Shown here in pieces: positions 1 through 64,000 of a DNA stretch of 64,000 bases. The DNA lies in assembly GCA_016839705.1 (NCBI GenBank), contig JAEOTR010000017.1:1-64000 (forward strand), given 5' to 3'. The stretch comes from Promethearchaeota archaeon (lineage in GTDB: Archaea > Asgardarchaeota > Lokiarchaeia > Sigyniarchaeales > SOKP01). The notes beneath the pieces were generated by a model, which saw nothing but the letters and a program-made list of their open reading frames with translations, was not told the DNA's origin and searched no databases. Each line of letters begins with the position of its first letter. Within the stretch, counting starts at the first letter, position 1. The position numbers were made by a program, and so were the translations under genes.

Positions 1-2474
1 GTGCTATTTGAAAATTCATATTCTTTTCCTCCCAATGCCTCTGACTCCGCAGTTACACTTATCTCTACAACATCATCCTCTTGAAAAGTTGTCCCCTTTG
101 ATTGAATATCAACCCACACTATATCAGAATTACCATTTGTGACTGTATTAGAAACTGTACTATCACCCATAACAAAATCATATTCTTCCCCATTGATTTT
201 GACTTCTTTAATTAATAAATCCTTTGACCCCGTATTTTTAATGTTGAATACCGCATATCCTTTGTCAAATATTTCTGCATCCTGAATCATGAAATTAGAT
301 TCTAAAAGCGTATAATCTATTTTATACAATTTAACTAAACCAAGATTAGAGATGTATGTTGGTACAAATATATCAAAATCATATGCCCCATCATCGGGAA
401 TATAATCTTTCCACAGATTGCCTTCTTGTGTAGTATCGGTATTAATCCTATCAACATATGTTCTTCTGATATCATTTTGATCGACATTCTCTGGATTCGT
501 AGGTGTATTAAAAAACATCAATCTAACTAACTGACTCTGAAACCAGCTTGCACCCATTTTTCCGGTAGTGGGATCTTGATACTCATCCTCATTAAACACA
601 GTATTTTCTGCCCAATTGTCTTCTTCCATTCCTAAACGTTTGTAAGTCGCAGTATGATCATTGGGAATCCTTATCATCCAAGGCCACTTTCCCTCATCTC
701 CACCCAAACCTACAATCATTAAACCGAAATACACCAAAACATAGTCTGCACCTAACGCTCTAAATGCTTTTGCACTATACCTCTCATTGGTTTGCATTAG
801 AGCCATACCTGTCAAGCCTATTCTAGTATGGTTCAGTGTTGCGTTGTCGTTTACAGTCGTTACATTCCCAATAGGTGTAAGCCAATACCCGTAATCCCAC
901 CAAGACACTACAACGTCAGTGCCTTCTAAGTTAGATCTCATCCATGTTAAAGATTCCTCCCAATCATGAACAACTCCTGCAGGATTAATTTGAGTAAAAG
1001 AAAATTGTTCCACGGAAATATCTGTAGCATGAACGACTTGGGCAACTCCTAAAAAACCAACAATCATAAATAGAGCAAGAATTTCTGAATTCCCTACTGT
1101 TCCTTTTAATTGCCTTTTACGTTTTCTACTAACACCTTCTCTTGCTCCTAGAAAACTGCCAAAAATATTAAGTATACTTACTAATCCATAAGCTCCTATT
1201 AAAGAAACTGCAGGGGCAAAAATTAAGATTATACGGATCATACTCCCTGTAAAGTAAAACATTAATAGCACAAATGCAACTAGAAATATCTCTGGAGCAT
1301 TTAAAAGTTTGAAGCAGAAATAAATTCCAAGAGGGGCTAATATTAATGGAATTAATGAATTATAGTAGAAAACGCTCCACGGACTTGGCATTTGTTCAGC
1401 AACCGAAGCGACTAAACTTATATTTTCACGGAACAAAGGATTAAGTATAGTTTGAAATCGTGCACCAAAACCAAAAGGAATAATGTCTGGTGCAACCCAT
1501 AGAATAATTGCAAAGATTACTAATGCCGGAATAACACCCCATTTTATACCATTTATTAAGTTTTTATACAAATTGGGATGATCTTTTCTCTTTGATTGAA
1601 TTATATGAAATACTACTAAAATAATGGTAAATAGAAAAATCCCTCCCGTTTCTAAATCCGAAAATAGAGCATTAACATTAAAAGACGTATATAAAGAAAA
1701 TATTAATAAACCAGTTCCCTCAACCACAGCATAGGTGATTAATATATTTTGATTATATTTATCAATAAAAATTAGAATGACACAAAGAATTGGTATAATT
1801 AAATACACAAATTGGTATCCACCCCAACTTAGAGATAAATATCCTAATGAAAGGCCAGCTATAATAGCGTGAAGAAATTTACCCGTTCTCATAGCTTTTA
1901 AAAGAAAAAGGAATGTTAATAAAGATGCAAATACTCCAATTGTTTCATTATCAAAAAACCCTGCCATTGTACGTTGCATATAACCAGGATTAAAAGCTAA
2001 AAAAAATGCAGCTATCAATCCCGTACCACGATCATGAATTTCTTTCCCTAAATAATAGGTTAAAAGTACCGTAATACCACCCATAATTGCTGGGAAAAAA
2101 TAGCATATGTCATATAAGGTAATTTGCAGACCAAAAAAGTTAAACACCTGGTAAATGGAAACAACAGTAAAAGTAAGACCAGGACGTAATGTTCCACGAT
2201 AAAAACCAGTTGGATACCAACTCTTGAAATCATGCCAACTAAAATACTCGTAAATAGTATGTGTTGATAAATATTCTGAGTTATACCATTGAATCCAAGG
2301 ATCAAATGCTTTGATTAAACGTGGACCTCTAAAAATTGGGGTCATTCTAACTAATATGGCTAAAACAACAACAAGAAAAATGGCTATAAAAAATAGGACG
2401 TTACGTGTCTTTAAGCTTATAGACGTTCTAATACGATCACGGAAGTTTCTAAGTGAAGCAAGGATCTTTACCAT
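1..2474 (-). CDS. aglB: Oligosaccharyltransferase AglB/STT3 (runs off window start; >824 aa)
   Basis: Not in ORF track (no stop in window). Manual translation from ATG 2474: MVKILASLRNF...KAFDPW, GFFDNE, ASVAEQ, VVSWWDYGYW (~900), GGDEGKWPWMIRI (DK motif), many TM segments. Confidence 0.96.
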   Translation of the reverse strand, partial: MVKILASLRNFRDRIRTSISLKTRNVLFFIAIFLVVVLAILVRMTPIFRGPRLIKAFDPWIQWYNSEYLSTHTIYEYFSWHDFKSWYPTGFYRGTLRPGLTFTVVSIYQVFNFFGLQITLYDICYFFPAIMGGITVLLTYYLGKEIHDRGTGLIAAFFLAFNPGYMQRTMAGFFDNETIGVFASLLTFLFLLKAMRTGKFLHAIIAGLSLGYLSLSWGGYQFVYLIIPILCVILIFIDKYNQNILITYAVVEGTGLLIFSLYTSFNVNALFSDLETGGIFLFTIILVVFHIIQSKRKDHPNLYKNLINGIKWGVIPALVIFAIILWVAPDIIPFGFGARFQTILNPLFRENISLVASVAEQMPSPWSVFYYNSLIPLILAPLGIYFCFKLLNAPEIFLVAFVLLMFYFTGSMIRIILIFAPAVSLIGAYGLVSILNIFGSFLGAREGVSRKRKRQLKGTVGNSEILALFMIVGFLGVAQVVHATDISVEQFSFTQINPAGVVHDWEESLTWMRSNLEGTDVVVSWWDYGYWLTPIGNVTTVNDNATLNHTRIGLTGMALMQTNERYSAKAFRALGADYVLVYFGLMIVGLGGDEGKWPWMIRIPNDHTATYKRLGMEEDNWAENTVFNEDEYQDPTTGKMGASWFQSQLVRLMFFNTPTNPENVDQNDIRRTYVDRINTDTTQEGNLWKDYIPDDGAYDFDIFVPTYISNLGLVKLYKIDYTLLESNFMIQDAEIFDKGYAVFNIKNTGSKDLLIKEVKINGEEYDFVMGDSTVSNTVTNGNSDIVWVDIQSKGTTFQEDDVVEISVTAESEALGGKEYEFSNS

Positions 2475-2671
2475 GTCAGTTCATTTTAAATTTTAAAAAA
2501 TTGAATATTTATTAACCATAATTAAATTGTGAATATAAAAAATGTCCTTCGGATTAAAATGTTTTTTTTTAATTTGACATATTGTAAAATTCAAAATAGT
2601 ATAGATGAGATTTAATATTTTGCATTTTTAATATCCTAATATGAGGTATTAGATAAATAGATAAAATTAAA

Positions 2672-3526
2672 TTGGGAAGGATGGAAAAAAATAGATACCT
2701 TTTTAAGATGTATTATTTTGGGAAATCAAAATATTTCGGCTCTCAAAGACAACCCAATTTACTTACAATAGAAGATTGTGTTTTAGAAGCATTGATTAAC
2801 AAAAAATATATAAAAAATGTCAAAGATTCTGGATTTGAAGCATCAAGCAGAACAGATAGATTCGTCTCTGCTCGAGGTGCATGCTTCACATGTATTCTAA
2901 AAAAGAAACCAATTTTAATGGAGATAAATTCAGCTTTACCGTTTGAGATCGGAGTTTGGGCTTATGTAAAAGTACCACTAAATTTCTTATCAAGATACAA
3001 TGCAATCTCACGTCATTATATATACATGGTTCCAATTTCGCTTTCTACTTATCAAAAAACCAAACCCATAAACATTGAAGTAATGCAAAAAGCTTGTAAT
3101 AAATTAGTAGGAAAACATGACTTCATTAATTTCTCAAAAAGAGAAAAAAATGAAACAGTCACCGCGAGAGATATGGATCTTGTTGAATTATCAATAAATA
3201 ATGGGTATCTAATTTTTCAATTCAAGAGTAGAGCATTTCTAAGACAACAGGTTCGACGTATGGTTAAAAAGATCTTGGAACTCGGAATGGGTGAGATTCA
3301 ATACGAAGAATTTCTAAAATTATTGGATCCTACCCAACCTATATCCTATCAACCCGCAAACCCAAAAGGTCTAATTCTTTGGGATGTAAAATATGGTGAT
3401 GAAATACAAATAAAAGAAGATAAGAAGTCCAAAGAAAGAATGGAAAAATTTTTTGTAAACAATGAAATAATTTCAGGTTTTAAACAAGAGCTATTCAGAA
3501 TCCTGCAACATAATGATTTTAGCTAA
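2672..3526 (+). CDS. truA: tRNA pseudouridine(38-40) synthase TruA
   Basis: YFGSQRQPN, ASSRTDRFVSA catalytic motif, GKHDFINF, FLRQQVRRMV; start may be ATG 2681. Confidence 0.93.
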   Translation: MGRMEKNRYLFKMYYFGKSKYFGSQRQPNLLTIEDCVLEALINKKYIKNVKDSGFEASSRTDRFVSARGACFTCILKKKPILMEINSALPFEIGVWAYVKVPLNFLSRYNAISRHYIYMVPISLSTYQKTKPINIEVMQKACNKLVGKHDFINFSKREKNETVTARDMDLVELSINNGYLIFQFKSRAFLRQQVRRMVKKILELGMGEIQYEEFLKLLDPTQPISYQPANPKGLILWDVKYGDEIQIKEDKKSKERMEKFFVNNEIISGFKQELFRILQHNDFS

Positions 3527-4462
3527 AAGTGCTTGTAACTGAATATCTTCCGTTCCCCCTTGACTCAAGCGGTATTCAAATTCAGCTAAAAGTTTCGATA
3601 ATTCAATTTTTAATCCCTCAGCAACATCTAATTCATAAATTTCTCTATGAATATTTTTTATTATATTCTGACCAGAAAGACCATATTCTTTAATTAGATC
3701 ATTTAAAAGCTCAATAGATAATTGTAATTGACCCTTCAAAGCTGCGTTCAGTATCTTTTTTATATTTTCAGGTGGAACTTCTCCAGCTACTCTAAAAACA
3801 ACATCTTGATCAATATTTTTGGATATCGTTCCACAAGATTGTAGATAATTTATCGCTCTTCTACAATCTCCCCTAGATACATCTACTATAGCAAGTAAGC
3901 CTTCAGAAGTAAGTGAGATTCCCTCTTGATTTGCCACATAGTTTACTCTTTTTTTTATATCTTCATCACTTAAGGAGGAAAATCGAAATACAACACATCT
4001 AGATTGAATCGGGGGGATGATCCTGTTTGAATAGTTACATATTAAAATCATTCGGCAATTTTTGGTATATTTTTCCATAGTCCTCCTTAGAGCTTGTTGA
4101 GCAGGAGAAGTCATATTATCAGCTTCGTCTAATATTAAAATTTTAAAACGGATATCTGATGAGGGTTTTGCCTTAGCAAAATCCTTGATATAGGTCCTTA
4201 TGACATCTATTCCTCTGGCATCACTAGCATTCAGTTCTAAATATGCTCTATTTAAGATCATCTTCCGTCCATATAATTCTCGAACCATTGCCAGTGCTGA
4301 AGTTGTCTTTCCTGTACCAGCTGGACCCGCAAAAATGAGGTGTGGCATAGATTTATCCTTAATGAATTGTTTAAGACGCTTAATGATACCTACTTGATTT
4401 ACGATATCATCCAAAAGTTTTGGTCTGTATTTTTCAACGAAAGGTCTATTTTCAAGAGGCAT
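3491..4462 (-). CDS. rfcS: Replication factor C small subunit
   Basis: PFVEKYRP, GPAGTGKT, ELNASDARG, LDEAD, SRC motif. Confidence 0.97.
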   Translation of the reverse strand: MPLENRPFVEKYRPKLLDDIVNQVGIIKRLKQFIKDKSMPHLIFAGPAGTGKTTSALAMVRELYGRKMILNRAYLELNASDARGIDVIRTYIKDFAKAKPSSDIRFKILILDEADNMTSPAQQALRRTMEKYTKNCRMILICNYSNRIIPPIQSRCVVFRFSSLSDEDIKKRVNYVANQEGISLTSEGLLAIVDVSRGDCRRAINYLQSCGTISKNIDQDVVFRVAGEVPPENIKKILNAALKGQLQLSIELLNDLIKEYGLSGQNIIKNIHREIYELDVAEGLKIELSKLLAEFEYRLSQGGTEDIQLQALLAKIIMLQDSE

Positions 4463-4568
4463 TTTTTTTATTAGACGAATTTAAGTTTTAAGTGATTATA
4501 TTAAGAATTAAATTTTCTTAATTCTATATTAATATTCATATCTATAAAAAAAAACCTAACAGATATTT

Positions 4569-5873
4569 ATGACCGAATTTAAAATTACAAATATAAAATC
4601 ACGTTGGATATTAGATTCACGAGGAAATCCTACTGTAGAATCTGAAGTGTATGTGGGAAAAACTTATGCACGAGCAGCGGTTCCTTCTGGGGCATCTACA
4701 GGTGTTTTAGAGGCTCTAGAGTTACGTGATGGAGGGAGTGCTTTCAAAGGTAAGCATGTTACTAAAGCTGTTTCTAATGTAAATGACATATTAAGCAAAA
4801 AATTATTAGGCTTTGATGTACGAGAGCAAACAAAAATCGACGAAGAAATGATTAGGGTGGATGGAACTGATAATAAAAGTAATTTGGGTGCTAATGCCAT
4901 TTTATCTGTATCATTAGCAGTTTCTAAACTCGCAGCTGAAATATTAGAGATACCATTATTTACTCACATTCACAATCTAGCGTTCGATAAAAAACGCGAG
5001 GATTATCTCTTACCATTACCATCGTGTAACATTATCAATGGAGGAGAACATGCAGGAAATAATTTAGCAATCCAAGAATTTATGATTTTACCAATTGGTG
5101 CTCAATCCTTTTCGAATGCAATACAAAACGTAGCGGAAGTATATCAAACATTAAAAGTATTGTTAGCGAAGAAATATGGTCCGTCAGCGATTAATGTTGG
5201 AGATGAGGGAGGTTTCGCTCCGAATTTGTCTTTAACCTCCGAAGCTGTTGAAATAATAATTGAAGCAATTGAGGAAGCAGGATTTATAATGGGCACTGAT
5301 TTTGTTCTGGGAATGGACGCTGCTGCAAGTGAATTTTTTGAGAATGGGATTTATAACATAGATGGTAAAAAATTGAGTGAAGAAGAATTGTTGCAATACT
5401 ATCTTGACTTAGTTCAAGATTATCCATTTAAATCAATTGAAGACCCGTTTGATGAAAAAGATTTTAGAAGTTTTGCTAATTTAACTGCAAAAATTGATAA
5501 ATCAATGCAAATCGTGGATGATGATTTAACGGTAACTAACATAAAAATCCTGCAAAAAGCGATTAATGAAAAAGCGGGGAATGCTTTATTACTAAAAGTA
5601 AATCAAATCGGTTCTCTAACAGAAGCTATAAATGCATGTAAGATGTCTTTTGAAAATGGATTTAATGTAATGGTATCTCACCGTTCTGGGGAGACTGAAG
5701 ACCCATTCATCGCAGATTTAGCAGTGGGATTATGTACAGGGCAAATAAAAACTGGGGCTACCTGTCGATCTGATCGTTGCTCAAAATTTAATCAACTTCT
5801 TAGAATCGAGGAACAACTAGGGAGTCAAGCAATTTACCCTAAAAATTTAGATTCATGGAAAAAATTTCAATAA
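4569..5873 (+). CDS. eno: Enolase
   Basis: [38 protein letters not shown]. Confidence 0.98.
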
Positions 5874-5899
5874 GCGATAAATAAATTTATTTTTCTTTT

Positions 5900-6547
5900 T
5901 TACTTTTTTTTTACAAACCTGAACACATTTACATCTATTTCTTTGGTTTTCTTAGTATGAAAATCAAACGACCTTTCGAGAATCATGTTATAAGGAAAAA
6001 AATTCTCAATATACCAATTGAATTTTTCACAAAATTTAGAGATAAAATTAAATACCTTTTCTCCTGCTAAATGAATGGAGTATATCACATCTGAAAATGT
6101 GAATGCTTTTTCTAAAAAAGTTCGATCCGCTTTTCTTTTTTTCACCCCAAAAGGAGGATTCATAATAGTAGTAATCCTTGTTGTGTTTATTAAGTGTTTC
6201 TTATTCAGCTCTAGATTTTTAACATTACTGCATAAGGGGAATATGATATTTTCCAACCCTAAGTCTGTTATATTGCGTTTCAAAGAAAGCAATGCATTAT
6301 TATCTATATCAACACTTAATATTGCATTCGCATTTAAGTAAGCACTTGCGATAGATAATCTACCTGTTCCCGATCCAAGATCAATAATAAATCTATTTGT
6401 TATATCATTATATTCAAAACCCGCAAAAAATATTATATCAACTGCACTTATCGCATCAATACAATATTGTTCCAATTCTACTTTAGGGTTAATAAATGCT
6501 TCAGTGTTTTGGATGATAGAGATTAATTCTTTCTTGTTAATTTTCAT
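5900..6547 (-). CDS. METTL5-family N6-adenine RNA methyltransferase
   Basis: PKVELEQY, DLGSGTG, NPPFG, YSIH, FHTKK. Confidence 0.9.
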   Translation of the reverse strand: MKINKKELISIIQNTEAFINPKVELEQYCIDAISAVDIIFFAGFEYNDITNRFIIDLGSGTGRLSIASAYLNANAILSVDIDNNALLSLKRNITDLGLENIIFPLCSNVKNLELNKKHLINTTRITTIMNPPFGVKKRKADRTFLEKAFTFSDVIYSIHLAGEKVFNFISKFCEKFNWYIENFFPYNMILERSFDFHTKKTKEIDVNVFRFVKKK

Positions 6548-6661
6548 CCGTAAAAAGGTCTACTCTTTTACAATTAATTCAATATATTTATTTATTTTAT
6601 TTAATTCTATTTACTTAAAATAGAAAGAAATTGGGAAATTAAAAGATTATTGTTGATATAA

Positions 6662-7261
6662 TTGGACAAAAAAACTCTAAATAATAATGAAATCGTTTTA
6701 ACTGGTCAATATCTTGGTGTAGTCGAGGAATTTCTACCCGATAAGCAATCAACTTTTGTGAAAGATGGGCAGATTTATGCAAGCAGATCAGGATTACTTA
6801 ATATTGATCATAAAAAACGAAAAATCGAAATCAAAACAAATCAAGAAGAAAATTGGAAAATTGTAAAAGTTGGGGATGTGGTAATTGGCGTAATTTTATT
6901 TTTACGACAATACTCTGTTGGTATAAATTTTTATACAATAAATCAAAAAGTTCATTTCAATTCAGGTTATTTTGGGAATATTCACGTGTCTCAAATTTCA
7001 GATAGATATGTTGAAAAAATACAAGAAGCTTTTCAAATTACAGATATAGTTAGAGCTCGTGTCATCAAACTCAATTATAATGAATTTGATCTAAGTACAA
7101 GTGAAAAAAATCTTGGAGTCATTTATGCGGATTGCGTAATTTGTGGGACTCCTCTCGTACAAATTGGGTATAATAAACTTCGTTGCGAGAGGTGTGGAAA
7201 CCAAGAAACCAGAAAATTAGCTACTGATTATAGAAAAGTTGATCAACCCTTAAGGTACTAA
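6662..7261 (+). CDS. csl4: Exosome RNA-binding subunit Csl4
   Basis: GQYLGVVEEF N-domain, S1 domain (IHVSQIS, DIVRARVI), Zn ribbon CxxC...CxxC ending ETRKLA. Confidence 0.93.
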   Translation: MDKKTLNNNEIVLTGQYLGVVEEFLPDKQSTFVKDGQIYASRSGLLNIDHKKRKIEIKTNQEENWKIVKVGDVVIGVILFLRQYSVGINFYTINQKVHFNSGYFGNIHVSQISDRYVEKIQEAFQITDIVRARVIKLNYNEFDLSTSEKNLGVIYADCVICGTPLVQIGYNKLRCERCGNQETRKLATDYRKVDQPLRY

Positions 7262-7318
7262 TTTTTTTATACTAAAAAGGTAATTAAATTAGGTATAATT
7301 AATAAAAGGGGTCTTCTG

Positions 7319-7537
7319 TTGAAAAAAATAGGGAAAAGAGTTATACATTTTTATAATAATAGCGGCTCATTAGATAATGCTGTTGCATTCCTAGAGAATA
7401 TCCAAAAAAAGATCAATTACCTTAATTTAAATGTAAGTATTGAGGGAAAAAATATAAAGATCACATTATTTGGTTCACGAGATCTTCAAAGCTTAGCAGT
7501 TGAAAGATTAAAGGATCTTGCAAATCAGTACTTATAA
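7319..7537 (+). CDS. Small hypothetical protein (possibly DUF2067-like) between csl4 and rpoL
   Basis: 72-aa co-directional ORF with purine-rich upstream sequence; position fits the csl4-X-rpoL neighbourhood. Confidence 0.6.
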   Translation: MKKIGKRVIHFYNNSGSLDNAVAFLENIQKKINYLNLNVSIEGKNIKITLFGSRDLQSLAVERLKDLANQYL

Positions 7538-7632
7538 AATAAACTTCTTGCGCACAAAACCATAAAAAATTTATTTCATTTTTAATATTTTTTATTAAGG
7601 TTATTAAATCCCATTGATGTGGAATTATTAAA

Positions 7633-8142
7633 ATGGCAAAGAAAAAACCAACTAAACCCGTAGTAGAAGATGAAGATGAATTGGATGAGATAGAAGATGA
7701 TCTTTTAGAAGAGGATGATCTTTTAAGTGATTTTCCCGAAGGAAGTGAAAAAGCTGAGAATGGCACCGTTTCTTCATCAATCGGGGAGAGTGATATTGAT
7801 TCTGAGGAAGAAGAGGAAATATATGAAATAGAGGAAGAACCCAGATATCCGGATTATAGACATCTGAGATTAAACTTGATTAAGGCGAGTGGTGACCATG
7901 ATTATGAATTAAGTATTGAAGGACAATCTCACGGTTTTTGCAATATTCTTGTTAAACATTTGTTACAAACCGAAGGAGTTACAGCTGCTGCGTATAAAGT
8001 AACTGGGATAGTTCCTCCTCAAATATTTATTCGTCTTGACGATAGTAAGAAAATTAAAATCAAAGATATTTTGTTAAAAGCCATTGAATCATTAAGAGAA
8101 GAAGTGCTTGGAGACCAAAAACTCTTCCAAAAACTTATGTAA
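7633..8142 (+). CDS. rpoL: RNA polymerase subunit Rpo11/RpoL with long acidic N-terminal extension
   Basis: C-terminal half IEGQSHGFCNILVKHL...GVTAAAYKV; downstream of csl4. Confidence 0.85.
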   Translation: MAKKKPTKPVVEDEDELDEIEDDLLEEDDLLSDFPEGSEKAENGTVSSSIGESDIDSEEEEEIYEIEEEPRYPDYRHLRLNLIKASGDHDYELSIEGQSHGFCNILVKHLLQTEGVTAAAYKVTGIVPPQIFIRLDDSKKIKIKDILLKAIESLREEVLGDQKLFQKLM

Positions 8143-8199
8143 TTTCTATTCCTTCTTTTATATGAAAACTTTATAAGAAGCATAATTCAACTGATCTTA

Positions 8200-8652
8200 A
8201 TGGACTATGAGTTTTTGATAAGAGATCTAAATATAAATAAATCTCAAAAAGCGATTGGAACAGATAAAGGTTTAGCGAAGATTGGTGATGGAATTGTAAA
8301 TCTCGCTTACTCTATTGCTAAATCGATTGTTTTAACCAGAAATAATATAAATAATAATGTTTCAAGAACAGGATTAAAAGTCAGTAAGAAAATTTTAGCT
8401 AATTCATTAAAAAATGCAAATATGAAAGATTTCGCAAAAACTCGAGCTGATGCTCACGACCTTGCCGATACAGTAGAAGCTTTAGTCGCATACGTATGGC
8501 TAAAAAATCAAATTTCTTTACACGATATAATAGAATTTTTATCTAGTAATCTAACAGGGAATTTAACAATTAGAAGTGAAGAGATAATAAATGCAACCGA
8601 AGCTTTCACTAAGTTACTTATTAAGATTAAACCATTATTATATCAAACTTAA
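8200..8652 (+). CDS. Archaeal ribonuclease III-like domain protein
   Basis: DKGLAKIGDGIVNLAYS and ADTVEALVAY RNase III-like signatures. Confidence 0.82.
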   Translation: MDYEFLIRDLNINKSQKAIGTDKGLAKIGDGIVNLAYSIAKSIVLTRNNINNNVSRTGLKVSKKILANSLKNANMKDFAKTRADAHDLADTVEALVAYVWLKNQISLHDIIEFLSSNLTGNLTIRSEEIINATEAFTKLLIKIKPLLYQT

Positions 8653-8657
8653 TAAAA

Positions 8658-9218
8658 ATGAAAGAAAATCCTATAGTAATTGGATTTGATGATGCGACTT
8701 TTAATTTGAAGTCTGGTTCTGAGACTACTAGCTTAATCGGAGTTGTCTGTCAAGGTGTTAGAATAGTTAATCTAATTAAAACAGAAATTAAAATTGACGG
8801 AAACGATGGAACGGATAAAATAATAGAATTAGTAAGACAAAATGAGAAGCATGTCCAATTTATATTCACACACACGATAACATTTGGTGGTTTCAATATC
8901 GTTGATTTGGAAAAAATTTTTGGTGAAGTAAATAAACCGATTATCGCTATTAATGAACGAAAAGTTGATCTTAATTCAGTAATAAATGCCTTAGAAAAAG
9001 CTTTCCCAAATAATTCTAAGGAAAAAATCCAAAATATCTTCCATGCAGGCAATCTTTACCAAACTAATATTCATACTGCTGGAGGTTTATCACCAATTTA
9101 CTTCCATAGAAAGGGAATTGAAGTTAAAGAAGTAGAGTTATTGCTACAAAAAGTTTGTATTGATTCTAAATTGCCTGAGTGCCTACGAATTGCACATTTA
9201 ATAGGGAGTTTGTTTTAA
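8658..9218 (+). CDS. DUF99 / endonuclease V-like (endonuclease dU) protein
   Basis: IGFDDA, DGNDGT, ITFGGFNIVD, LPECLRIAHLI. Confidence 0.9.
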   Translation: MKENPIVIGFDDATFNLKSGSETTSLIGVVCQGVRIVNLIKTEIKIDGNDGTDKIIELVRQNEKHVQFIFTHTITFGGFNIVDLEKIFGEVNKPIIAINERKVDLNSVINALEKAFPNNSKEKIQNIFHAGNLYQTNIHTAGGLSPIYFHRKGIEVKEVELLLQKVCIDSKLPECLRIAHLIGSLF

Positions 9219-9226
9219 GATCAGCT

Positions 9227-9703
9227 TTATTTTTTCAAATCAATCTCATACTCTAAAATGCGCCTAATCCTTCCACGTAAATCCATTCTTATCGCGGACA
9301 TTCCATACGTTGGTATCCCTAGCTTCTCCTGAACTTTCTCAGCACTAAGGGCTTCTGGAAGATCCTGTTTATTCGCAATTGCTATAATTTTTGAACTTAA
9401 ATAACGTGAAAACTTATTGTAGATTTCTTTAGTCTTTTCTATATTTTCTTCGGTTGAATCACAGACTAAAACAGTTAAACCTGCCCCCCTTAGAAAATCT
9501 TGCCACATGAATCTATAGCGTTCTTGACCACCAAAATCCCAGATACTTGTCTTCCTACCGTTGAGAGTAGAATCTTCTATTTCTAATCCAACAGTAGGAT
9601 CTGCTTCTTTTAAAATATCTCTCCCTTGAAGTAAAGACAACAATGAAGACTTACCTACACTACTCAACCCTAAAATACATATTTTTGATTTTGTCGTGAG
9701 AAC
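9227..9703 (-). CDS. Small Ras-superfamily GTPase (Arf/Rab-like); start codon non-canonical and uncertain
   Basis: Frame extends upstream of track start to give KICILGLSSVGKSS (G1), PTVG, WDFGGQERY, NKQD, SA; in-frame TGA at 9719-9721; GTT 9703 proposed. Confidence 0.88.
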   Translation of the reverse strand, partial: VLTTKSKICILGLSSVGKSSLLSLLQGRDILKEADPTVGLEIEDSTLNGRKTSIWDFGGQERYRFMWQDFLRGAGLTVLVCDSTEENIEKTKEIYNKFSRYLSSKIIAIANKQDLPEALSAEKVQEKLGIPTYGMSAIRMDLRGRIRRILEYEIDLKK

Positions 9704-9979
9704 CTTAAATCGACCTTTTCAAATAGAACCTTATTAAGTAGAAAAGACAATTAAAGCTTCAAAAATTCAAATATTATTTACATATCATGAGAATAACTTA
9801 TTAACTTATCAAGAAAAAGCAATTCTCGATTTGATTGGCTGGTAGAAAAAAAATAAATGAAAAAACCATCAAGATTTAATGAGGTGACCTTAAATTAGAT
9901 GAAAAGGGATATATTTTTAAAAAAATAATCAGTTTAAAATAAGGATAAAATAAAATTAGTCAAAAAAAATTGGTATTAT

Positions 9980-11302
9980 TTACTCTTTCTTCTTTACTGC
10001 TGTGGTCCCCGGGTCAATATCCTTTACGATACCTACACAAACGGTTCTACCCATATCTCGCACAGCGAATCTGCCCATTTCTGGAAAATCATTATATTTT
10101 TCAAGGCACATTTTCTTAATTGGTGATAATTCTACAATCGCAGATTCGTTTCTCTTAAGAAACTTAGGAGAATCTTCAATGACGGCACCAGTTTTCTGAT
10201 CTAATTTTTTAAGTAAGGCAATAAATTTAGCAGCCACTTGAGCTGTATGTGCATGAACCACTGGTGTATAGCCTTGTGCAATAGCAGTAGGATGCCAGAT
10301 GACAATGACTTGACCTGTCCATTTTCCATTAGGGTTAATTACAGTAGGAGGATCACTTGGATGACCCATACAATCACCTCTACTAGCATCCGCTAGAGTT
10401 ATTCCCCTTATGCTGAAGCCTACATTATCACCAGGTACAGCTTGAGGTATTTCCTCATGATGCATTTCGATGGATCTAATTTCACCTTGGAAGCCAGTTG
10501 GCATGATAATAATTTTATCATTCTTCTTTAACACTCCTGTTTCAACCCTACCAACAGGAACAACTCCAGTTCCTTTAATTCTGTAAGAATCTTGGATTGG
10601 AACCCTTAGAGGTTTGCCAGTTGGCTTTTCAGGAAGCACAAATTGGTCGATAGCTTCAATTAAAGTAGGTCCATCATACCATGGCATTTTATCGCTTTTT
10701 TTTGACAAGTTTTCCATTGCCATCCCACTTGTAGGGACAAATGGTACATCTTTAAGCTTAAAACCAATATTTTTGAGAAGATCACCGACGGATTCTTTTA
10801 CTTCATTATATCTGTCTTCACTGTATTCATAATTGTCAGCTTTATTTACCGCAACGACGAGTTGTTTTACTCCTAAGGTTTGCGCTAGATATGCATGCTC
10901 ACGTGTTTGTCCATTAGCAGCAACTCCAACTTCCATTTCACCTTTTTTACCAGAAACGACAAGAATCGCAGCATCAGCTTGGCTGGCACCAGTAATCATG
11001 TTCTTAACAAAATCTGCGTGACCTGGTGCGTCAATGATAGTAAAGTAGCGGTTTGGCGTTTCGAACTTTCTAAAGGCTAAATCAATAGTAATTCCGCGTT
11101 GTCGTTCTTCTTTTAATTTGTCAAAGACGAAAGCATAAGACCAAGATTCTCTATCGTACTCCTTAGCGAGTTTTTCCAGCTCTCGAGCTTCTCTTTCGGT
11201 TACTGAACCTGTTTCTATGAGTAAGGCACCCATCATTGTTGATTTTCCGTGATCAATATGGCCAATAATAACCAAATTTAAATGAGGTTTATCGGTTGGC
11301 AT
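9980..11302 (-). CDS. tuf: Translation elongation factor EF-1alpha
   Basis: GHIDHGKST, RGITID, DAPGH, NKAD, GRFAVRDMG. Confidence 0.99.
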   Translation of the reverse strand: MPTDKPHLNLVIIGHIDHGKSTMMGALLIETGSVTEREARELEKLAKEYDRESWSYAFVFDKLKEERQRGITIDLAFRKFETPNRYFTIIDAPGHADFVKNMITGASQADAAILVVSGKKGEMEVGVAANGQTREHAYLAQTLGVKQLVVAVNKADNYEYSEDRYNEVKESVGDLLKNIGFKLKDVPFVPTSGMAMENLSKKSDKMPWYDGPTLIEAIDQFVLPEKPTGKPLRVPIQDSYRIKGTGVVPVGRVETGVLKKNDKIIIMPTGFQGEIRSIEMHHEEIPQAVPGDNVGFSIRGITLADASRGDCMGHPSDPPTVINPNGKWTGQVIVIWHPTAIAQGYTPVVHAHTAQVAAKFIALLKKLDQKTGAVIEDSPKFLKRNESAIVELSPIKKMCLEKYNDFPEMGRFAVRDMGRTVCVGIVKDIDPGTTAVKKKE

Positions 11303-11589
11303 TTTTCATCAATTTCCTCTATTTTCTATAATTTATGTTTTTACTAATATATTTCAAAATAACATTAATTTTTATTAGATGTTAATTGTAAATACGGATG
11401 AGTTTATATTTTTTACGATAATTTAAGTATAACTGAGAGTTTTTGATATATAAGATCAATTTATTGAATGTTTTATACTTCTTCTCTTCACTGTTAGGAA
11501 AAAAATTTGATAATAAAAATAAAAAACTATAGAACTTTAATTAAATTAAACATAAGAAAAAAAAGAAGAAAAAGAAATAATATAATATC

Positions 11590-12411
11590 ATGGTAAAGAA
11601 TCGAGCAAAATTTCCAAAAGAAGGGGAGTTTGTTGTTGCTAAAGTAACAGAGGTTGAGAATCAATATGTTTATGTCGATTTAATTAGCTTTGAGGGGTTA
11701 GATTCTGAGGAAACTGCTAGAGGTATGATTCATATATCAGAGATCAGCTCTAGATGGATAAAGAATATACGGAATTTTGTTCGAATTGGTCAAAGGGTAG
11801 TATTGCGTGTGTTACGAGTGGACCCAATTAAGGGGCACGTAGATTTGTCTTTGAGAAGAGTAAATTCGGCACAGAAAGAAATTCGGTTAAAAGAATGGAA
11901 ATATGCTGTGAAATATGAGAATTTACTACAATTTCTTACAGAGACTGAAGGGATTAATATGACTCTCGATGAAGCATATGATAAAGTTGGCTTCCCTATT
12001 TTAGATTTTTTCGAAAATTATCAAGAAGCTATAGAGAATCTTAAGGAGAACGGAGAAGAATTGCTAAATCAAATAGATGGTATCTCAGATGATACTAAAA
12101 ATGCATTATTGAAAATCGTTGATGAAAATGTACAAGTTTCAACAGTAAGTATATCTGGAAAGGTGAAATTATCGTTTAACTCGGAAAATGGTATAGACAG
12201 AATAAAGGAATCCTTACTAGAAGCCTTAAAAGTTATTGAGCCAAAAGAAACTCGTAAAGTTAGCATTAGTTATATAGCCGCACCATTTTATCGGCTAGAA
12301 GTGATCACTAAAGATTATTTAGATGCTGAAAATATCCTATCTGATACTTTGGAAATTATCGAACAAAAGGCAAACCAATATAATGGTAATTATGAGTTTA
12401 TTCGAGATTAA
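11590..12411 (+). CDS. eif2a: Translation initiation factor aIF-2 alpha
   Basis: FPKEGEFVV, S1 domain HISEISSRWIKNIR, KGHVDLSLRRV, APFYRL. Confidence 0.96.
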   Translation: MVKNRAKFPKEGEFVVAKVTEVENQYVYVDLISFEGLDSEETARGMIHISEISSRWIKNIRNFVRIGQRVVLRVLRVDPIKGHVDLSLRRVNSAQKEIRLKEWKYAVKYENLLQFLTETEGINMTLDEAYDKVGFPILDFFENYQEAIENLKENGEELLNQIDGISDDTKNALLKIVDENVQVSTVSISGKVKLSFNSENGIDRIKESLLEALKVIEPKETRKVSISYIAAPFYRLEVITKDYLDAENILSDTLEIIEQKANQYNGNYEFIRD

Positions 12412-12442
12412 ATTAATTATTATCTGATTTCTACTAGAAAAT

Positions 12443-12628
12443 ATGACTAAATATTTGCAAAAGTGTAAGGTTTGTAACAAATATGGCCTAGCTAATCCCG
12501 ATTCAAAGTGTCGCCATTGTGGAGCGCAGTTAGTTAATCCAAGACCTCCAAAATTTTCATTAATAGATAAATACTGGAAATATCGATTAGAATATTTCAA
12601 AGAAGAGTTTGATGAAAAGTTCAAATAA
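12443..12628 (+). CDS. nop10: H/ACA RNP protein Nop10
   Basis: Zn ribbon plus PPKFSLIDKYWKYR; follows aIF2alpha. Confidence 0.92.
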   Translation: MTKYLQKCKVCNKYGLANPDSKCRHCGAQLVNPRPPKFSLIDKYWKYRLEYFKEEFDEKFK

Positions 12629-12630
12629 CT

Positions 12631-13302
12631 TTATGACACTTCCACTTTTTCGGCGAATTTTTCAAATATAAGGATATTGGCATTCTGGGAAGGGATAAAT
12701 GCAATATCGTCTTTCTCAAACGGACCATAATTTAATAGGTCAATCCCAACTAAGGGTGGTGTTTTCTTTAGAAATCTTAGCATTATGAGATCAATATGCT
12801 CTTTTGGTTCTTCTTCAGTTATTTTCGCTTGAACAGATTCCTTATCTTTAATTAGTATTGCAGATTCTTCAATCTCTCTTGTTTCACTGGATTGCAGATG
12901 CTTTATTTCATCAGTTTTTAAATAATCTTCTTCTTGAAATATAGAAACGGCTTTTACTTTCTCATATCCTTTTATTGAACTAATTAAGTTTTGGTAAAGT
13001 AATTTCTCTGCTTCAATAATATTATTTACTTCAATGTCTTTTAAGGCTAGAGCAAAGTTAGTTATTTTTACTTCTCGTATTTTTAAAAGATCATCAAAAA
13101 GATAATTTAGATTCTGTTTATAGGATTCAAATATTTGAAATCTTAGATTATTTTTTGTATCTTCATGATGGTGATCCATATAATTGAGTATTTTCTTGTA
13201 ACTGTCAAAAATTTCCTGATTTAACACCGTTAATTCCGTTTGCTGAAATTCATTAAGCCAATGTTGGTATAACTTTTCATAATCTCTTTTTAAATCCATC
13301 AA
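12631..13302 (-). CDS. GINS complex subunit (Gins15/Gins51 type)
   Basis: Helical A-domain (LLKIREVKI) and C-terminal B-domain (VGIDLLNYGPFEKDDIAFIP); downstream of priS. Confidence 0.85.
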   Translation of the reverse strand: MMDLKRDYEKLYQHWLNEFQQTELTVLNQEIFDSYKKILNYMDHHHEDTKNNLRFQIFESYKQNLNYLFDDLLKIREVKITNFALALKDIEVNNIIEAEKLLYQNLISSIKGYEKVKAVSIFQEEDYLKTDEIKHLQSSETREIEESAILIKDKESVQAKITEEEPKEHIDLIMLRFLKKTPPLVGIDLLNYGPFEKDDIAFIPSQNANILIFEKFAEKVEVS

Positions 13303-13361
13303 TATCGAATCTGTTCGTTATAATTTTAAAATTACTAACTCATATAAAAATAAGTTTTAAG

Positions 13362-14648
13362 TCATATAGTTTTTGCTACTTCTTTACATAATAAGAAAAT
13401 TGCGACATGGTGAGGAACTTCAATAATATCGCCTTTTGAATAAGGTCCATGCTTTTCTCCCTTTATTTTAGTAACCGGTACTTTCTCTTCTAGGATTTCT
13501 AATTTCTGAGTAGTATGTACCTTACTCTCAAAAACAATTGGATCTAATGATTCCTTTCTCTCATCTAATGGATTGAAATCATCAATTTCATCGGGTAATA
13601 TTTCTTGAACTTTAAATCCTGTTTTTCCATGGAGGGAACCAGGATATCTGATAAGTCTATGAATATCTACGGTAACAGGAATATCAATTTCTACTCCCAG
13701 TTCATGAACTACTCCTGTGAAGAATTTTTTCCAATTAGTCATTCCAAAGCCTTCAATTGAAGGTAAAATAAATCTATTAGTTTCTTTAATCTTGGTAAGA
13801 AAATCTTGTTTGGAATTTATAAAACTCTTAATGTAACTATTGTTTAAATTGAATTTCTCATTATTTGACAAATAATTTTTTATATCTGCATCAGGTTTAT
13901 TTAATATTTCTTCAGTTTTTCGTAAGATTTTTTGAGCCCAACCAATAGTATCTTGTGAAAAACGATAAAAAGTCCCACTTCTAGTTTGTAATCCTAATAT
14001 TTCAAATGAAACATTTTCTCCTGTAATATAATCGGCAAGTTCTCTTCTTTCGTCGGAAGAAAGAGTTCTTATTTTGTCATTTTCAATTTTCAAATGATAT
14101 CCACGATGTCCTGAAAATGCAATTCTTATTTGATTTAGTTCAATTGCAAAATCTGGAATTAGAAAATCATAGATTAATTTGATTATTTCATATTTGGCTA
14201 TATCTAAACATTTCTCGCAGATCCAAGTTAAAGTTTTAAATTTTGATTTGTGGCAACTTGGGCAACGATCCACTATTCCATTTCCGCTTTCTCCACATTC
14301 TTTGCAATACCAAAAGTCGTGATCTTCTTTACAAGGTGTATAGAAGTGGTCCGCATCAATGTCAATGATTAAATCACAACCCTTGAAACCTTTTCCAGAC
14401 ATGTCTTGATTTTCTGGTTGGAAATAAAGTGCTCCACTTGAATATACATGTCGAGGTCCATTACTAAACAAATTTTTCATCAGGTTTTCCCTACTTGAAA
14501 AATTCATGTGTCTTATCATTCTAATTTGCTTGTCCCATGGAATAAATCCAAATTCTCTCTCATTAAAGGAGTTTATTAATGGTAAATTTTTTCTATTTTC
14601 TCTATAGTATTCCTTAAATAGCCGATTTAGATATTGAATATCATTCAT
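13362..14648 (-). CDS. priS: DNA primase catalytic subunit PriS
   Basis: REFGF, DLIIDIDAD, FSGHRGYH, IDIPVTVDIHRLIRYPGSLHGKTG; start set at ATG 14648 overlapping priL stop. Confidence 0.96.
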   Translation of the reverse strand: MNDIQYLNRLFKEYYRENRKNLPLINSFNEREFGFIPWDKQIRMIRHMNFSSRENLMKNLFSNGPRHVYSSGALYFQPENQDMSGKGFKGCDLIIDIDADHFYTPCKEDHDFWYCKECGESGNGIVDRCPSCHKSKFKTLTWICEKCLDIAKYEIIKLIYDFLIPDFAIELNQIRIAFSGHRGYHLKIENDKIRTLSSDERRELADYITGENVSFEILGLQTRSGTFYRFSQDTIGWAQKILRKTEEILNKPDADIKNYLSNNEKFNLNNSYIKSFINSKQDFLTKIKETNRFILPSIEGFGMTNWKKFFTGVVHELGVEIDIPVTVDIHRLIRYPGSLHGKTGFKVQEILPDEIDDFNPLDERKESLDPIVFESKVHTTQKLEILEEKVPVTKIKGEKHGPYSKGDIIEVPHHVAIFLLCKEVAKTI

Positions 14649-15822
14649 TATTAGATTTTTGATTACTTTCTTCAATTTTTTTTTTCATTGTGGAAACAAA
14701 TTGGGTAAATTGAACGTAAAAAAGAGGATGCGAAATTTTCTTTTGCTCATCATATTTCTTAGAGAAATAACCTTTTATACATAATTCATCTTTATATTTT
14801 TTCGCCATACATAAAGTATAGGATTTTAGAGTTTTGCATGAGTAAGGAGTATAACCTTTTTTAATTGCATATCTAACTTGATATCCAGTTCTATCTCTAT
14901 CAAAGTCAGGAAGAGTCGAAAATAGGTTTATAATGTCTTCTTCGGGATATTTTAAAGCGTTTAAAAACCAGACAATAAATAAACGCTCTGTATGAATTAA
15001 ATTTTGTCCTTCTTTTATTTTAGCAAGAATTTCTTGAATACATGGAGGTAAATATTTACTAAGGTCTTGATCTTTCCTAAAACCCATTTCAAAAGAATAT
15101 TCAAATTCTTCTTTTTTCTCCTCCCACTTTTCACTAATTTTTTCATATAGATCGCGAAATATTTGATTTTTTAATAACTCCTCTCTTAAATCTTCAATAT
15201 TGATTTGATTCAGAAATTTAATTCTTACATATTCTTGAATTAACCTATTGAGATCATCAGGTTGAATAAATACATAACCGTTATTTAATGAATTATTGAC
15301 TAATTTACGATAATTGTCCCTCAGATTAGAAGCGAGCTTCAAATAGTCAATAAAATGGATTCGAAATTTAGTTCTAAGATTTAAACCTTGATCCTTTACC
15401 TTAATTTTTTTGTAGATTACTGGTTCCTCAGAATAAACAATATCAAAATTTAAATCTTTATAAATATAATATAGATTAAAATCACTATTTATATCTTTAT
15501 TTAAGCTCTTGTAAGTGATTTTTGAATACAATTCGGCAATTTTGTTTGCAATTTGTTTGTTGTTCAAAATACTTAAAAAAATCTTTATTACTAAATAGAA
15601 ATCAATATTTATCTCATCATCCATAAAAAAAGAGAAATCCTCAATTTTGTTAAAAGAAGCTTTAAAAAACTCCAGGATTCTTTCTTTTATCTTATTGCCG
15701 TTATCAGATGAGAATACTTCATTTATAAAATCTATAGGTCCCTTTAAAGCTTTATTGGGGTAATATTTCTTTAGAGATGGAAGCCAAGGATAACGTTTAA
15801 CTAAGTTGAAAATCTCGCTCAT
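14641..15822 (-). CDS. priL: DNA primase large subunit PriL
   Basis: YPWL, KLVN..LNNGYV, LPPCI, HTERL, PDFD, YTPYSC..LC Fe-S domain. Confidence 0.94.
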   Translation of the reverse strand: MSEIFNLVKRYPWLPSLKKYYPNKALKGPIDFINEVFSSDNGNKIKERILEFFKASFNKIEDFSFFMDDEINIDFYLVIKIFLSILNNKQIANKIAELYSKITYKSLNKDINSDFNLYYIYKDLNFDIVYSEEPVIYKKIKVKDQGLNLRTKFRIHFIDYLKLASNLRDNYRKLVNNSLNNGYVFIQPDDLNRLIQEYVRIKFLNQINIEDLREELLKNQIFRDLYEKISEKWEEKKEEFEYSFEMGFRKDQDLSKYLPPCIQEILAKIKEGQNLIHTERLFIVWFLNALKYPEEDIINLFSTLPDFDRDRTGYQVRYAIKKGYTPYSCKTLKSYTLCMAKKYKDELCIKGYFSKKYDEQKKISHPLFYVQFTQFVSTMKKKIEESNQKSNNE

Positions 15823-15974
15823 TATTCAAAAATTTCCCATTTCTAATGATTTTTATTTTGCTTCTAAAAGATTTGATGGTCTTAAGCTTTAATAGATAAA
15901 GAGTAAAATGGTTTATTGATAATTTTAATAAATCTATTAACAAACTAATAAACTATATTTAAAGAAAGAGTTGA

Positions 15975-16778
15975 TTAAAATTCATCCATATCGTCTTCGT
16001 CTCCGAATTCCTCTTCTTCGACACGAGGTGCAAGGAAATAGCTTAGTTTCCCACCTTCAAGAAGATCAAAATTCATTTTTAACGGATGATCTGTTTTAAG
16101 GGATATTTCTAATTTTTCTGTGATAGAGGCTATCTTTAGTATTGCTTTTAGGAATGTTAACGAATATGCCCCACTACTTGAACCTTGAAGTTGACTTTCA
16201 ATCAAATCATCTTCATTGAGGTCATATACCATTTCACCAATTTGTCCAGAGGAGCTAAAGACAAGACCTTGTCCTTCATTTGCGTTTATGTTGAGGATTT
16301 CTGAGTAAATTTCCGCGTCTTTTATTGCTTCAACCAAGAAATCTGTATCTATTACCCACTTTGAAGGATAATCTATTTTGAGTAAATTATCCATTGGGAT
16401 TTCTTCGATGTCAATATCTAATAATGCTAAGCTAAATGTCCTGGTTCTAGATACACCCTCCCTTTGCATTTTAATTTTTATCTTTTGGTCAGCCTCATTA
16501 AAATCTATTTCAACTGTGTCATTGGCAGCACTTCTTTTTAAGATTTTATCTAGATCATCTAAATTTAATCCAACTTTCGATTCTGTACTACATTCATATT
16601 CATCAAAATTATCCTTCTTAATGGATAATTTCAGAAGACAGATTCTACTTGGATCCATCGCTGAAATAGTAAACTCTTTAGGAGTGACTCGAAATTCCGT
16701 TTCATCAATGATGCTGGCAAGAGTTTCAACAATTCCTTTTAATATCCGACTATTTTCTAATTTTAACGTGAAGCTCAT
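15975..16778 (-). CDS. pcn: DNA sliding clamp PCNA
   Basis: AMDPSRICL, YSLTFL, YFLAPRVE; acidic C-terminal tail. Confidence 0.97.
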   Translation of the reverse strand: MSFTLKLENSRILKGIVETLASIIDETEFRVTPKEFTISAMDPSRICLLKLSIKKDNFDEYECSTESKVGLNLDDLDKILKRSAANDTVEIDFNEADQKIKIKMQREGVSRTRTFSLALLDIDIEEIPMDNLLKIDYPSKWVIDTDFLVEAIKDAEIYSEILNINANEGQGLVFSSSGQIGEMVYDLNEDDLIESQLQGSSSGAYSLTFLKAILKIASITEKLEISLKTDHPLKMNFDLLEGGKLSYFLAPRVEEEEFGDEDDMDEF

Positions 16779-16955
16779 ATTCTTTCAGTATTTTTATGCT
16801 ATTATAATTAAGATAATAAAGTTTTATTGGCATTATTAATAATATTTAATATTAGTCTTTTAATAAAACCAACTCTGTGTATTAAATTAATTATTTATAC
16901 TTATCTTAAATTTCAATGATTATTACTGAAATAAATCGAACTGTTTATTAAAAAA

Positions 16956-17273
16956 ATGCCATTACAATCTGCGAAACAAAGAATGATTAAAAATCTCAAA
17001 AATGAGGATGAGAGGGTTCAAATCACTGGATATGTAAGGGAACTCGTTGAAGAAGAACAATTTGTTTTAGATGATGATACGGGGAAAATTGGTGTTGATA
17101 TTAAAAATATTGATTTTAAGTTTAAGGAAAATGATTTGATTAACGTTATTGGTAATCTTGTTAAAGAAGATGATGAAATAAAAATGTTTAAAGCTGAAAT
17201 TATCCAAGACAAGAACCAATTAAATTTTGAATATTATAAGAAATTATATGAACTTAAAAAAAAATACGGATGA
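16956..17273 (+). CDS. Single OB-fold protein, RPA3/RPA14-like
   Basis: RVQITGYV, FVLDDDTGKI, INVIG, AEIIQD plus C-terminal helix; divergent from PCNA. Confidence 0.75.
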   Translation: MPLQSAKQRMIKNLKNEDERVQITGYVRELVEEEQFVLDDDTGKIGVDIKNIDFKFKENDLINVIGNLVKEDDEIKMFKAEIIQDKNQLNFEYYKKLYELKKKYG

Positions 17274-17303
17274 GTTTGTAAAGAAGAATATAGGTGGTAT
17301 CAA

Positions 17304-17636
17304 ATAGTACAATTTTGCCCTAAGTGTTCCAATCTTTTACGCAGAAAAAAAGAGAATGGGAAGCCATATCTTGTATGTATGTGTGGATATCAAGAGGGAT
17401 ATGACTCGCTTATCGATGAAAAAAGTATTAATAAGAAAAAGGAAGCTTTAAAAAGAAATCTAATAATTGTAAAGAAAGATGATAAGATTTCAGTGCTTCC
17501 TAAAGTAAAAACGAGTTGTCCTAAATGCAGTCATAATGAAGCAGAAACCTGGCAAACTCAAATTAGAAGCTCAGATGAACCAGCTACTCATTTTTTTAGA
17601 TGTGTCAAATGTAAACATACGTGGCGTCAGGGATAA
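17304..17636 (+). CDS. tfs: Transcription factor S (TFS/RpoM family), ATA start
   Basis: N-terminal ribbon QFCPKCSNLL lies upstream of track start; C-terminal CPKC...QIRSSDEP..FFRCVKC; GGTGGT then ATA at 17304. Confidence 0.93.
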   Translation: MVQFCPKCSNLLRRKKENGKPYLVCMCGYQEGYDSLIDEKSINKKKEALKRNLIIVKKDDKISVLPKVKTSCPKCSHNEAETWQTQIRSSDEPATHFFRCVKCKHTWRQG

Positions 17637-17762
17637 AAACAGTTTACATAAGGAATTAAATAAATATTTAATATGTATATCTAGTTATATTTACGTGAAA
17701 GAACAGTTTCACGATCTTTATAAGATTTATTTTAAAACTTAATCGATATTGGTGATTGAATT

Positions 17763-18245
17763 TTGAAGAAAAATTGTGAAAATATAACTTTTCGTAGAAT
17801 TACAAGACATAATTACCGTCAAATAATAAATCTTAAAGTAAAACCCTATCAAAAATACCTAATTGCCTCGAATGCCGTATCAATGGCAGATGCTTATTTC
17901 TATAAAGAAGCATGGATGCGTGCTGTATATTCTGCTGAAACTCCTGTTGGATTTGTTATGCTTGCTGATAATTCACTGAAATTTAAATTTATTAAGCATT
18001 TTAAACCTCGTCTTTATATTTGGAGATTTATGATCGCAGATAACTATCAGAACCAAGGATTTGGTAGAAAAGCCATGGAGTTAATAATTCAGCACGTAAA
18101 ATCTAAATTTGGTGCAGATGAATTGATTACTTATACTTTACCTCAAAATAAAGATGCGTTAGAGTTTTATAGAAACTTAGGGTTTAAACCAACTGGGAGA
18201 AAATTAGCAATTGGAGATCTCGAGCTACAATTAAAATTAAAATAA
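17763..18245 (+). CDS. GNAT N-acetyltransferase (spermidine/spermine acetyltransferase-like)
   Basis: IWRFMIADNYQNQGFGRKAM, ALEFYRNLGF. Confidence 0.88.
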   Translation: MKKNCENITFRRITRHNYRQIINLKVKPYQKYLIASNAVSMADAYFYKEAWMRAVYSAETPVGFVMLADNSLKFKFIKHFKPRLYIWRFMIADNYQNQGFGRKAMELIIQHVKSKFGADELITYTLPQNKDALEFYRNLGFKPTGRKLAIGDLELQLKLK

Positions 18246-18249
18246 ATGT

Positions 18250-18456
18250 TTAGGAGAGAACTTCTAAGATTTTTGTAAGAATTCTTGCTTTTCCGCCTGT
18301 AGATTGAAGTAACGTTTTTCCACAGACTAAACATTGCACATCTGTTCCCGAGCATCCAAAAACTATTTGCTGGTTTCCACAATTTAAACACTTCACACGA
18401 AGAAATCTACTTTTTGGATGTGGAATAAGAACTTTTGATTTTTCATTTCTTGCCAT
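18250..18456 (-). CDS. rps27e: 30S ribosomal protein S27e
   Basis: [20 protein letters not shown]...CLVCG...TGGKA. Confidence 0.97.
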
Positions 18457-18478
18457 ATTAATATTTCCCTATTTTTAG

Positions 18479-18760
18479 TTAAACTTCTTGTAATTCAAGT
18501 CTTTTTACGCGATAAGATTTAGCATATTGTTTTTTACCGCATTCTGAACATTCTAAGATAGGAGTGCTCTTTTTGTTGATTTTTGCATTTTTATGAAATA
18601 TTTCCTTCGGAAAAGAACCATACCCCCTTTTTTTCCTTTCTACTTGACGGTCTGACCAAGATAGGGCTCGTCTCTTACCTTGTTTATATAATGTAACATT
18701 ATGAATTTGATGTGAACGGCAATTGGGACAGTATCGCTTTGTTGTTCTAGGATATTTCAA
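18479..18760 (-). CDS. rpl44e: 50S ribosomal protein L44e
   Basis: RYCPNCRSHQIH, KRGYG, LECSECGK. Confidence 0.96.
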   Translation of the reverse strand: MKYPRTTKRYCPNCRSHQIHNVTLYKQGKRRALSWSDRQVERKKRGYGSFPKEIFHKNAKINKKSTPILECSECGKKQYAKSYRVKRLELQEV

Positions 18761-18920
18761 TTTACTAGCACCTTTTATTTCTAATTATCTTGGGTAATTT
18801 TTCATAAATTTTAAGTTTTATTAGTTCTGTCTATTCCATTTAAATTACCATTTTTTAATAATAAACCATTTATATTTTCCTTACATAATGTTAATAAAAA
18901 CAATTTCAAGTAGAATTTAA

Positions 18921-19838
18921 ATGTTTCATGAGAAATTTCGCGAGGGAATCATAAGCGCCAAGCAGTTTGATAAGGATGATATTGAGTATATTTTAAGTAA
19001 GAGTAGAGAAATGATTAAAAAAAAAAACACAGATCTTCTTAACGGAAAAATCCTTGCTACCTTGTTTTTTGAACCTTCAACCCGCACTCGTCTTAGTTTT
19101 GAATCTGCTATGTATAGATTAGGTGGAAATGTAATCGGATTTCATTCTGGAGATGTTTCTTCTATCAAAAAGGGAGAAAGTATTGCAGATACAATTCGAA
19201 CTGTAGAAAATTATAGTGATTGTATTGTTATTAGACATTCGCTTGAAGGTGCTGCGAGAATGGCATCAAAATTTGCGAAAGTACCAATTATAAACGCAGG
19301 ATCTGGGAGCGGGGAACATCCTACTCAAGCTCTACTAGATTTACTAACGATAACTCAAGAGCTCGGTTCATTAGATGGTTTGAATATAGGATTAATGGGT
19401 GATCTTAAGTATGGAAGAACAGTTCATTCACTCTCAGTACTACTATCTAATTTTAATGTTAATGCTTATTTCATAAGCCCCGTAGAGTTGCAGATGAGAA
19501 ATCGAGATAAAGATTTTTTACGACAACGACAAATGAACTATAAAGAAATTACAAACTTTAGAAAGATTTTAAATACCTTAGATGTTCTTTATATGACTCG
19601 AATTCAGAAAGAAAGATTTGTTGATTTAGAAGAATATGAGAAGATTAAAAACTTCTATATTTTCAGAAAAGAAGATCTTGAAGATACTAAGGAAAATTTT
19701 CGGTTATTACACCCTTTACCCCGTGTTAATGAAATCTCACCAGATGTAGATAGTTCAAATAAATCGGTTTATTTTAAACAAACTTTTTATGGAATTCCAA
19801 TGCGAAAAGCCATTTTAGCAGAAATGATGCATGATTAG
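18921..19838 (+). CDS. pyrB: Aspartate carbamoyltransferase catalytic subunit
   Basis: FFEPSTRTRLSF, HPTQ, GDLKYGRTVHSL, TRIQKER, HPLPR. Confidence 0.98.
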   Translation: MFHEKFREGIISAKQFDKDDIEYILSKSREMIKKKNTDLLNGKILATLFFEPSTRTRLSFESAMYRLGGNVIGFHSGDVSSIKKGESIADTIRTVENYSDCIVIRHSLEGAARMASKFAKVPIINAGSGSGEHPTQALLDLLTITQELGSLDGLNIGLMGDLKYGRTVHSLSVLLSNFNVNAYFISPVELQMRNRDKDFLRQRQMNYKEITNFRKILNTLDVLYMTRIQKERFVDLEEYEKIKNFYIFRKEDLEDTKENFRLLHPLPRVNEISPDVDSSNKSVYFKQTFYGIPMRKAILAEMMHD

Positions 19839-19852
19839 ATTAAAAACCTTCA

Positions 19853-21808
19853 CTATTTCTTATTATTTCCGAATGTGAAAGCATTTATCTTTGAATCAAA
19901 TAATAATTTTAATTGTTTTTTTTCATTATTTTCATCGAAATGAAATTTTTGATTGAAAATAGATCCCCCATCAATTAAATTCTCAAATTTTCTGAAATAG
20001 TTAACCTTTTTTGTCAATGATAGTAGAGAGTTCTCTCTAATGATTCTGGAGGAATATCTATTTAAACCTTCCTCCCTACTTTTGATTTCACTATGCCATG
20101 AATCCTTTAGATAGTTGTCATCATGTGGTTGATTTAATATATATCTTTCATTTTCCTCTTCATTCTGTTCTTCAATAATTCTTCGCATTCCTGTAAAAAT
20201 TTCTAGGGCAAATTTTAAACTACTTTCTGTTCTGTCAAGTTCTATTCCACAATGATTTATAACAGCTTCATTTAAACCAAAAAAGCTGATCCCTTTTATT
20301 GATTCCTGAATTAAATTCTCTCTATGGCTTTTAAAAATTTCCGAGCTTAAAGTATCCCACTTCTTATTAAATTTTAATTTCTTTGTCACTAGATCTTTTT
20401 TATAATTGAATAGTTCAAAAACTAGATTTAGTTTATCTTGTAATAGTTCAAAAAATAAACCATCATTTTGATTTGCTTCCATTGAAATCATGTGCAAATT
20501 AATTAGAATCTTATCTAAGATGATCTCGTTGGACATTGGATTGTCTATCTTAATCAGTGTAGAATTCAGCAAATTTGAACATGAGTTATTGTAAATAATT
20601 ATATTTTGTCTTAGAGAATTCGATAGATGTTCAAATATTAAATTATTTTGTGAATAAAAATTAGCAAAGTCTGAGAAACCAAATTCTAATAATAGTCCCT
20701 TATTATTTGTATAATTGTTATTCAAAGAATCTAAAAATAATTTAGCAATGTGATTCACATTTTGAGATTTAAATTCTAAAGTTAAATGATGTTGATTATC
20801 TTGGAAATTTTCATTATATCTGTGCATTTGAGATGTCAGTAGGTTTATCAGATGAGTATTATTTTCTAGTCCATTGTATTTGAATAGAAAATTATTGTCA
20901 AAATCGCCCAATACTATATCTTCAGTAATATATTGCTTAATTTGATATAAAAAATCAAAAAGATTTAAAATTATATTAATAGAATCTTTCCTTTCAGTAA
21001 ATTGGTTTGATGAATTTGAATAATTATTGAATATGTATTCTAGTACGGTATCAGTTTTTATGTAGATGCTCAAGGGTCTTAAACTCCAATAGTTTAAATG
21101 AAGGAGGGCTATTTCTCCAGATAAATACAAATCGGCTAAATTCTTTGGAAGTAGATTCAATAATAAAAACTGCTCAGAAACATCTGAGCCTAATTTCTTG
21201 ATAAATTTATCTGGTGTAAATTCCTTTAAATTGAATAATTTAGATGCTTCATAAGGTGGTGTACCTAATCGAGTAAGCTTGTGCCTTACTTCCTCTAAAC
21301 CATTTTCTAATAAAATCGCATTTATATACTCACGCATCAATGGAGTAGTTAAATATTCAATATTTGTCCTAGCTAAGCGTTCTTCCACTTCATGAGCAAT
21401 TTTTCTAGCTAAAAACCGCTCCATTCTACCCTCAGTTATAAGATAATCTTCAATCTTGCTTGAATCAAAACTCTCTTTAGAATATTTTGAGGTTCTAATC
21501 ACTCGCGTTTTAGATTTATCTAGAAGGATTTGTTCGATTGATACAATATTCTCTAAAATTCGTTTCCCTAATTTAGTAATATAATAACCATATTCTGTTG
21601 AATTAATCAAATCGCATTTTTTTAATTCATTTAAATGAAATGAGAAATTAGGTGAAGAAAAATCACCTTCCAAAACATCTCTCTGAAGTTTTGAAAAGGA
21701 TAAAGGATTTTGAGAGTGGTTCAGCTTTTTCAAAATATCTATCCTTATCTTTTGACCTAATGTTTTTAATTGTTTTCCTAATAAATCCTTATTTTTGTCG
21801 GAATTCAC
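19853..21808 (-). CDS. ArsR-like wHTH + ATP-cone + degenerate class III ribonucleotide reductase (NrdD)-like domain
   Basis: RIDILKKL..LSFSKL..FSFHLNELKK..YYITKLG; VIRTS..FDSSKI..TTPLMREYINAILLE; LYLSGEI, ISFFGLNEAV, IDGGSI; no RxxGY. Confidence 0.8.
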   Translation of the reverse strand: MNSDKNKDLLGKQLKTLGQKIRIDILKKLNHSQNPLSFSKLQRDVLEGDFSSPNFSFHLNELKKCDLINSTEYGYYITKLGKRILENIVSIEQILLDKSKTRVIRTSKYSKESFDSSKIEDYLITEGRMERFLARKIAHEVEERLARTNIEYLTTPLMREYINAILLENGLEEVRHKLTRLGTPPYEASKLFNLKEFTPDKFIKKLGSDVSEQFLLLNLLPKNLADLYLSGEIALLHLNYWSLRPLSIYIKTDTVLEYIFNNYSNSSNQFTERKDSINIILNLFDFLYQIKQYITEDIVLGDFDNNFLFKYNGLENNTHLINLLTSQMHRYNENFQDNQHHLTLEFKSQNVNHIAKLFLDSLNNNYTNNKGLLLEFGFSDFANFYSQNNLIFEHLSNSLRQNIIIYNNSCSNLLNSTLIKIDNPMSNEIILDKILINLHMISMEANQNDGLFFELLQDKLNLVFELFNYKKDLVTKKLKFNKKWDTLSSEIFKSHRENLIQESIKGISFFGLNEAVINHCGIELDRTESSLKFALEIFTGMRRIIEEQNEEENERYILNQPHDDNYLKDSWHSEIKSREEGLNRYSSRIIRENSLLSLTKKVNYFRKFENLIDGGSIFNQKFHFDENNEKKQLKLLFDSKINAFTFGNNKK

Positions 21809-22205
21809 TTTACTTATAGAATTTAAACTAATTCTTTAAATCTGTTTATCTAAATTATAAGTTTATTAATTATATAAAAATTTGGAAATTCTTGAGTAAG
21901 TTGGTGGGAATTAGATAATATGTGGGTGATATAAGGAATAATTCTATAGAAAATAGAATAAATTCATAATCTCTTTATTATACTTAAAATCCTAAATTAC
22001 TAGATTTTTTGCTATATTATAAAATGAAATGGGAAATTTTTGAAGTAAATGATCTTCAATATTCACATTCTATGGAAGAGAATAATTCATTTCTGAAAAT
22101 CTTGCAAGGAAATTTAAGATTTTCAAAAAGTAGATAAATTCTATAAATTTATTTAAATCAAAATTTATTAATTAAATATAATTAGTAAAAAAATTATTAT
22201 ATCTC

Positions 22206-22829
22206 TTATCTAGCTGAAACAGCTATTCTCTCTATTTCATCTTTTCGTTTTACAGCCCTAGACTCTTGGCTATTCTTCGCAGCTAGAATTAGTTCTTGAG
22301 CCAAATTTTCTTCAAATAGATTTTCGTTCGCATGAGATTTTGAACCGATTGCTTGAGCTAAATACTTCAGGGCAAGGTCAACTCGTCGCTGGGGCGCGAT
22401 ATCCACTGCTGACGCGTAACTGATACCGCCCATCGCAATTTTGGTGGTTTCTTCTCGTGGTGCTGTATTAACAATTCCATCAATTAAAATCTGGATTGGA
22501 TTTTCTCCTGTCATAAGCTCAATTAAAATAAAAGCATTTTTTATACTCCTCAGTAATTTCCCTTTTTTACCAGAATTGTATGAGCTTTTATGACCCTTAA
22601 TACGGCTTCCGATAAACCCAGGAGAGAGTAATCTATTAGCAAATCGTTCAATAACAGATACTTTAGAGGATTTCCAAAATCTTCTATGTTCATGTCTCCC
22701 CGCAGAATGAGGAACTATAATAGGTTTTAAGTTAATATAATTTTGTAGTGTTGGATCTCTAACCTCGATGTTTTCAAAAGACCATTTATTAAATAGCTCT
22801 ACATCTTTCTTAGTTTTACTCATAATCAT
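22206..22829 (-). CDS. rps7: 30S ribosomal protein S7
   Basis: LFNKWS, PHSAGRH, APREETT, VDIAPQRRVD, KDEIERIA. Confidence 0.98.
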   Translation of the reverse strand: MIMSKTKKDVELFNKWSFENIEVRDPTLQNYINLKPIIVPHSAGRHEHRRFWKSSKVSVIERFANRLLSPGFIGSRIKGHKSSYNSGKKGKLLRSIKNAFILIELMTGENPIQILIDGIVNTAPREETTKIAMGGISYASAVDIAPQRRVDLALKYLAQAIGSKSHANENLFEENLAQELILAAKNSQESRAVKRKDEIERIAVSAR

Positions 22830-22840
22830 AACCTCCCCAT

Positions 22841-23278
22841 TTATCGCAACGGCTTTTCCTTTTTTCCGCTAAGAAGGGCTTCTAAACTCACCCCATTTAC
22901 CTTCACTACCCTGTAACGGACTCCTGGAAGATCTCCAATACTTCTGCCTTTTGCTCCACCGATCCCTTCTACTATAACCCGATCATGCTCTTCTATGAAG
23001 TTTAGCGCACCATCACCAGGCAAGAATGCTGTTACACCTTTCCCATTTTTTTTAAGTTGAATTCTTACACATTTTCGAATAGCTGAATTAGGTTGTTTAC
23101 TTTCTCGGCCAACCTTTTGAAGCACTATCCCAAGGGCTTGACAACTCCCTTCTAAAGGATCTACTTTCTGTTTTAGCTTGAGTATTCTTCTTTTATATTT
23201 AGTTTTTGACCATCGATATTTTTTCCGGTTAGTTTGAAGCTTTCTTGCTGCGTAAAGTCCTTTTGGCACTTTAATCAC
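22841..23278 (-). CDS. rps12: 30S ribosomal protein S12
   Basis: [23 protein letters not shown]. Confidence 0.98.
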
Positions 23279-23439
23279 TCAATTTTTATTTATGATAATG
23301 TGAAAAAATACATGATAGAACTTAAAATTTTGGATACCACTCTATTTCTTAAAAACTAATATGCCATTATTCAGTTGGAAATAGGGTAAACATAATTTAA
23401 TAAATAGATAGGACCTCTTAAAGTAAAAAGAGAGCAATT

Positions 23440-23916
23440 TTAAATGTTTTTAGTATTTATAATTACGTTATCGACTTCGAAATATCTTAACACTAATTCC
23501 TTAATTTTTCTTATCATTGAACCTTCTTTACCAATAGCTTTTCCACGATCTTGAGGTCGTACAGTTATAATTACAGTTTTTTTTAAATTTCTACTTTCCT
23601 TTACTTCAATATCTTGTACAACAATAGAATTTTTGGTAGTTTGTAAGATATTTTGGATAAAGCGATCAAGGTTTTCTGAAAAAGCGATTACATCAATCTT
23701 TTTATTTAGTTTTGATTTTAAATCTTTGACGTGTTCACCTGCTTTTCCAATAGCTTTTCCAACGTCTTCTTCTTTTACTAAAAAAATAACTACTTCAGAA
23801 TTATACTCTTGATTCCTAAATATCAGGCAATCTTTAATAATGGCTCCTGAGATATTATTAAACAATGAAATAAGTTCCATGGATTCCCTATCAATCTTAA
23901 TATTTTTTTTTATCAT
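23440..23916 (-). CDS. nusA: Archaeal NusA (two KH domains)
   Basis: GKAIGKAG and GKAIGKEG; between L30e and S12. Confidence 0.95.
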   Translation of the reverse strand: MIKKNIKIDRESMELISLFNNISGAIIKDCLIFRNQEYNSEVVIFLVKEEDVGKAIGKAGEHVKDLKSKLNKKIDVIAFSENLDRFIQNILQTTKNSIVVQDIEVKESRNLKKTVIITVRPQDRGKAIGKEGSMIRKIKELVLRYFEVDNVIINTKNI

Positions 23917-23946
23917 CGAGATATCATTTATTATGTGTAATTAAAC

Positions 23947-24318
23947 TCAATGAGTTCTTAAAGTCAATAGATCTGAATCACCCTCTTGAACGACACCAAT
24001 AATAGAAATCATATAAGGTTTTGCACAAGCTAGGCCAAGATCCCAACTGGACCCTTTATATCTATAAATATAGGTTTTATCTTTCATGAGGGAAATATAG
24101 TAGTTTAGTTGGGTCTCTAATTCAGATGGACAATTATTTGCTATAATAATCATCTTAAAAGATTCATTTCGCAAATGTTTTAACACCTGCTTCTTACCAT
24201 ATATGAATTTTCCTGTATTCATTGCCACTTTCAAGTTAGTATCAATATCAAACTCTTTCTTTTTCTTACGAGACAGATCAAGTTTTTCTGCAACGTTTTT
24301 GCTTTTATTCTTTGCCAT
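23947..24318 (-). CDS. rpl30e: 50S ribosomal protein L30e
   Basis: TGKFIYG, IIANNCP, LGLACAKPY, GDSDL. Confidence 0.96.
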   Translation of the reverse strand: MAKNKSKNVAEKLDLSRKKKKEFDIDTNLKVAMNTGKFIYGKKQVLKHLRNESFKMIIIANNCPSELETQLNYYISLMKDKTYIYRYKGSSWDLGLACAKPYMISIIGVVQEGDSDLLTLRTH

Positions 24319-24414
24319 GGTATTTTCAATTTGTGTCTGTATAATTAAGTAATAATAATATTATAATTTTTAAGTTTTTTTCGGTGTTTTTTATTTATAA
24401 TTTCAAAAAGAGTT

Positions 24415-25611
24415 TTATTTCTTGTTTTGTTTCAATATTTCCAAATTTGCATCAAGATCAAACATGACGTTCACACGCCCAGTACCGATCGGGGATATCT
24501 GTCCCACAATAACATTCTCAGGAATACCCAAAAGGCGTTCTTCTTCCCCATAAAGCCCTGCATCAAGTAGTTGGTTAACTGTTACCTCGAAAGCAGCTCT
24601 GGCAAAAACACTGGATTTTGACCCAGAGATTCCATGTCGTCCAATAGATTGAATTGAGCCTGAATAGCACATTAGGTCTGATAAAATAAGTAAATGTCTC
24701 AAATCAACATCTAATCCTTGTTGTTCAAGAACTTTTTGAGATTCCAGTATTATTGTTTGACGTGCAGCTTCAATACCATATAATTTTTCTATTTCATGAA
24801 TATGATTTGAAACAGATCTAGTATCGTCTACACCATCAATTTGAGTTACACCTTGCAAATTGGTACCTTCAGTTTTAATTACCCATTCTTTACCATCATC
24901 AGAGGGTGTTAATAGTCCTCTTTTTACACCTCTGATACCCTTCACTACTTTTTTCAGAATTTTTTCTCTTAATTTTTGTAAGCTCTGCAAATCTTCTATT
25001 CCTGGATCAATAATTATAGAATTTCCTTCACGTTTTATTGTCCCTTTCTTCTTATAACGTTTTAAAATTTCAGGGATATCATTAATATCAATTCCTTTTC
25101 TTTCGCAAATTTCTGGGATCAAATTAACAACAATCTGCCAATTTACAAAATCTAAGTCTACATCAGAGATTATCTGTTCTATCCGAATTTGTTCTATTCG
25201 GTTATGAACTTCTATGGCTTTTTCCTCAGTTTCATTATATTCGTCAATTAGATATACTTCCATTGCTGGTGTCGATGGAAATCGTCTAGCATCAACAATT
25301 TCGATTAGTCGTGGCAACCCTTGAGTAACTGAAAATTCTTCTACTCCTGCGTAATGAAATGTCTTCAATGTCATTTGAGTTCCTGGTTCACCAATCGATT
25401 GTGCTGCAACTGTACCCACTGGTTCTGAAGTTTCTACAAGTGCATTATTATAATTAATAAAAATTTTATTTAGTAGATACTCTAGTTGTTCTTTTTCGAG
25501 TTCCTCATCTTTTATTTTATCTCGAATTTTTTCAATCAAATCTTCAGGAATCCCATCTTTCTTCATTATCTCTAATTGCTGTTCTAAAAATTGTGAAGTT
25601 ATTTTTGCCAT
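24415..25611 (-). CDS. rpoA2: RNA polymerase subunit A'' (Rpo1C)
   Basis: [42 protein letters not shown]. Confidence 0.98.
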
Positions 25612-25644
25612 TTCCTATCTCTCAGGTTATTTTATTTTATTTAA

Positions 25645-28596
25645 TTATCCTAATTTTTCTTTTTTCCAATCTATATAATTCTTAGTTTCTTTTCCTCTCC
25701 AAATAGCTTTTTTTCCGGAGTCTTCCTCAAATTGCTTTATTAAATCATCTTCATTAATATCTGATTCTTCTTTTTTTGTAATAGTTTCTTTTTTAGGCTT
25801 TTTCTTGGTAGGAGCTACTTTTTTGGGTTTTGCTTCAGATGGCTTCTCTACTTTGGGAGTAGACTTTTTGGTACTTGACACTACTTTTAGTTCTTCATGA
25901 ATTTTGTCTAAATTCATTGCTTTCGCTTTTAGCAATAAAACATCTAAATTTACTGCTGCACCATGATCAGTGTGCATTGCATCAATGCCATCATCGCCAA
26001 ATCTAAATTGAATAATATTTTTATCGGAATTCCTAACTGTGCCGTCATTTTCTACAACCATATCCTGCAAAGCATTTACTAATCTTCGCTGCATGTATCC
26101 ACTTTGAGAAGTTCTCACTGCTGTATCTACAAGCCCTTCTCTTCCGCCCATAGCATGAAAAAAGAATTCCACCGGCTTTAATCCATTCCTAAAAGATGAA
26201 GATACAAAACCTCTGGATTTTGGTGAAAGATCATCAACTTTAAAATGCGGTAAAGTTCTACTACTATAACCTCTATTAATTCTTTCACCCCTAATCACTT
26301 GTTGACCTACCGTTGCTGACATTTGTCCTAAATTTAAGATATTCCCCCTTGCACCAGATTTAGTCATGATAACGGAATGTGCTTCATCTCCAATGAAGTC
26401 AGCTGCAGATTCCTCTGCCTTCATACGTGCCTCTGTTAATACTTGTCGAATTCTTAATTCTAAAGTTTCTCTCATTGATCGTCCAGGAGCTCTTTTAAGA
26501 ACAGTAATATCATTCTTATGAAAAGCCTTAATCAGTTTTTCAGACTCATCATTTGCTTCTTCTAAAATATCTTGAATTATTTGATAAGCATGACCATGTA
26601 CATAAACTTCATCTAATCCCATTGTTATTCCATTTTTTCTAATGACATATAATAACATTTTGGTAGAACTATCCAAAAATTGCCTACCACGAGCATTTCC
26701 ATGATCTTTAATAATTCGTGCAAGAATACTGTTCGGTTGCATAGCACCATAAGAATTTTCATCTAATGTTCCAGTTATCAACTTTCCATTTCTAATTACG
26801 ACATATGCATCATAAGAACAATTTTCTTCTTTACACACATCACATTTTTCACAAAATTTTGATTTTACTTTTATGTTTAAATCGTCTGGGAACAAACTGC
26901 TAAATATCGCTTTTCCAGAATATAACGGTTCTGGTTCAGTGACTATTGGAGTTAAATCATCTAAACTGAAATCAGGATTATTATTGAATATGTCTCCCGT
27001 ATACAATAACTTTAATGTATCCTTTTTATTAAAAAGAGAATTTTTGCTCGTAAATTGATAAACACTTGAAATAAAATCTTGAATTCCCCCAAGAATTGGA
27101 CCTCCAAACCGGGGAGATAATATATGATTCTGTACTTTAAGAAGCAATTCTGCTTCAGTTCGAGCTTCCTCACTTTGAGGTACATGTAAATTCATTTCAT
27201 CCCCGTCAAAATCAGCATTGTATGGAGGGCATACAGTTAAATTCAATCTAAACGTCCTCCCATACATAATTTTTACTTCGTGTGCCATAATAGACATCCT
27301 GTGTAAGGAAGGCTGACGATTAAATAATACCAAATCTCCCTCATTTAAATGGCGTTCGACGGTGAATCCTGGCGCTAACATATCAGCAATGATTTTTCGA
27401 TTTTTAACATAGCGGAGATCAATTCTTCTACGATCATTTCGTATGATATAATTGGCTCCAGGGTGGTGAAAGGGGCCATTTAAGACCATTTGCTTCATCT
27501 CTTCAATATTCCAATCATTAACATTAGTCGGTATGGTTAAGATCTTCGCTATTTCTATAGGTACACCTACATCGTTAATGCTTATATACGGATTTGGTGA
27601 AATTACACTTCTCGCAGAAAAATCGACTCTTTTACCGCTTAAATTACTTCTAAACCGGCCTTCTTTTCCTTTTAATCTTTGAGTTAATGTTCTTAGTGCT
27701 CTTCCTGAACGATGTCTTGCTGGTGGGATACCAGAAACTTGATTATCAAAATATGTAGTAATATGATATTGAAGTAATTCCCAAAGATCTTCTACAATTA
27801 GATGAGGTGCGCCAGCATCAATATTTTCTCTTAACCTTTGATTAATTCTTATAACATCTACTAATTTATGAGTTAAATCATCTTCTGACCTAATACCACT
27901 GTCCAATGTAATTGAAGGTCGTGCACATACGGGAGGAATAGGTAATACAGTAAATACCACCCATTCAAGCCTTGCATTCTCTGGTGAAATACCTAAGATT
28001 CTCAAATCAATATCGGACATTTTTTTTAATCGTTCTAAAATTTCAATAGGTGTTATTCTACGAGACCCTTTCCCTTCTTCCTCTTCATAAAAAGTGGTTG
28101 GTTTTTCAATAATAATTTTCTTTTTCTTACCACCACAATATGGACAATTTTTATTCTTCCGAGCACGCTTGAATACAATTTTAGCAGCATCCTCATCACC
28201 CTCAAAAAATATTTTTCTGTGTTTCACCTGTTCTTGCCTAAATTGCTCCTTTTCCTCTTCTGTGAGCATTAATCGAGAACATTCAGGACATATAGATCTT
28301 AGAACTTTAAGTACTTTTTTCGCATACCCTACATGAATTACAGGCCGGGCTAACTCAATATGGCCAAAGTGACCCATACAATTACTAACTAAATTACCAC
28401 ATGTCTGACAGCGCTGTCCTGGTTCAATAGTACCAAGTCTTTGATCCATAAGCCCACTCGGAATCGGGAGACCATCCTCATCATATGTATCTGCTGTGAT
28501 AATACGAGCAGCAGACATTTTTCTTATCTCATCTGGGCTTAAGAGCCCAAATTTGATTTTTTCTATCATTTTGGTTCTTGAAAAAGTATAACTCAT
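25645..28596 (-). CDS. rpoA1: RNA polymerase subunit A' (Rpo1N) with C-terminal extension
   Basis: GHFGHIEL, GKRVDFSAR, NADFDGDEMN, GGREGLVDTAVRT. Confidence 0.99.
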   Translation of the reverse strand: MSYTFSRTKMIEKIKFGLLSPDEIRKMSAARIITADTYDEDGLPIPSGLMDQRLGTIEPGQRCQTCGNLVSNCMGHFGHIELARPVIHVGYAKKVLKVLRSICPECSRLMLTEEEKEQFRQEQVKHRKIFFEGDEDAAKIVFKRARKNKNCPYCGGKKKKIIIEKPTTFYEEEEGKGSRRITPIEILERLKKMSDIDLRILGISPENARLEWVVFTVLPIPPVCARPSITLDSGIRSEDDLTHKLVDVIRINQRLRENIDAGAPHLIVEDLWELLQYHITTYFDNQVSGIPPARHRSGRALRTLTQRLKGKEGRFRSNLSGKRVDFSARSVISPNPYISINDVGVPIEIAKILTIPTNVNDWNIEEMKQMVLNGPFHHPGANYIIRNDRRRIDLRYVKNRKIIADMLAPGFTVERHLNEGDLVLFNRQPSLHRMSIMAHEVKIMYGRTFRLNLTVCPPYNADFDGDEMNLHVPQSEEARTEAELLLKVQNHILSPRFGGPILGGIQDFISSVYQFTSKNSLFNKKDTLKLLYTGDIFNNNPDFSLDDLTPIVTEPEPLYSGKAIFSSLFPDDLNIKVKSKFCEKCDVCKEENCSYDAYVVIRNGKLITGTLDENSYGAMQPNSILARIIKDHGNARGRQFLDSSTKMLLYVIRKNGITMGLDEVYVHGHAYQIIQDILEEANDESEKLIKAFHKNDITVLKRAPGRSMRETLELRIRQVLTEARMKAEESAADFIGDEAHSVIMTKSGARGNILNLGQMSATVGQQVIRGERINRGYSSRTLPHFKVDDLSPKSRGFVSSSFRNGLKPVEFFFHAMGGREGLVDTAVRTSQSGYMQRRLVNALQDMVVENDGTVRNSDKNIIQFRFGDDGIDAMHTDHGAAVNLDVLLLKAKAMNLDKIHEELKVVSSTKKSTPKVEKPSEAKPKKVAPTKKKPKKETITKKEESDINEDDLIKQFEEDSGKKAIWRGKETKNYIDWKKEKLG

Positions 28597-28978
28597 ATGC
28601 TAATTCCCTCAACAATAATATTAGTAAATAACTTATTCAAAGAAGAAGACTTCATCGGAGAAAACATCCTCTAAACTGATTGTAAATTGCTAATTTTAAA
28701 AAATAAGATAGTGACTCTTCCACTGTATGTAGAATATGATAGCAAATAATAAAAATTTTATCATTTTCAGCGTTTTTAATTTTAGACAGACTTTTAACAT
28801 TTAATCCAACTAACGAATTATGTTTATATGACAATTGGTTTAACTATTAAAATTACCCCGTTGTATTTTGTCATTAATTTGAGTTTTTTCTTTTAATTGC
28901 ACTTAATAAATTTCTTCTTTTTTTTGAAGAAGATATTTAAAAGAGTTTAATTTTTGGATATAATTTAATTAATTAGCA

Positions 28979-29584
28979 ATGAAAGTAATAGATTTTTTCA
29001 GAAGTAGAATTGTACTCTTTATTATCCAGATTCTAATTTTGAGCTTATTTATTTACATCTTTAGTTATAACGTTGATATTAATTTTGATAGTGATGTCAC
29101 TATCCCTCAAGAATTAATTATACAATTCATTGCTAATTACGTCTTATTTAGAAATCCTTCTGGGATGTTCTTCATGTATTTTAGCTGGATTGCGGTATCC
29201 TTCATTCCTGACTTACTTCAAAATGATTTCAAAAGAACTTACTCCACAAATTTAACAACACTTTTTTTTCCAAATTTCTTTGTATACACCTTTTTATATA
29301 GGTATTCAGAGAACTATTTTAGTTCCAATTTTCTATTTCATTTATTACATACAATTCTAATTGGATTAATAATCACATTTATTTCATTTGTAATTTCCTT
29401 ATCTCTTAAGAAGATCAAGAAAGTTAAAACTGATGCTCAATTAGAAAATTTGCAAATTGTAGCTAATAAAATTAGATCAAAATGCCCACACTGTGGCACT
29501 GAATTTGATTCTACACCCACTTTTTGTTATAATTGTAATTCTAAAATAACACTAAAACCAGAGGAAAATGTTGAATTCAGATAG
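28979..29584 (+). CDS. Membrane protein (~4 TM) with C-terminal zinc ribbon
   Basis: Hydrophobic segments then CPHCG...FCYNC; overlaps next gene. Confidence 0.75.
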   Translation: MKVIDFFRSRIVLFIIQILILSLFIYIFSYNVDINFDSDVTIPQELIIQFIANYVLFRNPSGMFFMYFSWIAVSFIPDLLQNDFKRTYSTNLTTLFFPNFFVYTFLYRYSENYFSSNFLFHLLHTILIGLIITFISFVISLSLKKIKKVKTDAQLENLQIVANKIRSKCPHCGTEFDSTPTFCYNCNSKITLKPEENVEFR

Positions 29585-31037
29585 TAATCAATCTTTAGAA
29601 CTTCTGTTTAAACCTAGAAATGTTGTCATTTATAGAACAACCGATGCAGTAAGTAATTTCATAAAGGGATTTAAAAGACAAGAATTTGATTTAAATAACA
29701 TATATCTAATTTCTCCAAAACTAGATGAATTTATGGGAATAAAATGTTATAAATCTATAGATGATATTCCCATAGAAACTATTGATCTTTTAATATTGTC
29801 AATTAGAAGAGATCTCTTAATTCAATCTTTACAAGAAATTCTTTCAAAGAAAAAAGTAAAATTCATTGACATCTTTACGGCAGGAACGGGAGAATTTGAT
29901 GATATTGGTTCAGAAATTGAACGAAAAATAAAAGAGATACTAGATGAATATAAAACTACCAGAAGTATCGGACCAAACTGTATGGGAATTTATAGTCCGC
30001 GTGGTAAAACGGCATACTATTCATCTTTTCCTGTCGAACTTGGAAATATAGGATTAATTTTTCAATCTGGAGACCTACATTCAAAAACTATCAAATTTGG
30101 GTCTCGTAGGTATAATCTACGGTTCTCAATTGGTGTAAGTATAGGTAATTGTGTAGACCTCCAAATTTCTGATGTTCTAGAGTATTTAGACAATGATAAA
30201 GATACCGATGTCATTTGTGTATATTTTGAAGGTATTTCTCCTCTTCATAGAACTGAAGGTAAAAGATTATTAGATGTTTTAAAATCTATGAAAAAGCCAG
30301 TTTTATTTATGAGAGGAGGGAAAACGGAGAGAGGTCAAAAAGCAGTTTTATCACACACGGGATCTATGGCAACAAATGAGAAAATTTGGAATGCTGTATT
30401 TAAACAAACGCCTACTATTGAGGTTCCTTCTTCTTTGGATGAAATGATTGATTATGCGTACCTATTTTCTTTTTATATTGATCGGTTTAAAAAATTAGGA
30501 AAGGAAGTCATCTATCCAGAAAATAAGCGTTCCTTAATCATACTATGGTCAGGTGGATTTGGGATTTTAGCAACTGATTATCTAATAGAAATGGGACTTG
30601 AAGTTCCGCATTTTGAAGGTGAGGTTTTAGAAAAGCTTAAGAATATTTTTAATATAAGAGTTGGAAGTTTAGCAAATCCATTAGATTTACCATTTGTAAC
30701 TTACCAAAAAGAACTTGCAGAGGTCACGAAGGCTGCCTCAGATGAGGATATCAATTTGGTGTTACTAGAAACAGATGCCTGGAAAAATATTGAAGGTAAA
30801 CGATTTAAAGGGTATTATAATAACTTATTAGAAATCAGAAATTACGTAGAAAGCCAAAATAAAATATTTATGATAATTCTACATCAATACCCTAGTGAAT
30901 CTCGTAGAATATTTATAGATATGCTTCTTAAAGATGAATTCCTTGTTTATCCCTCTCTTGAGGCTGCAGCTAAATCATATCTAAAATTGTATGAATACGG
31001 GAAGAAAGCAATAGAATTTGGTAAATTTAATAATTAA
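29568..31037 (+). CDS. NDP-forming acyl-CoA synthetase alpha-type subunit (no ATP-grasp)
   Basis: LFKPRNV, IGPNCMG, QSG, VSIGN, SHTGS phospho-His, NPLDL. Confidence 0.88.
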   Translation: MLNSDSNQSLELLFKPRNVVIYRTTDAVSNFIKGFKRQEFDLNNIYLISPKLDEFMGIKCYKSIDDIPIETIDLLILSIRRDLLIQSLQEILSKKKVKFIDIFTAGTGEFDDIGSEIERKIKEILDEYKTTRSIGPNCMGIYSPRGKTAYYSSFPVELGNIGLIFQSGDLHSKTIKFGSRRYNLRFSIGVSIGNCVDLQISDVLEYLDNDKDTDVICVYFEGISPLHRTEGKRLLDVLKSMKKPVLFMRGGKTERGQKAVLSHTGSMATNEKIWNAVFKQTPTIEVPSSLDEMIDYAYLFSFYIDRFKKLGKEVIYPENKRSLIILWSGGFGILATDYLIEMGLEVPHFEGEVLEKLKNIFNIRVGSLANPLDLPFVTYQKELAEVTKAASDEDINLVLLETDAWKNIEGKRFKGYYNNLLEIRNYVESQNKIFMIILHQYPSESRRIFIDMLLKDEFLVYPSLEAAAKSYLKLYEYGKKAIEFGKFNN

Positions 31038-31113
31038 TATCCTTATTGAAATTTTTTATATTTTAATCTCTTTGAATACAAAACAATTTATGTTTGTTTT
31101 AATTTTATAATAA

Positions 31114-32091
31114 ATGATTGGTGAATTCATCGCAATCTTAGCAGTATTGACGTTTGTTGGATCAAATGTGATTTTTCGACAAACAGAACGAGAAGTTAGT
31201 CCGACTTTTATCAACTTCTTTCGTACAAGTATAGGTACACTAACATTTTTTCTTATTATACTACTTATAAATCAATTTAATCTTATTTTCATTATTCCAT
31301 GGGAGTTATGGCTCCTTCTAATCTCGAGTTTTATTTTTGGGCAAGTTATTGGAGATACTGCTTATTTTACTGCACAGAAAGAACTGGGAACTACCATAGC
31401 ATTAGCAATATCTATGACTTTTCCTCTATTTACCTTCATTTTATCTTTAATTTTCCTTGACCGTGTGTTTAACCTTAACTTGATTTTAGCTCTAGTCTTA
31501 ATTGGAATTGGAATTACTATTATAGGAAAGTCTAAAATAAACTCGGGAAGTTCGGATCATGAAAAATTGGTTCCTTTACACATAGATAAGAAAAATCAGG
31601 TTGATGAACTTTCCCGTAAAGGTCTTATCAAGGCAATAGGATTTTGCATTATCGCATCTTTAGGATGGGCTGTAGGCGCCGTCATAATTGAATTTGCAAC
31701 ATCTCAAATAGATCAACTTATCCATATGGAACAACTAAGTTCTCTAATTGGGAATGTAATTCGGTTTCCTTTCGCAACACTAATTTTAGGATCAATGGTA
31801 TTGCGAGAAAATCACTTAAAAAAACATAATAATCCGCAGCAAAATGATAAGAAAAGTCTTCGCGTATGGATATTATTAATAGGTGCTTCAATTTTAGGTA
31901 CGTCACTAGGAGCCTATCTTTATACTGAAGCGGTACATTTAGCAGGAGCAAATATAATGTCATTAGTGGCAAGTGCTAGCCCCCTATTTGCGTTACCTTT
32001 GACTTATTTTGTAAATAAAGAAAAAATTTCTAAATATGGATTTATTGGAGTAATATTAACGATATTAGGAGTGATTCTAATCCTAATTTAA
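31114..32091 (+). CDS. DMT/EamA family transporter
   Basis: ~10 TM in two repeats; GDTAYF, SPLFAL, KEKIS. Confidence 0.88.
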   Translation: MIGEFIAILAVLTFVGSNVIFRQTEREVSPTFINFFRTSIGTLTFFLIILLINQFNLIFIIPWELWLLLISSFIFGQVIGDTAYFTAQKELGTTIALAISMTFPLFTFILSLIFLDRVFNLNLILALVLIGIGITIIGKSKINSGSSDHEKLVPLHIDKKNQVDELSRKGLIKAIGFCIIASLGWAVGAVIIEFATSQIDQLIHMEQLSSLIGNVIRFPFATLILGSMVLRENHLKKHNNPQQNDKKSLRVWILLIGASILGTSLGAYLYTEAVHLAGANIMSLVASASPLFALPLTYFVNKEKISKYGFIGVILTILGVILILI

Positions 32092-32120
32092 ATCAGAATT
32101 CCCTTAAAGATTAATTTTCT

Positions 32121-32729
32121 TTAATCAATCCGATCATAATCTAATCTATTTTTTTCTAATATCTTGATAACTAACTCTTTAAAAATTTCTTTTATATTAC
32201 AATTCTCTTTCGAAGAAGTTCTGAAAAAATCAACTTCTTCATGACGACTCATGAATCTATCTATAACTAATTTATCCACTCTTGTTTTATCATCAACATT
32301 TTCGACAAGATCGTTTTTCGCACCAATAAAAATTCTAGGTGTGTTTCCATGATTAAATTCGCCTAATCTCTCATACCACCAGTCTAACCGAAGTAAAGTT
32401 TGAAGATCTACCAAATTAAATATCATAAAAATTCCATTGGCACCATTAATATAATACGGAAACAATTTTTTAAATTGCTCTCGTCCACCAAAATCCCAAA
32501 TGCTAATTCTTACAAAAGTATCTTCTCCATTCACTATAATAGGGAGATCATAAGTATAAAACTCAATTCCTAACGTTTCTTTAGTGTCAACCTCAAAAGT
32601 ATTGAAGCACAAACGCTTGGCAATACAAGTCTTCCCGACTCTTTCCTGCCCGATCAAAACTACCTTAAAAATATAGATAGGTTTGTTATCTGTATTAATT
32701 TTAGTAGATGAATTAAATTGTTCAGTCAT
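32121..32729 (-). CDS. Rab-like small GTPase
   Basis: FKVVLIGQERVGKT, TLGIEF, WDFGGREQF, GAKND, TSSK. Confidence 0.92.
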   Translation of the reverse strand: MTEQFNSSTKINTDNKPIYIFKVVLIGQERVGKTCIAKRLCFNTFEVDTKETLGIEFYTYDLPIIVNGEDTFVRISIWDFGGREQFKKLFPYYINGANGIFMIFNLVDLQTLLRLDWWYERLGEFNHGNTPRIFIGAKNDLVENVDDKTRVDKLVIDRFMSRHEEVDFFRTSSKENCNIKEIFKELVIKILEKNRLDYDRID

Positions 32730-32883
32730 AAATAAAGAAAACTTCTTTTTATTGTATATAATAAATTATAGTTTAATAATAAAAAATACAAGTTGAGATT
32801 TATAAATTTTGAACCTTATTTATATACTATGGAAAAGGTGACAAGATTATGAAAGGGGGAGATTTTTTTCCGATTAATTAAAT

Positions 32884-33945
32884 TCATTTTAGATATATTT
32901 TTCCGTCATGATGAATTTCTGCATGAGTCGGTTGTACGTGTTGCCAAGCACCATCATTTACAATTTCTACTTCATGTGACATTATAGTTTCTGTTGAGAC
33001 TCCACTAATATGAGAATGTCCATATATAATATGGTTGATCAAAGTAAAATCGCATTTAGCTTCTTCAAAAAACTCTTTTATACCATTAATATAATAGTTA
33101 GATTCCTTAGCATTTTCCCATTTCTTCATTATTTTTATGTTCAATTTCACTATATTGAATTCAAGGCTACTTAGATCTGAAAAAAGAATATCGATATCAT
33201 CAGAGGATATATTTTTTAATTTTACTAAATCTGATTTCATCTCCTCCATTGTAATTGGTTTAATTTTTCTGTGCTCTTTAACAACCTCATTCCAAAAGTA
33301 ATCAAAGGTTTCCTTTACTTCAGCATTATGATATGAAATCATTGATTTCCATAGGGGGGCTACAAAAAATCGAAACACATCAGAATCAAATTGATAACCA
33401 TGTAACATCAAACATTTATAATCTTCTTTTAAATCAAGTTTATCAACTTTAATTTTATTAATGGGGTGATTATAAATTTGATCCTGTGATTCATATAACA
33501 ATAAGGCACTCTCATTTTCCCATTTACTTAAAATAATATACTGACAAATCATATTGGATGGAAATAACTCCTCAATAATGCTGTTTTTAAATTTCAATAA
33601 AAAAAATTTTTTTCGTTTCTTAAATTTCTCATCATAATTTCCCGAGAAGACACTACTGGTAACAGGAATTTCATGATTTCCTGGGATAAAAATAAGGTTC
33701 ATTTTCTTTTTTATTTCTAACAGTTGGTTAAAAATACTTATAATTTTAATATCTGTTAAAAACGTTTTTTTCACAGATGTACACAAATCAATAAAATCAC
33801 CTAAGATTAAAAGCGCTTGTAGATCATCTCCGAATTCTCCAGCAATAATTTTATTTAAAAAAAAACTAAATTGATCCAAATTACTTTTTAGAGCACTTAG
33901 ATGTATATCAGATACAATTAAAATTCGAGGTTCTAACTCACCCAT
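32884..33945 (-). CDS. Calcineurin-like metallophosphoesterase
   Basis: SDIH, GDFID, GNHE, LHG, GHSH motifs. Confidence 0.88.
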   Translation of the reverse strand: MGELEPRILIVSDIHLSALKSNLDQFSFFLNKIIAGEFGDDLQALLILGDFIDLCTSVKKTFLTDIKIISIFNQLLEIKKKMNLIFIPGNHEIPVTSSVFSGNYDEKFKKRKKFFLLKFKNSIIEELFPSNMICQYIILSKWENESALLLYESQDQIYNHPINKIKVDKLDLKEDYKCLMLHGYQFDSDVFRFFVAPLWKSMISYHNAEVKETFDYFWNEVVKEHRKIKPITMEEMKSDLVKLKNISSDDIDILFSDLSSLEFNIVKLNIKIMKKWENAKESNYYINGIKEFFEEAKCDFTLINHIIYGHSHISGVSTETIMSHEVEIVNDGAWQHVQPTHAEIHHDGKIYLK

Positions 33946-34077
33946 TTTTTACAGTTCCTCTTGAAATTCTTCTATCTAAATTAAATTGTTTTAAAATATT
34001 TTTAATTGTATAATTATTTTATCTTTCAATACAACTCCTATAAGCCTTAACCTATAGAAATTTTTTGATTGGTTATT

Positions 34078-34245
34078 TTAGAAGAGGATTCTGGCTTTTA
34101 TCTTTTTTGCTTTATCAAGATACTCTGTACAATTCTTACAATCAGGGATCTTACATAAAAACTGCAATTTCGGAAGTTCACAGATGTCGATAAACGGACA
34201 AGTCAACAACTCAAATCTTGGTATATCTACAATATTAGTGTCCAT
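34078..34245 (-). CDS. 55-aa Cys-rich small protein
   Basis: Manual translation MDTNIVDIPRFELLTCPFIDICELPKLQFLCKIPDCKNCTEYLDKAKKIKARILF*; below track cutoff. Confidence 0.6.
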   Translation of the reverse strand: MDTNIVDIPRFELLTCPFIDICELPKLQFLCKIPDCKNCTEYLDKAKKIKARILF

Positions 34246-34408
34246 TTGATTCACATTATTATGAAGCTATATAAATAAAAAACAAGACTATGTCCTTTTA
34301 AAATCTCTGAGAGCAAAAAATTTATAATAAATTTCAGAGAATCATGAGTAATTTATCTCTAAATTTAAATTAGTTAACGCTAGAATTACTTTATAATAAG
34401 TATTTTTT

Positions 34409-35188
34409 GTGAGACTAATGAATGATGATGAATTATATGATTTTTTGATTTCTGAATTTGAACATCCATTCTCAGGATGGGATTTCTCGTATATTAATAA
34501 TCGATTTGTGGAATTTCCTTTAACATGGAGTTATTTTAGCAAAGTTTTGCAATTTATAAGAAAATCGGAATCACTCCTTGATATGGGGACTGGTGGAGGA
34601 GAGTTATTAGCAACGCTGGCACCGTTACCTAAATACACGTGTGCAACAGAAGCTTATAAACCAAATGTGTCCATTGCGAAAAAGAATTTAGAACCTCTAG
34701 GTATTACCATTTTTTCTTTAACCGATGAAGAAAAACTACCATTTTTGAATGAAAAATTTGATTTAATTATTAATCGTCATGAAGATTATAACCCAAATGA
34801 GGTGTATAGAATTCTTAAACATGAAGGAAACTTTATTACTCAACAAGTTGGAGATAAAAACAATTCCAAATTAAGGTCCATTTTAACCGAAAGCCAAGTT
34901 TTAGAAAATGAAAGGGAATGGAATTTAGAATATACAAAAAATGAATTAGAAGCTACTGGTTTTGAGGTACTAGAAGGTTTAGAAGATATTACACTAACGC
35001 GAATATTTGATGTGGGAGCCTTAGTATATTATATGAAAGCCATCTCTTTTGATTTTCCAGATTTCACTGTTAAGAAATACTATAAAAAATTAGTGGAGAT
35101 CAATGAAATTATTAATGACAACGGATATTTAGATTTAGAGATGAACACCCATAGATTTATAATTAAAGCAAAAAAATCTAAGATTTAA
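34409..35188 (+). CDS. Class I SAM-dependent methyltransferase
   Basis: FSGWDFS, LLDMGTGGGE, FDLIINRH, FITQQVG. Confidence 0.88.
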   Translation: MRLMNDDELYDFLISEFEHPFSGWDFSYINNRFVEFPLTWSYFSKVLQFIRKSESLLDMGTGGGELLATLAPLPKYTCATEAYKPNVSIAKKNLEPLGITIFSLTDEEKLPFLNEKFDLIINRHEDYNPNEVYRILKHEGNFITQQVGDKNNSKLRSILTESQVLENEREWNLEYTKNELEATGFEVLEGLEDITLTRIFDVGALVYYMKAISFDFPDFTVKKYYKKLVEINEIINDNGYLDLEMNTHRFIIKAKKSKI

Positions 35189-35488
35189 TCATACTTTAGG
35201 ATCTGCAAATACAACGCTCTGTTAAGCCTATGTGTGGATTTTTAAGTGGATATTAATCTCTAAATCTTATTTCATAAGAGATTTAATATATATTGGTTAT
35301 GATTTTCAGTGTCTTTATATTGTATTCATTAGTTCAAGATCAACTAGTGCCCCAATCTATTTCAGATATTGATCATTTTATATGATAGGAATTTACTAAT
35401 AAAAACAATAAAAATTTTCTACCCCAATTTTTTTTGTCGACTGGATCTAGTGGATCAAATTACTCTGTTATCATAGATCAAACAACAC

Positions 35489-35500
35489 ATTTATATATAA
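35489..35500 (+). promoter_or_regulatory. Candidate TATA box of histone gene
   Basis: TTTATATATAA ~95 bp upstream of histone ATG; GGAGG SD precedes ATG. Confidence 0.4.
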
Positions 35501-35592
35501 GAATTAACAATTTAGATATATATACATCAATTTTATAAAAATCTAAAATTTTTGTAGAACAGAATTATTTAAATAAGTGGAGGAATAAAAAA

Positions 35593-35799
35593 ATGGCAGC
35601 ATTTGCATGGAGTCCATTACGGGCTCTAATGAAAAAAGCCGGAGCTGAAATAGTAAGTCGAGCAGCAGTTGATAAATTAATGGACTATTTAGAGGAATAT
35701 GCTAAAAATCTAACTGGTTGTGCGCTTGATATTGCTAAACACTCTGGAAGAAAGAAAGTAACCGCAGCTGACATGAAAATTGCTATTGGATTAATTTAA
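35593..35799 (+). CDS. Archaeal histone (HMf type, tail-less)
   Basis: PLRALMKKAGAEIVSRAA...AKHSGRKKVTAADM histone fold; GGAGG SD. Confidence 0.95.
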   Translation: MAAFAWSPLRALMKKAGAEIVSRAAVDKLMDYLEEYAKNLTGCALDIAKHSGRKKVTAADMKIAIGLI

Positions 35800-35822
35800 G
35801 CAATTTCATGTTGCTCAACTAT

Positions 35823-35853
35823 AAAGAATAAAAATTTTTATTTCTTTTTTTTT
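35823..35853 (+). terminator. Putative terminator after histone gene
   Basis: AT-rich inverted repeat AAAGAATAAAAA/TTTTTATTTCTTT running into a T9 tract. Confidence 0.45.
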
Positions 35854-35904
35854 ATAATTATAAAAAGATATTCAGATCAGATTATTTTCGAGGAAGGATT
35901 TAAT

Positions 35905-36729
35905 TTGGGATATGAAGAATCTATTAATAAGCAATATGGGAAATCGAATCTTGGTGCTCAAATTCTGGATACATTACGAAGTAAAGGAATTGATACTGCT
36001 AAAGAAATCCAAGAAACTCTTGCTCCGATTGAAGAACTCCATCTCCGAGGAATGAGCGCGACTTTAGAACTTATTCAAGAGTCAGGGCTTACTAAAAACA
36101 TGAATGTACTTGATGTGGGGTGTGGTATTGGTGGATCTACAAGGATTTTAGTTTCTAAAGTCGGATGTAAGGTTATAGGCATCGATCTCTGCGAAGAATT
36201 TTGTAGAGCAGCAGGTTTAATTAATGAACACCTAGGATATGCTGACAATATAGAAATTCACCAAGGAGATGCTCTAGATATGCCTTTTGCTAATGGGACT
36301 TTTGATGTCATTTTCATCCAACATGTTTTAATGAATATTGAGAATAAAAATCAATTATTCTCTGAAGTTTACCGTCTTCTTCGGCCAAAAGGTCGATTAG
36401 CACTTAATACAATCTGTGCGGGTTCAATTAGTCCTGTATATTTCCCAGTTATATGGGCTAATAACCCTAGTATCAGCTTCCTTCTTCCACCAAAAAAACT
36501 TCGACAACTCATTAGAAATAGTGGTTTTAAAGAACTTTTATGGAGAGACGATAAAAAAAAAGTCCTCAAAGAAATCGAAGTTAGGAGATCTAAACCTCCC
36601 TCAAATAAACCTAGACCAATAAGTTTGGATTTAATAGTTGCAAATACCCGTGAAAAATGGAAAAATATTGTACTTAACTTAAAAGAAGAGCGAATTGTGG
36701 TGATTCAAGGGGTTTTTGAACGGATTTAA
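35905..36729 (+). CDS. Class I SAM-dependent methyltransferase
   Basis: EELHLRG..AT, VLDVGCGIGG, QGDALDMPF, LRPKG. Confidence 0.88.
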   Translation: MGYEESINKQYGKSNLGAQILDTLRSKGIDTAKEIQETLAPIEELHLRGMSATLELIQESGLTKNMNVLDVGCGIGGSTRILVSKVGCKVIGIDLCEEFCRAAGLINEHLGYADNIEIHQGDALDMPFANGTFDVIFIQHVLMNIENKNQLFSEVYRLLRPKGRLALNTICAGSISPVYFPVIWANNPSISFLLPPKKLRQLIRNSGFKELLWRDDKKKVLKEIEVRRSKPPSNKPRPISLDLIVANTREKWKNIVLNLKEERIVVIQGVFERI

Positions 36730-36782
36730 TTTAAAATAATTTAGTAGGGAATGTAAAATTTATAGATAAACAAGTTAAATTG

Positions 36783-38441
36783 TTATTTTTTCTTCTTTTC
36801 CATTCGTTTCTTTAATGCAGTTGATGATATTCTTGCTCTTTTTTGACCTTTAGCGGCCCAAAAGCTTGATACGGGAGCTTGAGCTACTTCTCTTTCTTCC
36901 AATTCAATTTCTTCTAACTCATCTTCTAAATATGATAATCCCTCTGTAAAATCTTGTTCAGCAAATGTCCTGTTATTCGATTTTAATGATTTCATTTCAT
37001 TTAGAAGTTCAGCTCTCAAGGTTGTCAACTGTACTTTTGATTCTTGAGCTTTCCCAGAATAATATCCTCCCCCAGCAATTTGGATATTCTTCATGACATT
37101 AAATTTCTGATTATATTTAGATTTGAAATCATCCTCATCTTTAGTAACCCCAATCCTGTCGTTAATAACTCTCATCCTTTTATTTCCTTTCTTATCTAAG
37201 TACTCCACTTGTAGCTGTACAGGCACTTCTTCTTGTTCTTCTAATTCTTTAGCAGATTCTAATTCTAGAAATAATTCTCTATCTTCTGTAATTGCACCTA
37301 GAGTTATTTCTGATCCTTCTATCGCTCCTTTAGAGCTGTAAGCTCCAGATATGCTTTTAATTATAATTCGTGGTGGGACAATAACTCTTACTTTTACATC
37401 CCTCCCAATATACTCTTTTTGTCTAAGTTCGGAGAAAATTGCCTCCATCTCTTCACTTGAAATTAAATATAATGTCCCGCCTGTCGTATCAGTTAGTTTC
37501 CCCAATACTTGAAGTCCCATTTCATTATTATCACCTGAAGCAGACACCCCTACAACATCAACTATGATTTTATATTGATTACATGAATCAGCCATATCTT
37601 CATAAAACTTATTTGCTCCAGGACTTGTTCCTGATAAATTTCCAATCCCTTGATTGGCTAAACCGTCGGTTAAAAGAGTTATTCTTCCTGTTGAATTGAA
37701 AAATCCGAATGAAATAATGGCAAAATATAAAGCAGGCCCAAGTGCAGTCATATCCATTGATCTAAGGTCTTCGACTTTTTTGATCCAACCATCTGCGAAT
37801 TCACCAATAGAACCCAGAAATTTTTCTTTCTTTATTGCTTTTTTAAATTGAGACTTCATCCCTTCCAAAGTAAAGAGTATATCTCCACTAAAATTAATTG
37901 GATCTTTATCATGTCTTAAGTAATAGTACACAGTACTTTCAAAAGCTACCAAGATATATTTAGTTGTTGGTGAATTTATTTTAAAATCTTTTAGAGTTTG
38001 AATTAATGATTTTTTCACAGCTTCAATTTTAGCACCACTCATGCTTCCAGAGATATCAATAACTGAAATATACAAATCACCTTCAGTTTTAGATACCTTC
38101 ATTATTTCTGTTTCTTCTTTAGGTTTTTTCGCTTCTAAAGCTGATAGTAAATAATCAACATCATTTGGTAATTTTTTTGTTAATTTAGACTTATCTACGG
38201 AATTATCAGTTCCACAGAACTCGCATATATAGTAGGCACCTTTTTGAGGATCTTCTTTAATCATATCTACATCAGTAAAAACCGCGCCACAATTTTTACA
38301 TTTTATTGGCTCATCCTTTATTTCCCTCTTAGGGTTCCCTAATTCTTTAAAAGTTATTGAGTATAGATAAGGATATAACTCTTTTTTTGAAGGCTTTTTA
38401 GCGAGGAACTTGTTAAATGCTCTATCAAACATAGGTTTCAT
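36783..38441 (-). CDS. Sec23/Sec24-like protein: C4 Zn finger + vWA trunk + beta-sandwich
   Basis: CKNCGA...ICEFCGTDN; DISGS, TALGPAL, LTDGLANQGIG, TGG; IGRDVKVRV. Confidence 0.8.
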   Translation of the reverse strand: MKPMFDRAFNKFLAKKPSKKELYPYLYSITFKELGNPKREIKDEPIKCKNCGAVFTDVDMIKEDPQKGAYYICEFCGTDNSVDKSKLTKKLPNDVDYLLSALEAKKPKEETEIMKVSKTEGDLYISVIDISGSMSGAKIEAVKKSLIQTLKDFKINSPTTKYILVAFESTVYYYLRHDKDPINFSGDILFTLEGMKSQFKKAIKKEKFLGSIGEFADGWIKKVEDLRSMDMTALGPALYFAIISFGFFNSTGRITLLTDGLANQGIGNLSGTSPGANKFYEDMADSCNQYKIIVDVVGVSASGDNNEMGLQVLGKLTDTTGGTLYLISSEEMEAIFSELRQKEYIGRDVKVRVIVPPRIIIKSISGAYSSKGAIEGSEITLGAITEDRELFLELESAKELEEQEEVPVQLQVEYLDKKGNKRMRVINDRIGVTKDEDDFKSKYNQKFNVMKNIQIAGGGYYSGKAQESKVQLTTLRAELLNEMKSLKSNNRTFAEQDFTEGLSYLEDELEEIELEEREVAQAPVSSFWAAKGQKRARISSTALKKRMEKKKK

Positions 38442-38524
38442 AAATTGAATTTTGAGAATGTAATAAAAACTGAATTATAAAAAATTATGGTTAATTTTTT
38501 AAAAAATTAAAAAAAAACCTTTAT

Positions 38525-38594
38525 CCCGTGCCCCTTGCTGAGGTGTCTTCGGTCATCTCGCTTTTAATATGCCCGAATCATTCTTTATTGGGAT
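38525..38594 (-). promoter_or_regulatory. Eukaryote-type SECIS element overlapping the stop codon
   Basis: AUGA(38581-38578)-UUCGGGCAUAUU-AAAAGC-GAGAUGACCGAA-GA(38547-38546); UUCGG/CCGAA and CAU/AUG pairing; GC-rich patch in AT-rich DNA. Confidence 0.85.
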
Positions 38595-39108
38595 TTTTAA
38601 TATTTTCATCTATAATTGATATCATCATTTCAATCGATGGTCGGTCTGTTTTATCTTTCCCAATATATTTCCATATAATTCTTCCTTCCTTGTTGATTAG
38701 AAATTTACTGGGGACAGCTTGTTTGATGTTTATTTTTTTTCCTGCACCTGGAGCAAACCAGTATACATCATACTCCTTTGCTATTTTTGCACCACGATCA
38801 GAGATTATATCAACAGTAAATTTATTTTCTTCTTTAAATTTCCTGAGAAGTCTAATACTGTCACTAGCTATCGATAAAAGTTTTATTCTTCGCTTTTTGA
38901 ATTTTGATAAATGCTCTGTTAGTAATGTCAAATGTTTTTTACAGTGAGTTCACCAATTCCCTCGGAAAAAATCTATTAATACGCCGTTAAATTCGTTGAG
39001 GAATTTACTTAAATTAATGGGATTATCATAGATATCCACTGTGTTTATTTGAGGTGCTTCTCTGTTTGTACTTATTCCTTTAGGTCTAGGTGGTTCATCA
39101 GCATTCAT
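38578..39108 (-). CDS. Peroxiredoxin-like (AhpC/TSA) selenoprotein, UxxC, 176 aa
   Basis: Track ORFs 38950..39213 and 38578..38931 are one frame joined by TGA 38952-38950: FFRGNW-U-THC, matching RGxWCxxC; SD..IAKEY, PSKFLINKEG. Confidence 0.92.
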
Positions 39109-39199
39109 AATATTTAATTTAGTCCTATTAGATTTAAATAATATTATTATAATATGTAAAGAGTTGATGAAAATGAGAAATTTCTTTTCTTTACGTTTC

Positions 39200-39718
39200 T
39201 CAATACTTTTCAAAAAGATTTTCAGTCATAATATTGAATGCTCTTTCAACATTTTCCCCAGTTTTTGAAGATAACTCAATAAAATTAGAGAGGTTGTATT
39301 TTTTAGCAGCTAAAATGCCATCTTCTCTCGGGACTGCACGGAATTGATCTAAATCTTTTTTTGATCCAATTAGCATTATTGGGATGTCTCCAGCCTGTTC
39401 TCTTACAATTTGTGTCCAATCCGGCAAATGATCGATACTTCTCACATTTGTAATATCATAAAGAAAAAATGCTCCATTTGCTCCTTTACAATATTGAGAA
39501 AGGAGAAATCTAAATCTTTCTTCACCCCCAAAATCCCACATTTGCAATTTTACTTTTTTTCCATTGAAAAGAGTTGTTTTAGAATAAAAATCTACGCCAA
39601 TTGTTAATTTCAAATCCTGCATGAAGTATCCAGAAATATATCTTAAGGTGAGGGACGTTTTCCCGACAGATGCATCTCCCAACATCATCAATTTAAATGT
39701 ATAATCGTAATCTGTCAT
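39200..39718 (-). CDS. Rab-like small GTPase
   Basis: YDYTFKLMMLGDASVGKT, TIGVDF, WDFGGEERF, GSKKD, SSKTGENV. Confidence 0.95.
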   Translation of the reverse strand: MTDYDYTFKLMMLGDASVGKTSLTLRYISGYFMQDLKLTIGVDFYSKTTLFNGKKVKLQMWDFGGEERFRFLLSQYCKGANGAFFLYDITNVRSIDHLPDWTQIVREQAGDIPIMLIGSKKDLDQFRAVPREDGILAAKKYNLSNFIELSSKTGENVERAFNIMTENLFEKY

Positions 39719-39870
39719 TCTTTTCTTTACACTGAATATATTTGAAATTTTTCTCGGGTTTAAGGGATAAGAATTTTTAATAATGTAATTTTAAACTTAA
39801 GATATTAATAAACCTAGTATTAATTAATTTTTGTTTAATTTAAAAGTTATATTTCGAGTACATTGAATAA

Positions 39871-40506
39871 TCATAATAATAAAACCAGAATATTAAAGCA
39901 AGAATGTGCCACAGAGCATGGAATTAATGAATAATTAAAATATAAAAAAGTAAGAGCTAATAATACTCCTAAGATAAAATAATAACCAAAAAAAGTTAGT
40001 ATCGTAGTAACAGGTACTATAATAGGAGGAACATGATAGAACGCAAAAAGAACCGAAGAGATTATGACACCATAAACTACCTTTGTTTTGACCTGTAACT
40101 TCTTAATGATAAATACTCGAAAGAATGCTTCTTCACAAGGACCAATAATAATTATTTGCAATATTATTAGAATTGATAATTGGATTACATCGGGTTGTAC
40201 TGGGGTAGTATTTATCGCCCCTTCTTGTCCCTGTTCAATGAATCCACTACCAAACAAATTTTCTACGATTACATTTCTAAAGAATATTATTAGAAAGCTT
40301 CCTAAAAAGAAAAGTAAGATGCCAATACTTATTCCTGCAATGATTTTAATGATTAATTCTTCATTTTTTTGGAATCCCATTTCAGAAAGTAATTTTTTGA
40401 ATTTCTTTTTTTCAATTTTACTTGAAATAAGTGCAGGAATAAAAACCAGAAGTGTTTCAAGGAATATTAGAGTTATTAAAAACCAAGGATTTTCTCCTAG
40501 CTGCAT
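39871..40506 (-). CDS. CPBP/Abi (Rce1-like) intramembrane glutamic protease
   Basis: EEAFFR, FAFYH, AHSCFN motifs intact. Confidence 0.9.
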   Translation of the reverse strand: MQLGENPWFLITLIFLETLLVFIPALISSKIEKKKFKKLLSEMGFQKNEELIIKIIAGISIGILLFFLGSFLIIFFRNVIVENLFGSGFIEQGQEGAINTTPVQPDVIQLSILIILQIIIIGPCEEAFFRVFIIKKLQVKTKVVYGVIISSVLFAFYHVPPIIVPVTTILTFFGYYFILGVLLALTFLYFNYSLIPCSVAHSCFNILVLLL

Positions 40507-40594
40507 TATTTAATTCCTTATGATTTAATTTGGCAAATCAAAAAATTAAATATCTCATTACTATTATTATTATCTCTTTCTCTCACTTCTTTTA

Positions 40595-41875
40595 ATGACA
40601 GTAAGAGAAAATTCAATTGAAATTAAGAGTAAGAAATTAGAATTATCTGACAATGAAAGAGGAGTATTGGATACTAAAGGAGTTACAAGAGAGCAGCTCT
40701 TACTAAAAAACTTAAAAATTATAGCAAAAGATTATCTTGATGTTGAAGAAATAAAGAAATCATTATCAAGAATTATTTTGAAAAATATAAATGAGTTGGA
40801 TTTTAGTAGTTTTAAAAAATTTCCTAGATTTTATATTAAGGAAGACTCAATAAAAAAATCTCTGACCCCCTCAAATATAAGAGGTTTAAATGTTGTTAGT
40901 GTAGATGGAAGTTCAGTAACAAAAAAATTTATGAACGTAGATTTTTCTTTTTTAAAAGCTATTGCTGTAAAATATTACTTTCATCAAAACTATGTGGCGA
41001 ATATTAAACACTTTCCAGATCTAGCTGGTTTTAATAACTATATTGTCGAGGGCAACTTTCTTAATCAGGATGAAACTGCTGTCGATGTTAAGACATCAAT
41101 CGATATGAGATGTATGGAAATTAATTTACTTAATGATTTAATTGAAAGATCAAATGATATAGATTTGATTATTATTGATGGTTCAATTGTGATTACACCA
41201 ATAAACCTGCTATTCTCTAAAGATGCTGAAATATCGAAAAAATATGATATTTTGCTGAAGGAATATCACAAATTATATTTGAATTGTAAGGAGAAGAATA
41301 TAATTTTAATAGGTTCTATAAAGGATACTCGAACTTCTGCTTTATCTAACCTTTTGTGTGGTGCTATACAATTATTAATGCCGAGTTATTCAAATTTAAG
41401 CGACTTTATTAAGATTAATTATAGGCAAGTTTTTAAATATTTCTCCGACATTGATTTATTTAATAGATTATTAAAAAAAACTGAAAGAAGTTGCATTTTC
41501 TATTGTAAAAGAGAAATCGATAAGATAAGGGATACGGGAATAAAGAAAGAAATTTCCTATTATTTTCCACTAGCTTTTTATGCATTCTATCTAAAGACCA
41601 CTAAATTTGACACACCTTGTAGAATTGAATTTTTTATGGATGAGACCCATTCAATTGAAAAAGCGTCTAAAAAAGCAGATTTGATTTCTTCAATACTCTT
41701 GCCGATTTCAAGTTTAAACGAGTATTATGGATTACCAATACCTCAAATCGAAGCCCACAAACGTGCTGTATTTAAGCCAAATGAAGTTGAGCTATTATTA
41801 AATAATTTGACAAGAACCTTTAATTTGTACGGTGTTTCTTTATTGGAAAAAAGAAGAAATCGAAGACCTTTTTAG
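40595..41875 (+). CDS. nurA: NurA-family nuclease
   Basis: VSVDGS, IIIDGS, IGSIKD, RIEF, GLPIPQIEAHKRA. Confidence 0.88.
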   Translation: MTVRENSIEIKSKKLELSDNERGVLDTKGVTREQLLLKNLKIIAKDYLDVEEIKKSLSRIILKNINELDFSSFKKFPRFYIKEDSIKKSLTPSNIRGLNVVSVDGSSVTKKFMNVDFSFLKAIAVKYYFHQNYVANIKHFPDLAGFNNYIVEGNFLNQDETAVDVKTSIDMRCMEINLLNDLIERSNDIDLIIIDGSIVITPINLLFSKDAEISKKYDILLKEYHKLYLNCKEKNIILIGSIKDTRTSALSNLLCGAIQLLMPSYSNLSDFIKINYRQVFKYFSDIDLFNRLLKKTERSCIFYCKREIDKIRDTGIKKEISYYFPLAFYAFYLKTTKFDTPCRIEFFMDETHSIEKASKKADLISSILLPISSLNEYYGLPIPQIEAHKRAVFKPNEVELLLNNLTRTFNLYGVSLLEKRRNRRPF

Positions 41876-41877
41876 CC

Positions 41878-42549
41878 TTAAATAACCTTTATCCTGTTTA
41901 ATAATATGTCCTCGAAGAATATGTGTTTTTTTTCTACTATCTCATTTTCAAATCCGAGCTCATTAATTTGTTTATTTAATTCATCTAAATTTGTCCTATT
42001 TGAACTGATGAAATAGATATAATGAGCTTTTTTAAAATTTAGAAAAATTCTGGCTTCCTTAATAAAGTCAATAATTATTTCATAACCCTTAATCCCTCCA
42101 TTCCAACTATGATCAATCTTCTTTTCATTTTTGTTCTCATTGACTAAAGATGAGGAGGGTAAGTATGGGGGATTAAAAATTATAATATTAAATGAGGATT
42201 TTAGGTATTCTGGAAAATTTTTAAACAAATCTGACTGAAGGAAGACAATTTCATTATTGAAATTGTTTAAGATTTCATTTTTTTTGGCACACATAATTGC
42301 ATCATCTAGGATATCGGAAGCGAATATTTTTGGATTAAAATTTTTGTTTTTTAACTTAAGATAATGAAGGAAAATTGCAATTATCCCGGTTCCTGTTCCT
42401 AAATCTAAAATATATTCAATCTCATTTACATTTATCCCATCAAAATAGCTATTATTAAAAGATTTTGAAAAATAATCAATTATAAGATAAGTATCATCCG
42501 ATGGAAAGTAAATATCCTCAGAATTGCATTCAATTATAGGATCAGATAT
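41878..42549 (-). CDS. HemK2/PrmC-type N5-glutamine methyltransferase, ATA start
   Basis: Open frame 85 codons beyond track start: IYFPSDDTYL, LDLGTGTG, then FNPPYLP; ATA 42549 with in-frame TAA just upstream. Confidence 0.92.
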   Translation of the reverse strand: MSDPIIECNSEDIYFPSDDTYLIIDYFSKSFNNSYFDGINVNEIEYILDLGTGTGIIAIFLHYLKLKNKNFNPKIFASDILDDAIMCAKKNEILNNFNNEIVFLQSDLFKNFPEYLKSSFNIIIFNPPYLPSSSLVNENKNEKKIDHSWNGGIKGYEIIIDFIKEARIFLNFKKAHYIYFISSNRTNLDELNKQINELGFENEIVEKKHIFFEDILLNRIKVI

Positions 42550-42574
42550 TTGTTATCACATCATTGTATTGAGT

Positions 42575-43411
42575 TTAAAGGTAAAACAATCTACTAATTT
42601 CAATAATTTCATCGTTATTAAAGGTAGATACTCTTTTATTTTCATAACCACTTCTGCTCAAAATCTGGAGAATTATATCTTTTGTATAATAATTATTCTT
42701 TATCGCTTTGTAATAAAAAAATAACGCATTGGCTATATTTTTACCTTTATAAGGCATGATTCCCGCAATAAATTTTAAAAAATAGTTCCTAGAATTTATA
42801 TCTACCAAAAAGGGGTTTAAACTTTCATGGGGAATAATTTTTATTAGAAGTAGATCGATTTTTGGAATAGGATAAAAACTGTTTCGTGGTATATTAGATT
42901 TGGAGATTGGCTTCATAAACGCATTTAGAGTCACACTTATTCTTGAGAAGTCTTTGTAATCTTCTGATAAAAAAATGCGGTTTCCTATACTTTTTTCAAT
43001 AGTTAATATTCCTGAAGGAGGATTTTCTTTGAAAAATACTTTTTCTAATATAGGACCTGTTATTGTGTAAGGTAAATTCGAGATAACCTTATCATGCTTA
43101 GGAAGGCTGACTTCTAAAATATCACCATTAATAACTTCAATATTATTATAGATAGAGAAGACTTCTGAGAGGTATCGGCTCAACTTAGGATCAATTTCAA
43201 CTGCATATATTTTTTTTACTTTTTCCACTAAGAATTCAGTTAAAGCTCCTAATCCAGGTCCTATTTCTAAAATGATTTCTTCTCTGGAAATTTCAGATGT
43301 GGTAATTACTTTTCTTACAATGTTTTTATCGGTCAGAAAGTTTTGTCCTAAATGCTTTTTAGGCTTTAAATTCAATCGTTTTAGAGTTAGTAGGACATCT
43401 TTATAATTCAT
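42575..43411 (-). CDS. rsmA: 16S rRNA dimethyladenosine transferase KsgA/Dim1
   Basis: KHLGQNFL, LEIGPGLG, SNLPY, FYPIPKID. Confidence 0.96.
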   Translation of the reverse strand: MNYKDVLLTLKRLNLKPKKHLGQNFLTDKNIVRKVITTSEISREEIILEIGPGLGALTEFLVEKVKKIYAVEIDPKLSRYLSEVFSIYNNIEVINGDILEVSLPKHDKVISNLPYTITGPILEKVFFKENPPSGILTIEKSIGNRIFLSEDYKDFSRISVTLNAFMKPISKSNIPRNSFYPIPKIDLLLIKIIPHESLNPFLVDINSRNYFLKFIAGIMPYKGKNIANALFFYYKAIKNNYYTKDIILQILSRSGYENKRVSTFNNDEIIEISRLFYL

Positions 43412-43416
43412 TTGAT

Positions 43417-44067
43417 CTATTCATATTTTTGCGTTTTACTAAAAAGATAGTATTTTACATCTCGTTGAAGTTCTTTGATGATTCTTTGAGCAATAAGTTT
43501 GGTTGGAGATGAGATACTCGTTCTATCGGAAATATCTTGAAATGTTACAAATTTTTGCCTTTCTCTTGTTTCAAGGATTTCCCACATATGCTTTTGACCA
43601 ATTCCAGGTAAGAGTTTCAGAGCATGCATTCTAGGGGTTATTGAGGTGGAATTATTAAAAAAATTGATGAATTCTTCTTCATAATTTAAAACCTCTTTTT
43701 CAAGAATAGGCTGAATCAATGCTTTAGAAGTGCTAGTAAGCTCTTTGTAATCAATCTTTTTTAAAACATCTCGTAATTTATCCTCGTTTACAAATTCTTC
43801 ATAAGTTTTATGTTCTTGAACTTGAATATCAGAGTTTTTATTTAGCTTCACTTCATAGAGTACGAAATCAGGAAAAGTAAGAACTTGTGCAATTGGTGTT
43901 TTGGCCCAGCTTGGTTTATCTTCTTCGAGATGCCCATGTATTAAAAGATCTAATATAACTACCTCTCGAAATTTCTTTATAAACTGCTTTTTCTTTCTGG
44001 GACCATTTCGATAACCTCTTCTTCGAGGTGGACCTCTGTATCGATCTCTTCTTTCCATCATTACCAA
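43417..44067 (-). CDS. DUF655 putative RNA-binding protein
   Basis: PIAQ, FFN..ITPRMHALKLLPGIG, KYYLF; between rpoF and ksgA. Confidence 0.9.
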   Translation of the reverse strand: MVMMERRDRYRGPPRRRGYRNGPRKKKQFIKKFREVVILDLLIHGHLEEDKPSWAKTPIAQVLTFPDFVLYEVKLNKNSDIQVQEHKTYEEFVNEDKLRDVLKKIDYKELTSTSKALIQPILEKEVLNYEEEFINFFNNSTSITPRMHALKLLPGIGQKHMWEILETRERQKFVTFQDISDRTSISSPTKLIAQRIIKELQRDVKYYLFSKTQKYE

Positions 44068-44187
44068 TATTTATGTTATTTACTTTTCCGTGAACCATCT
44101 TACAATTTAATTGTTGATATACTACTCAATGATTTAGGGTAGCACATTAGAATTTAAAACAATTTAGACTTATAAATTCTTCGTAAT

Positions 44188-44553
44188 TTAAGATGATTTA
44201 ATATCTTCTAGTTCTTCTAATATTACTTCTAATTGCTTATCTGAAAACGTCTTCCCGGCGAAAGACTTCTCGAAAATAATTCTAAGCTCTGGAACTGATT
44301 CTGGATTAATATTAATAACATTAATTGCATAAATTTCTTCAATATCATACTTCTCCATAAGAAAATCTTTCACTTTTCTCGCTGTTTTAGTATCCATTTT
44401 CGCAAATTTATTTACATAATTATATGTAATTTCTTGAAAGTGTGACATTCCTTCTTCAGTATCAATTTCTTCCATTTGTTCTTTTACATATTCCATAATT
44501 TCTTTGACTTCTGGAATTGATACTGCTCGTTCATCTTTTTTACGTCCCGACAT
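44188..44553 (-). CDS. rpoF: RNA polymerase subunit Rpo4/RpoF
   Basis: VSIPEVK, YVNKFAK, NINPESVPELRII; synteny. Confidence 0.92.
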   Translation of the reverse strand: MSGRKKDERAVSIPEVKEIMEYVKEQMEEIDTEEGMSHFQEITYNYVNKFAKMDTKTARKVKDFLMEKYDIEEIYAINVININPESVPELRIIFEKSFAGKTFSDKQLEVILEELEDIKSS

Positions 44554-44583
44554 GATAAATCTATTGTTTTTTTTTTTAACACT

Positions 44584-44889
44584 TTATTTTACAGAAGTAG
44601 GATTTAATCTCAAATGCTCTCGACCAATTATTAGGGTTTTATTAGATTTTCCTAATTTAACATCAACTAAGTAGCAACGCCCTCTTTCCCCAATGATTGT
44701 ACCCGTCTTACCATAGTACCTTCGGTGAGGAAGTCCACGCTTATGAACTGATGGATTTCCTATGATGTCGACTTTGTCAGAAATATTGTAATCAATTAAA
44801 AATTTTTCAATTGATCCAAGCCCTCTCTTTCTAACTTTCTTTCGATAAAGTTTCCGTGTCTTATTTCTATAACCTTTATGGATTGTAAT
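44584..44889 (-). CDS. rpl21e: 50S ribosomal protein L21e, ATT start (absent from ORF track)
   Basis: Manual translation HKGYRNKTRKL...DKVDI.GNPSVHKRGLPHRRYYGKTG...GRCY...REHL; in-frame TAA 44904-44902; start ATT 44892 or 44889. Confidence 0.96.
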   Translation of the reverse strand: MTIHKGYRNKTRKLYRKKVRKRGLGSIEKFLIDYNISDKVDIIGNPSVHKRGLPHRRYYGKTGTIIGERGRCYLVDVKLGKSNKTLIIGREHLRLNPTSVK

Positions 44890-44981
44890 AATCGAACACC
44901 ATTAAATTTGTAATGAGTGGATTTATGAATAATAACTTATTTATTTTTTGATTTTAGATTGATGAAATACATCTTTTTATT

Positions 44982-46340
44982 TTAATATATGATTTCTATT
45001 ACATCTAATTCTCTACAAACTAAAGGTACTTCAAACACTTCTGAAAAAGAAGGAGAGGTACGACCACTATCTCCGTTTATTAGTTCTTTTATATAAGTTC
45101 CACCTTGTGTTTCAATAATAAATTCAAACAAATTAGAATTAACATATTTTCCTCCTATATTATGAATGATTTTCTTTCTTACTAAATCAGCACGTCGGTG
45201 GGAAACTCTAATGGGAGTTCTTTGATTAATTTTCTTGTTTTCAAATGTGAGTTTTAACTTCTTTATTTTTTCTTCAAATATTTTTTTAGTTATTCTAATT
45301 TCAGGAACAACTAATGCTCTATAGACTTTTTTGGTCTTAGATGCTTCACTTTTCATGTAAATGACTTCTCTTTTATTGCTAAATCTTAGATCTCGAATTT
45401 TTACTTTCTTTTTAGTAATTTTATTCACATTACTCTCCAGTTTAATTAAATCTAAAGTACGAACTTTTGGATTTCTCAATTCAAGAACAAAGGGTCTTCC
45501 CTCACCTAGCATTTTCACATCAATATCTTCTCTACCAGCACCGTGAAACTTGGAATCAGTAGCCTTTGATTCTGCAACGAATTCTGGACTGATTAATTCT
45601 TCCACACTTGTTAAATATTGCTTTCCTGAAAAATCGCATAATGTACATCCTTTTCCCATGCAATTTTTGCATAACCAATGGGTTTGCGGAATACCTCTTA
45701 TAAACTTATTATATCTCCCCTGTACAAAAAGAGATTTTAATTTTAATTTAATATCAGAAGAATCATAATTAAAAAAATATATTAAGGACACGTCTGGAGT
45801 ACTGAACTCTGGAGGTTTATTAAGTTTTATTGATAAAAATTTCCCAACTTCTCGATTGAAATGACTTTTAAAAGATTCTGCTTCTAAAATCTCTAATTGA
45901 GCCTTTAAATCATCTTCCCGATTTATGATTTGAGAATCTGGAGAAGAACCTACTAGGAAATTTTTAAATTCAATTCCGTCGAGGATTTGTATGGCTTTTT
46001 CTCCATATTCATTGATTTTTGAAAAAATATTTTGACATAAATAGCACAATTGATTTGATTTTAATAGAGAGAATTCTATACCCTCATTTTTTAATACTTC
46101 TTGAGCTGGAACATAATTAGCTTTTTCTGCTAATATTTTTAGATTAGATAAAGCAATATTTTGTTGTTCAGTATTATTTGATAAAAATTTTTTATGATTT
46201 TCCATAGTTAAAGAGAGCAATAAAGAATTTCCCCTTTCTTGGTTAGTTGTGTATGACCCTAATAAAGAAAACATTCTACCAAGACAATGAACACAGAGGT
46301 AGTATCGATTGTAAATTTTTAAAACTATGTCAAAAATCAT
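44982..46340 (-). CDS. pus10: tRNA pseudouridine(54/55) synthase Pus10
   Basis: LCVHCLGR, GRYNK..RGIPQT, FHGAGREDIDVKMLG.GRPF, QRTPIRV.HRR, GTYIKE. Confidence 0.97.
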   Translation of the reverse strand: MIFDIVLKIYNRYYLCVHCLGRMFSLLGSYTTNQERGNSLLLSLTMENHKKFLSNNTEQQNIALSNLKILAEKANYVPAQEVLKNEGIEFSLLKSNQLCYLCQNIFSKINEYGEKAIQILDGIEFKNFLVGSSPDSQIINREDDLKAQLEILEAESFKSHFNREVGKFLSIKLNKPPEFSTPDVSLIYFFNYDSSDIKLKLKSLFVQGRYNKFIRGIPQTHWLCKNCMGKGCTLCDFSGKQYLTSVEELISPEFVAESKATDSKFHGAGREDIDVKMLGEGRPFVLELRNPKVRTLDLIKLESNVNKITKKKVKIRDLRFSNKREVIYMKSEASKTKKVYRALVVPEIRITKKIFEEKIKKLKLTFENKKINQRTPIRVSHRRADLVRKKIIHNIGGKYVNSNLFEFIIETQGGTYIKELINGDSGRTSPSFSEVFEVPLVCRELDVIEIIY

Positions 46341-46514
46341 ATCTACTTAAATTTAGTTTTTCTTTATTTATTGATTTTATTTAGGAAAATAAACATAGTA
46401 AAAAAAAATTTAAAATTACGAGGTATTTTCCTATTTAATTTTAAATAGTAATTCACATTAACATTGAAAACCCTACATTTACCTTGAATTTAGTTAGATA
46501 AAGATATTAGGTAA

Positions 46515-46655
46515 ATAACACAAGGATTAAAAGCGTTTGTTAAGTGGTTTGACGTTGAAAAGGGATACGGGTTCATAACTTCTGAGGGAATGAAGGATAT
46601 ATTCTTCTATTTTCCTAATATTGAGATGTCAGGATAGAAAAGGCTATATAGCTAA
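46515..46655 (+). pseudogene. Cold-shock domain (CspA-like) remnant
   Basis: VKWFDVEKGYGFITSEGMKDIFFYFPNIEMSG*KRL; TAG 46635-46637, C-terminal strands missing. Confidence 0.82.
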
Positions 46656-46686
46656 TAATTGTAAAGATAAAATCAATTTCATAAAT

Positions 46687-47688
46687 TTAATCTTCATCTT
46701 CGGACCATCCAAGTTCTTTTAGTACGGAACCTAATGTTTCTGATTCTTCTTCCAATACAAATTCTGTATCATATTCTGATGCAGAAGATTCTATATCAAA
46801 ATCAGGAGGCGCTAATTCTTCAAGAGAGGGTAAATCACTCAATGGGGGGAGTACTTCTTCTGTTGGGGTTCTATCAGGAACACTTATTTCTTCTATTGGT
46901 GATATTTTTTCAGAAACGGGCTCATCCTCAATTTCCATTGGAGCATATTCATCAAGAGGGATAGGAGGAACCTCATCATCGTATACTTCAAATTCTGGTT
47001 GAGATTCAGCTATAGGGGTTTTCTCCACTAATAATGGGGTCGTCTCGATAATTTTTGCTTCTTTAACCTCTTTTTCTATCCCCAGTCCAACGGATTTAGG
47101 GATTGAAACAATTTTAGTCGCATGAGTCGGTTCAAGTTCCTCAAATTCTTCGTCTTCCTTTTCCCAATCATCTAAAAAACCCAAAAGATCATCTAAGGCA
47201 GCTTTATCTTGTTCAACTGATGGTTTTTGTAATGTTAAAACTTCTTCCTCTTCGATTTTCTTTAATTCGGATTTTTCCAATGAAAGAACCATTTCTGTTT
47301 CTTTATCACCAGAAATTAATTTATTTAATTTTCGGGCTACTTCTCTTAAATAACCCAGATAATATCCAATTCGATAAACTGCACTTAATCCTCCAAATAC
47401 AATAAATTCATCATTAATCGCCATTAATATGCTATATCCGGAGGAGTTATGCAAAAGGATTTCCGTTAAAGCTCCGTGATCGGTTGCTTGATTTAATCTT
47501 AAACCTAAATCAATTAATGCCGTACTTGAAGCGGATGTCGCATCTGCGTCTAATTCTGAAGAGAAAGCAGTTGCTACCTTCATTCCTACCCGATCTAGAA
47601 CGATTAAATTCTCAAGATCAGTTTTATTTTCTTCCTCTTTTAAAACATACATCATTTTTTCTCTTATCTCTTCTTGAATCGACGACAT
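46687..47688 (-). CDS. Roadblock/LC7 domain protein with long acidic disordered tail
   Basis: LIVLDRVGMKVA..ASSTALIDLG..GALTEILLH..GYSILM; ~200-aa E/P-rich tail. Confidence 0.78.
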   Translation of the reverse strand: MSSIQEEIREKMMYVLKEEENKTDLENLIVLDRVGMKVATAFSSELDADATSASSTALIDLGLRLNQATDHGALTEILLHNSSGYSILMAINDEFIVFGGLSAVYRIGYYLGYLREVARKLNKLISGDKETEMVLSLEKSELKKIEEEEVLTLQKPSVEQDKAALDDLLGFLDDWEKEDEEFEELEPTHATKIVSIPKSVGLGIEKEVKEAKIIETTPLLVEKTPIAESQPEFEVYDDEVPPIPLDEYAPMEIEDEPVSEKISPIEEISVPDRTPTEEVLPPLSDLPSLEELAPPDFDIESSASEYDTEFVLEEESETLGSVLKELGWSEDED

Positions 47689-47781
47689 TTTGTTATCACC
47701 TAAAAGGATCGAATAAGATATTTATGTTAAGATTTAAGTATAGATAGATTGTTTCTTTTAATATATTTTTACTTTATTATA

Positions 47782-48489
47782 TTATAAGAACTCAGATAGG
47801 TTCATTTGAGTTGTAGAGGGTTGTTGCATCTTTTCAAAAGAATAATCTGATAGATCACTTATAATATTCTTAATTTTATTAACTACCTCATCTGGAGTTA
47901 ATTTTTCGGTATCGATAGTAAATACATTTGTTCTATCAGTTAAAAACTTCTTATAGAACGCGAGAATTTTTAGCAGATAATTTCTGTCATTTTCATTCCA
48001 TTCTATTCGAATTAAATCTAATGAACCTCTCCGAATTATCCTTTTTAAAATAGTTTCAGGTTTTGCTGTTAAATATATTATATAATCCTCTTTCCATTTA
48101 ATGGATTTGTAAGTGTCGAGGATAAGGTTATAATCTTTTTCTTGGAGATTTAAGCTTTTTGAATAGACCAGCACACATAATGGCGTTCTATCCAAAATTA
48201 TTATTCTTCCATTATATTTATTATCAAAATTAAGAATATTTTGATTTCTTCGAATGAGTTGTTGTAAAAAATGTAACTCACTCCTAAATCCAATTTGTTT
48301 ATCGGAGGATCCAAAAGGAAAGGGGGGTTTCTTGACGTACCTTTCAGGGAAAAACTTAAATTTGTTGTTATCCTTGACACATTTTTTTAAAGAATTGAAG
48401 ACCTTTGTTTTCCCTACACCATGAGCACCAGCAAAAGACAAGATAATGTTGTCTTTAGAACCCTTATTTCTGTAAAAAGTTTTGCTCAA
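47782..48489 (-). CDS. Deoxynucleoside/thymidylate kinase family protein with C-terminal PIP-like motif
   Basis: FAGAHGVGKT, ILDR, IYLTA..TILKRIIRRG; ends QMNLSEFL. Confidence 0.85.
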   Translation of the reverse strand: MSKTFYRNKGSKDNIILSFAGAHGVGKTKVFNSLKKCVKDNNKFKFFPERYVKKPPFPFGSSDKQIGFRSELHFLQQLIRRNQNILNFDNKYNGRIIILDRTPLCVLVYSKSLNLQEKDYNLILDTYKSIKWKEDYIIYLTAKPETILKRIIRRGSLDLIRIEWNENDRNYLLKILAFYKKFLTDRTNVFTIDTEKLTPDEVVNKIKNIISDLSDYSFEKMQQPSTTQMNLSEFL

Positions 48490-48615
48490 TCCCTTTTACT
48501 CCAATCTAATGATAATTTATCGTGTAAATATAAATATAGTATTTAGTAGATCTAGAGTTTATTGATTTTCCTAATTATTAAAATTTTATATTGAGGGAGT
48601 AATGAAAGGTTTAAA

Positions 48616-49689
48616 TTAAAAAAATATTAAAGAAACTATAAGAATATTATACAAAATATTTGTTATAAGGGTACTATAAATATTCCCATTTGTTACTTCA
48701 AAGATAATCCCAATTATTAGAAAACTAATGAAATTTAGAAAAAAATACACAGGGTTAGGATTTAATACTAACATCAAAATTGTATATGCTAAAGCTACTA
48801 TAACAATTACGTATATCCTATTTTTAAATTTCTGCTTTAATGCGTTATGTAATACGCCCCTGTATGCTATTTCTATTGAGAACGTTCCTATAACCATTAA
48901 CACTATAAGTAAGAAAACCCAGATGAAATCAGCATCTCTTATTATCTGGTTTTGCATAGCGACATCTGAAATCACACTAGATAAGTCTAATCCAATATTC
49001 GCCAAATTGTTAATTAAAGCACTAAAAAGAAAGTCGAAGAGAATTAAAAGTGCAGCGCCAATGGCACCAATAATAATACTAAATAAAATCTTTTTAGAAT
49101 CTTTAAAAAACCCTAATTTTTCAGAGCTGTGTTTCTTAGAATAAATATAATATAGAGGGTAAATACCAAATAATGCTTCAGGAATCTGGCTTATTAAAAA
49201 CATCTGGATATTTAACTCGATAGTCTCACTTCCTCCCTGAGAAACTAATAAAAAGTATATAAGAAAGAAAACAATTATGTAAATATACATACAAGTGCCA
49301 AAAACATTTAAACCTTCTCTTAGATTCCATTGGTCTTTTTTTAGAAGAAATTTTTGTTCAAGTTCCAGTTTTTTATTGGTAAATATTAAACCAGGCTTTT
49401 TTTTGATTACTTCTTTTTTTGCTTCTGAAACTCTTTCTAAAACAGTATCACAAATTGGACATTGATCTAAAATAGTTGAATTGACGAGAGACCCACATCC
49501 TGGACATTTACGAGAAATCTCAGCTTTTTGAATTGAAGTCGGTTTATAGATGATTTGTGGTTCTTTGAGTTCTTTACTCCCATTAAGTTTAATAACAAGT
49601 TTACCGCAATTCGGGCAATAGGTTTTAGTACCAACATCAGTTCCACAATAAACACAGTATTTAATTTTTTTTTCGTTGTTTTTGGACAT
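48616..49689 (-). CDS. Zn-ribbon + degenerate CPBP-family membrane protein
   Basis: Four CxxC pairs; IEIAYRG in place of EExxFRG; conserved His absent. Confidence 0.78.
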   Translation of the reverse strand: MSKNNEKKIKYCVYCGTDVGTKTYCPNCGKLVIKLNGSKELKEPQIIYKPTSIQKAEISRKCPGCGSLVNSTILDQCPICDTVLERVSEAKKEVIKKKPGLIFTNKKLELEQKFLLKKDQWNLREGLNVFGTCMYIYIIVFFLIYFLLVSQGGSETIELNIQMFLISQIPEALFGIYPLYYIYSKKHSSEKLGFFKDSKKILFSIIIGAIGAALLILFDFLFSALINNLANIGLDLSSVISDVAMQNQIIRDADFIWVFLLIVLMVIGTFSIEIAYRGVLHNALKQKFKNRIYVIVIVALAYTILMLVLNPNPVYFFLNFISFLIIGIIFEVTNGNIYSTLITNILYNILIVSLIFF

Positions 49690-49819
49690 TATATACTCAT
49701 TATTTAAAAATTTATATTATCTTAAAGAGCAAGGTTTTTGAAATTTTACTTGGTTTAATATGTAAATTAGAAATTAAATAATTTGTGACTAAATAAAAAT
49801 AATTAAAATTTATGAATTT

Positions 49820-51082
49820 CTATTTATTATTAAAATTGGTTAAATTGCTTTTAGTACTAGTATATATCTCCATAAGCAATAACCCGTGATAATACGATAT
49901 ACTATCAAAATACCCTTCACCTAAATCTGATTTGTTTACATGGACTAATGCCATTTGAGCATTTAGAGCTGCTTGAATTAATAACTCAACACCTTTATAG
50001 ATTAAGTTGGGGCTCCAAGTTCCTCTTTGAATGTTAGCCCACCATGTAGGACATGAATGTAAACCTCTGTTATAAAACCATCGAGCAGTATTATAATAAT
50101 TTTTAACATCCCAACCCTCACTTGCAGTAAGATCATCTATTAGATTCATCAGGTTATTTAAACTTTTCATAATTTTCCAATAATACTTATGAATATTGTT
50201 ATCAGGATGTTTCCATAAAGGATATGGGATGTTATTTTCCAAATCTTTAGATGTTGTACTCCAACTAGATTCTTTTGGTATGATTATTTCTTCACTAACC
50301 GGAAAATGCTGGCCCAAATCAGATATGAAAACTAATTCCATTTCGTCATCGTTATTTATTAACTCTATGGTTTTTCCCAAAAATGTTTTCTCGTAACCAG
50401 GGATATGATGTCCGAATGTTTCTGCATCTTGAGCAATTATAACATAGGTAGAATTATCTTTTTCCTCGTTCTTATGCAGTTTCTTCGCTTCACTAATAAA
50501 TTTCTTCGGTGTGATATCTTTGAAAGAGATTTTGTTGCTTATTATATCATCCCTAAAGAAGAGTTGAAGTCCATTTGGGGAATAATAAATTTGATCAAAT
50601 GGCCATTCTATTGGACAAGCGATACCACTCATAATTACCCATTTATAACCCAATTCACGTATATGTTTTGCTATACTTCCAGATATTGCCAACTCTGGAG
50701 GAAAAAACCCCTTTCTTTTCCATAACTTACCAAACTCATTTTTGTTAGTTTCTTCATTCAAATGGATCTGTTGATGAACCTCTTTTATTGGAATTAAGGG
50801 GAGAATTGGATGAAATTTTGCGGTCCCAACAATCTCAATCTTTCCTTCAGAAACAAGGTTTTTCAAAAATTCAATTGTGTCTGATAAATCGAATTCGCGA
50901 AGTAAATCAATTAAAACACCATTGATGTTTAGGCATATTTTCGCATTTTCATGATAATCCAGTACTTTAAATAAAGGTTTATAGCATTCTCTATCGATCT
51001 TTCTTAATATGTTTAAATCTTGGGTTGGGGGTTGGTACATATGTAGACAAAAACATATGAAGGTACTCACTTTTAAACTCAT
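49820..51082 (-). CDS. Glycoside hydrolase family 57
   Basis: HMYQP, HPILPL, FFPPELA, AQDAETFGHH, SSW. Confidence 0.92.
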   Translation of the reverse strand: MSLKVSTFICFCLHMYQPPTQDLNILRKIDRECYKPLFKVLDYHENAKICLNINGVLIDLLREFDLSDTIEFLKNLVSEGKIEIVGTAKFHPILPLIPIKEVHQQIHLNEETNKNEFGKLWKRKGFFPPELAISGSIAKHIRELGYKWVIMSGIACPIEWPFDQIYYSPNGLQLFFRDDIISNKISFKDITPKKFISEAKKLHKNEEKDNSTYVIIAQDAETFGHHIPGYEKTFLGKTIELINNDDEMELVFISDLGQHFPVSEEIIIPKESSWSTTSKDLENNIPYPLWKHPDNNIHKYYWKIMKSLNNLMNLIDDLTASEGWDVKNYYNTARWFYNRGLHSCPTWWANIQRGTWSPNLIYKGVELLIQAALNAQMALVHVNKSDLGEGYFDSISYYHGLLLMEIYTSTKSNLTNFNNK

Positions 51083-51398
51083 CTGTCGAAGTTATATCGT
51101 TTTTTTAACGTTTTAATTTAAAATTAGGTTATTTTAATAATATTTGAAGCTGAAGATTAAGACTTCAATAATCACTATAAAACCTACTATTAATATTGAT
51201 CTATATATTATCTTTTCTACGCTTTTATTTACGCATTTTGATTTACTATATTTAATATTCCTCATCGTTTTAAATTTGAGCAATACATATGAATGTAACT
51301 TTTATGATTTTTGAATGATTACATAGGTGAATTCTTAAATTATGTAACAAAGAATATTATTACAAATTAGGAATTTAAATTCTAAAGAGTAAAATTGG

Positions 51399-52313
51399 AT
51401 GAAAATTATGAAAATAGATGATATAAAACGCATTTTAATACTAGGATCAGGAACAATGGGAGTACAAATAGGTATTCAATCAGCAATGCATGGATACCAA
51501 GTTAGTATCTTTGTAAGAAACCCTGCAAAAAATGATATAGTATGGGATGACATAAAAAAGCGCGTTGATTGGATTGTAAGACGGGAGGTAATTAGTAGGG
51601 AAGAAGCCGATCAAACATTAAAAAGAATATATACAACAAACGATCCTGCAGATGCAGCAAAAGATGGTGATTTACTTTCAGAATCGGTACCTGAAATTCC
51701 CTCTTTGAAAAAGGAATTATATGCGAGATTTAATAAATTATGCCCCGAGCACACGATTTTTACATCAAACACCTCAGGGCTTTTACCATCAATGCTAGCT
51801 AAAAGCACAGGACGCCCTGAAAGGTTTTTAGCTGCTCATTTTAATAATCCAGTGTTCATTACTAAGACTGTAGATATTATGGGACACCCTGGTACGTTAA
51901 AAGAAGTACTTGACATAACAATAGAATTTGGTAGGAGGATTGGATTAATTCCTATCATTCTTGAGAAAGAACAGCCAGGATACATAATAAATTCATTGTT
52001 GCGGGGATTAATGGGTAGTGCACTTGAATTAGTTGCAAACGGAGTCGCTACTCCTCAGCAAGTTGACAAATGTTGGATGAGCAATATGAAAATTGGAATC
52101 GGGATTTTTGGGATTATGGATAATAATGGATTGGACGTAGGATGGGAGATGCGAGAAAAATACGCACTATCCTCCGGAGATAAACAAGCAAAAGCAATAT
52201 ATGAGTATCTTAAAACTAATTTTATTGATAAAGGACATCTAGGAAGAAAAACTGGTCAAGGATTTTATAAATACCCTAATCCTGAGTATAAAAATCCAGA
52301 TTTCTTAAAGTAG
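51399..52313 (+). CDS. 3-hydroxyacyl-CoA dehydrogenase
   Basis: GSGTMG, ESVPE, SNTS, HFNNP, PGYIIN, LGRKTGQGFY. Confidence 0.94.
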   Translation: MKIMKIDDIKRILILGSGTMGVQIGIQSAMHGYQVSIFVRNPAKNDIVWDDIKKRVDWIVRREVISREEADQTLKRIYTTNDPADAAKDGDLLSESVPEIPSLKKELYARFNKLCPEHTIFTSNTSGLLPSMLAKSTGRPERFLAAHFNNPVFITKTVDIMGHPGTLKEVLDITIEFGRRIGLIPIILEKEQPGYIINSLLRGLMGSALELVANGVATPQQVDKCWMSNMKIGIGIFGIMDNNGLDVGWEMREKYALSSGDKQAKAIYEYLKTNFIDKGHLGRKTGQGFYKYPNPEYKNPDFLK

Positions 52314-52441
52314 ATTTTTTTATATTGAAGGAAATAGATAAAAATGTATTCAAATCGAAAAGAGGATAACTCTCCTTCGAAGTCAGAAAACACTCCTTTT
52401 AAAAACGCTAACGTCTAAATACCTAAAATTGAATTTATTTT

Positions 52442-53557
52442 TTATTTTTCTATTATTGTTTCTTCTATTGCTGTGCCGAAATGTGTAGCTCCAGGACCTA
52501 TATGAACTAAGACTTCATCCGCTACCTTGATATCAACAACAGATTTCGCCTTACCATCTACTCCTACTAAGCGAATTGTTTCAGCGTTTTGGCATATACA
52601 ACTTATCAAAATCTTTATATCACCTTTTAATCCTTCTAACTCGAATCTCAACATTGGTCGTGTTTCAATTTTAACTCTTCCTATTGATACGGTTCTGACC
52701 ACACCTTTATTTGTAACTGCTAAGACTTTATCCCCACCTTTCAATTCACTTAGATACTTGGTTCTATAGATTTTAGTAGGATCGTCATCCGGCACTAATA
52801 CATATGCAGACACATCCCCGGCATTGACTCTAAAAGGTCTGGATGCCACAAATTGTGTTTCAAACGTTTCAGAATGAACCAAACAGAACCCTACTGCTGT
52901 TGAACCAACCAGAAGTCCTTCTCCTACATTCAAGAGCGATGTGGTATCAACACAAACTCTTTCCGCTTCAGGTATACTCTCAATATTAACAACTTTTGCC
53001 GATGTAAGCTCTATTTGAGATGTCACGTTCACTAGATTTTTTAACTCAATAATTTCATTAACAGTTTTTGGTAAAATAAGAATCCCATCCACACCAATTT
53101 CCATGGTTCTTAACATCAACTCCGCTTCCTTTTTATCATCTACTGCAGCTATTAAATCAGTATCGTTCTTATGCATTTCTGCAATAAGATTTTCAAAAGG
53201 GATTATTTTCCAGTCTTTAGCAGAAACAATAATAAAATCCACTTGATTACCTTTAGAAAGGTTCACAATAGCTCTTTCATCATCTTTTGTTTTTAATTCT
53301 TTATAAAATCCAATATTCCTATCTGAAAAATTCTTGTCAGATAATAACTCGTTTAGTTTCCTTTCAGTTTCAGTTATAAAAGAATTGGCAGGAATACTCA
53401 TATCTTTTGTATAGAGATTAACTCGCTCTATGTTTTTAAATTCAGAAAAAGTTTCTTTCGATACTAAAAAGTTTAAAATATCCTTATTAAATGCTTCTTG
53501 AACTAATTCCTTAAAATTTTCTGATTTCTTTTCAAAATTTAAGATTATTTTTTTCAT
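52442..53557 (-). CDS. aroB': 3-dehydroquinate synthase II (archaeal oxidative type)
   Basis: DWKIIPFENLIA, RVCVDT, RPFRVNAG, GRVKIETRP, QNAETIRL, HFG..IEETIIEK. Confidence 0.95.
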   Translation of the reverse strand: MKKIILNFEKKSENFKELVQEAFNKDILNFLVSKETFSEFKNIERVNLYTKDMSIPANSFITETERKLNELLSDKNFSDRNIGFYKELKTKDDERAIVNLSKGNQVDFIIVSAKDWKIIPFENLIAEMHKNDTDLIAAVDDKKEAELMLRTMEIGVDGILILPKTVNEIIELKNLVNVTSQIELTSAKVVNIESIPEAERVCVDTTSLLNVGEGLLVGSTAVGFCLVHSETFETQFVASRPFRVNAGDVSAYVLVPDDDPTKIYRTKYLSELKGGDKVLAVTNKGVVRTVSIGRVKIETRPMLRFELEGLKGDIKILISCICQNAETIRLVGVDGKAKSVVDIKVADEVLVHIGPGATHFGTAIEETIIEK

Positions 53558-53714
53558 GACATCAAATTCTTTAACTTTGGACTATGAAAGTTTTTTTATC
53601 GAAATTCTTTTATTATAATGTGTTAGTTTATTATTAAATTTTTAAGTTAGTAAATTCATATAATTCATAATACAGATAATTATAATTGATACAATAAAAC
53701 AGAGAAGAGATAAA

Positions 53715-54365
53715 ATGGGCTTGAAAAAGAAGCTGTTCCCCCGCAAGGGCAAAGAAAAGGATGATTTGATTAGCAAAGCTAAGAGTCATATCCATAGAAT
53801 GAATGTAATTAATAGAAACTTTAGCAAGCGTGCTGAGATAAGTCGGAAAAATGCTAAAATTGCTTTAAAACGCGGTGAAAAAACTCGCGCAAAGAATTAC
53901 CTTATTCAATACAAATCATATACAGCAAAAGTTGATAGAACAAATAATATCAGGGGTAAGATAGAACGTCAGATTCAAGCAATTGAAGAAGGACGATTGA
54001 TCTCACAAACAGGCAATTTATTCAGTGGTATACGTGATGAATTAGAGTTTATTGCCACAAAAGCATCTCCTGCTAAGGTTGCTGAAATTGCAGAAGATTC
54101 TGAAGCATATGTGGCAGAAATTGAAGAAGCCGCAGATATTTTGGCGGGGGATCCTGAAATTGATCTTGCTATTGACGTTACAGAGGAATTGAATCAACTT
54201 GAAACTGAAATGTTGCTTGATCAAGGAGGAACTATGCCCGAAACACCATCAGATGACCTTCAGTACATACCAGAATATGATATACTTGAAGAGGATACAG
54301 AAATTAAGTCAAAGGAAAAGCTTCAAGACGAAATCGATAAATTACGTAAAGAACTTGAAAGTTAG
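53715..54365 (+). CDS. ESCRT-III Snf7-family protein
   Basis: Basic helical hairpin (AKIALKRGEKTRAK), acidic C-half, EELNQLE, MPETP, terminal amphipathic helix. Confidence 0.88.
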   Translation: MGLKKKLFPRKGKEKDDLISKAKSHIHRMNVINRNFSKRAEISRKNAKIALKRGEKTRAKNYLIQYKSYTAKVDRTNNIRGKIERQIQAIEEGRLISQTGNLFSGIRDELEFIATKASPAKVAEIAEDSEAYVAEIEEAADILAGDPEIDLAIDVTEELNQLETEMLLDQGGTMPETPSDDLQYIPEYDILEEDTEIKSKEKLQDEIDKLRKELES

Positions 54366-54406
54366 ATTATTTTCTTAAATAATTATCAAATTCTTTCATC
54401 TTTTTG

Positions 54407-55426
54407 TTATTTAATTTTGTTCACTGCTTTAACCATATTTCTTACTTTACCTATTGAGATTTCATAGCCTTTATCTTCACCAAAAGTATCTTTTAATGGT
54501 AGAAAACCACAATCAGGTTTGATAATTAAATTTTCCTTTCCATATTGATTGATGGCTTTTTTAATATAAGATTCGAGAAAATCTATTTTTTCAATATAAT
54601 CATTAATATCATTACCATGTTCGGGTCCAAACTGTGATTTTACAGACCCCAGAGCTAAGATTTTATCTGTAGCTTCGAAATGCTCCTTCTGGAAAATCTC
54701 AAAGTTTTTCTCATTTGTTGTAAATTCATGATCTAATATTTTTACGTTAGTTTGAAGAAGAATATCTCGTAAATTTGGGCTTATCCTCCCACATACATGA
54801 ATCGAGGAGAGATTTTTTATTTCTGAAATCGATTTGTTTAAAATTTCGACTAAAAAGTCTTCAGAGTGAAATAGGGGTTTCCGTCCTACTAACACCCCTA
54901 GAAGAGGTTCATCCATAGAAATGATATCGATACCCAGATCATTATATGCTCTTCCCACCTGTTTCATAATTTCTGCAAATTTATCTACCACCCAGTCTAC
55001 CATTATTCCTCTAGGTTCTGAGAATACTCTCGGTTTGATTCCTTGAGCTATTTCTCCTTTTAGGATAATTTCAGAAGCTAATGTCAATGGACCAGTAAGG
55101 CAAGCTTTTGTTCCTTTAATCTTTTCTAAAAGTGATGGTCTCTTATTAAAATATTCATTAATAAATTCCCCGTATTCTACGGCTATAGAATTTTTGGGAA
55201 TTTTAAAATCATCGGATAAATAAAACCTCTCATCCTTTTCTTCTAATTGATTAACGCTTTTGGCTAAAGGGGATAAAAATTGACTAACCATAGAAATTAA
55301 TTGTGGATAGCATGGATAATCAATACCAATATCAATTAAATCACTAAAAATCCTTACCATATTTTCGGTATTGTTACTTAAAGGCCAGCTGCCTACGATG
55401 GTAGTGAATAATCCTTCTTTATCCAT
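54407..55426 (-). CDS. Single-barrel methionine synthase (MetE C-terminal-like)
   Basis: TTIVGSWP, LTGPLTLA, MDEP, IHVCG, KPDCG. Confidence 0.85.
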   Translation of the reverse strand: MDKEGLFTTIVGSWPLSNNTENMVRIFSDLIDIGIDYPCYPQLISMVSQFLSPLAKSVNQLEEKDERFYLSDDFKIPKNSIAVEYGEFINEYFNKRPSLLEKIKGTKACLTGPLTLASEIILKGEIAQGIKPRVFSEPRGIMVDWVVDKFAEIMKQVGRAYNDLGIDIISMDEPLLGVLVGRKPLFHSEDFLVEILNKSISEIKNLSSIHVCGRISPNLRDILLQTNVKILDHEFTTNEKNFEIFQKEHFEATDKILALGSVKSQFGPEHGNDINDYIEKIDFLESYIKKAINQYGKENLIIKPDCGFLPLKDTFGEDKGYEISIGKVRNMVKAVNKIK

Positions 55427-55470
55427 AGTACTTATAAAAGTTTATAGAATTTAAACATAGATTAGACAGT

Positions 55471-55487
55471 TATGCAGTATCTGCATA
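55471..55487. promoter_or_regulatory. Perfect palindrome TATGCAG-TAT-CTGCATA (operator or hairpin)
   Basis: 7-bp inverted repeat in the 79-bp gap, ~45 bp upstream of the metE-like ATG. Confidence 0.4.
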
Positions 55488-55505
55488 GAATATGCTTAGA
55501 AAGAA

Positions 55506-57521
55506 TTAAGTATAAAATCTTTTATTATCAAAATTCCTACTATTTTGTTTAATTATTTCTAATTCTTCTAAACTTTGCTGTAAGTTTTGTATCTTATTAT
55601 CAATTAAGTAAATCTCTTTATTCAAATTTCTATAAGTTCTAAAATAATCACTCTCTGAGATAGATCCTTGATCAAATTTTGTTTCAAGTTTCTTCAATGT
55701 AGCTTTAAGACTATATCGTTCTTTTTCAAATTCAAGCATTTGTTTTTGTTTTTCTTTATCTAATTTAAATAAGTTTCTTTTATATCCATATGATTGCTGT
55801 GCTGATGAATTTGATAAGTCGAATAAATCTGATAAGTGATTTTTGTTGAATTCTTGAAAAGATTTATCATTAAACAGGTTTTGAATTCCAATATTAGAAG
55901 CTTGTGGATAAATTCCCTGAGCTTGCTCTAAGTTTCTTGTTAGAAGATCTCTTTCATCCGCGTTTAGTAAAAGATCATTTTTATTATTAATAGCTTGAGG
56001 GATGTAATTTTGATACCTATTTGGGTCGCAAATATTTTGCGGGAAAAATTTACTTTGGCTAGGGGGAGGCATTTGATATTGATTTCCATGATTTATAGGA
56101 TTATTCAAACCTTGAGGATGTTGAACCTGAGTAGGTTGATAGTAAGTAGGATTTTGATAATAAGGATTTTGCATTCTGGGTTGGTTTAGTCCATTTTGCC
56201 CTATATGTGGATTTTGATAAAGCATGCTTTGTTGATAATTTTGAGGTACCAGATTTTGGATTTGGTTATGATTACCATAAGCATGTTGTGGTTGAAATTT
56301 ATTAAAATTAACTTTTTCATAACTCTCATTATACTGGCATTTTAGGCTAAAAAAAGAATTAATACTTTCTTCAATGAAATTGGTTAAGGAGTTTAAATCA
56401 ATATCAATTTTCTTTAGATTTGAAGCTGATTTACTGTCATATACCGTAGTCTCATCAAATGTTCTTGCTAATAGAATATATTCGATAACTCTAGAGATTG
56501 ATTTATGGGGTAAGGTGAATTCATATTTACCATACTCAAATTCTAGGTAAAGTTTTTTGAATACTTTTCCTTTATCTTTAATTCTTATTAGATCACGAAC
56601 AGGAGCTTTGAAAGTCAGAGCTTTTTTCTTTTTTCTTACACCATACTCATGAACAAAAGATAGATCTAAATTGGTAATAAATAAAAGCCCTTTATCCTTC
56701 TTAAATTTCTCTTCTATATTTAATCCATTTGTTAATTTAGCGTAAATTGCATATACCGGCTTTTCTTTTTCTGCTAGGTTCAAAAAATTCTTATAAGTTG
56801 AAAAATAAAGACTGATTTTTTCAATGAATTTTAGATTATCCTCAAATGATTTGACGCTACTCTTAAAGGTTGTCACATTATTTAATACGAATTCATTTAT
56901 CGAATTATAACTTCTTAATAAATTATCAAACAAGTTTTCTATGATTATTAAATTGGAATTAGGTTGTTTATAAATATCAAAAAAATATTCTTTATATAAG
57001 ACCATCTGATGAAAATGTGCATTAATTTTGTCAAATAAGGTATTCTGGACATATATGAATAATTTAAAAAGAGCTAGTAAATCAGATTCCATTTTAGGGA
57101 AATGATAACATCTAATAGGGGGATTTCTTGCTTTTTCAATTTCTTGTTGAAGACTAAATAATTTATTGAGAACTTCTCTTAAGGGATTAATAAAAGCACG
57201 AGAGTTTTTAATTAATTCTAAAAATTCTTTCTCTAATTCTTCCTTTTTTTCATATATGTTTATAACTTTATGAGAACCACATTTTGGGCATGATTTTAAA
57301 AGTTGGTTTGTTTTAATGATGTTCTCCTTTCCACATTCTCCACACACTTTTCTCTTATCAGAATCAGAATTCTCAATATTTTTTGAATTGCAATCTTGAC
57401 ATGTATAGAATTCAACTTTTTTTTCATGTAAACAATCAGAGCAACAACTAACACCACATTCTTCACAATAATAAGTTAATTTCACATACCTTTGACAAAA
57501 TCGGCAGACTTGTTCTGACAT
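55506..57521 (-). CDS. Multi-Zn-finger / coiled-coil / PH-like / Q-N-P-rich / steadiness-box-like protein
   Basis: Six CxxC pairs in the first ~80 aa; GLLFITNLDLSFV PH/GRAM-like strands; Q/N/P/Y tract; C-terminal TLKKLETKFDQGSISESDYFRTYRNL. Confidence 0.7.
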   Translation of the reverse strand: MSEQVCRFCQRYVKLTYYCEECGVSCCSDCLHEKKVEFYTCQDCNSKNIENSDSDKRKVCGECGKENIIKTNQLLKSCPKCGSHKVINIYEKKEELEKEFLELIKNSRAFINPLREVLNKLFSLQQEIEKARNPPIRCYHFPKMESDLLALFKLFIYVQNTLFDKINAHFHQMVLYKEYFFDIYKQPNSNLIIIENLFDNLLRSYNSINEFVLNNVTTFKSSVKSFEDNLKFIEKISLYFSTYKNFLNLAEKEKPVYAIYAKLTNGLNIEEKFKKDKGLLFITNLDLSFVHEYGVRKKKKALTFKAPVRDLIRIKDKGKVFKKLYLEFEYGKYEFTLPHKSISRVIEYILLARTFDETTVYDSKSASNLKKIDIDLNSLTNFIEESINSFFSLKCQYNESYEKVNFNKFQPQHAYGNHNQIQNLVPQNYQQSMLYQNPHIGQNGLNQPRMQNPYYQNPTYYQPTQVQHPQGLNNPINHGNQYQMPPPSQSKFFPQNICDPNRYQNYIPQAINNKNDLLLNADERDLLTRNLEQAQGIYPQASNIGIQNLFNDKSFQEFNKNHLSDLFDLSNSSAQQSYGYKRNLFKLDKEKQKQMLEFEKERYSLKATLKKLETKFDQGSISESDYFRTYRNLNKEIYLIDNKIQNLQQSLEELEIIKQNSRNFDNKRFYT

Positions 57522-57727
57522 TTTTAAAAACTAAACCCAACCTAATAAATTCAAAATTCTCTACAAATCGCTTTATCAAAATTAGTACAAAACCCAAAAT
57601 ACAAAAAAGAATATATTATTCAAGTATCATGTAATATCTGGATATCTTAAAAAATATCACGAAGCTACTTAAATGTCTATTTTATAAAATTTATATTAAT
57701 AAAGGAGTAATTTATTTAATAATTGGA

Positions 57728-58021
57728 TTATTTAACTATGATTACTTTTTTCCCAAGGGCTTGACCGGGTACTCCAGCCTTTTTAAAATGAGCTCTAACC
57801 GCACCATGATTTCCATGAGCACGAGTAACTGTACCCTTGAGTTCTTTGCCAGTTGAGCTTTTCCAAACAACTTTTCTACCGATAAGCTTATTTGCCTCTT
57901 TTCGGGTATTTATCCTAGAAAAAACTACTATACAATGTTTCTGGTGTACCGTGTGACGACCTCGTTTGTAATTTGAGATAATCCCCTCCATACCCAAAAC
58001 ATCTAATTTACTCAATGACAT
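57728..58021 (-). CDS. rpl35ae: 50S ribosomal protein L35Ae
   Basis: GIISNYKRG, LIGRKVVW, GTVTRAHGNHGAVRAHF, PGQALG. Confidence 0.96.
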   Translation of the reverse strand: MSLSKLDVLGMEGIISNYKRGRHTVHQKHCIVVFSRINTRKEANKLIGRKVVWKSSTGKELKGTVTRAHGNHGAVRAHFKKAGVPGQALGKKVIIVK

Positions 58022-58109
58022 AGTCAAAAACTTAATAAAAGATTTTAGTGAAATAAATTAATAGATGAAATACTCTTAAACTATTAAGTTTTATTAATAT
58101 TTTTTTGGT

Positions 58110-59342
58110 CTACTTAAGATAGTTTAATGCTGTTAGCGCATAAATTTTAGTTAAATTGATAAGATCTTCAACATACACAAATTCATCAACAGAATGGATG
58201 TTATTATCTCCTCGAATAGTACCAATTAAAATTGTCTCAATTCCTTTCTGATGAAAAAATGTGGCATCTGTTGTCGGTAAAATAATCTTAAATTCTCTTT
58301 CTTCGTTGTAAATAGTTTTATATACATCCTTAACAATTAGTGCAAAATCTGAGTTTATATCGGTTATTTCTGGCTCGATGTAAATAGGGATTTGTACTCT
58401 TATATCTAAATCAGGATCTTTTTTCTTTAAATCTTCAATAAATTTTAAGATCCTTGACTTCAATGCTGCCATATCTTGTTCAGGTATTGTATTTATTAAG
58501 CAGTGTAAAACACATTTATCAGGTACAGAATTAACAGAGACTCCCCCTTCCATTAATGTAAGGTTAACACTACTAATTTTAGACGGCATATCTGGATGAA
58601 TAGGATATTTGGTTTCTTTATATTTTAATTCTTCCTGTAACTCCATTAAGAAATTCATAATTGGAAGCATTTTGTTAATTGCATTGATTCCTGAATATTT
58701 ATTGCGATTAGGAGACGGCAAATCTGGCCACCCTTGTGCATGTCTACGTATTCCTTTAATTATAAAACTTATCTGAAATGTCCCTGCTCGATAAGCAACG
58801 GGGTAATCGCATAAAGAATCACCTATTAAACATGCATCTCCCTTTACTAATCCTTTATTAACTATATAATCCGCTCCGAGTATACCTCCAATCTCTTCAT
58901 TTATTACCGCCGTTACAAATAATTTTCCATTAAAATTAAATCCAGAATCTTGTAAAGCTTTCACAGCATATATTTCAGCAGCAATACACGACTTATCATC
59001 ACATGCACCTCTTCCATATATCTTATTATCTATTTTTTCCCCACCATAAGGATTTTTCGTCCAGCCATTAAAAGGGGCATCCGTATCAAGGTGAGCATAG
59101 AAAATTAAACTGGGCCCCGTTTCATTCCCAATCTCGCCAATCACATTATTTTTCTTCCTTTGAGTTTTTATTCCAACTTCTAACATTTTAGATTCTATAA
59201 ATTTTGAGATTTCCCTATATTTACCTGGTGGAACTTCCGACGGCATTTTTACTAAATTTTGAAGAAACTCTACAATTTCTTCTCTCATGTTTTCAATTTT
59301 CTCGATTACTATTTTTTCTTCTGGTATCAAAATTCGTATCAA
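58110..59342 (-). CDS. M20 metallopeptidase (ArgE/DapE family)
   Basis: AHLDT, YGRGACDDK, NEEIGG, NSVPD, IHSVDE. Confidence 0.92.
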   Translation of the reverse strand: MIRILIPEEKIVIEKIENMREEIVEFLQNLVKMPSEVPPGKYREISKFIESKMLEVGIKTQRKKNNVIGEIGNETGPSLIFYAHLDTDAPFNGWTKNPYGGEKIDNKIYGRGACDDKSCIAAEIYAVKALQDSGFNFNGKLFVTAVINEEIGGILGADYIVNKGLVKGDACLIGDSLCDYPVAYRAGTFQISFIIKGIRRHAQGWPDLPSPNRNKYSGINAINKMLPIMNFLMELQEELKYKETKYPIHPDMPSKISSVNLTLMEGGVSVNSVPDKCVLHCLINTIPEQDMAALKSRILKFIEDLKKKDPDLDIRVQIPIYIEPEITDINSDFALIVKDVYKTIYNEEREFKIILPTTDATFFHQKGIETILIGTIRGDNNIHSVDEFVYVEDLINLTKIYALTALNYLK

Positions 59343-59456
59343 CTAATCTTTTTATAAATATAATTTAGGAAAATATGATCGAAACTTAAGTTTAATTATT
59401 ATGTATTTATTCTTCTGTTTATTCATTGTTACAAAGTTAATTGTAGTAAGTACCTT

Positions 59457-59831
59457 TTATATTGCTGCTATTGCATCTATTTCAACTAAAGCAGTTGACA
59501 TTGGACAAGTTGCTTCAACTGTACTTCTTGTGGGAAAGATTTCATTAACTCCGTTTTCTTCAAAAAATTCTTTATATGCTTGATTCATATTTACAAAATC
59601 ATCCATATTTTTAAGAAAAACGCTTATCTTAACAATATTTGATACTTTTGCTCCGGATGCACTTAAGATTGATTTTATCTTTTCAAGAACAGAAAATGTT
59701 TGTTCTCTTATCCCCTTTTTTTCTGGATTAGGAACTTGACCTGAAATAAAAATAAGATTACCCGCTTTTATCCCAAGGCTATAGGGACCAGCTTTAGGGG
59801 ATCCCGTGTCAATCATTTCTATATTAACCAT
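59457..59831 (-). CDS. RidA/YjgF family imine deaminase
   Basis: GPYS, FISGQ, MNQAY, PTRSTV, VEIDAIA; ATG 59831 after GGTGA. Confidence 0.94.
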   Translation of the reverse strand: MVNIEMIDTGSPKAGPYSLGIKAGNLIFISGQVPNPEKKGIREQTFSVLEKIKSILSASGAKVSNIVKISVFLKNMDDFVNMNQAYKEFFEENGVNEIFPTRSTVEATCPMSTALVEIDAIAAI

Positions 59832-60072
59832 ATCTATAATCACCTTTGTTTAATTTAATAGTTTGCAGACATTAATAAAATTATCAATTTTACTTTCATT
59901 AGTTTTTAATATCTTTATCATAAATATTTGTTTATTGTCGTATTTGAATCAAACTAATCAACTTTTAATTAAGTTTTAATAAAATTCTTTTTTTAATGAC
60001 TTAGATTAAACAATTATAGCTCTTTAATAAAATCTTGATTACTAACTGTGCCATAAAAAGAATTGAAGCACT

Positions 60073-61872
60073 GTGAATAAGGAAAAAGATAAAATTTGGA
60101 TATTCACATTTGAATATGCGGGGATTGTTAAAGTCGGAGGTTTAGGAGAAGTCCCTGCAAATCAGGCTAAACACATTAATAAAGATTATGAAATAACTGT
60201 TTTTATTCCTTCTCATGGTCAACTTAATAATCTTAGGGAGATACACGATTGGGAGAAATTATCATTTAATTGTGTAGGGCAAATAAATCCATCAATTTTA
60301 GGATTAAGTGATCCTATTAGTTATTATCATATTTCCTTTTACAAATCTAAAATTAATAATGTAAATATCGTTTTATTAGTTGGTGAAAATTATTTTGCAA
60401 GCAAATTTCTAGATGATAGTGCTGTATATAATCCAGATACTCTCAATGGAAAGATTTGTCTTTTTAGTATTGGGATGCGATCTTTAGTAAGTCATATGAT
60501 TGAAGATCAAAAAGAAAATGTACCAGATATCATCCATTTACATGATTATCATGCGGTAATCCCTTTTATTGGCATAAAACAGGAACTGATCAACAATGGT
60601 TTAGACGTACACTCTCTAATTACCATACATCTACTCACTTGGCCGAGACACAGCATCGAATTCTATTATGGGTGTGGAATTGATAAAACCCCAATTAAAA
60701 TATTGTTAGAAAATGGTTATAAGTTGTTTTCTATAGATGAAATCTTCAATTTATGTAAAACATCAAGTAGTTATGATGAAATAAATCAACCTCCGACTGT
60801 AGAAAAAATTGGTGCGGTCATTTGTGATTTAGTCACAACTGTAAGCCAATCTTATCTTATATCTGATATAATTCTAAATTGTGGCAACCATTTAATTGAA
60901 TTTAAGTCTGATTTTTTATGGGATGGATGTGATTGGGATTATGATGAGATTAAATTAGAAGTTTTAAGAAAACATGGAGAAGATATGCATAAAGTTTTAG
61001 ACATTCCTCATGAGATAGATTTAACATTTTCAGATATGAAACGATACCTTTTAACTCACAAGATTGCTCATTTGGCCAGAAGTCCCTTAATCAGGTCAGA
61101 AAAAGTTCTTAAAGTAATAAGTGAAATATCGAATGGAAACCAGTTTATCAAAAATGGGAATATCAAAGCATTTAATGAACCTGGGCCATTAGTTATTACT
61201 ACAGGAAGAATATCACATCAAAAAGGATTCGAAACTATTTTTGAAGCCATCCCAGAGGTAATTCAAGCAATACCTACTGCGAAGTTTTTATTTATGATTT
61301 TACCAACGGATTATAGTTTAGAAGAAATCAAATCTTACTCTCATATAGTAAAAAGATATCCAGATAATCTGAGAATTATCTTCGGGGTAGCAAAGGACAT
61401 ATTTTATTTGGCTCATATCTCTGCAGATGTCTACTGTGCTTTATCAAGATGGGAACCATTTGGTATTATCGCTTTGGAAGCGATGGCTTCAAAGCTTCCA
61501 ATTATTGCTACGCGTGTAGGGGGCTTTCAAGAGACAATAATCGATATCAGAAATTCCCCTGAAATAGGTACGGGTATTTTAATTGATAAAGATAATCCTT
61601 CTCAATTTGCCAATGCCTTGATTTCTCTTTTTTTGTTGTCAGAGATTGCCAAAAAGGCAAAATTGAAAGAATCTATTTATGAAACGGAAGTATTAAATTT
61701 AGTTAATCAAATACCTGACGAAATTATTAAATCGTTAGTTTTACTCGATCCTGACGTGTATCAAAAGATTAAAGAAAACTGCTATAAAAGAGTAGAAAAT
61801 AACTTTAGGTGGAGCATCGTATCGAAAAAATTGAGAGAACTATATACTAGAATAAGAGATTTAGATAAATAG
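60073..61872 (+). CDS. glgA: Glycogen synthase (GT5)
   Basis: KVGGLGEV, HLHDYH, TTVSQSY, GRISHQKG, SRWEPFGIIALEAM. Confidence 0.9.
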   Translation: MNKEKDKIWIFTFEYAGIVKVGGLGEVPANQAKHINKDYEITVFIPSHGQLNNLREIHDWEKLSFNCVGQINPSILGLSDPISYYHISFYKSKINNVNIVLLVGENYFASKFLDDSAVYNPDTLNGKICLFSIGMRSLVSHMIEDQKENVPDIIHLHDYHAVIPFIGIKQELINNGLDVHSLITIHLLTWPRHSIEFYYGCGIDKTPIKILLENGYKLFSIDEIFNLCKTSSSYDEINQPPTVEKIGAVICDLVTTVSQSYLISDIILNCGNHLIEFKSDFLWDGCDWDYDEIKLEVLRKHGEDMHKVLDIPHEIDLTFSDMKRYLLTHKIAHLARSPLIRSEKVLKVISEISNGNQFIKNGNIKAFNEPGPLVITTGRISHQKGFETIFEAIPEVIQAIPTAKFLFMILPTDYSLEEIKSYSHIVKRYPDNLRIIFGVAKDIFYLAHISADVYCALSRWEPFGIIALEAMASKLPIIATRVGGFQETIIDIRNSPEIGTGILIDKDNPSQFANALISLFLLSEIAKKAKLKESIYETEVLNLVNQIPDEIIKSLVLLDPDVYQKIKENCYKRVENNFRWSIVSKKLRELYTRIRDLDK

Positions 61873-61883
61873 GAGAACATAAT

Positions 61884-63065
61884 TTGACACTTTCGAAACG
61901 ATCTGTAATTCTTATTCTATTCTCTATTTTAGTTTTAAACACTGCGGGAATAGGATTAGTTACATATTTACCAAAGTATTTATTATACTTAGGTATAGAA
62001 AATCCCGTTATCCAATTAGTAATGACTATTTTTCCATTAACTTTATTTGTATTTCCACCAATTTTAGGAAAGCTTTCTGATAAATTTCAGAATAGGATTC
62101 TTTTTATAATTATTGGAGCTTTAGGGATTGTTTTATCATTTGTGTTGTTTCTATTTACTCAAAATTTATTCCTAATTATAGCATTATCACTATTATATGG
62201 TTTTTTTGGAGCTGCTTTTCGAATTATTTTCACTCTCTATGCCGAATTAGTAGATAATGATACGAGATATATCTCTTATTACAATGCCGTAAGCACATGC
62301 GGATGGTTTTTGGGAAGCCAGTTAGGAGGAATTTTTATTGATGTATATGGGATTCAAAATATCTTCTTATTTCTAATTTTATTTTCAACAATAAATCTAG
62401 GCTCCATTCTTCTCATAAAGGAGAATAGAACTTTAATTTTAAGTCATTATGATAATAAAACTAATGAATCCCGTAACAACATAAATGAAGTAAAAACAAT
62501 TTCAATTTCGGTATATCTTGGATTATTTTTCAGAAATTTCGGCATAAAGCCAATCATGGTTGTTCTCTCAATAATTATGGGTTTTCATATTTCCAGTGAT
62601 ACACAAGTAGGATTTTTAATAGGTTTAAATTTCTTAATTCAAGTTGCCTTAATGCTATTAATAGGACATATTATTTCAGAAAAAAATGAAAAATTGATAC
62701 TTATCCTCGGATATTTTTTTAGCACAATCGCAATATTAGGATATATTTTTTCAAATAGTTTTTTCAGCTTTTTAATATCCCAGATTTTTATTGCGTTCAG
62801 TTATTCAATGTTTTGGTCTGCTACCGTTATGTATATCGCACAAAATTCTACCCCAAAAAATAAAGGTCGATATATGGGATATGCAAACTCAAGCACTTTT
62901 TCTGGTGGCTTTTTAGGAGGACTCCTATTTAGTTATCTATTAGTGGTGTTTAATTCAAATTATTATAGTGCAATGTATTTTATGATTATATTTCCCGTAC
63001 TTTCTTCTATAAGTATATTATTGAAGTTTAAACAACATTCAAAGCCAAAACTAATTAATAAATAA
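61884..63065 (+). CDS. MFS transporter
   Basis: ~12 TM, GKLSDKFQNR, KGRYMG. Confidence 0.9.
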   Translation: MTLSKRSVILILFSILVLNTAGIGLVTYLPKYLLYLGIENPVIQLVMTIFPLTLFVFPPILGKLSDKFQNRILFIIIGALGIVLSFVLFLFTQNLFLIIALSLLYGFFGAAFRIIFTLYAELVDNDTRYISYYNAVSTCGWFLGSQLGGIFIDVYGIQNIFLFLILFSTINLGSILLIKENRTLILSHYDNKTNESRNNINEVKTISISVYLGLFFRNFGIKPIMVVLSIIMGFHISSDTQVGFLIGLNFLIQVALMLLIGHIISEKNEKLILILGYFFSTIAILGYIFSNSFFSFLISQIFIAFSYSMFWSATVMYIAQNSTPKNKGRYMGYANSSTFSGGFLGGLLFSYLLVVFNSNYYSAMYFMIIFPVLSSISILLKFKQHSKPKLINK

Positions 63066-63109
63066 AAAATTTGGGATTTATAATTTTAATCCACATCAAA
63101 TTGATTAAA

Positions 63110-64000
63110 TTGGTTTTATTAAAAAGATCTGTTATTTTAATTTTAATCTCGGCATTTATTATTTTTTTAGCAGCTTGGATGGTTATGGCGTTTTTACCTC
63201 AATATCTTCAAGTATTAGGTACTCCAGGTCCGATTATACAAATAATAATAACAATTTTCCTCTCTACATTATTCATATTCCCATATATTTTAGGTAAGTA
63301 CTCAGATAAAATCCAGAATCGAAAGTATTTTATAATAATTGGAACTGCGGGTATGATTTTAACTCCATTTCTATTACTATTTACAACAAATTTAATCCTA
63401 ATCACTATAATATTATTTTTTTTTGGAATGTTTGCATCTACTTCTTCGATTATATTTACATTATATTCAGAGTTAGTTCAAAATAATTCCAAATGGATAT
63501 CTTACTATAATGCCCTAACAGCTTTGGGATGGTTTGTGGGAGCGCAAATAGCAGGTGTATTTATCGAGATTTATGGGTTTAATCTTGTATTTTTACTTTC
63601 TTTAATTGGTATGGTGATAGGTATGATATTTGTTGTTTTTATTAAGGAAGATAGGCAAATTATCGTGAATTCTGCGAAAGAGAATAGAATAATAGATGTG
63701 AATAATTCTCAAAATGATGAACTTTTAGTATCTAAATCAATTTATTATGGTGTATTTTTTAGAAGTTTTGGAATTCAACCAATTTTGGCTGTGCTTGTGG
63801 TAATCATGGGTTTTCATTTAAATAGTGATATAGAAATGGGATTTTTACTTGGGTTAAACCCCCTACTACAATTTTTTCTTATGATTTTATTGGGAAGGTT
63901 AATAACTGACAAAAATTTTAAGCTTTTTATGTTTAGCGGTTATCTATTAAGCATTTTGGTCATTTTGGGATTTCTTCTCGCCGCAGATTTCTGGGGTTTT
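63110..64000 (+). CDS. MFS transporter, tandem paralogue (runs off window end)
   Basis: Manual translation MVLLKRSVILIL...FLPQYL..GKYSDKIQNR..LYSELV..ISYYNA, closely like the upstream MFS. Confidence 0.88.
   Translation, partial: MVLLKRSVILILISAFIIFLAAWMVMAFLPQYLQVLGTPGPIIQIIITIFLSTLFIFPYILGKYSDKIQNRKYFIIIGTAGMILTPFLLLFTTNLILITIILFFFGMFASTSSIIFTLYSELVQNNSKWISYYNALTALGWFVGAQIAGVFIEIYGFNLVFLLSLIGMVIGMIFVVFIKEDRQIIVNSAKENRIIDVNNSQNDELLVSKSIYYGVFFRSFGIQPILAVLVVIMGFHLNSDIEMGFLLGLNPLLQFFLMILLGRLITDKNFKLFMFSGYLLSILVILGFLLAADFWGF

Follow-up and report, generated by a model that had tools for sequence, protein, structure and literature searches.

Probable lineage-wide use of non-canonical start codons in a genus of AT-rich, Loki-type Asgard archaea: evidence from comparison of orthologous genes

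Introduction

Start-codon stringency is a main difference among bacterial, archaeal and eukaryotic translation initiation, and eukaryotes have no closer known relatives than the Asgard archaea. NCBI translation table 11 includes ATT, ATC, ATA and CTG among its alternative initiators, and AUN starts of the mitochondrial or Mycoplasma type are also known. Mitochondria utilize a tRNA-Met carrying f5C34 and lack Shine-Dalgarno (SD) elements; modification of C34 has a further precedent in the agmatidine of tRNA-Ile2. In E. coli, near-cognate starts are found on a couple of genes. The bacterial infC gene, which encodes IF3, has an AUU start and is under translational autocontrol, and E. coli pcnB also begins with AUU (reviewed in PMC4705826). 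The S. solfataricus aIF1 was reported to discriminate against AUU in vitro (PMC4705826), and papers cited in the same review (Ivanov 2010; Loughran 2012) describe autoregulation of eIF1 and eIF5 via weak initiation context. Ribosome profiling of Haloferax volcanii placed approximately 30% of putative alternative initiation sites at near-cognate codons, which indicates that archaeal ribosomes can pause or start at such codons (PMC7261190).

We describe here a genus of AT-rich, Loki-type Asgard archaea in which comparisons of orthologous genes support a lineage-wide use of non-canonical starts. The genes that lack a canonical start codon most likely begin at ATA, ATT or ATC (in one case GTT), about 7 bases past a ribosome-binding site. 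In H. volcanii the near-cognate codons were additional sites, discounted as potentially false-positive, and not the sole starts of conserved core genes (PMC7261190); also, in contrast to infC and the E. coli cases, the Asgard habit covers about 3% of genes. The codons are the set accepted by table 11 and in mitochondria, and NCBI records from related metagenome-assembled genomes (MAGs) use them for ribosomal protein L21e, yet the present genus differs from mitochondria in having a standard initiator tRNA gene and frequent SD elements. In the literature that we searched, no description was found of near-cognate starts at such frequency, with conservation across species, in archaea.

Materials and methods

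The window is the whole stretch of 64,000 nt that was analysed (contig JAEOTR010000017.1, assembly GCA_016839705.1). The genome of the window is referred to as G000; its congener G022 was compared over 2.0 Mb. ATG, GTG and TTG are termed canonical, and ATH denotes ATA, ATT or ATC. Orthologous starts from 40 related genomes were aligned with the four window sites, and 1200 ortholog pairs from G000 and G022 were used in a pairwise test.

A first genome scan, for SD-anchored codon enrichment over all pre-start codons, gave no signal; a 5-mer SD match is found at 3% of any codon, and the pre-start codons are mostly non-coding. A test based on orthologues took its place. The initial orthologue screen was dominated by antisense or out-of-frame shadow open reading frames (ORFs) and by conserved AT-rich leaders, which was remedied with a shadow filter and a class for shared downstream canonical starts. 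The latter hides true cases, the GTPase described below being an example, and the frequency of 3% that we report is therefore conservative on that side. ARAGORN returned 12-18 tRNAs, the initiator not among them; the initiator was located by pattern search.

Results

The original prediction was that the window genes for transcription factor S (TFS), a HemK2 methyltransferase, L21e and a small GTPase carry no ATG, GTG or TTG at their starts, and this was confirmed in the sequence at all four sites. In the alignment with the 40 related genomes, all four proposed codons fell on the start column of the orthologues. Since they do so, and since 4 of the window's 51 genes with orthologue support are concerned, the 4 sites are beyond what chance would be expected to produce. 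The 3' end of the 16S rRNA reads GGATCACCTCCT, the optimal SD spacing at ATG starts is 7 nt, and each of the 4 sites has an SD motif at an aligned spacing of 7 nt.

The TFS gene occupies positions 17304 to 17636 of the forward strand, stop codon included, if translation begins at the putative start ATA (17304-17306). Its product scored 73.3 bits with TIGR01384 (TFS_arch; cut-off 64.75), residues 3-109 matching model positions 1-99 of 101 and including both zinc ribbons. The frame opens after TGA (17271-17273) and the first canonical codon is at 17379, within the N-terminal zinc ribbon, which a start there would lose. The SD sequence AGGTGGT, as read at 17292-17298, is located so that 7 nt separate AGGTG (17292-17296) from the ATA. 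The start is ATG in all 19 other species of the genus and ATA here, so that TFS lacks a canonical start in 1 of 20 species.

The HemK2/MTQ2-type methyltransferase gene (reverse strand, 41878-42549; 102.1 bits with TIGR00537, cut-off 87) has its putative start at ATA 42549-42547, preceded in frame by TAA (42555-42553) and CAA. Two in-frame ATGs farther upstream are blocked by TGA TAA, and no canonical start is reached within the gene until 42294, 86 codons in. The SD-like sequence GATGTGAT, whose GTG does not share the reading frame of the gene, is read on the reverse strand at 42555-42562; from GTGAT (42559-42555), the aligned spacing to the ATA is 7 nt. Among related species, 4 have ATG and 15 have ATH in the column that precedes the D-P motif by 5 codons. 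A canonical start is absent in 3 of 22 species, G004 and G021 included; in most relatives a GTG or TTG is found in frame three codons upstream, which makes the start there ambiguous.

The ATG of TFS in all other species points to a recent ATG-to-ATA change in this AT-rich genome, which does not contradict the general idea, and the HemK2 start probably arose likewise. The original prediction had held that ATG in all close relatives would speak against it; this was found for TFS only, and L21e and the GTPase keep non-canonical starts.

The L21e gene (reverse strand, 44584-44889) has its putative start at ATT 44889-44887, the alternative being ATT 44892-44890. Its product scored 96.5 bits with PF01157 (gathering score 27), with residues 4-94 aligned to model positions 4-97 of 101, and between 44584 and 44901 we found no ATG, GTG or TTG that would yield at least 40 aa. 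The SD core GGTG, read on the reverse strand at 44897-44900, is 7 nt from ATT 44889 and 4 nt from ATT 44892; this spacing, together with the relatives, favours 44889. In the relatives, AGGTGT plus 6 nt precedes an ATH codon. Across 23 species of the genus the start column holds ATA (10), ATT (5), ATC (5), TTG (2) or CTG (1), that is, ATH in 20 of 23; in 18 of the 23, the stretch from the upstream stop to the HxGYR motif is free of canonical codons. In this column, ATG or TTG is found in seven outgroups. It had been predicted that gene callers would truncate or miss L21e. JGI records of 83-85 aa, which begin at an internal V, agree with truncation, but some callers do recover the gene: full-length versions called from the ATH codon exist in public collections, and NCBI entries for related MAGs have their first residue precisely at the ATH column (MVKHRGYR..., MTLHKGYR...).

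The least certain of the 4 starts is that of the Arf-family small GTPase (reverse strand, 9227-9703), which is probably GTT 9703-9701. PF00025 (Arf) matched with an E-value of 7e-22 and 78.1 bits (gathering score 22.3), and the P-loop reads GLSSVGKS. TGA lies upstream at 9721-9719, and the first canonical codon, TTG 9667, is within the P-loop. An SD-like element, AGGTCGAT here (reverse strand, 9709-9716) and AGGTTGAT in relatives, lies at an aligned spacing of 7 nt from the GTT in this genome and is kept in 24 of 24 species; its predicted pairing with the 16S end would leave one base bulged out. The start column, which aligns with the ATG of outgroup genus g5, is GTT in 22 of the 24 species, GTA in one and ATT in one. 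No canonical codon precedes the K-I-C anchor in 22 of the 24, and in all 24 an in-frame stop is found 2-3 codons upstream, inside the ribosome-binding site. The codons from GTT to the P-loop vary synonymously, and those upstream include stops. GUU would mismatch the CAU anticodon at two of three positions and, to our knowledge, is not an established start codon.

A truncated cold-shock-domain (csp) ORF of 40 aa (forward strand, 46515-46637; 50% identity to its G022 orthologue) also opens with ATA, as had been noted, and the ATA aligns with the ATG of that orthologue. AGGT is badly spaced, only 2 nt from the ATA. This short, divergent ORF is probably a decaying gene and says little about start codons.

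Genome-wide, the screen for conserved N-termini upstream of called starts, one of the checks originally proposed, showed that about 3% of genes (range 2-5%) in both G000 and G022 have a conserved N-terminus upstream of any canonical codon. In the 1200 pairs, the conserved N-terminus began at least 8 codons before the first canonical codon in 53 genes of G000 and 40 of G022. Columns opposite the partner's canonical start had no canonical codon at or upstream of them in 47 of 649 cases for G000 and in 51 of 616 for G022. ATH codons accounted for 41 of these 98 non-canonical columns (42%), as compared with 10% of codon usage; the binomial p of 2e-14 for this excess was computed against an assumed 11.5%, before usage had been measured. 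Among canonical starts ATG makes up 74% and TTG 17%, in agreement with the remark that TTG starts are common. The affected genes are well-conserved core genes by Pfam and NCBIfam, and include those for SUI1, S26e (an open frame of 93 aa in most species), L34e, V-ATPase subunit D, XPD and NifU, among others. The lineage-wide habit that was originally predicted is borne out by L21e, the GTPase and aIF1, which keep starts other than ATG, GTG or TTG across 22-24 species of the genus.

The screen also picked up AIR-synthase-like genes with selenocysteine (Sec) TGA sites, three leftover shadow ORFs and an EF-2 paralogue whose frame contains a conserved TAA; these were rejected as start problems. An outgroup control of 400 kb from a single genome, G032, had no strong case in 142 pairs, compared with 3 in G000 for the same pairs, a difference that is not significant; long pre-start regions made up 1.0% there and 3.0-3.8% in the genus (p 0.09).

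An SD of at least 5 nt at a distance of 5-10 nt preceded 10 of the 41 ATH start columns (24%), compared with 3.4% of internal ATH codons (p 9e-7), and this was twice the rate of 12% for canonical starts (nominal p 0.03). For an SD of at least 4 nt, the counts were 18 of 41 ATH columns (44%) and 6 of 57 non-ATH columns (p 2.5e-4); the latter, consisting of TTA, AAA and other codons opposite the partner's start, were excluded from the start count. SD guidance as first proposed thus holds for all 4 window sites and as an enrichment genome-wide, but a recognisable SD is present at only 24-44% of the inferred ATH starts.

The gene of aIF1, the factor that guards start-codon fidelity (PF01253, NF002096), starts with ATT and lacks any canonical start in 22 of 22 species of the genus; TGA TAA is found in frame two codons before the ATT. 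In outgroups the gene starts with ATA (g5, perhaps g10), GTG (g11) or TTG (g2, g9), and never with ATG. Loop 1 of aIF1 (RRKWGR) showed no genus-specific change. The initiator tRNA gene (C76:9715-9842) contains a 48-nt intron and has the anticodon CAT on a stem with three G-C pairs; G022 has the same exon sequences, and no second initiator tRNA gene was found in the genome. Relaxed start selection, which was also part of the original prediction, can be inferred from the start codons, and neither aIF1 loop 1 nor the initiator tRNA displayed a change peculiar to the genus.

Discussion

We consider it probable, from the comparisons above, that the affected genes are intact and are translated from near-cognate AUA, AUU or AUC codons (probably GUU for the GTPase), placed by the SD and read by the ordinary initiator tRNA. 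Pairing of the SD with the 3' end of 16S rRNA would set the codon in the P site, approximately 7 nt downstream, where the CAU anticodon would read it; the SD duplex may offset the codon mismatch, with an efficiency below that of AUG. Initiation at the near-cognate codons themselves, as well as its weakness relative to AUG, is what we infer from sequence. The habit would be genus-wide, and would combine old, conserved starts (L21e, S26e, the GTPase and aIF1) with recent ATG-to-ATA changes.

The cases confined to G000, namely the TFS ATA, the HemK2 frame offset and the csp ATA, might instead reflect sequencing or assembly errors, or fresh inactivating mutations that left non-working starts. TFS has ATG in every other genome searched, the csp piece is shortened as well, and if the AAA run at 42550-42552 were one base shorter, GTG 42559 would fall into the HemK2 frame and give M-I-T-I-S-D-P, near the M-I-T-I-K-F-V-P-D-P of G018. 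However, the two genes are otherwise intact and conserved, TFS in its zinc ribbons and acidic loop and HemK2 in its NPPY motif; each has its SD at exactly 7 nt, G022 exhibits species-specific ATG-to-ATH changes of the same kind, and G004 and G021 likewise lack a canonical HemK2 start. For random base errors to hit some 3% of starts would require a percent-level error rate, yet there are unbroken ORFs longer than 1000 codons, and only 9 of 1200 G000 genes appear internally broken; random errors are thereby excluded as the general cause, and we regard error or inactivation as unlikely even for the G000-only cases. Very unlikely, in our judgment, is initiation at the first downstream ATG, GTG or TTG, with proteins shorter than their orthologues and non-coding conservation upstream. 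Common gene callers assume such starts, as in the short JGI L21e records, and upstream conservation was indeed non-coding in some AT-rich cases (genes on C9 and C11, and C73:53537). Such starts would nevertheless cost TFS half of its zinc ribbon, HemK2 86 residues, and the GTPase both strand beta-1 and the first glycine of its P-loop, and almost nothing of L21e or aIF1 would be left. Alignments to the family models begin at position 1-4 only with the ATH start, and the codons from the GTPase GTT to the P-loop vary synonymously, with stops upstream of the GTT.

Recoding, in which ribosomes start at an upstream canonical codon and then pass one or more stops or change frame, could draw on candidates just upstream: ATG ATG TGA TAA at HemK2, ATG 44902 in another frame at L21e and the TGA before the GTPase. 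The genome does use Sec (a tRNA-Sec is present) and has the EF-2 paralogue with its in-frame TAA. These upstream frames are not conserved across species, however, and contain indels and extra stops; the would-be ORFs are of 2-8 codons and overlap the SD, and two adjacent stops lie ahead of both HemK2 and aIF1. We find recoding extremely unlikely. A changed decoding apparatus that accepts AUH as a full start, by means of a second initiator tRNA, a modified C34 or an altered aIF1, appears quite unlikely to us. Typical prokaryotes fall far short of the frequency of about 3%, and a base modification would be invisible in DNA; against this, the sole initiator tRNA gene has a CAT anticodon, aIF1 loop 1 is common to outgroup genera that use ATG or TTG on the same genes, and ATG is still the main start.

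If initiation does occur at near-cognate codons with the ordinary apparatus, the aIF1 start invites comparison with two known systems. As in infC, a near-cognate AUU is positioned behind an SD on the gene of an AUU-rejecting factor, but aIF1, a protein of the SUI1 fold, is not related to IF3. The likeness to eIF1 lies in the factor itself, which is orthologous to aIF1, and in a weak start site on its own mRNA; eukaryotes, however, weaken the Kozak context of an AUG, whereas aIF1 has a near-cognate codon led by an SD. By analogy, the AUU start of aIF1 may exert an infC-like feedback on start-codon stringency. We suggest, tentatively and as a proposal rather less apt to be right than wrong, that third-base stringency is lowered throughout the genus, that synthesis of aIF1 from a fixed AUU is the archaeal counterpart of infC and eIF1 autoregulation and sets the expression of the approximately 3% of genes with AUA, AUU or AUC starts, including those for L21e, S26e and L34e, and that even GUU may serve as a conserved start, for the GTPase.

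Gene finders limited to ATG, GTG and TTG truncate or drop L21e, S26e, L34e, aIF1, TFS and XPD in such genomes; comparative work on Asgard archaea can then record genes as absent that are present, and proteins as shorter than they are. If near-cognate starts do serve about 3% of genes as well as the eIF1 homologue, stringency feedback of the eIF1 type would predate eukaryotes and would be testable in an archaeal system.

Window genes without a canonical start codon

The G000 assembly comprises 3.36 Mb at 31% G+C, and the window corresponds to C88:1-64000. From stop-to-stop frames we observed that four intact conserved genes have their first ATG, GTG or TTG only within or past essential parts, as the original prediction had stated, and that the codons proposed as their starts (ATA 17304, ATA 42549, ATT ATT 44892/44889 and GTT 9703) are all present in the DNA. 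In the TFS gene (frame 17274-17636, plus strand), the first canonical start, at 17379, lies within the zinc ribbon; in the gene for a HemK2-type methyltransferase (41878-42552, minus strand), it lies 86 codons in; in the Arf-family GTPase gene (9227-9718, minus strand), the first canonical codon is a TTG within the P-loop; and the L21e gene (44584-44901, minus strand) has no usable canonical start. Matches to TFS_arch and hemK_rel_arch exceed the NCBIfam cut-offs, those to L21e and Arf exceed the Pfam gathering scores, and only with the proposed starts does coverage of these family models extend to their first positions. In all, 4/51 orthologue-supported window genes are affected.

The 16S rRNA of this organism ends in GGATCACCTCCT, and at ATG starts with a Shine-Dalgarno (SD) motif of at least 5 nt, the start codon most often lies 7 nt from the G of GGTG. 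This spacing is matched by AGGTG before the ATA of TFS, by GTGAT (aligned) before the ATA of HemK2, by GGTG before ATT 44889 of L21e (ATT 44892 is only 4 nt away), and by AGGTCGAT, with one bulged base, before the GTT of the GTPase gene. The stop codon of the preceding gene lies 30 nt from the TFS start and 25 nt from the HemK2 start.

A cold-shock-domain ORF at 46515-46637 (plus strand) is cut and only 40 aa long; it shares 50% identity with the syntenic csp of the congener G022, with ATA as first codon opposite the ATG of G022. It is probably a decaying copy, and G000 has three further csp genes elsewhere.

Start regions in related genomes

We searched 40 related genomes, 24 from the same genus and 16 from three other families of the order, and tabulated the start regions read in them. 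Uniform ATG in close relatives, which would speak against the proposal, was found for TFS but not for L21e, the GTPase or HemK2. The TFS codon is ATG in 19/19 other species of the genus, and in the outgroups read it is ATG, or GTG in one, so that the ATA is private to this species; we regard it as a likely start.

For L21e, where we hold the near-cognate start to be real with high confidence, the start column in the genus is ATA in 10 species, ATT in 5, ATC in 5, TTG in 2 and CTG in 1. An in-frame stop immediately 5' of the AGGTGT motif in many species leaves 18/23 L21e genes without any canonical start; the column is ATG or TTG in seven outgroup genomes. The expectation that gene callers would truncate or miss L21e was borne out in part: JGI versions (83-85 aa) are shortened to an internal V, but public protein collections also contain full-length L21e from related MAGs, for which NCBI has the ATH column (ATA, ATT or ATC) as the start.

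In the GTPase gene, the stretch AGAAAAGGTTGA TTTAAA GTT is kept genus-wide, with an in-frame stop within or just past the SD motif. The start column (GTT in 22 species, GTA in 1, ATT in 1) is aligned with the ATG of the outgroup genus g5; synonymous variation is seen 3' of it, and stops and frame-breaking indels 5' of it. The two-mismatch GUU is the least secure of the four, and we lean only slightly towards it as a start. About 50 nt 5' of this GTT (window 9704-9760, minus strand) are conserved at the nucleotide level in 24/24 species, with the motif AAGGTTnnATTT repeated and the reading frame lost; this segment could act as a promoter or leader, bind a protein, or encode a regulatory RNA.

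At the HemK2 column, five codons 5' of the D-P motif, 15 species have ATH and 4 have ATG. The HemK2 start is ambiguous in most of the ATH species because they have an in-frame GTG or TTG three codons upstream, within GTGAT. Canonical codons are absent in G000 and in two related genomes, G021 and G004 (TCG at the column). GTGAT is out of frame in G000, which is more consistent with a binding site than with a start codon; a near-cognate HemK2 start appears fairly probable.

Genome-wide comparison

All stop-to-stop frames of G000 were compared with those of G022 (2.0 of 2.27 Mb), the sole congener taken genome-wide, which yielded 1200 ortholog pairs after removal of shadow frames. A conserved N-terminus extends at least 8 codons 5' of the first ATG, GTG or TTG in 62 genes of G000 and 42 of G022, or 53 and 40 once internally aligning partners are dropped. 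As about 10 of the 53 G000 genes have other explanations (Sec sites, in-frame TAA, shadow ORFs), roughly 3% of genes remain. With the genus-wide L21e, GTPase and aIF1 columns, this supports the claim of non-canonical starts across the lineage.

In a second count, restricted to columns where the partner has its canonical start, no canonical codon was found at or upstream of the column in 47/649 cases for G000 and 51/616 for G022. ATH codons occupy 23 and 18 of these columns, respectively (42%, vs 10% codon usage; p 2e-14, computed against an assumed usage of 11.5% and not the measured 10%). An SD of at least 5 nt was present at 10/41 ATH columns, vs 3.4% of internal ATH codons and 12% of canonical starts. 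An SD of at least 4 nt was seen at 18/41 ATH columns (6/57 for non-ATH columns; p 2.5e-4). The proposed SD guidance is supported only in part: a motif is present at all four window sites and enriched genome-wide, but does not accompany every ATH column. The next commonest codons at columns without a canonical choice were TTA (8 per genome) and GTT (5 in G022); most TTA and GTT columns opposite the partner's canonical start were without SD.

Affected G000 genes, named by Pfam, include those for aIF1/SUI1, S26e, L34e, an L7Ae-family protein, V-ATPase subunit D, a MoxR ATPase and its DUF58/VWA partner, an Eco57I-type methylase, NifU, a Roadblock protein and another small GTPase. Just past the window end, the XPD/Rad3 helicase gene (C88:64265-66235, minus strand) has ATA 6 nt after AGGTG and its first canonical start 65 codons in; the N-terminus is conserved in G022, also without a canonical start. 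The gene for an MGMT-like protein has ATH in G022 but GTT in G000, the latter 7 nt past GAGGTG.

The clearest case is aIF1, the start-codon fidelity factor. In 22/22 genus species readable, its 5' region is TAA AGG TTG TGA TAA GAG AGT ATT AAA GAC GAC GAC ATT TGT, and in all 22 a canonical codon before the zinc knuckle is absent; the protein is ~90% identical across the genus. In other genera the column is ATA (g5, perhaps g10), GTG (g11) or TTG (g2, g9), and never ATG.

Base errors are excluded as the cause of the genome-wide pattern, because a rate that hit 3% of starts would break many long intact ORFs. AT richness alone also seems insufficient, since the outgroup genome G032, likewise at 31% G+C, has fewer cases: in this small control (400 kb of one genome), 0/142 pairs were strong, no borderline case was convincing, and long pre-start regions were three times rarer (1.0% vs 3.0-3.8%; p 0.09).

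Other frame anomalies

An EF-2-family GTPase paralogue (C82:10996-13280, locus L260) has an in-frame TAA at C82:11193-11195, which separates the P-loop part (...HIDHGKTT...QMTDSDLD) from the remainder (DLLDLLKDEEQARGITI...). An identically placed TAA occurs in G022, and the parts on either side of it are conserved; the gene may be split, or the stop may undergo programmed readthrough. In two AIR-synthase/SelD-like genes on contig C5 (C5|-|19067 and C5|-|20406), a conserved part follows right after the stop, then (S/N)-C-K, a pattern suggesting that the stops are likely selenocysteine (TGA) sites; ARAGORN found a tRNA-Sec gene in G000. The purA orthologue of G022 (adenylosuccinate synthetase; G022:C1, minus-strand frame 107951-109256) changes frame near the N-terminus, with ATG AGT AAG... 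in a different frame and then an odd ~40-nt stretch, which may reflect a frameshift, an insertion or an assembly error.

Decoding of the proposed near-cognate starts

The single initiator tRNA gene (C76:9715-9842) combines A1-U72 with anticodon CAT and an anticodon stem that contains three G-C pairs. It is interrupted after position 37 by a 48-nt intron, and G022 has the same exon sequences. ARAGORN missed this and most other tRNAs of G000 (12-18 found). The original prediction had also pointed to the fidelity residues of aIF1, and we observed that loop 1 (RRKWGR), which aligned gap-free to KRRFGK of M. jannaschii, is common to the outgroups. With one CAT-anticodon initiator tRNA and an outgroup-shared loop 1, these genes point to no new decoding device.

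Reviews give AUG, GUG and UUG as archaeal starts (PMC7531240), and in our literature searches no publication dealt with ATH starts of Asgard archaea. Near-cognate pairing of the ordinary kind, aided by SD anchoring, would be the simplest reading; coupling to the upstream gene perhaps also helps. Sulfolobus aIF1 is reported to reject AUU (PMC4705826), and a near-cognate AUU on the gene of an AUU-rejecting factor is the same arrangement as in bacterial infC. Near-cognate starts would be weak, and the AUU of aIF1 may set stringency through feedback.

Follow-up and report, generated by a model that had tools for sequence, protein, structure and literature searches.

A candidate ATP/dATP-sensing transcription factor built from a dead class III ribonucleotide reductase in Lokiarchaeia and other archaea

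Introduction

There is a gene in the window (the whole 64,000-nucleotide stretch of Promethearchaeota DNA analysed here) that appears to join a DNA-binding domain to the body of an anaerobic ribonucleotide reductase (RNR). The question raised by this locus is whether such a protein is an enzyme, a partner of an enzyme, or a regulator. A preliminary description, made from the letters of the DNA, had proposed a pseudoenzyme that couples nucleotide binding to DNA binding, either as an archaeal analogue of the bacterial repressor NrdR or as an RNR modulator. The comparisons reported here favor the first of these. The fusion protein is probably an ATP/dATP-sensing transcription factor for RNR genes and an archaeal analogue of NrdR, and we give this reading, which is drawn from sequence comparison, a probability of about 0.65.

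Domain Architecture of the Fusion Protein

The fusion gene begins with a GTG start codon and ends at a clean, true stop. It is composed of the following features.

19853..21808, minus strand: fusion gene (winged helix, ATP-cone and dead NrdD barrel), 651 aa
21518..21781, minus strand: ArsR-like winged helix (DUF7347), aa 10-97, from Pfam and alignments
21260..21508, minus strand: ATP-cone, aa 101-183, from Pfam and alignment
19865..21259, minus strand: catalytically dead class III RNR barrel, aa 184-648, from alignment and structure matches

All three domains had been named in the preliminary description, and all three were recovered. The N-terminus passed a single winged-helix model in Pfam, DUF7347, at aa 14-88 (E 4.5e-11). 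It resembles the ArsR/SmtB regulators in that ArsR-type models match it weakly, but these matches stay below their cut-offs (NF033788, 24.8 bits vs 55; HTH_20, 19.9 vs 27). A phmmer search of the winged helix against PDB sequences returned no match. The ATP-cone was matched by Pfam at aa 104-174 with an E of 3.4e-4, slightly below the cut-off. The NRDD model was matched at aa 426-637 (E 3e-14). The AlphaFold model of the protein has a mean pLDDT of 82, and its top 36 PDB matches are all class III RNR structures (best E 1.5e-18). Pfam and the structure matches both indicate that the ten-stranded RNR barrel is present. The N-terminal zinc ribbon of NrdR is absent from the fusion protein, and the winged helix stands in its place.

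Loss of Catalytic Elements

The fusion protein was aligned to intact Asgard NrdD. In the HxHD...C segment, both histidines and the cysteine are gone; HxHD is the substrate-phosphate motif of class III RNRs (PMC11226230). There is no beta-A cysteine in the barrel. PAES has become PHDD and YTNS has become YSSR, so that the eroded motifs listed in the preliminary description can all be seen in the alignment. The finger loop, which reads CC in intact Loki NrdD, is deleted.

20549..20581, minus strand: site of the deleted finger loop (catalytic thiyl Cys), about aa 410-420, from alignment

The chain then ends ahead of the CxxC pair and the RxxGY loop. The zinc ribbon (two CxxC) is absent in the Loki members, and it is kept by the longer members of other lineages. 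One cysteine, C520, is invariant among the Loki members; its position is non-catalytic, and other lineages have not conserved it. Every catalytic element is lost, which bears out the earlier proposal of a pseudoenzyme, and on the evidence of the alignment the fusion protein is catalytically dead.

A six-frame search of the assembly found no stand-alone class III glycyl domain; such a domain supplied in trans, with the catalytic cysteines preserved, was what the preliminary description had said would refute its reading. The PF01228 matches are other glycyl-radical enzymes or fragments. A glycyl domain acting in trans would also be unable to rescue the fusion protein, because the finger-loop cysteine is gone.

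Distribution and Origin of the Family

Homologues of the fusion protein number 485, and the best 120 of these span 635-671 aa. Their names place the source genome in Promethearchaeota/Lokiarchaeia. All 60 C-termini that were compared end at the same place. Since lengths and C-termini agree, the chain end is not an artefact, and the early stop that had been reported is shared by these homologues. Conservation across Asgard genomes, which the preliminary description had raised as a check, was also found: the gene was found in 28 of the 29 genomes of its own Loki family and in six other Asgard families. Several further Asgard families gave no match, family f7 among them (0 of 30 genomes). Beyond Asgard archaea, the family is present in Bathyarchaeia, Methanomethylicia, and Nitrososphaeria, and its ESM Atlas clusters are from Thermoproteota and Nanobdellota. 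Members outside Loki are mostly longer and retain the zinc ribbon. The RxxGY glycyl motif is present in 0 of 78 deep orthologues and 0 of 81 cluster representatives, and no orthologue was found to be an intact RNR, as simple decay had been expected to give. Decay was rejected on the number of homologues, the uniform length of the best 120 and the missing glycyl motif in all members examined.

A tree was built on the cone and barrel columns only, with the winged helix left out. The 54 rows that have a winged helix group together as a single clade (SH-aLRT 100, from a quick search with long branches and no bootstrap), and the subgroups largely track taxonomy. The sequences thus point to one old origin for the fusion family.

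Sequence Conservation

Among Loki orthologues, the mean pairwise identity of the winged helix is 0.64. Four of its residues, R22, K27, H58, and L62, are invariant across lineages, and the recognition helix hardly varies between phyla outside Loki. The identity of the ATP-cone is 0.78, compared with 0.81 in the cone of the active Loki NrdD. In the NrdR of Streptomyces coelicolor, the cone residues that bind nucleotide include V48, K50, E56, and K62 (PMC9110341). With the register set by hand, their counterparts in the fusion cone are V103, R105, E112, and K118. R105 is invariant among the cone rows, and E112 and K118 are each present in at least 90% of them. The position of NrdR R51 is a threonine in the fusion cone, as it is in the cones of active archaeal NrdD.

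The barrel is kept unevenly. At aa 201-248 the identity is 0.83, and the helices that follow are eroded.

20804..21064, minus strand: former specificity-site and dimer helices, aa 249-335, eroded, from identity comparison

These helices have an identity of 0.37 among Loki orthologues vs 0.86 in the active Loki NrdD. The dimer helices of the fusion protein are only 0.10 identical to those of Loki NrdD. The cone is about as conserved as in the active enzyme and the specificity helices are not; therefore, we infer that the cone still binds adenine nucleotides and that the specificity site was lost in the Loki members. When aa 5-250 were modelled as a pair of chains with ATP, the predicted complex scored 0.32 (mark 0.42).

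Gene Neighborhood

The gene lies convergent with pyrB, as had been described.

18921..19838, plus strand: pyrB, convergent with the fusion gene across a 14-nt gap

In 42 of 101 related loci, pyrB is downstream on the opposite strand. Many Bathyarchaeia have the fusion gene, a glutaredoxin gene (grx) and an intact nrdD in a row, often with a convergent pyrB next, and 30 of the 101 loci contain an nrdD. In one Nitrososphaerota record, the order is fusion gene, class II nrdJ, convergent pyrB, and pyrI. The pairing with pyrB is probably a relic of an older order of regulator, grx, RNR, and pyrB-pyrI; the convergent pair in the window would follow if the Loki RNR gene moved away and pyrB stayed. 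The CCGACAAAA box described below is absent from 16 of 16 Loki pyrB promoters, and pyrB was rejected as a target. The link with pyrB looks like inherited gene order and not regulation. In other Thermoproteota (L367-L373), shorter members of 525-602 aa are head-to-head with a carbamoyltransferase-family gene (pyrB or argF). On its other side in the window, the fusion gene stands right behind an rpoA'-rpoA''-L30e-nusA-S12-S7 cluster (22206-28596), an order common to most Loki orthologues.

The linkage to RNR genes does not depend on the class of RNR. In one Nitrososphaeria group, 20 loci have the fusion gene immediately 5' of class II nrdJ; L356 shows this order as well, and in L354 the two genes are convergent. 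The nrdJ-linked Nitrososphaeria genomes that were tested all carry amoA (12 of 12), and none has another NRDD match (0 of 12). No RNR gene adjoins the fusion gene in Loki, Methanomethylicia, and some other groups, a point against the regulatory reading. Since the ammonia oxidizers tested keep the fusion gene without NrdD, it does not need an NrdD partner, and the alternative of an RNR modulator is weakened. The gene tracks an RNR gene of either class, with or without NrdD, and this argues more strongly than any other finding for a protein that works at promoters and not on the enzyme itself. The NrdR-like role gains independent support from a family that is conserved and uniformly dead, that adjoins RNR genes of both classes and that persists where NrdD is missing. 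A conserved palindrome is also present in the adjoining nrdJ promoters of the ammonia oxidizers.

Candidate Operators

In ammonia oxidizers, the nrdJ promoters beside the fusion gene contain a conserved palindrome, GGTGTMAA-N5-TTGA, on the 5' side of the TATA box. It passes in 18 of 21 promoters in a leave-one-out test against shuffled sequences, a count that close kin inflate. It was found in 0 of 20 RNR promoters of genomes without the fusion gene, but these genomes belong to other lineages and are more GC-rich, so the two counts do not form an independent contrast. There are 0-2 copies per genome, of which 6 of 13 are at nrdJ. Its place 5' of the TATA box would fit activation.

The matrix trained on these ammonia-oxidizer promoters picked out 3 of 30 promoters in Bathyarchaeia, 0 of 20 in Loki, and 0 of 5 in other Asgard genomes with the fusion gene. 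One universal operator was rejected on these failures. A TGTYAA element in Bathyarchaeia resembles the ammonia-oxidizer palindrome by eye, which is only suggestive. Between the fusion gene and grx-nrdD in Bathyarchaeia (L102-L156), there is also a near-palindrome, TACAGAATTTTATA, immediately 5' of the BRE/TATA. It was found in three of five Bathyarchaeia genomes searched, with 1-2 copies each, and a TGTYAATTT element is ahead of it.

The Loki gene has a different set of elements.

21793..21801, minus strand: CCGACAAAA box in codons 3-6 of the fusion gene, from sequence comparison
21869..21883, minus strand: putative BRE/TATA of the fusion gene, conserved in Loki orthologues, read from the sequence
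21914..21931, minus strand: conserved upstream element starting TATCACC, from orthologue comparison

The TATCACC element is in 12 of 16 Loki orthologues, 0 of 20 nrdD leaders, and 1 of 30 nrdJ leaders. The CCGACAAAA box is in 15 of 16 Loki orthologues of the fusion gene and 18 of 20 nrdD leaders. With one variable base (CCGAYAAAA), it is also in 17 of 30 Loki nrdJ leaders, and its background is 0.2-0.6% of other promoters. Inside the fusion gene it is spelled with rare synonymous codons (10-15% of their kind), and in genus g3 it is shifted upstream, onto the other strand. Its genome sites are intergenic in 8 of 17 cases vs 6.8% expected (p 6e-6). CCGACAAAA is a real DNA element, and the fusion gene shares this regulatory box with the Loki RNR genes.

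We doubt that the fusion protein itself reads the box. Another factor probably does, because the box also occurs in Asgard genomes without the fusion gene. In G026, where the fusion gene was not found, the box is intergenic in 10 of 11 cases after removal of 13 insertion-element copies, and one is before an RNR large-subunit gene. In G009, where it was likewise not found, 17 of 30 are intergenic, including one at nrdD. CCGACAAAA was not accepted as a proven operator on this account.

Genes for histone, Cdc6, and Rad51-family proteins neighbor the box, each recurring in two genomes. Intergenic copies are seen across several Asgard families (G000 C81:82604, C73:82614, C34:16217, C75:18180; L171-L233; L268-L321). 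It stands ahead of nrdD, nrdJ and cdc6/orc1, of genes for histones, a Rad51-family protein and a ParB-domain protein, of an operon that includes an SMC-like gene, and of several small regulators. Small genes of 117-122 aa are 3' of the box in families f1 and f5 (L199:1034-1390, L226:980-1348, L284:1529-1894, L287:1518-1871). They are alike by eye, and the three that were scanned had no Pfam match. They are candidates for an autoregulated reader of the box or a conserved target. The insertion-element-like repeats of G026 (L270-L286, 13 copies) carry the box near one end, 37 nt before a probable transposase of 232 aa, and this element may borrow a host regulator.

Proposed Mechanism and Alternatives

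The fusion protein may have arisen from an ancient archaeal duplicate of a class III RNR that lost catalysis and gained an N-terminal winged helix, giving a one-component transcription factor. Its ATP-cone would bind ATP or dATP. The dead barrel would serve as an oligomerization scaffold, holding two winged helices as a pair; in the Loki form it would no longer read dNTPs at the specificity site. In the NrdD of Prevotella copri, the two cones meet close to the dimer axis (PMC11226230); a similar geometry would bring two N-terminal winged helices together. A switch from ATP to dATP would then alter operator binding. The predicted targets are RNR promoters, whose operator would vary between lineages and is putatively GGTGTMAA-N5-TTGA upstream of nrdJ in ammonia oxidizers. 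The 460-aa barrel that is retained is more than a cone-plus-DNA-binding design needs, and this counts against the reading as a transcription factor.

Other explanations can be weighed against this. A nucleotide-sensing factor could serve a wider replication regulon, in which the Loki form reads CCGACAAAA and controls its own gene along with nrdD, nrdJ, cdc6/orc1, histone genes, and a RadA paralogue. The enrichment of the box in the three sets of leaders, its hold within coding sequence, its shift in genus g3, its intergenic excess, and its recurring neighbors would fit, and a GACAA core is common to the box and the Thermoproteota palindromes. However, the box is just as intergenic in the two genomes where the fusion gene was not found, and it is a single asymmetric site with no palindrome, so we consider this unlikely. 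In a broader form, a dNTP-sensing factor built from an RNR, possibly before the split of Asgard and TACK archaea, would in Loki either belong to or read a CCGACAAAA winged-helix regulon of RNR, histone, and Cdc6/Orc1 genes. This has a slightly better, still small, chance of being correct. If true, the regulon would be an archaeal counterpart of the eukaryotic S-phase gene program. The sequence TTTTGTCGG presumably resembles an E2F site. Somewhat less likely again is a non-transcriptional sensor or scaffold anchored to DNA, e.g., one that tethers RNR or replication proteins to the chromosome, with a winged helix that contacts DNA but does not regulate promoters. In its favor, conservation across phyla extends to the barrel and, outside Loki, to the zinc ribbon, beyond the needs of a simple regulator, and the matrix test gave no operator common to all lineages. 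The fixed recognition helix and the palindrome at the linked nrdJ point to promoter binding instead, and a fixed protein partner is unlikely because the linked RNR switches class.

It is improbable that the fusion protein is a dead subunit that pairs with active NrdD in mixed dimers to tune the enzyme. Many Bathyarchaeia do have the fusion gene directly 5' of nrdD, and NrdD works as a dimer whose subunits show cross-talk (PMC11226230). Against this, the dimer helices have diverged almost entirely from those of Loki NrdD, and the gene is well conserved in the 12 ammonia oxidizers, whose lack of NrdD refutes mixed dimers as the only role. The least credible explanation by far is an RNR that is still active with a glycyl-radical domain from a separate gene, or a decaying pseudogene. 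Databases do label homologues as anaerobic RNR, and no intact nrdD was found in the assembly. A gap in the assembly is the most likely reason for this, though, and an intact class II nrdJ is present; with the finger-loop cysteine gone, no stand-alone class III glycyl domain in six frames, and 485 homologues of which the best 120 are of even length, an active or decaying RNR is refuted by the sequence.

Comparison with Known Regulators

NrdR, the bacterial RNR repressor, also joins an ATP-cone to a DNA-binding domain, and it controls RNR genes of several classes and its own gene, with palindromic boxes in RNR promoters (PMC9110341); a similar role is proposed for the fusion protein, for which such boxes were seen in the ammonia oxidizers. 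NrdR differs in being a small zinc ribbon and cone, whereas the fusion protein has a winged helix, an archaeal NrdD-type cone, and a whole dead barrel. The two are of independent origin. NrdR is rare in archaea (PMC9110341), and no NrdR-type cone was found in the assembly. Class III NrdD (Thermotoga maritima 4COI, P. copri 8P23; PMC11226230) shares the barrel fold and the position of the cone and is the direct ancestor, but the fusion protein is without the HxHD, NxN flap, finger-loop cysteine, and glycyl loop, and has an eroded specificity site and an added winged helix. NrtR, with a Nudix-like effector domain (PMC2330246), and the archaeal RbkR (PMC5397151) are winged-helix regulators that use the fold of a pathway enzyme as sensor. 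The fusion protein likewise joins a winged helix to the enzyme fold of a pathway whose genes adjoin it. RbkR operators also vary between archaeal lineages, but RbkR retains kinase activity (PMC5397151), and neither RbkR nor NrtR is built on an RNR fold or an ATP-cone.

No published description of the fusion family was found in the literature searched, which included RNR phylogeny and database papers. If the proposed role is correct, an ATP-cone transcription factor would have been invented a second time and independently, here from RNR itself. Hundreds of records named 'anaerobic ribonucleoside-triphosphate reductase', some in aerobic ammonia oxidizers, are not enzymes, and their annotation can be corrected. 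The family spans Asgard archaea and Thermoproteota, including ammonia oxidizers, where the predicted operator makes the reading testable.

Other RNR Genes and Dead NrdD Copies

The class II nrdJ of the assembly is intact. The preliminary description had reported no nrdG nearby, and this holds for the whole assembly, in which no NrdG was above the family cut-off. A separate intact nrdD, which it had suggested looking for, was not found in the assembly either, but genomes of the same genus have nrdD. The neighbor genes of nrdD are missing from the assembly as well; for these two reasons the absence is most likely an assembly gap, and true loss from the source genome was rejected. Two Loki genomes that are 98-99% complete (G019 and G127) have the fusion gene and NrdJ, with NrdD not detected.

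A second dead NrdD of 601 aa, without the winged helix, is present in the same genome as the fusion gene at G000:C70:4763-6568 (L007:4763-6568:+), with orthologues in L056-L067. It is nested within Loki NrdD in the tree, and its ATP-cone is 0.77 identical to that of the active enzyme. It is without the finger-loop cysteine and the C-terminal domain, and the CCGACAAAA box is in 0 of 12. It is a better candidate than the fusion gene for a modulator that binds NrdD. More NrdD-like proteins without the glycyl motif and winged helix were seen (L026:2862-5054, P0198, P0212, P0218, P0222, P0226, P0228, P0232, P0235, P0239, P0242, and P0249). They are spread over several separate clades, so dead NrdD copies arose repeatedly in archaea. 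In genus g6, two nrdD orthologues (L033:2735-4609, L068:623-2497) keep the first cysteine and the box and have lost the finger loop and C-terminal domain. Their genomes are 98-99% complete, with no other intact nrdD found; in G106, a class II RNR match was not found either. Stand-alone ATP-cone frames of 144-172 aa are present in genus g2 (G127:C188:13546, G088:C22:802, G030:C14:6789, and G019:C272:13498).

Follow-up and report, generated by a model that had tools for sequence, protein, structure and literature searches.

The window, by which we mean the whole 64,000-nucleotide stretch of DNA analysed, carries on its minus strand two open reading frames, 38950..39213(-) and 38578..38931(-), that share one frame and are split only by the TGA at 38952-38950. 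When this TGA is read as selenocysteine (Sec, U) and translation starts at the ATG at 39108, the result is a single 176-aa protein with the sequence FFRGNW-U-THC. The reading that this locus encodes a PrxL selenoprotein, carries a lokiSECIS and terminates at the UGA of the SECIS core has, in our estimate, a probability of about 0.9. The gene and its neighbours, which are typical Asgard 'eukaryotic signature' genes, are as follows.

36786-38441, minus strand: neighbouring gene for a Sec23/Sec24-like protein with zinc ribbon, trunk and beta-sandwich domains
38578..39108, minus strand: PrxL (Prx-like, UxxC) selenoprotein gene, 176 codons plus UGA stop (translation with TGA as U, Pfam, orthologue alignment)
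38941..38952, minus strand: redox box U-T-H-C, residues 53-56 (translation; homologues have UxxC or UxxU)
38950..38952, minus strand: Sec UGA codon, residue 53 (in-frame TGA at the same position in all of the approximately 100 homologues examined)
39203-39718, minus strand: neighbouring gene for a Ras-family small GTPase that ends ...LFEKY, without a CAAX box
39874-40506, minus strand: neighbouring gene for a Rce1-like CAAX protease

The 176-aa product matches Pfam AhpC-TSA (PF00578) with a value of 3.3e-21, in an alignment running across the TGA, and PF08534 with 4.8e-16. It has PDB matches to BCP and ResA, and its sole cysteine is C56. U53 lines up with the first Cys of the CKPC box in ResA and, in BCP, with the Ser of SPVC. 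This bears on the preliminary description of the locus, made from the DNA letters before any database search, which had placed the TGA exactly at the first Cys of the AhpC/TSA motif. The single frame, the in-frame TGA and FFRGNW-U-THC are as it described them, but true AhpC/Prx proteins have Ser or Thr at that position (T/SxxC), and the U corresponds instead to the first Cys of a ResA-like, thioredoxin-type CxxC. The name 'Prx-like' is defined in the literature by a CxxC-type box and not by T/SxxC (Mariotti 2016, PMC4989117).

Among Loki selenoproteins, PrxL has been described as a family that carries UxxC or UxxU, lacks any further Cys and is as yet without experimental characterisation (Mariotti 2016, PMC4989117), and Prx-like proteins are among five widespread Asgard selenoprotein families (Huang 2024, PMC11227280). 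Judged by its sequence, 38578-39108(-) is orthologous to the PrxL published for Lokiarchaeia, and its product is predicted to act as a thioredoxin-fold thiol/selenol oxidoreductase with a U-x-x-C box. The likeness to Lokiarchaeota PrxL.2 (PMC4989117) extends to the AhpC-TSA fold, Sec as the first residue of a CxxC-type box, the lack of any other Cys, a lokiSECIS at the gene end and a Sec-using Lokiarchaeia host. Bacterial Prx-like thiol:disulfide oxidoreductase selenoproteins (UxxC/UxxU; PF00578; 'predicted with high confidence', PMC13188914) share the domain family and the Sec position. Their genes, however, have a bSECIS directly downstream of the UGA and inside the coding sequence, where SelB reads it directly, whereas the PrxL SECIS is located at the gene end.

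When 161 genomes of the same class were searched in six frames, 92 proved to contain PrxL homologues. Each of the full-length matches listed contained one to three in-frame TGAs; one TGA corresponds to UxxC, and two to three to UxxU paralogues. We fetched 90 PrxL loci and parsed approximately 100 genes from them. Orthologue alignments span residue 1-2 to 174-176, and a lokiSECIS lies behind almost every PrxL gene of the same taxonomic family. The preliminary description had proposed aligning orthologues to look for Sec/Cys alternation. No Cys-for-Sec replacement was found at the first redox position among the approximately 100 PrxL genes parsed from the class, all of which have U there; it is only the second redox-box position that alternates, between C and U.

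Standard ORF calling divides the gene into 87-aa and 117-aa pieces, and the genome is a draft of 97 contigs with 6.8% reported contamination. Both observations would suit a reading in which TGA 38950-38952 is a real stop (in a pseudogene, between two small genes, or through a TGT/TGC sequencing error) and there is no selenoprotein. We regard that as extremely improbable. A TGA is present at the same codon in approximately 100 homologues from 92 genomes, the Pfam domain crosses it, a conserved and covarying SECIS lies behind the gene, and the genome holds a complete Sec machinery. The hidden UxxC selenoprotein proposed at the outset is thus borne out by the kept TGA, the machinery and the covarying SECIS, and Sec is presumably inserted at residue 53 of PrxL.

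The machinery, whose presence the preliminary description had left to be confirmed, comprises tRNA-Sec, EFSec, SepSecS, a PSTK-like gene and two selD genes, all found in this genome. SepSecS (C87:135853-137154) scores 479 bits, and EFSec (C16:17984-18871) scores 236 bits to selB versus 137 to EF-Tu. The PSTK-like gene is a clear best match at 146 bits (E = 1.4e-42), a score below the NCBIfam curated cut-off of 290. The two selD genes are neighbours, each with one in-frame TGA. The tRNA-Sec gene at C16:22954-23079 (+) consists of the same bases as the end of contig C87, in reverse complement. The two contigs overlap by 127 bases, and EFSec, tRNA-Sec and SepSecS therefore lie in one neighbourhood.

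The tRNA-Sec gene has a 33-nt intron in the D arm, while the published Loki tRNA-Sec has a 31-nt intron in the T arm. Without the intron it is 93 nt long and is called tRNA-SeC(tca) by ARAGORN. The spliced form folds into a perfect cloverleaf of the 9/4 type, in which the D stem has 7 bp and the D loop 4 nt; it also has a long variable arm and an encoded CCA. Scanning the genome with RF01852 gave sub-threshold matches only, because the intron interrupts the gene. Another ARAGORN tRNA-SeC call, at C18:39386-39471, was rejected for its poor acceptor stem and 40% GC, and the gene at the C16/C87 junction was preferred. Of the 1374 open frames in this genome with 300 codons or more, 195 end in TGA, which is therefore a normal stop here, so global reassignment of TGA was rejected as well.

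Directly at the end of the PrxL gene, and partly within it, is a hairpin-bearing element whose parts are as follows, from the 5' to the 3' end of the transcript.

38523..38594, minus strand: whole SECIS, made up of lower helix, internal loop and core, upper helix and apical loop, and side hairpin (87-sequence alignment, pair counts)
38590..38594, minus strand: lower helix (helix I), 5' strand AUCCC, within the last codons (N-P) (8 of 8 pairs with double changes, 70% paired)
38578..38581, minus strand: AUGA core, in which UGA 38580-38578 is the gene's stop (sequence; AUGA invariant in 87/87 homologues)
38569..38577, minus strand: upper helix (helix II), 5' strand UUCGGGCAU (9 of 9 pairs with two-sided changes, 89.5% of cells paired)
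38557..38568, minus strand: apical loop AUUAAAAGCGAG, 12 nt, with an A run and terminal AG (AAA and final G invariant in the alignment)
38548..38556, minus strand: upper helix (helix II), 3' strand AUGACCGAA (pair counts)
38546..38547, minus strand: GA of the core, which with AUGA forms a presumed tandem G.A kink-turn (GAC nearly invariant)
38531..38543, minus strand: side hairpin (helix III), CCUC, loop AGCAA, GGGG (88% of cells paired; present in the minimum-free-energy fold)
38523..38527, minus strand: lower helix (helix I), 3' strand GGGAU (fold, alignment, pair counts)
38509..38517, minus strand: run of nine Ts right after the SECIS, probably an archaeal transcription terminator (sequence)

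T-rich tails follow the SECIS in nearly all PrxL homologues in the alignment. The PrxL frame ends GAA TGA, with the TGA at 38580-38578, and the A at 38581 completes the AUGA, just as the preliminary description had read it. The same description had correctly identified the apical As (an A run in the loop 38568-38557) and the 3' GA (38547-38546), and its possible AUCCC/GGGAU lower helix is supported, in that 38594-38590 can pair with 38527-38523 and the pairing is kept in the pair counts. Its distance of about 370 nt from the Sec UGA was also close, at 371 nt before AUGA when measured. It had misjudged the helix arm, which it gave as 12 nt; the arm is 9 nt with one G.A mismatch, and 12 nt is both the AUGA-to-apical-As distance and the loop length. 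The overall layout, in which AUGA precedes a covarying 9-bp helix that is capped by an A-rich, AG-ending loop and followed by GA, is eukaryote-like as proposed.

The lokiSECIS and its position at gene ends were described in Mariotti 2016 (PMC4989117). The element at this locus has AUGA directly 5' of the stem, GA directly 3', a compensated 9-bp stem, AG at the loop end and a gene-end location. Its own copy of helix II consists of 8 pairs and one G.A mismatch. Its apical loop is 12 nt long, with As at positions 1 and 4-7, beginning AUU and ending GAG, and so differs from the published lokiSECIS loop of 11 nt with mostly As in the first five positions. A loop of 11 nt is usual in PrxL homologues and one of 12 nt occurs in a minority, which places this copy within family variation. 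Relative to a typical PrxL, then, this gene differs in its loop length, in the one G.A mismatch, and in having a core UGA stop where most have an upstream UAA.

Folded as a single sequence, the claimed structure is the minimum-free-energy structure, but its z-score against shuffles is -0.39, and the folding energy of this SECIS is by itself uninformative. An Rfam scan of 38300-39300 at E <= 10 gave no match to a SECIS family. This was expected, because existing SECIS models miss Loki elements (Mariotti 2016, PMC4989117). Weak matches to C/D-box snoRNA-like families in the same scan (E 4-8, far under the gathering scores) were set aside as noise from the words AUGAUGA and AUGA. Since Rfam is blind to Loki SECIS, we used Mariotti's description of the lokiSECIS as a search pattern: AUGA, then a stem of 9 bp, a loop of 11 nt with many As at its beginning and a final G (in most cases AG), and GA.

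In a loose form this pattern gave 218 matches, mostly noise, and only the tightened form was informative. It found 13 sites in the 3.36-Mb genome, versus 0-4 in shuffled copies. Six of the 13 sites lie right behind TGA-containing genes, namely selD, a PrxL paralogue, two vhuD/frhD-like genes, a gene for a 'UU' protein, and the PrxL gene studied here. Matches on contigs C23 and C50 were discarded, as they are within ordinary coding regions.

Covariation and a covariance-model score show that the element is real. In an alignment of 87 sequences (A1), little or no variation is seen in AUGA, the loop AAA, the G that closes the loop, and GAC; the loop-final G is invariant, and the A before it is present in at least 90%. 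The three-helix structure leaves 82% of cells paired, as against 27-47% when partners are slid, and 0 of 500 shuffles reached the observed covariation score. Changes on both sides are seen at all nine pairs of helix II, and at two of the four pairs of the side hairpin. The 70% pairing of helix I was obtained despite register shifts in the alignment. The preliminary description had named a lack of hairpin conservation or covariation in orthologues as grounds for giving up its reading, and the 9/9 covarying pairs of helix II show the opposite.

It had also suggested scoring the element with a SECIS covariance model. A model built from 86 other PrxL SECIS elements with this one left out (R1) scored 40.8 bits at this site (E = 3e-4), the second-ranking match in the 3.36-Mb genome. 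The PrxL paralogue ranked first, and the vhuD and selD elements followed; these other matches, too, directly follow genes that contain TGA. The score marks the hairpin as a true family member, slightly off-consensus.

The side hairpin lies between the core GA and the return strand of the lower helix, with the consensus ACCYU-GCAAG-GGU (A1 columns 60-74). This conserved arm makes the PrxL SECIS a three-way junction. A third SECIS arm does not appear in the accessible text of Mariotti 2016 or Huang 2024. By analogy with the eukaryotic type I SECIS, the AUGA and GA of the PrxL element presumably fold as a kink-turn.

The eukaryotic type I SECIS has a kink-turn AUGA/GA core and an apical AAR, is bound by SBP2, and requires a minimal UGA-SECIS spacing (Martin et al. 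1996, via Mariotti 2016). By comparison, the PrxL SECIS has a shorter, 9-bp upper helix, a conserved loop-closing G, and an extra side hairpin that forms a three-way junction, and it overlaps the coding sequence. No SBP2 was found in Loki according to Mariotti 2016 (PMC4989117).

The preliminary description had proposed that the SECIS core is its own stop codon, and at this locus that is so, since AUGA 38581-38578 holds the stop UGA. Whether the arrangement is general can be judged from 88 PrxL genes with a detected SECIS. The AUGA itself is present in 87 of 87 aligned orthologues, but it coincides with the stop in only 8 of the 88 genes. A stop 2 nt before AUGA, with the core in frame, is found in 41/88 (39 TAA, 1 TAG and 1 TGA), and 39/88 have UAA or UAG 1-58 nt upstream, with AUGA in any frame. 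The gene studied here reads AAA-GAA-TGA where the consensus reads TAA-GAA-TGA, so that it is one base off and its protein is two residues longer. The usual PrxL UAA stop is itself located within the internal loop of the SECIS, and the lower helix draws its 5' strand from the codons N-P-(K).

A UAAGA pentamer precedes AUGA (A1 columns 14-18), and it recurs in some lineages whose genes have an earlier stop in a different frame, for instance in 5/9 genes with d = 12. The pentamer may therefore have a place in the RNA motif in addition to supplying a stop codon. A UxxU paralogue in another genome (L054:1597-1692 (+), genome G063) reads TGA-GAA-TGA, so that its UGA stop precedes the core UGA by two codons. 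It is the only sampled PrxL with a non-core UGA stop, and this one, too, is only a few bases from the SECIS.

A location of the stop UGA within the SECIS core has been published for VhuU.1 (Mariotti 2016, PMC4989117). According to the same source, UGA is the stop codon of many Loki selenoprotein genes and is kept from being recoded by its closeness to the SECIS, in line with the minimal spacing known from eukaryotes. Overlap of stop and SECIS was later described as frequent in Lokiarchaeia, with closeness keeping the UGA a stop (Huang 2024, PMC11227280). This gene resembles VhuU.1 in its stop UGA within the core and in the too-close-to-recode explanation. VhuU differs from PrxL in being a hydrogenase subunit and in the bases after the stem, which are AA in VhuU and GA in PrxL. 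The gene family, the SECIS signal, AUGA as stop and the spacing argument are all in Mariotti 2016 and restated in Huang 2024, and are thus already known.

In mechanistic terms, the Sec machinery (EFSec, tRNA-Sec) would decode UGA 38952-38950 as selenocysteine, directed from the mRNA 3' end by the lokiSECIS, an Asgard type I eSECIS-like element. The SECIS is folded partly from the end of the reading frame, with the last sense codons going into the lower helix, then the AUGA core, followed by the 9-bp helix, the A-rich loop ending in AG, GA, the small side hairpin and the return strand. The UAA stop of most orthologues lies within the internal loop, in frame with the core UGA and two codons ahead of it. 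Here, a single base change from UAA to AAA has made the reading frame two codons longer, so that it ends at the core UGA. A ribosome there would already have melted the SECIS, so that no EFSec-tRNA-Sec complex could be delivered and the core UGA would act as a stop. We infer this explanation of termination by analogy with the minimal UGA-SECIS spacing in eukaryotes. The idea that the terminating ribosome unfolds the SECIS, which the preliminary description had put forward, is a published inference (Mariotti 2016) and fits the orthologues, most of which end at UAA two codons earlier.

Could the terminal UGA be decoded too, either as Sec or by readthrough? The frame is open for 18 more codons, up to TAA 38523-38521, as the preliminary description had counted, and several Sec residues occur in some Loki selenoproteins (Mariotti 2016, PMC4989117). 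However, a UAA or UAG two codons before this point ends the frame in most orthologues, readthrough of the eight core-UGA stops would add tails of 13-41 codons that bear no relation to one another at the protein level, and a ribosome at this UGA must have unfolded the SECIS according to the published minimal-distance argument. We therefore consider an 18-residue tail very unlikely, and retain termination at the core UGA as our reading.

With the end of the reading frame built into the SECIS, every terminating ribosome would melt the signal that upstream ribosomes need. This coupling might be functional, as a feedback tying Sec insertion to ribosome traffic with the core UGA as a fail-safe stop, but we doubt that it is; alternatively, it would be a by-product of compact 3' ends. 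Along the same lines, the overlap of stop and core could be a selected device, in which the in-frame core UGA is kept as a fail-safe or primary stop and termination is coupled to SECIS unfolding, either for compact discrimination between the two UGAs or for tuning Sec insertion to ribosome traffic. We consider this unlikely.

What speaks for selection is that, in the genus of this genome, the TAA-GAA-TGA arrangement is in frame in 41 of the 88 genes, with the core UGA taking over in 8 more, and that the core-UGA stop has arisen at least five times and is evidently tolerated. The in-frame spacing, however, is inherited within one orthologous group and is therefore not independent evidence. Outside that clade the core UGA is found in all three frames, with stops 1-58 nt upstream, and UAA or UAG is the stop in 79/88 genes. 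On the maximum-likelihood protein tree, the eight core-UGA cases need eight changes and are clustered no more than shuffled labels; they are scattered single tips, and the state is fixed in no clade. Well-supported branches of that tree force at least five origins. The preliminary description had viewed the overlap as an economical means of distinguishing the two UGAs. That view is not supported, given an overlap in so few genes and its scatter on the tree. Nor is the overlap new, as it had been published before. We conclude that the stop/core overlap in PrxL is a recurrent, tolerated one-base accident and not a conserved device, harmless because the core UGA lies in frame.

The Asgard SECIS is the best available link between archaeal and eukaryotic selenocysteine encoding, so clean examples are of some value, and annotation pipelines still cut selenoprotein genes such as this one in two. 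Nothing here is new in principle. What is added is that the overlap is a recurrent one-base accident (8/88 genes, at least five origins), that the usual UAA is already in the SECIS internal loop, and that the PrxL element has a conserved third arm.

Other candidate selenoprotein genes were seen elsewhere in this genome. The second PrxL gene (U-I-H-C; C13:69379-69948 (+), locus L114) is frameshifted near its 3' end, and its last approximately 35 codons (..FLINTEGNIVWQYIG..EKYL*) are in another frame. Its SECIS at C13:69912 is intact and is the best covariance-model match in the genome. The gene is either a pseudogene or carries an assembly indel.

The 'UU' protein is encoded by a 159-aa ORF at C73:86790-87266 (+) with two adjacent in-frame TGAs (..VVHAD-U-U-ADVMKERL..). 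Searches against Pfam and NCBIfam gave no match, and the family is absent from the Asgard selenoprotein families listed in Huang 2024 and in a 2026 review (PMC13188914). The ORF adjoins an ACR3-like transporter gene and small Cys-rich ORFs, and a perfect lokiSECIS is located at C73:87275, 5 nt past its TAA. Homologues are present in 133 of the 161 genomes of the class, with 2-3 in-frame TGAs in nearly all of the matches listed. The UU motif is identical in 12/12 close orthologues, with a SECIS found behind 11 of them, and a tandem paralogue has both.

Follow-up and report, generated by a model that had tools for sequence, protein, structure and literature searches.

The window analysed here is a stretch of 64,000 nucleotides from a Lokiarchaeum-like Asgard archaeon (GCA_016839705.1, JAEOTR010000017.1:1-64000) with a genome of 3.36 Mb, 31% GC and 93% completeness. 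Its minus strand carries a gene for a small kinase that ends in a motif of the PCNA-interacting (PIP) type, and a gene for PCNA itself. The features of the two genes, with the evidence used to define each, are listed below.

47782..48489, minus strand: coding sequence of the kinase, dNK/TMPK superfamily, 235 residues plus stop codon, TTG start (open reading frame list, Pfam, homologues, AF2)
47851..48450, minus strand: kinase core, residues 14-213, five-stranded P-loop NMP/dN-kinase fold with LID (fold and profile matches)
48406..48429, minus strand: P-loop, residues 21-28, G-A-H-G-V-G-K-T (alignment A1)
48187..48192, minus strand: D100-R101, the D/E-R-S/T motif of dNK/TMPK kinases (at least 90% conserved in A1; aligns to DRS/DRT)
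48025..48042, minus strand: LID arginines, residues 150-155, R-I-I-R-R-G (R150 and R154 at least 90% conserved)
47809..47850, minus strand: linker, residues 214-227, a short helix YSFEK followed by a variable Pro/Ser/Thr stretch (drop in pLDDT)
47785..47808, minus strand: PIP box at the extreme C-terminus, Q228-M-N-L231-S-E-F234-L235 (sequence reading, conservation, complex model)
15975..16778, minus strand: PCNA, 267 residues, proposed docking partner (TIGR00590, PF00705)

Read base by base, positions 47782-47784 are the stop codon of the kinase and positions 47785-47820 encode PSTTQMNLSEFL, that is, P224-S-T-T-Q228-M-N-L231-S-E-F234-L235. At the other end the protein begins with MSKTFYRNKGSKDN, an N-terminus that is common to its homologues. 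Hundreds of these are full-length, and the closest come from MAGs labelled Promethearchaeota or Lokiarchaeota.

A first-pass annotation of this locus had described the protein as a kinase of deoxynucleosides (dN) or dNMPs. Its membership of the dNK/TMPK superfamily was borne out by Pfam, profile and fold comparisons. The Pfam dNK model matched at 4.2e-10 (40.2 bits versus a cut-off of 27) over profile positions 2-196 of 203, and Thymidylate_kin at 1.1e-8 (35.5 bits versus a cut-off of 27), the latter over its C-terminal half only (profile positions 79-185). Matches in NCBIfam were all sub-threshold, with the dTMP kinase model TIGR00041 reaching 32.5 bits versus a cut-off of 83.25. When PDB was searched with a profile of the kinase family, dAK/dGK entries came first (1.6e-19 to 3e-19, with 8PUU at 1.6e-19) and thymidylate kinases (TMPKs) followed at 2.6e-16. 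The AF2 model of the kinase (mean pLDDT 88.7, pTM 0.84) is confident for residues ~12-216, the same span as is covered by its fold matches. The best PDB matches of the model in Foldseek were the Giardia deoxyadenosine kinase (dAK) 8PUU and human dCK, at ~2e-9 (1.6e-9 for the top match), a TM of ~0.69 and 20-22% identity. VIA-align superimposed the model on 8PUU with a Z of 19.8 and an rmsd of 2.6 over 191 residues, and dNKs and TMPKs tied at Z 18.5-19.8 over ~180-194 residues (TMPKs ~19, dCK/dGK ~19). Since these Z values tie and the dNK/TMPK sequence motifs of the kinase are a mosaic, we dropped fold comparison as a means of discriminating dNKs from TMPKs; the superfamily part of the earlier call stands, and the fold does not separate its two candidate acceptors, dN and dNMP.

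The catalytic motifs of the kinase are intact. In the 43 sequences of alignment A1, which reaches down to 25% identity, G26 and K27 never vary, and G21, H23, G24, E49, D100, R101, R150 and R154 are conserved to 90% or more. E49 aligns to the catalytic Glu of the EPV motif of dNKs in the profile alignment, D100-R101-T102 aligns to the DRS/DRT of the Giardia and Mycoplasma dAKs, and R150...R154-G aligns to RIKERS/RIKKRG in the LID of dNKs. The non-TK1 dNKs (human dCK and dGK, Drosophila dNK, and the Mycoplasma and Giardia dAKs; PF01712) are the best profile and fold matches, at 22-24% identity, and have in common with the kinase the P-loop, the Glu at the EPV catalytic position, the DR[ST] motif and the Arg-rich LID. 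Unlike them, the kinase has a GxHGxGK[TS] sequence, a C-terminal PIP tail, a PPFPFGS loop that is invariant in and specific to its family, and Glu71 in the column that holds the base-binding Gln (F-Q motif) of 8PUU and 2JAS in the HMM alignment; Glu71 is itself invariant in alignment A3. With the thymidylate kinases (PF02223; type II with LID arginines) the kinase shares FPER-like and DR motifs, the tied fold scores and the profile match mentioned above, but it matches half of their Pfam profile, fails TIGR00041 and is not the only Tmk of its genome. Some sources label the family 'thymidylate kinase', and PHROGs returned only generic families of that name. The reading of the protein as the housekeeping Tmk was rejected, since the genome has a separate canonical Tmk at another locus (C87:109004-109543; 159.7 bits over the full profile). 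We conclude from these comparisons that the kinase is an accessory member of the dNK/TMPK superfamily that is predicted to be active, with a deoxynucleoside slightly favoured over a dNMP as its acceptor.

The last eight residues of the kinase, QMNLSEFL, match Q-x-x-[LIM]-x-x-[FYW]-[FYWLI] and are by sequence a canonical PIP box, which is what the first-pass annotation had proposed for this octet; the flexible linker that it placed before the motif was likewise found. In the AF2 model the kinase core ends with a helix at residues 199-213, after which the last ~20 residues have a pLDDT of 53-55 and include a one-turn helix at residues 231-234. As confidence is low beyond helix 199-213, the motif lies on a flexible tail.

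How often such an ending occurs by chance was estimated across the genome's open reading frames of at least 100 residues, using the pattern Qxx[LIVM]xx[FWY][FWYLIVM] on the last 14 residues and on random internal windows of 14 residues. The motif was found at 20 of 3077 C-termini versus 5.6 ± 2.2 of 3077 random internal windows (~0.2%), which is a 3.6-fold enrichment. Its bearers include the known clamp clients PolB (LQKDLSCFI), FEN1 (QVSLDDFLKSS), PolD DP2 (QHQLADFF) and NreA (QRTLDRFL), and a C-terminal fragment of a Y-family polymerase also ends in the motif. Since the motif is found on the genome's known clamp clients, the tail of the kinase is in line with the way PIP boxes look in this organism. 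Chance would account for some 5-6 of the 20, for example the matches on ATCase, the A-ATPase B subunit and GDH.

The further bearers of the motif include two DUF72 proteins and one N6/N4 DNA methylase. DUF72 is a family without assigned function whose TIM barrel is related to UV-damage endonuclease (PMC11791011). One DUF72/YecE-like protein, on contig C76 (818-1690, plus strand), ends in KGQIGLDKFIK, and the other, on contig C22 (15672-16475, minus strand), ends in NTQKTLVDFMK. Across 28 genomes of the order, at 40-73% identity, the tails of the C76 protein keep [QR]xxL[DEN]x[FWY]φ after divergent linkers. Judged from these endings and from the kinship of their fold to UV-damage endonuclease, the C76 and C22 proteins are likely to be clamp-bound repair enzymes. 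The DNA methyltransferase (PF01555, 3.8e-65; contig C49:71600-72436, minus strand) has the PIP-like ending EDQNHLMKYI, which hints at clamp-coupled DNA methylation. A 656-residue protein without a clear family (weak CapR match only; contig C25:32999-34969, plus strand) ends in the PIP-like DDQKKMDNYL.

Conservation of the motif in orthologues, which the first-pass annotation had named as a check, was found, and it extends to relatives at 38-48% identity. Nearly all of 120 close homologues (at least 75% identity) keep STTQMNLxx[FY]φ; in a minority the final residue is Ser or the chain stops at the Phe. At the species level we used 79 genomes (61-84% identity) from the 80 closest genomes of the A3 search, all of those returned being labelled Promethearchaeota/Promethearchaeia or mislabelled Asgard MAGs, and looked for the motif within the last 20 residues. 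The strict motif was present in 75 of the 79. In all 75, position 1 is Q, position 4 is L/I, position 7 is F/Y and position 8 is L/I/V/F; at least six different residues occur at position 5, position 6 alternates between K, D, E and N, and the linker varies from -3 to -7. The anchor positions of the PIP box are thus selectively conserved, and the spacer and linker are free. The protein ends 0-1 residues past the motif in 69 of the 75 genomes, and a segment just upstream, S-G/D-Y-S-F-x-K, is also conserved in the species-level genomes. In CRL4-Cdt2 substrates a PIP-degron combines T-D at positions 5-6 with a basic residue at +4; this role was rejected for the kinase, as it has no T-D at positions 5-6 and proteins that end so soon after the motif have no +4 basic residue.

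The same pattern extends to more distant relatives. Searched exhaustively, a set of 1.84 billion representatives yielded a narrow kinase family, with 13 representatives at E<1e-30. Relatives with 38-48% identity have unrelated linkers that cannot be aligned and retain endings of the form Qxx[LI]xx[FWY]φ (QAKLTNFI, QKFLTAWF, QKLLDSWF, QLKLDAFY, QQTLDKFW, QKKLTEWV, QNTLDRWA and QTSLSNYF). Proteins of the sister family f2 end in QSKLSDWV, QSKLTNWI, QKKITSWI, QKKLTHWL and QKVLDSWL. Counted over unique relatives whose tail is 12 residues or longer, the strict motif occurs in 105 of 118 at 60% identity or more, in 5 of 5 at 50-60% and in 19 of 25 at 40-50%. The exceptions in this tally are nearly all variants at one position, such as QMNLDKFS and QNTLDRWA, and the remainder either run on past the motif, which then lies internally, or come from a truncated gene call. 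Also among the one-position variants are the endings of genus g3, in which the Gln has been lost (FKDISKFL and HLDLTKFL), so Q is not indispensable in that genus.

These data bear on the possibility that the motif merely resembles a PIP box and serves a contact other than PCNA, whether intramolecular, in a dimer or with another partner. PIP-like motifs are short, the chance expectation for this genome's C-termini is as given above, and the conserved segment upstream of the motif could belong to a larger surface. Nevertheless, AF2 leaves the tail unpacked and at low confidence, and fixed positions 1, 4, 7 and 8, free positions 5-6 and an F/W/Y swap across clades are exactly the pattern of a PIP box. 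The motif also lies at the extreme C-terminus, as in the bona fide clamp clients of this genome, and in the complex model described below the tail docks in the PIP pocket, with controls at 0.00. We regard a non-PCNA contact as very unlikely.

In a phylum-wide sample of 301 genomes, the kinase was found in 65 of 68 genomes of the window's own family (f1), in 7 of 7 of the sister family f2, and in 4 of 5, 3 of 3 and 6 of 6 genomes of families f10, f15 and f21, respectively; none was found in the other families searched, which include f9 (76 genomes) and f7 (28 genomes). The homologues from f10, f15 and f21 are ~200 residues long and stop right after the core, without a tail or motif. A maximum-likelihood tree of the core columns, from which the tail was excluded and long branches were removed, and which has no independent root, has one branch (SH-aLRT 88.8) that separates all 28 tail bearers from the 19 tailless proteins. 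This topology fits a tail that arose once, in the ancestor of the order formed by f1 and f2. Two more distant archaeal relatives of the kinase, at 28-32% identity, are P0147, with the ending QKNLKGF, and P0150, with the ending QRSLKEFNCSKD; P0150 (L070:618-1244) lies on an archaeal contig that encodes Rpb7, Spt4 and NFACT. Their endings may represent an independent PIP-like tail on a related kinase; being too few and too weak, they were not called as a second origin.

Gene order was also compared across the family. In the window the kinase gene lies between a gene for a Roadblock/LC7-like protein whose long tail is acidic and rich in Pro (46687-47688, minus strand) and one for a double-zinc-ribbon CPBP (Rce1-like) membrane protein (48616-49689, minus strand). 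This trio of CPBP-type membrane protease, kinase and Roadblock-like protein is syntenic across the family, and partly so in a relative with 44% identity. For the latter relative, P0124, the neighbourhood is that of the window, with the Zn-ribbon/CPBP protease and the kinase followed by Pus10, L21e, Rpb4, DUF655 and KsgA, and P0124 is therefore a positional orthologue of the window's kinase. A function for the kinase was not taken from its neighbours, since gene order reflects relatedness and the CPBP and Roadblock proteins have no link to nucleotide or DNA metabolism. A viral or defence origin was rejected as well, as the PHROGs matches are generic only and the conserved linkage to genes for ribosomal proteins and RNA polymerase speaks for a chromosomal gene.

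The proposed partner, which the first-pass annotation had already identified as PCNA, scores 128 bits versus the TIGR00590 cut-off of 99. It is the only PCNA found in the genome (one PF00705 match genome-wide) and is 90% identical to one that NCBI labels Lokiarchaeum sp. GC14_75. It has an acidic C-terminal extension, EEEEFGDEDDMDEF, of which the terminal E-F is conserved among close homologues. The window also encodes the primase PriL. About 3 kb from the PCNA and PriL genes, within an open frame of 660 residues, there is a second, divergent NrdD-like match (19898-20539, minus strand; 46.7 bits); the main NrdD is on contig C70.

Residues 196-235 of the kinase, cut from alignment A1, were modelled in complex with the window's PCNA (alignment A2), together with three controls comprising two unrelated partners and one unrelated 'PCNA'. 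Three runs gave an ipSAE of 0.67, 0.70 and 0.67, versus 0.00 for the controls; the ipSAE mark used, which 58 of 80 solved complexes and 2 of 110 mismatched pairs reach, is only a rough one, as the alignments are self-made. At least 75% of contacts are common to the runs, and the partner pLDDT is 61-64. In the model, kinase residues 224-232 and 234-235 touch PCNA residues 41, 44-48, 127-132, 161, 204, 206, 231-232 and 248-255; residues 41, 44-48, 127-132, 231-232 and 248-255 correspond to the clamp's hydrophobic pocket, its interdomain connector loop (IDCL) and its C-terminal strand. L231 contacts PCNA residues 45-48, 232 and 250, and Q228 contacts residues 206, 250 and 252. As modelled, Q228, L231 and F234 would enter the classical PCNA pocket with the geometry of solved PIP-PCNA complexes, and the canonical pocket is thus where structure prediction placed the tail that the first-pass annotation had assigned to this clamp. 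The docking pass may reflect likeness to those solved complexes; since they exist, the model says that the tail resembles a PIP peptide, not that it binds. The tail also resembles the archaeal PIP consensus peptide KTTQSTLDSFFK of PDB 1RXM (PMC4929162).

The docking model and the conservation of the motif would serve equally well if PCNA binding were a matter of regulation rather than supply, with the clamp switching or sequestering the kinase, so that salvage is coupled to S-phase-like states, or with the kinase competing for sites on the clamp. Small PIP-bearing regulators of PCNA are found in archaea and eukaryotes (PMC4929162). The full conservation of the catalytic motifs argues that the kinase is not a mere PCNA-binding decoy, and we consider a regulatory role quite unlikely.

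We think it probable, though well short of assured, that the protein is a kinase of the dNK/TMPK superfamily that is docked on PCNA by its PIP tail and phosphorylates deoxynucleosides or dNMPs at sites of DNA synthesis. The common ancestor of one Lokiarchaeia-type order would have acquired, on its kinase, a flexible C-terminal extension of ~22 residues that ends in a PIP box. Q228 would occupy the Q-pocket of the homotrimeric PCNA, and L231, F234 and L235 would insert into the hydrophobic pocket under the interdomain connector loop, so that the tail takes up one subunit of the clamp. The linker of ~14 residues would then hold the kinase domain near the front face of the DNA-loaded clamp, beside a polymerase, FEN1 or other clients. 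As dNKs are usually dimeric, a dimer of the kinase would bring two tails to each clamp ring. Tethered in this way, the kinase could phosphorylate deoxynucleosides or dNMPs where DNA is made or resected, taking substrates from salvage or those freed by proofreading, flap or primer processing, and the effect would be to feed precursors locally. The membership of the superfamily with intact catalytic motifs, the disordered tail, the selective conservation of the anchors, the enrichment of such motifs on known clients of this genome and the single origin of the tail come from the data above, and the docking comes from a model; it is the substrate and the physiological purpose of the kinase that we infer here. 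A class III RNR (NrdD) was found in the genome, and searches of the genome for TK1 and for class I/II RNR found none; since dNTPs are made here by class III RNR acting on NTPs, the need for a dN/dNMP kinase tethered to the fork is not obvious.

That most clamp clients act on DNA itself also counts against local supply, and it leads to a reading in which the clamp guides a dNK-fold kinase to a substrate on DNA instead of a free nucleoside or nucleotide. Such a substrate could be 5'-OH ends, as for a polynucleotide kinase in nick or Okazaki ligation, or a modified base in new DNA. Almost all known PIP clients work on DNA, including PolB, FEN1, PolD, NreA, the Y-family polymerase, the DNA methylase and the DUF72 proteins of this genome; Glu71 in place of Gln and the PPFPFGS loop mean that the substrate pocket differs from those of characterised dNKs, and the short linker would keep the active site close to clamp-bound DNA. 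However, the matches found by sequence and by fold are all small-molecule kinases of dN or dNMP that have a closing LID, no polynucleotide-kinase family appears among the Pfam, NCBIfam, PHROGs and top fold matches, and the tailless homologues in other Asgard families indicate that the core works without a clamp. We therefore hold a DNA substrate to be unlikely. If true, it would mean a PCNA-guided DNA kinase in the closest prokaryotic relatives of eukaryotes, and we know of no description of this class in archaea.

On the preferred reading of a clamp-docked dN/dNMP kinase, our analysis suggests that an enzyme of DNA-precursor metabolism has been brought to sites of replication or repair. It has long been asked whether the enzymes that make dNTP precursors are physically linked to the replication machinery, and the evidence is mostly indirect ('replitase', dNTP channelling). 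Here, if true, one small soluble kinase would carry the coupling in a simple peptide that can be read, mutated and measured, and this in the archaeal lineage closest to eukaryotes, for which cultured relatives and recombinant PCNA are within reach. As a predicted client, the kinase would widen the catalogue of archaeal clamp clients beyond enzymes that act on DNA. More generally, a scan of Asgard genomes for C-terminal PIP boxes recovers known clients together with unexpected ones, among them this kinase, the DUF72 proteins and the DNA methylase.

No kinase is among the archaeal PCNA partners covered by a 2016 review (PMC4929162), and our literature search found no nucleoside or nucleotide kinase that has a PIP box or is named as an archaeal PCNA partner, nor anything relevant on the partners of PCNA in Asgard archaea. 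This agrees with the first-pass annotation, which knew of no such described partner, and a PIP-tailed nucleoside/nucleotide kinase appears to be new to the literature searched. Like the archaeal clients with a C-terminal PIP box (FEN1, PolB, PolD DP2, RFC-L, RNase HII and NreA), the kinase has Qxx[LI]xx[FYW]φ at the extreme C-terminus of a flexible tail, with a T-T-Q lead-in, the same pattern of anchor conservation and a predicted docking in the pocket, IDCL and C-terminal strand. Unlike in those clients, the cargo of the tail is a nucleoside/nucleotide kinase domain and not a DNA-acting enzyme.

Replisome-linked dNTP synthesis is represented by the dNTP synthetase complex of phage T4, the eukaryotic 'replitase' idea and the recruitment of TMPK and RNR to DNA damage sites. 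Compared with these systems, the arrangement proposed here is alike in that precursor-forming enzymes are placed next to DNA synthesis. It differs in that the link would be a simple clamp-binding peptide on one kinase, readable from sequence, in contrast to a loose multi-enzyme aggregate.
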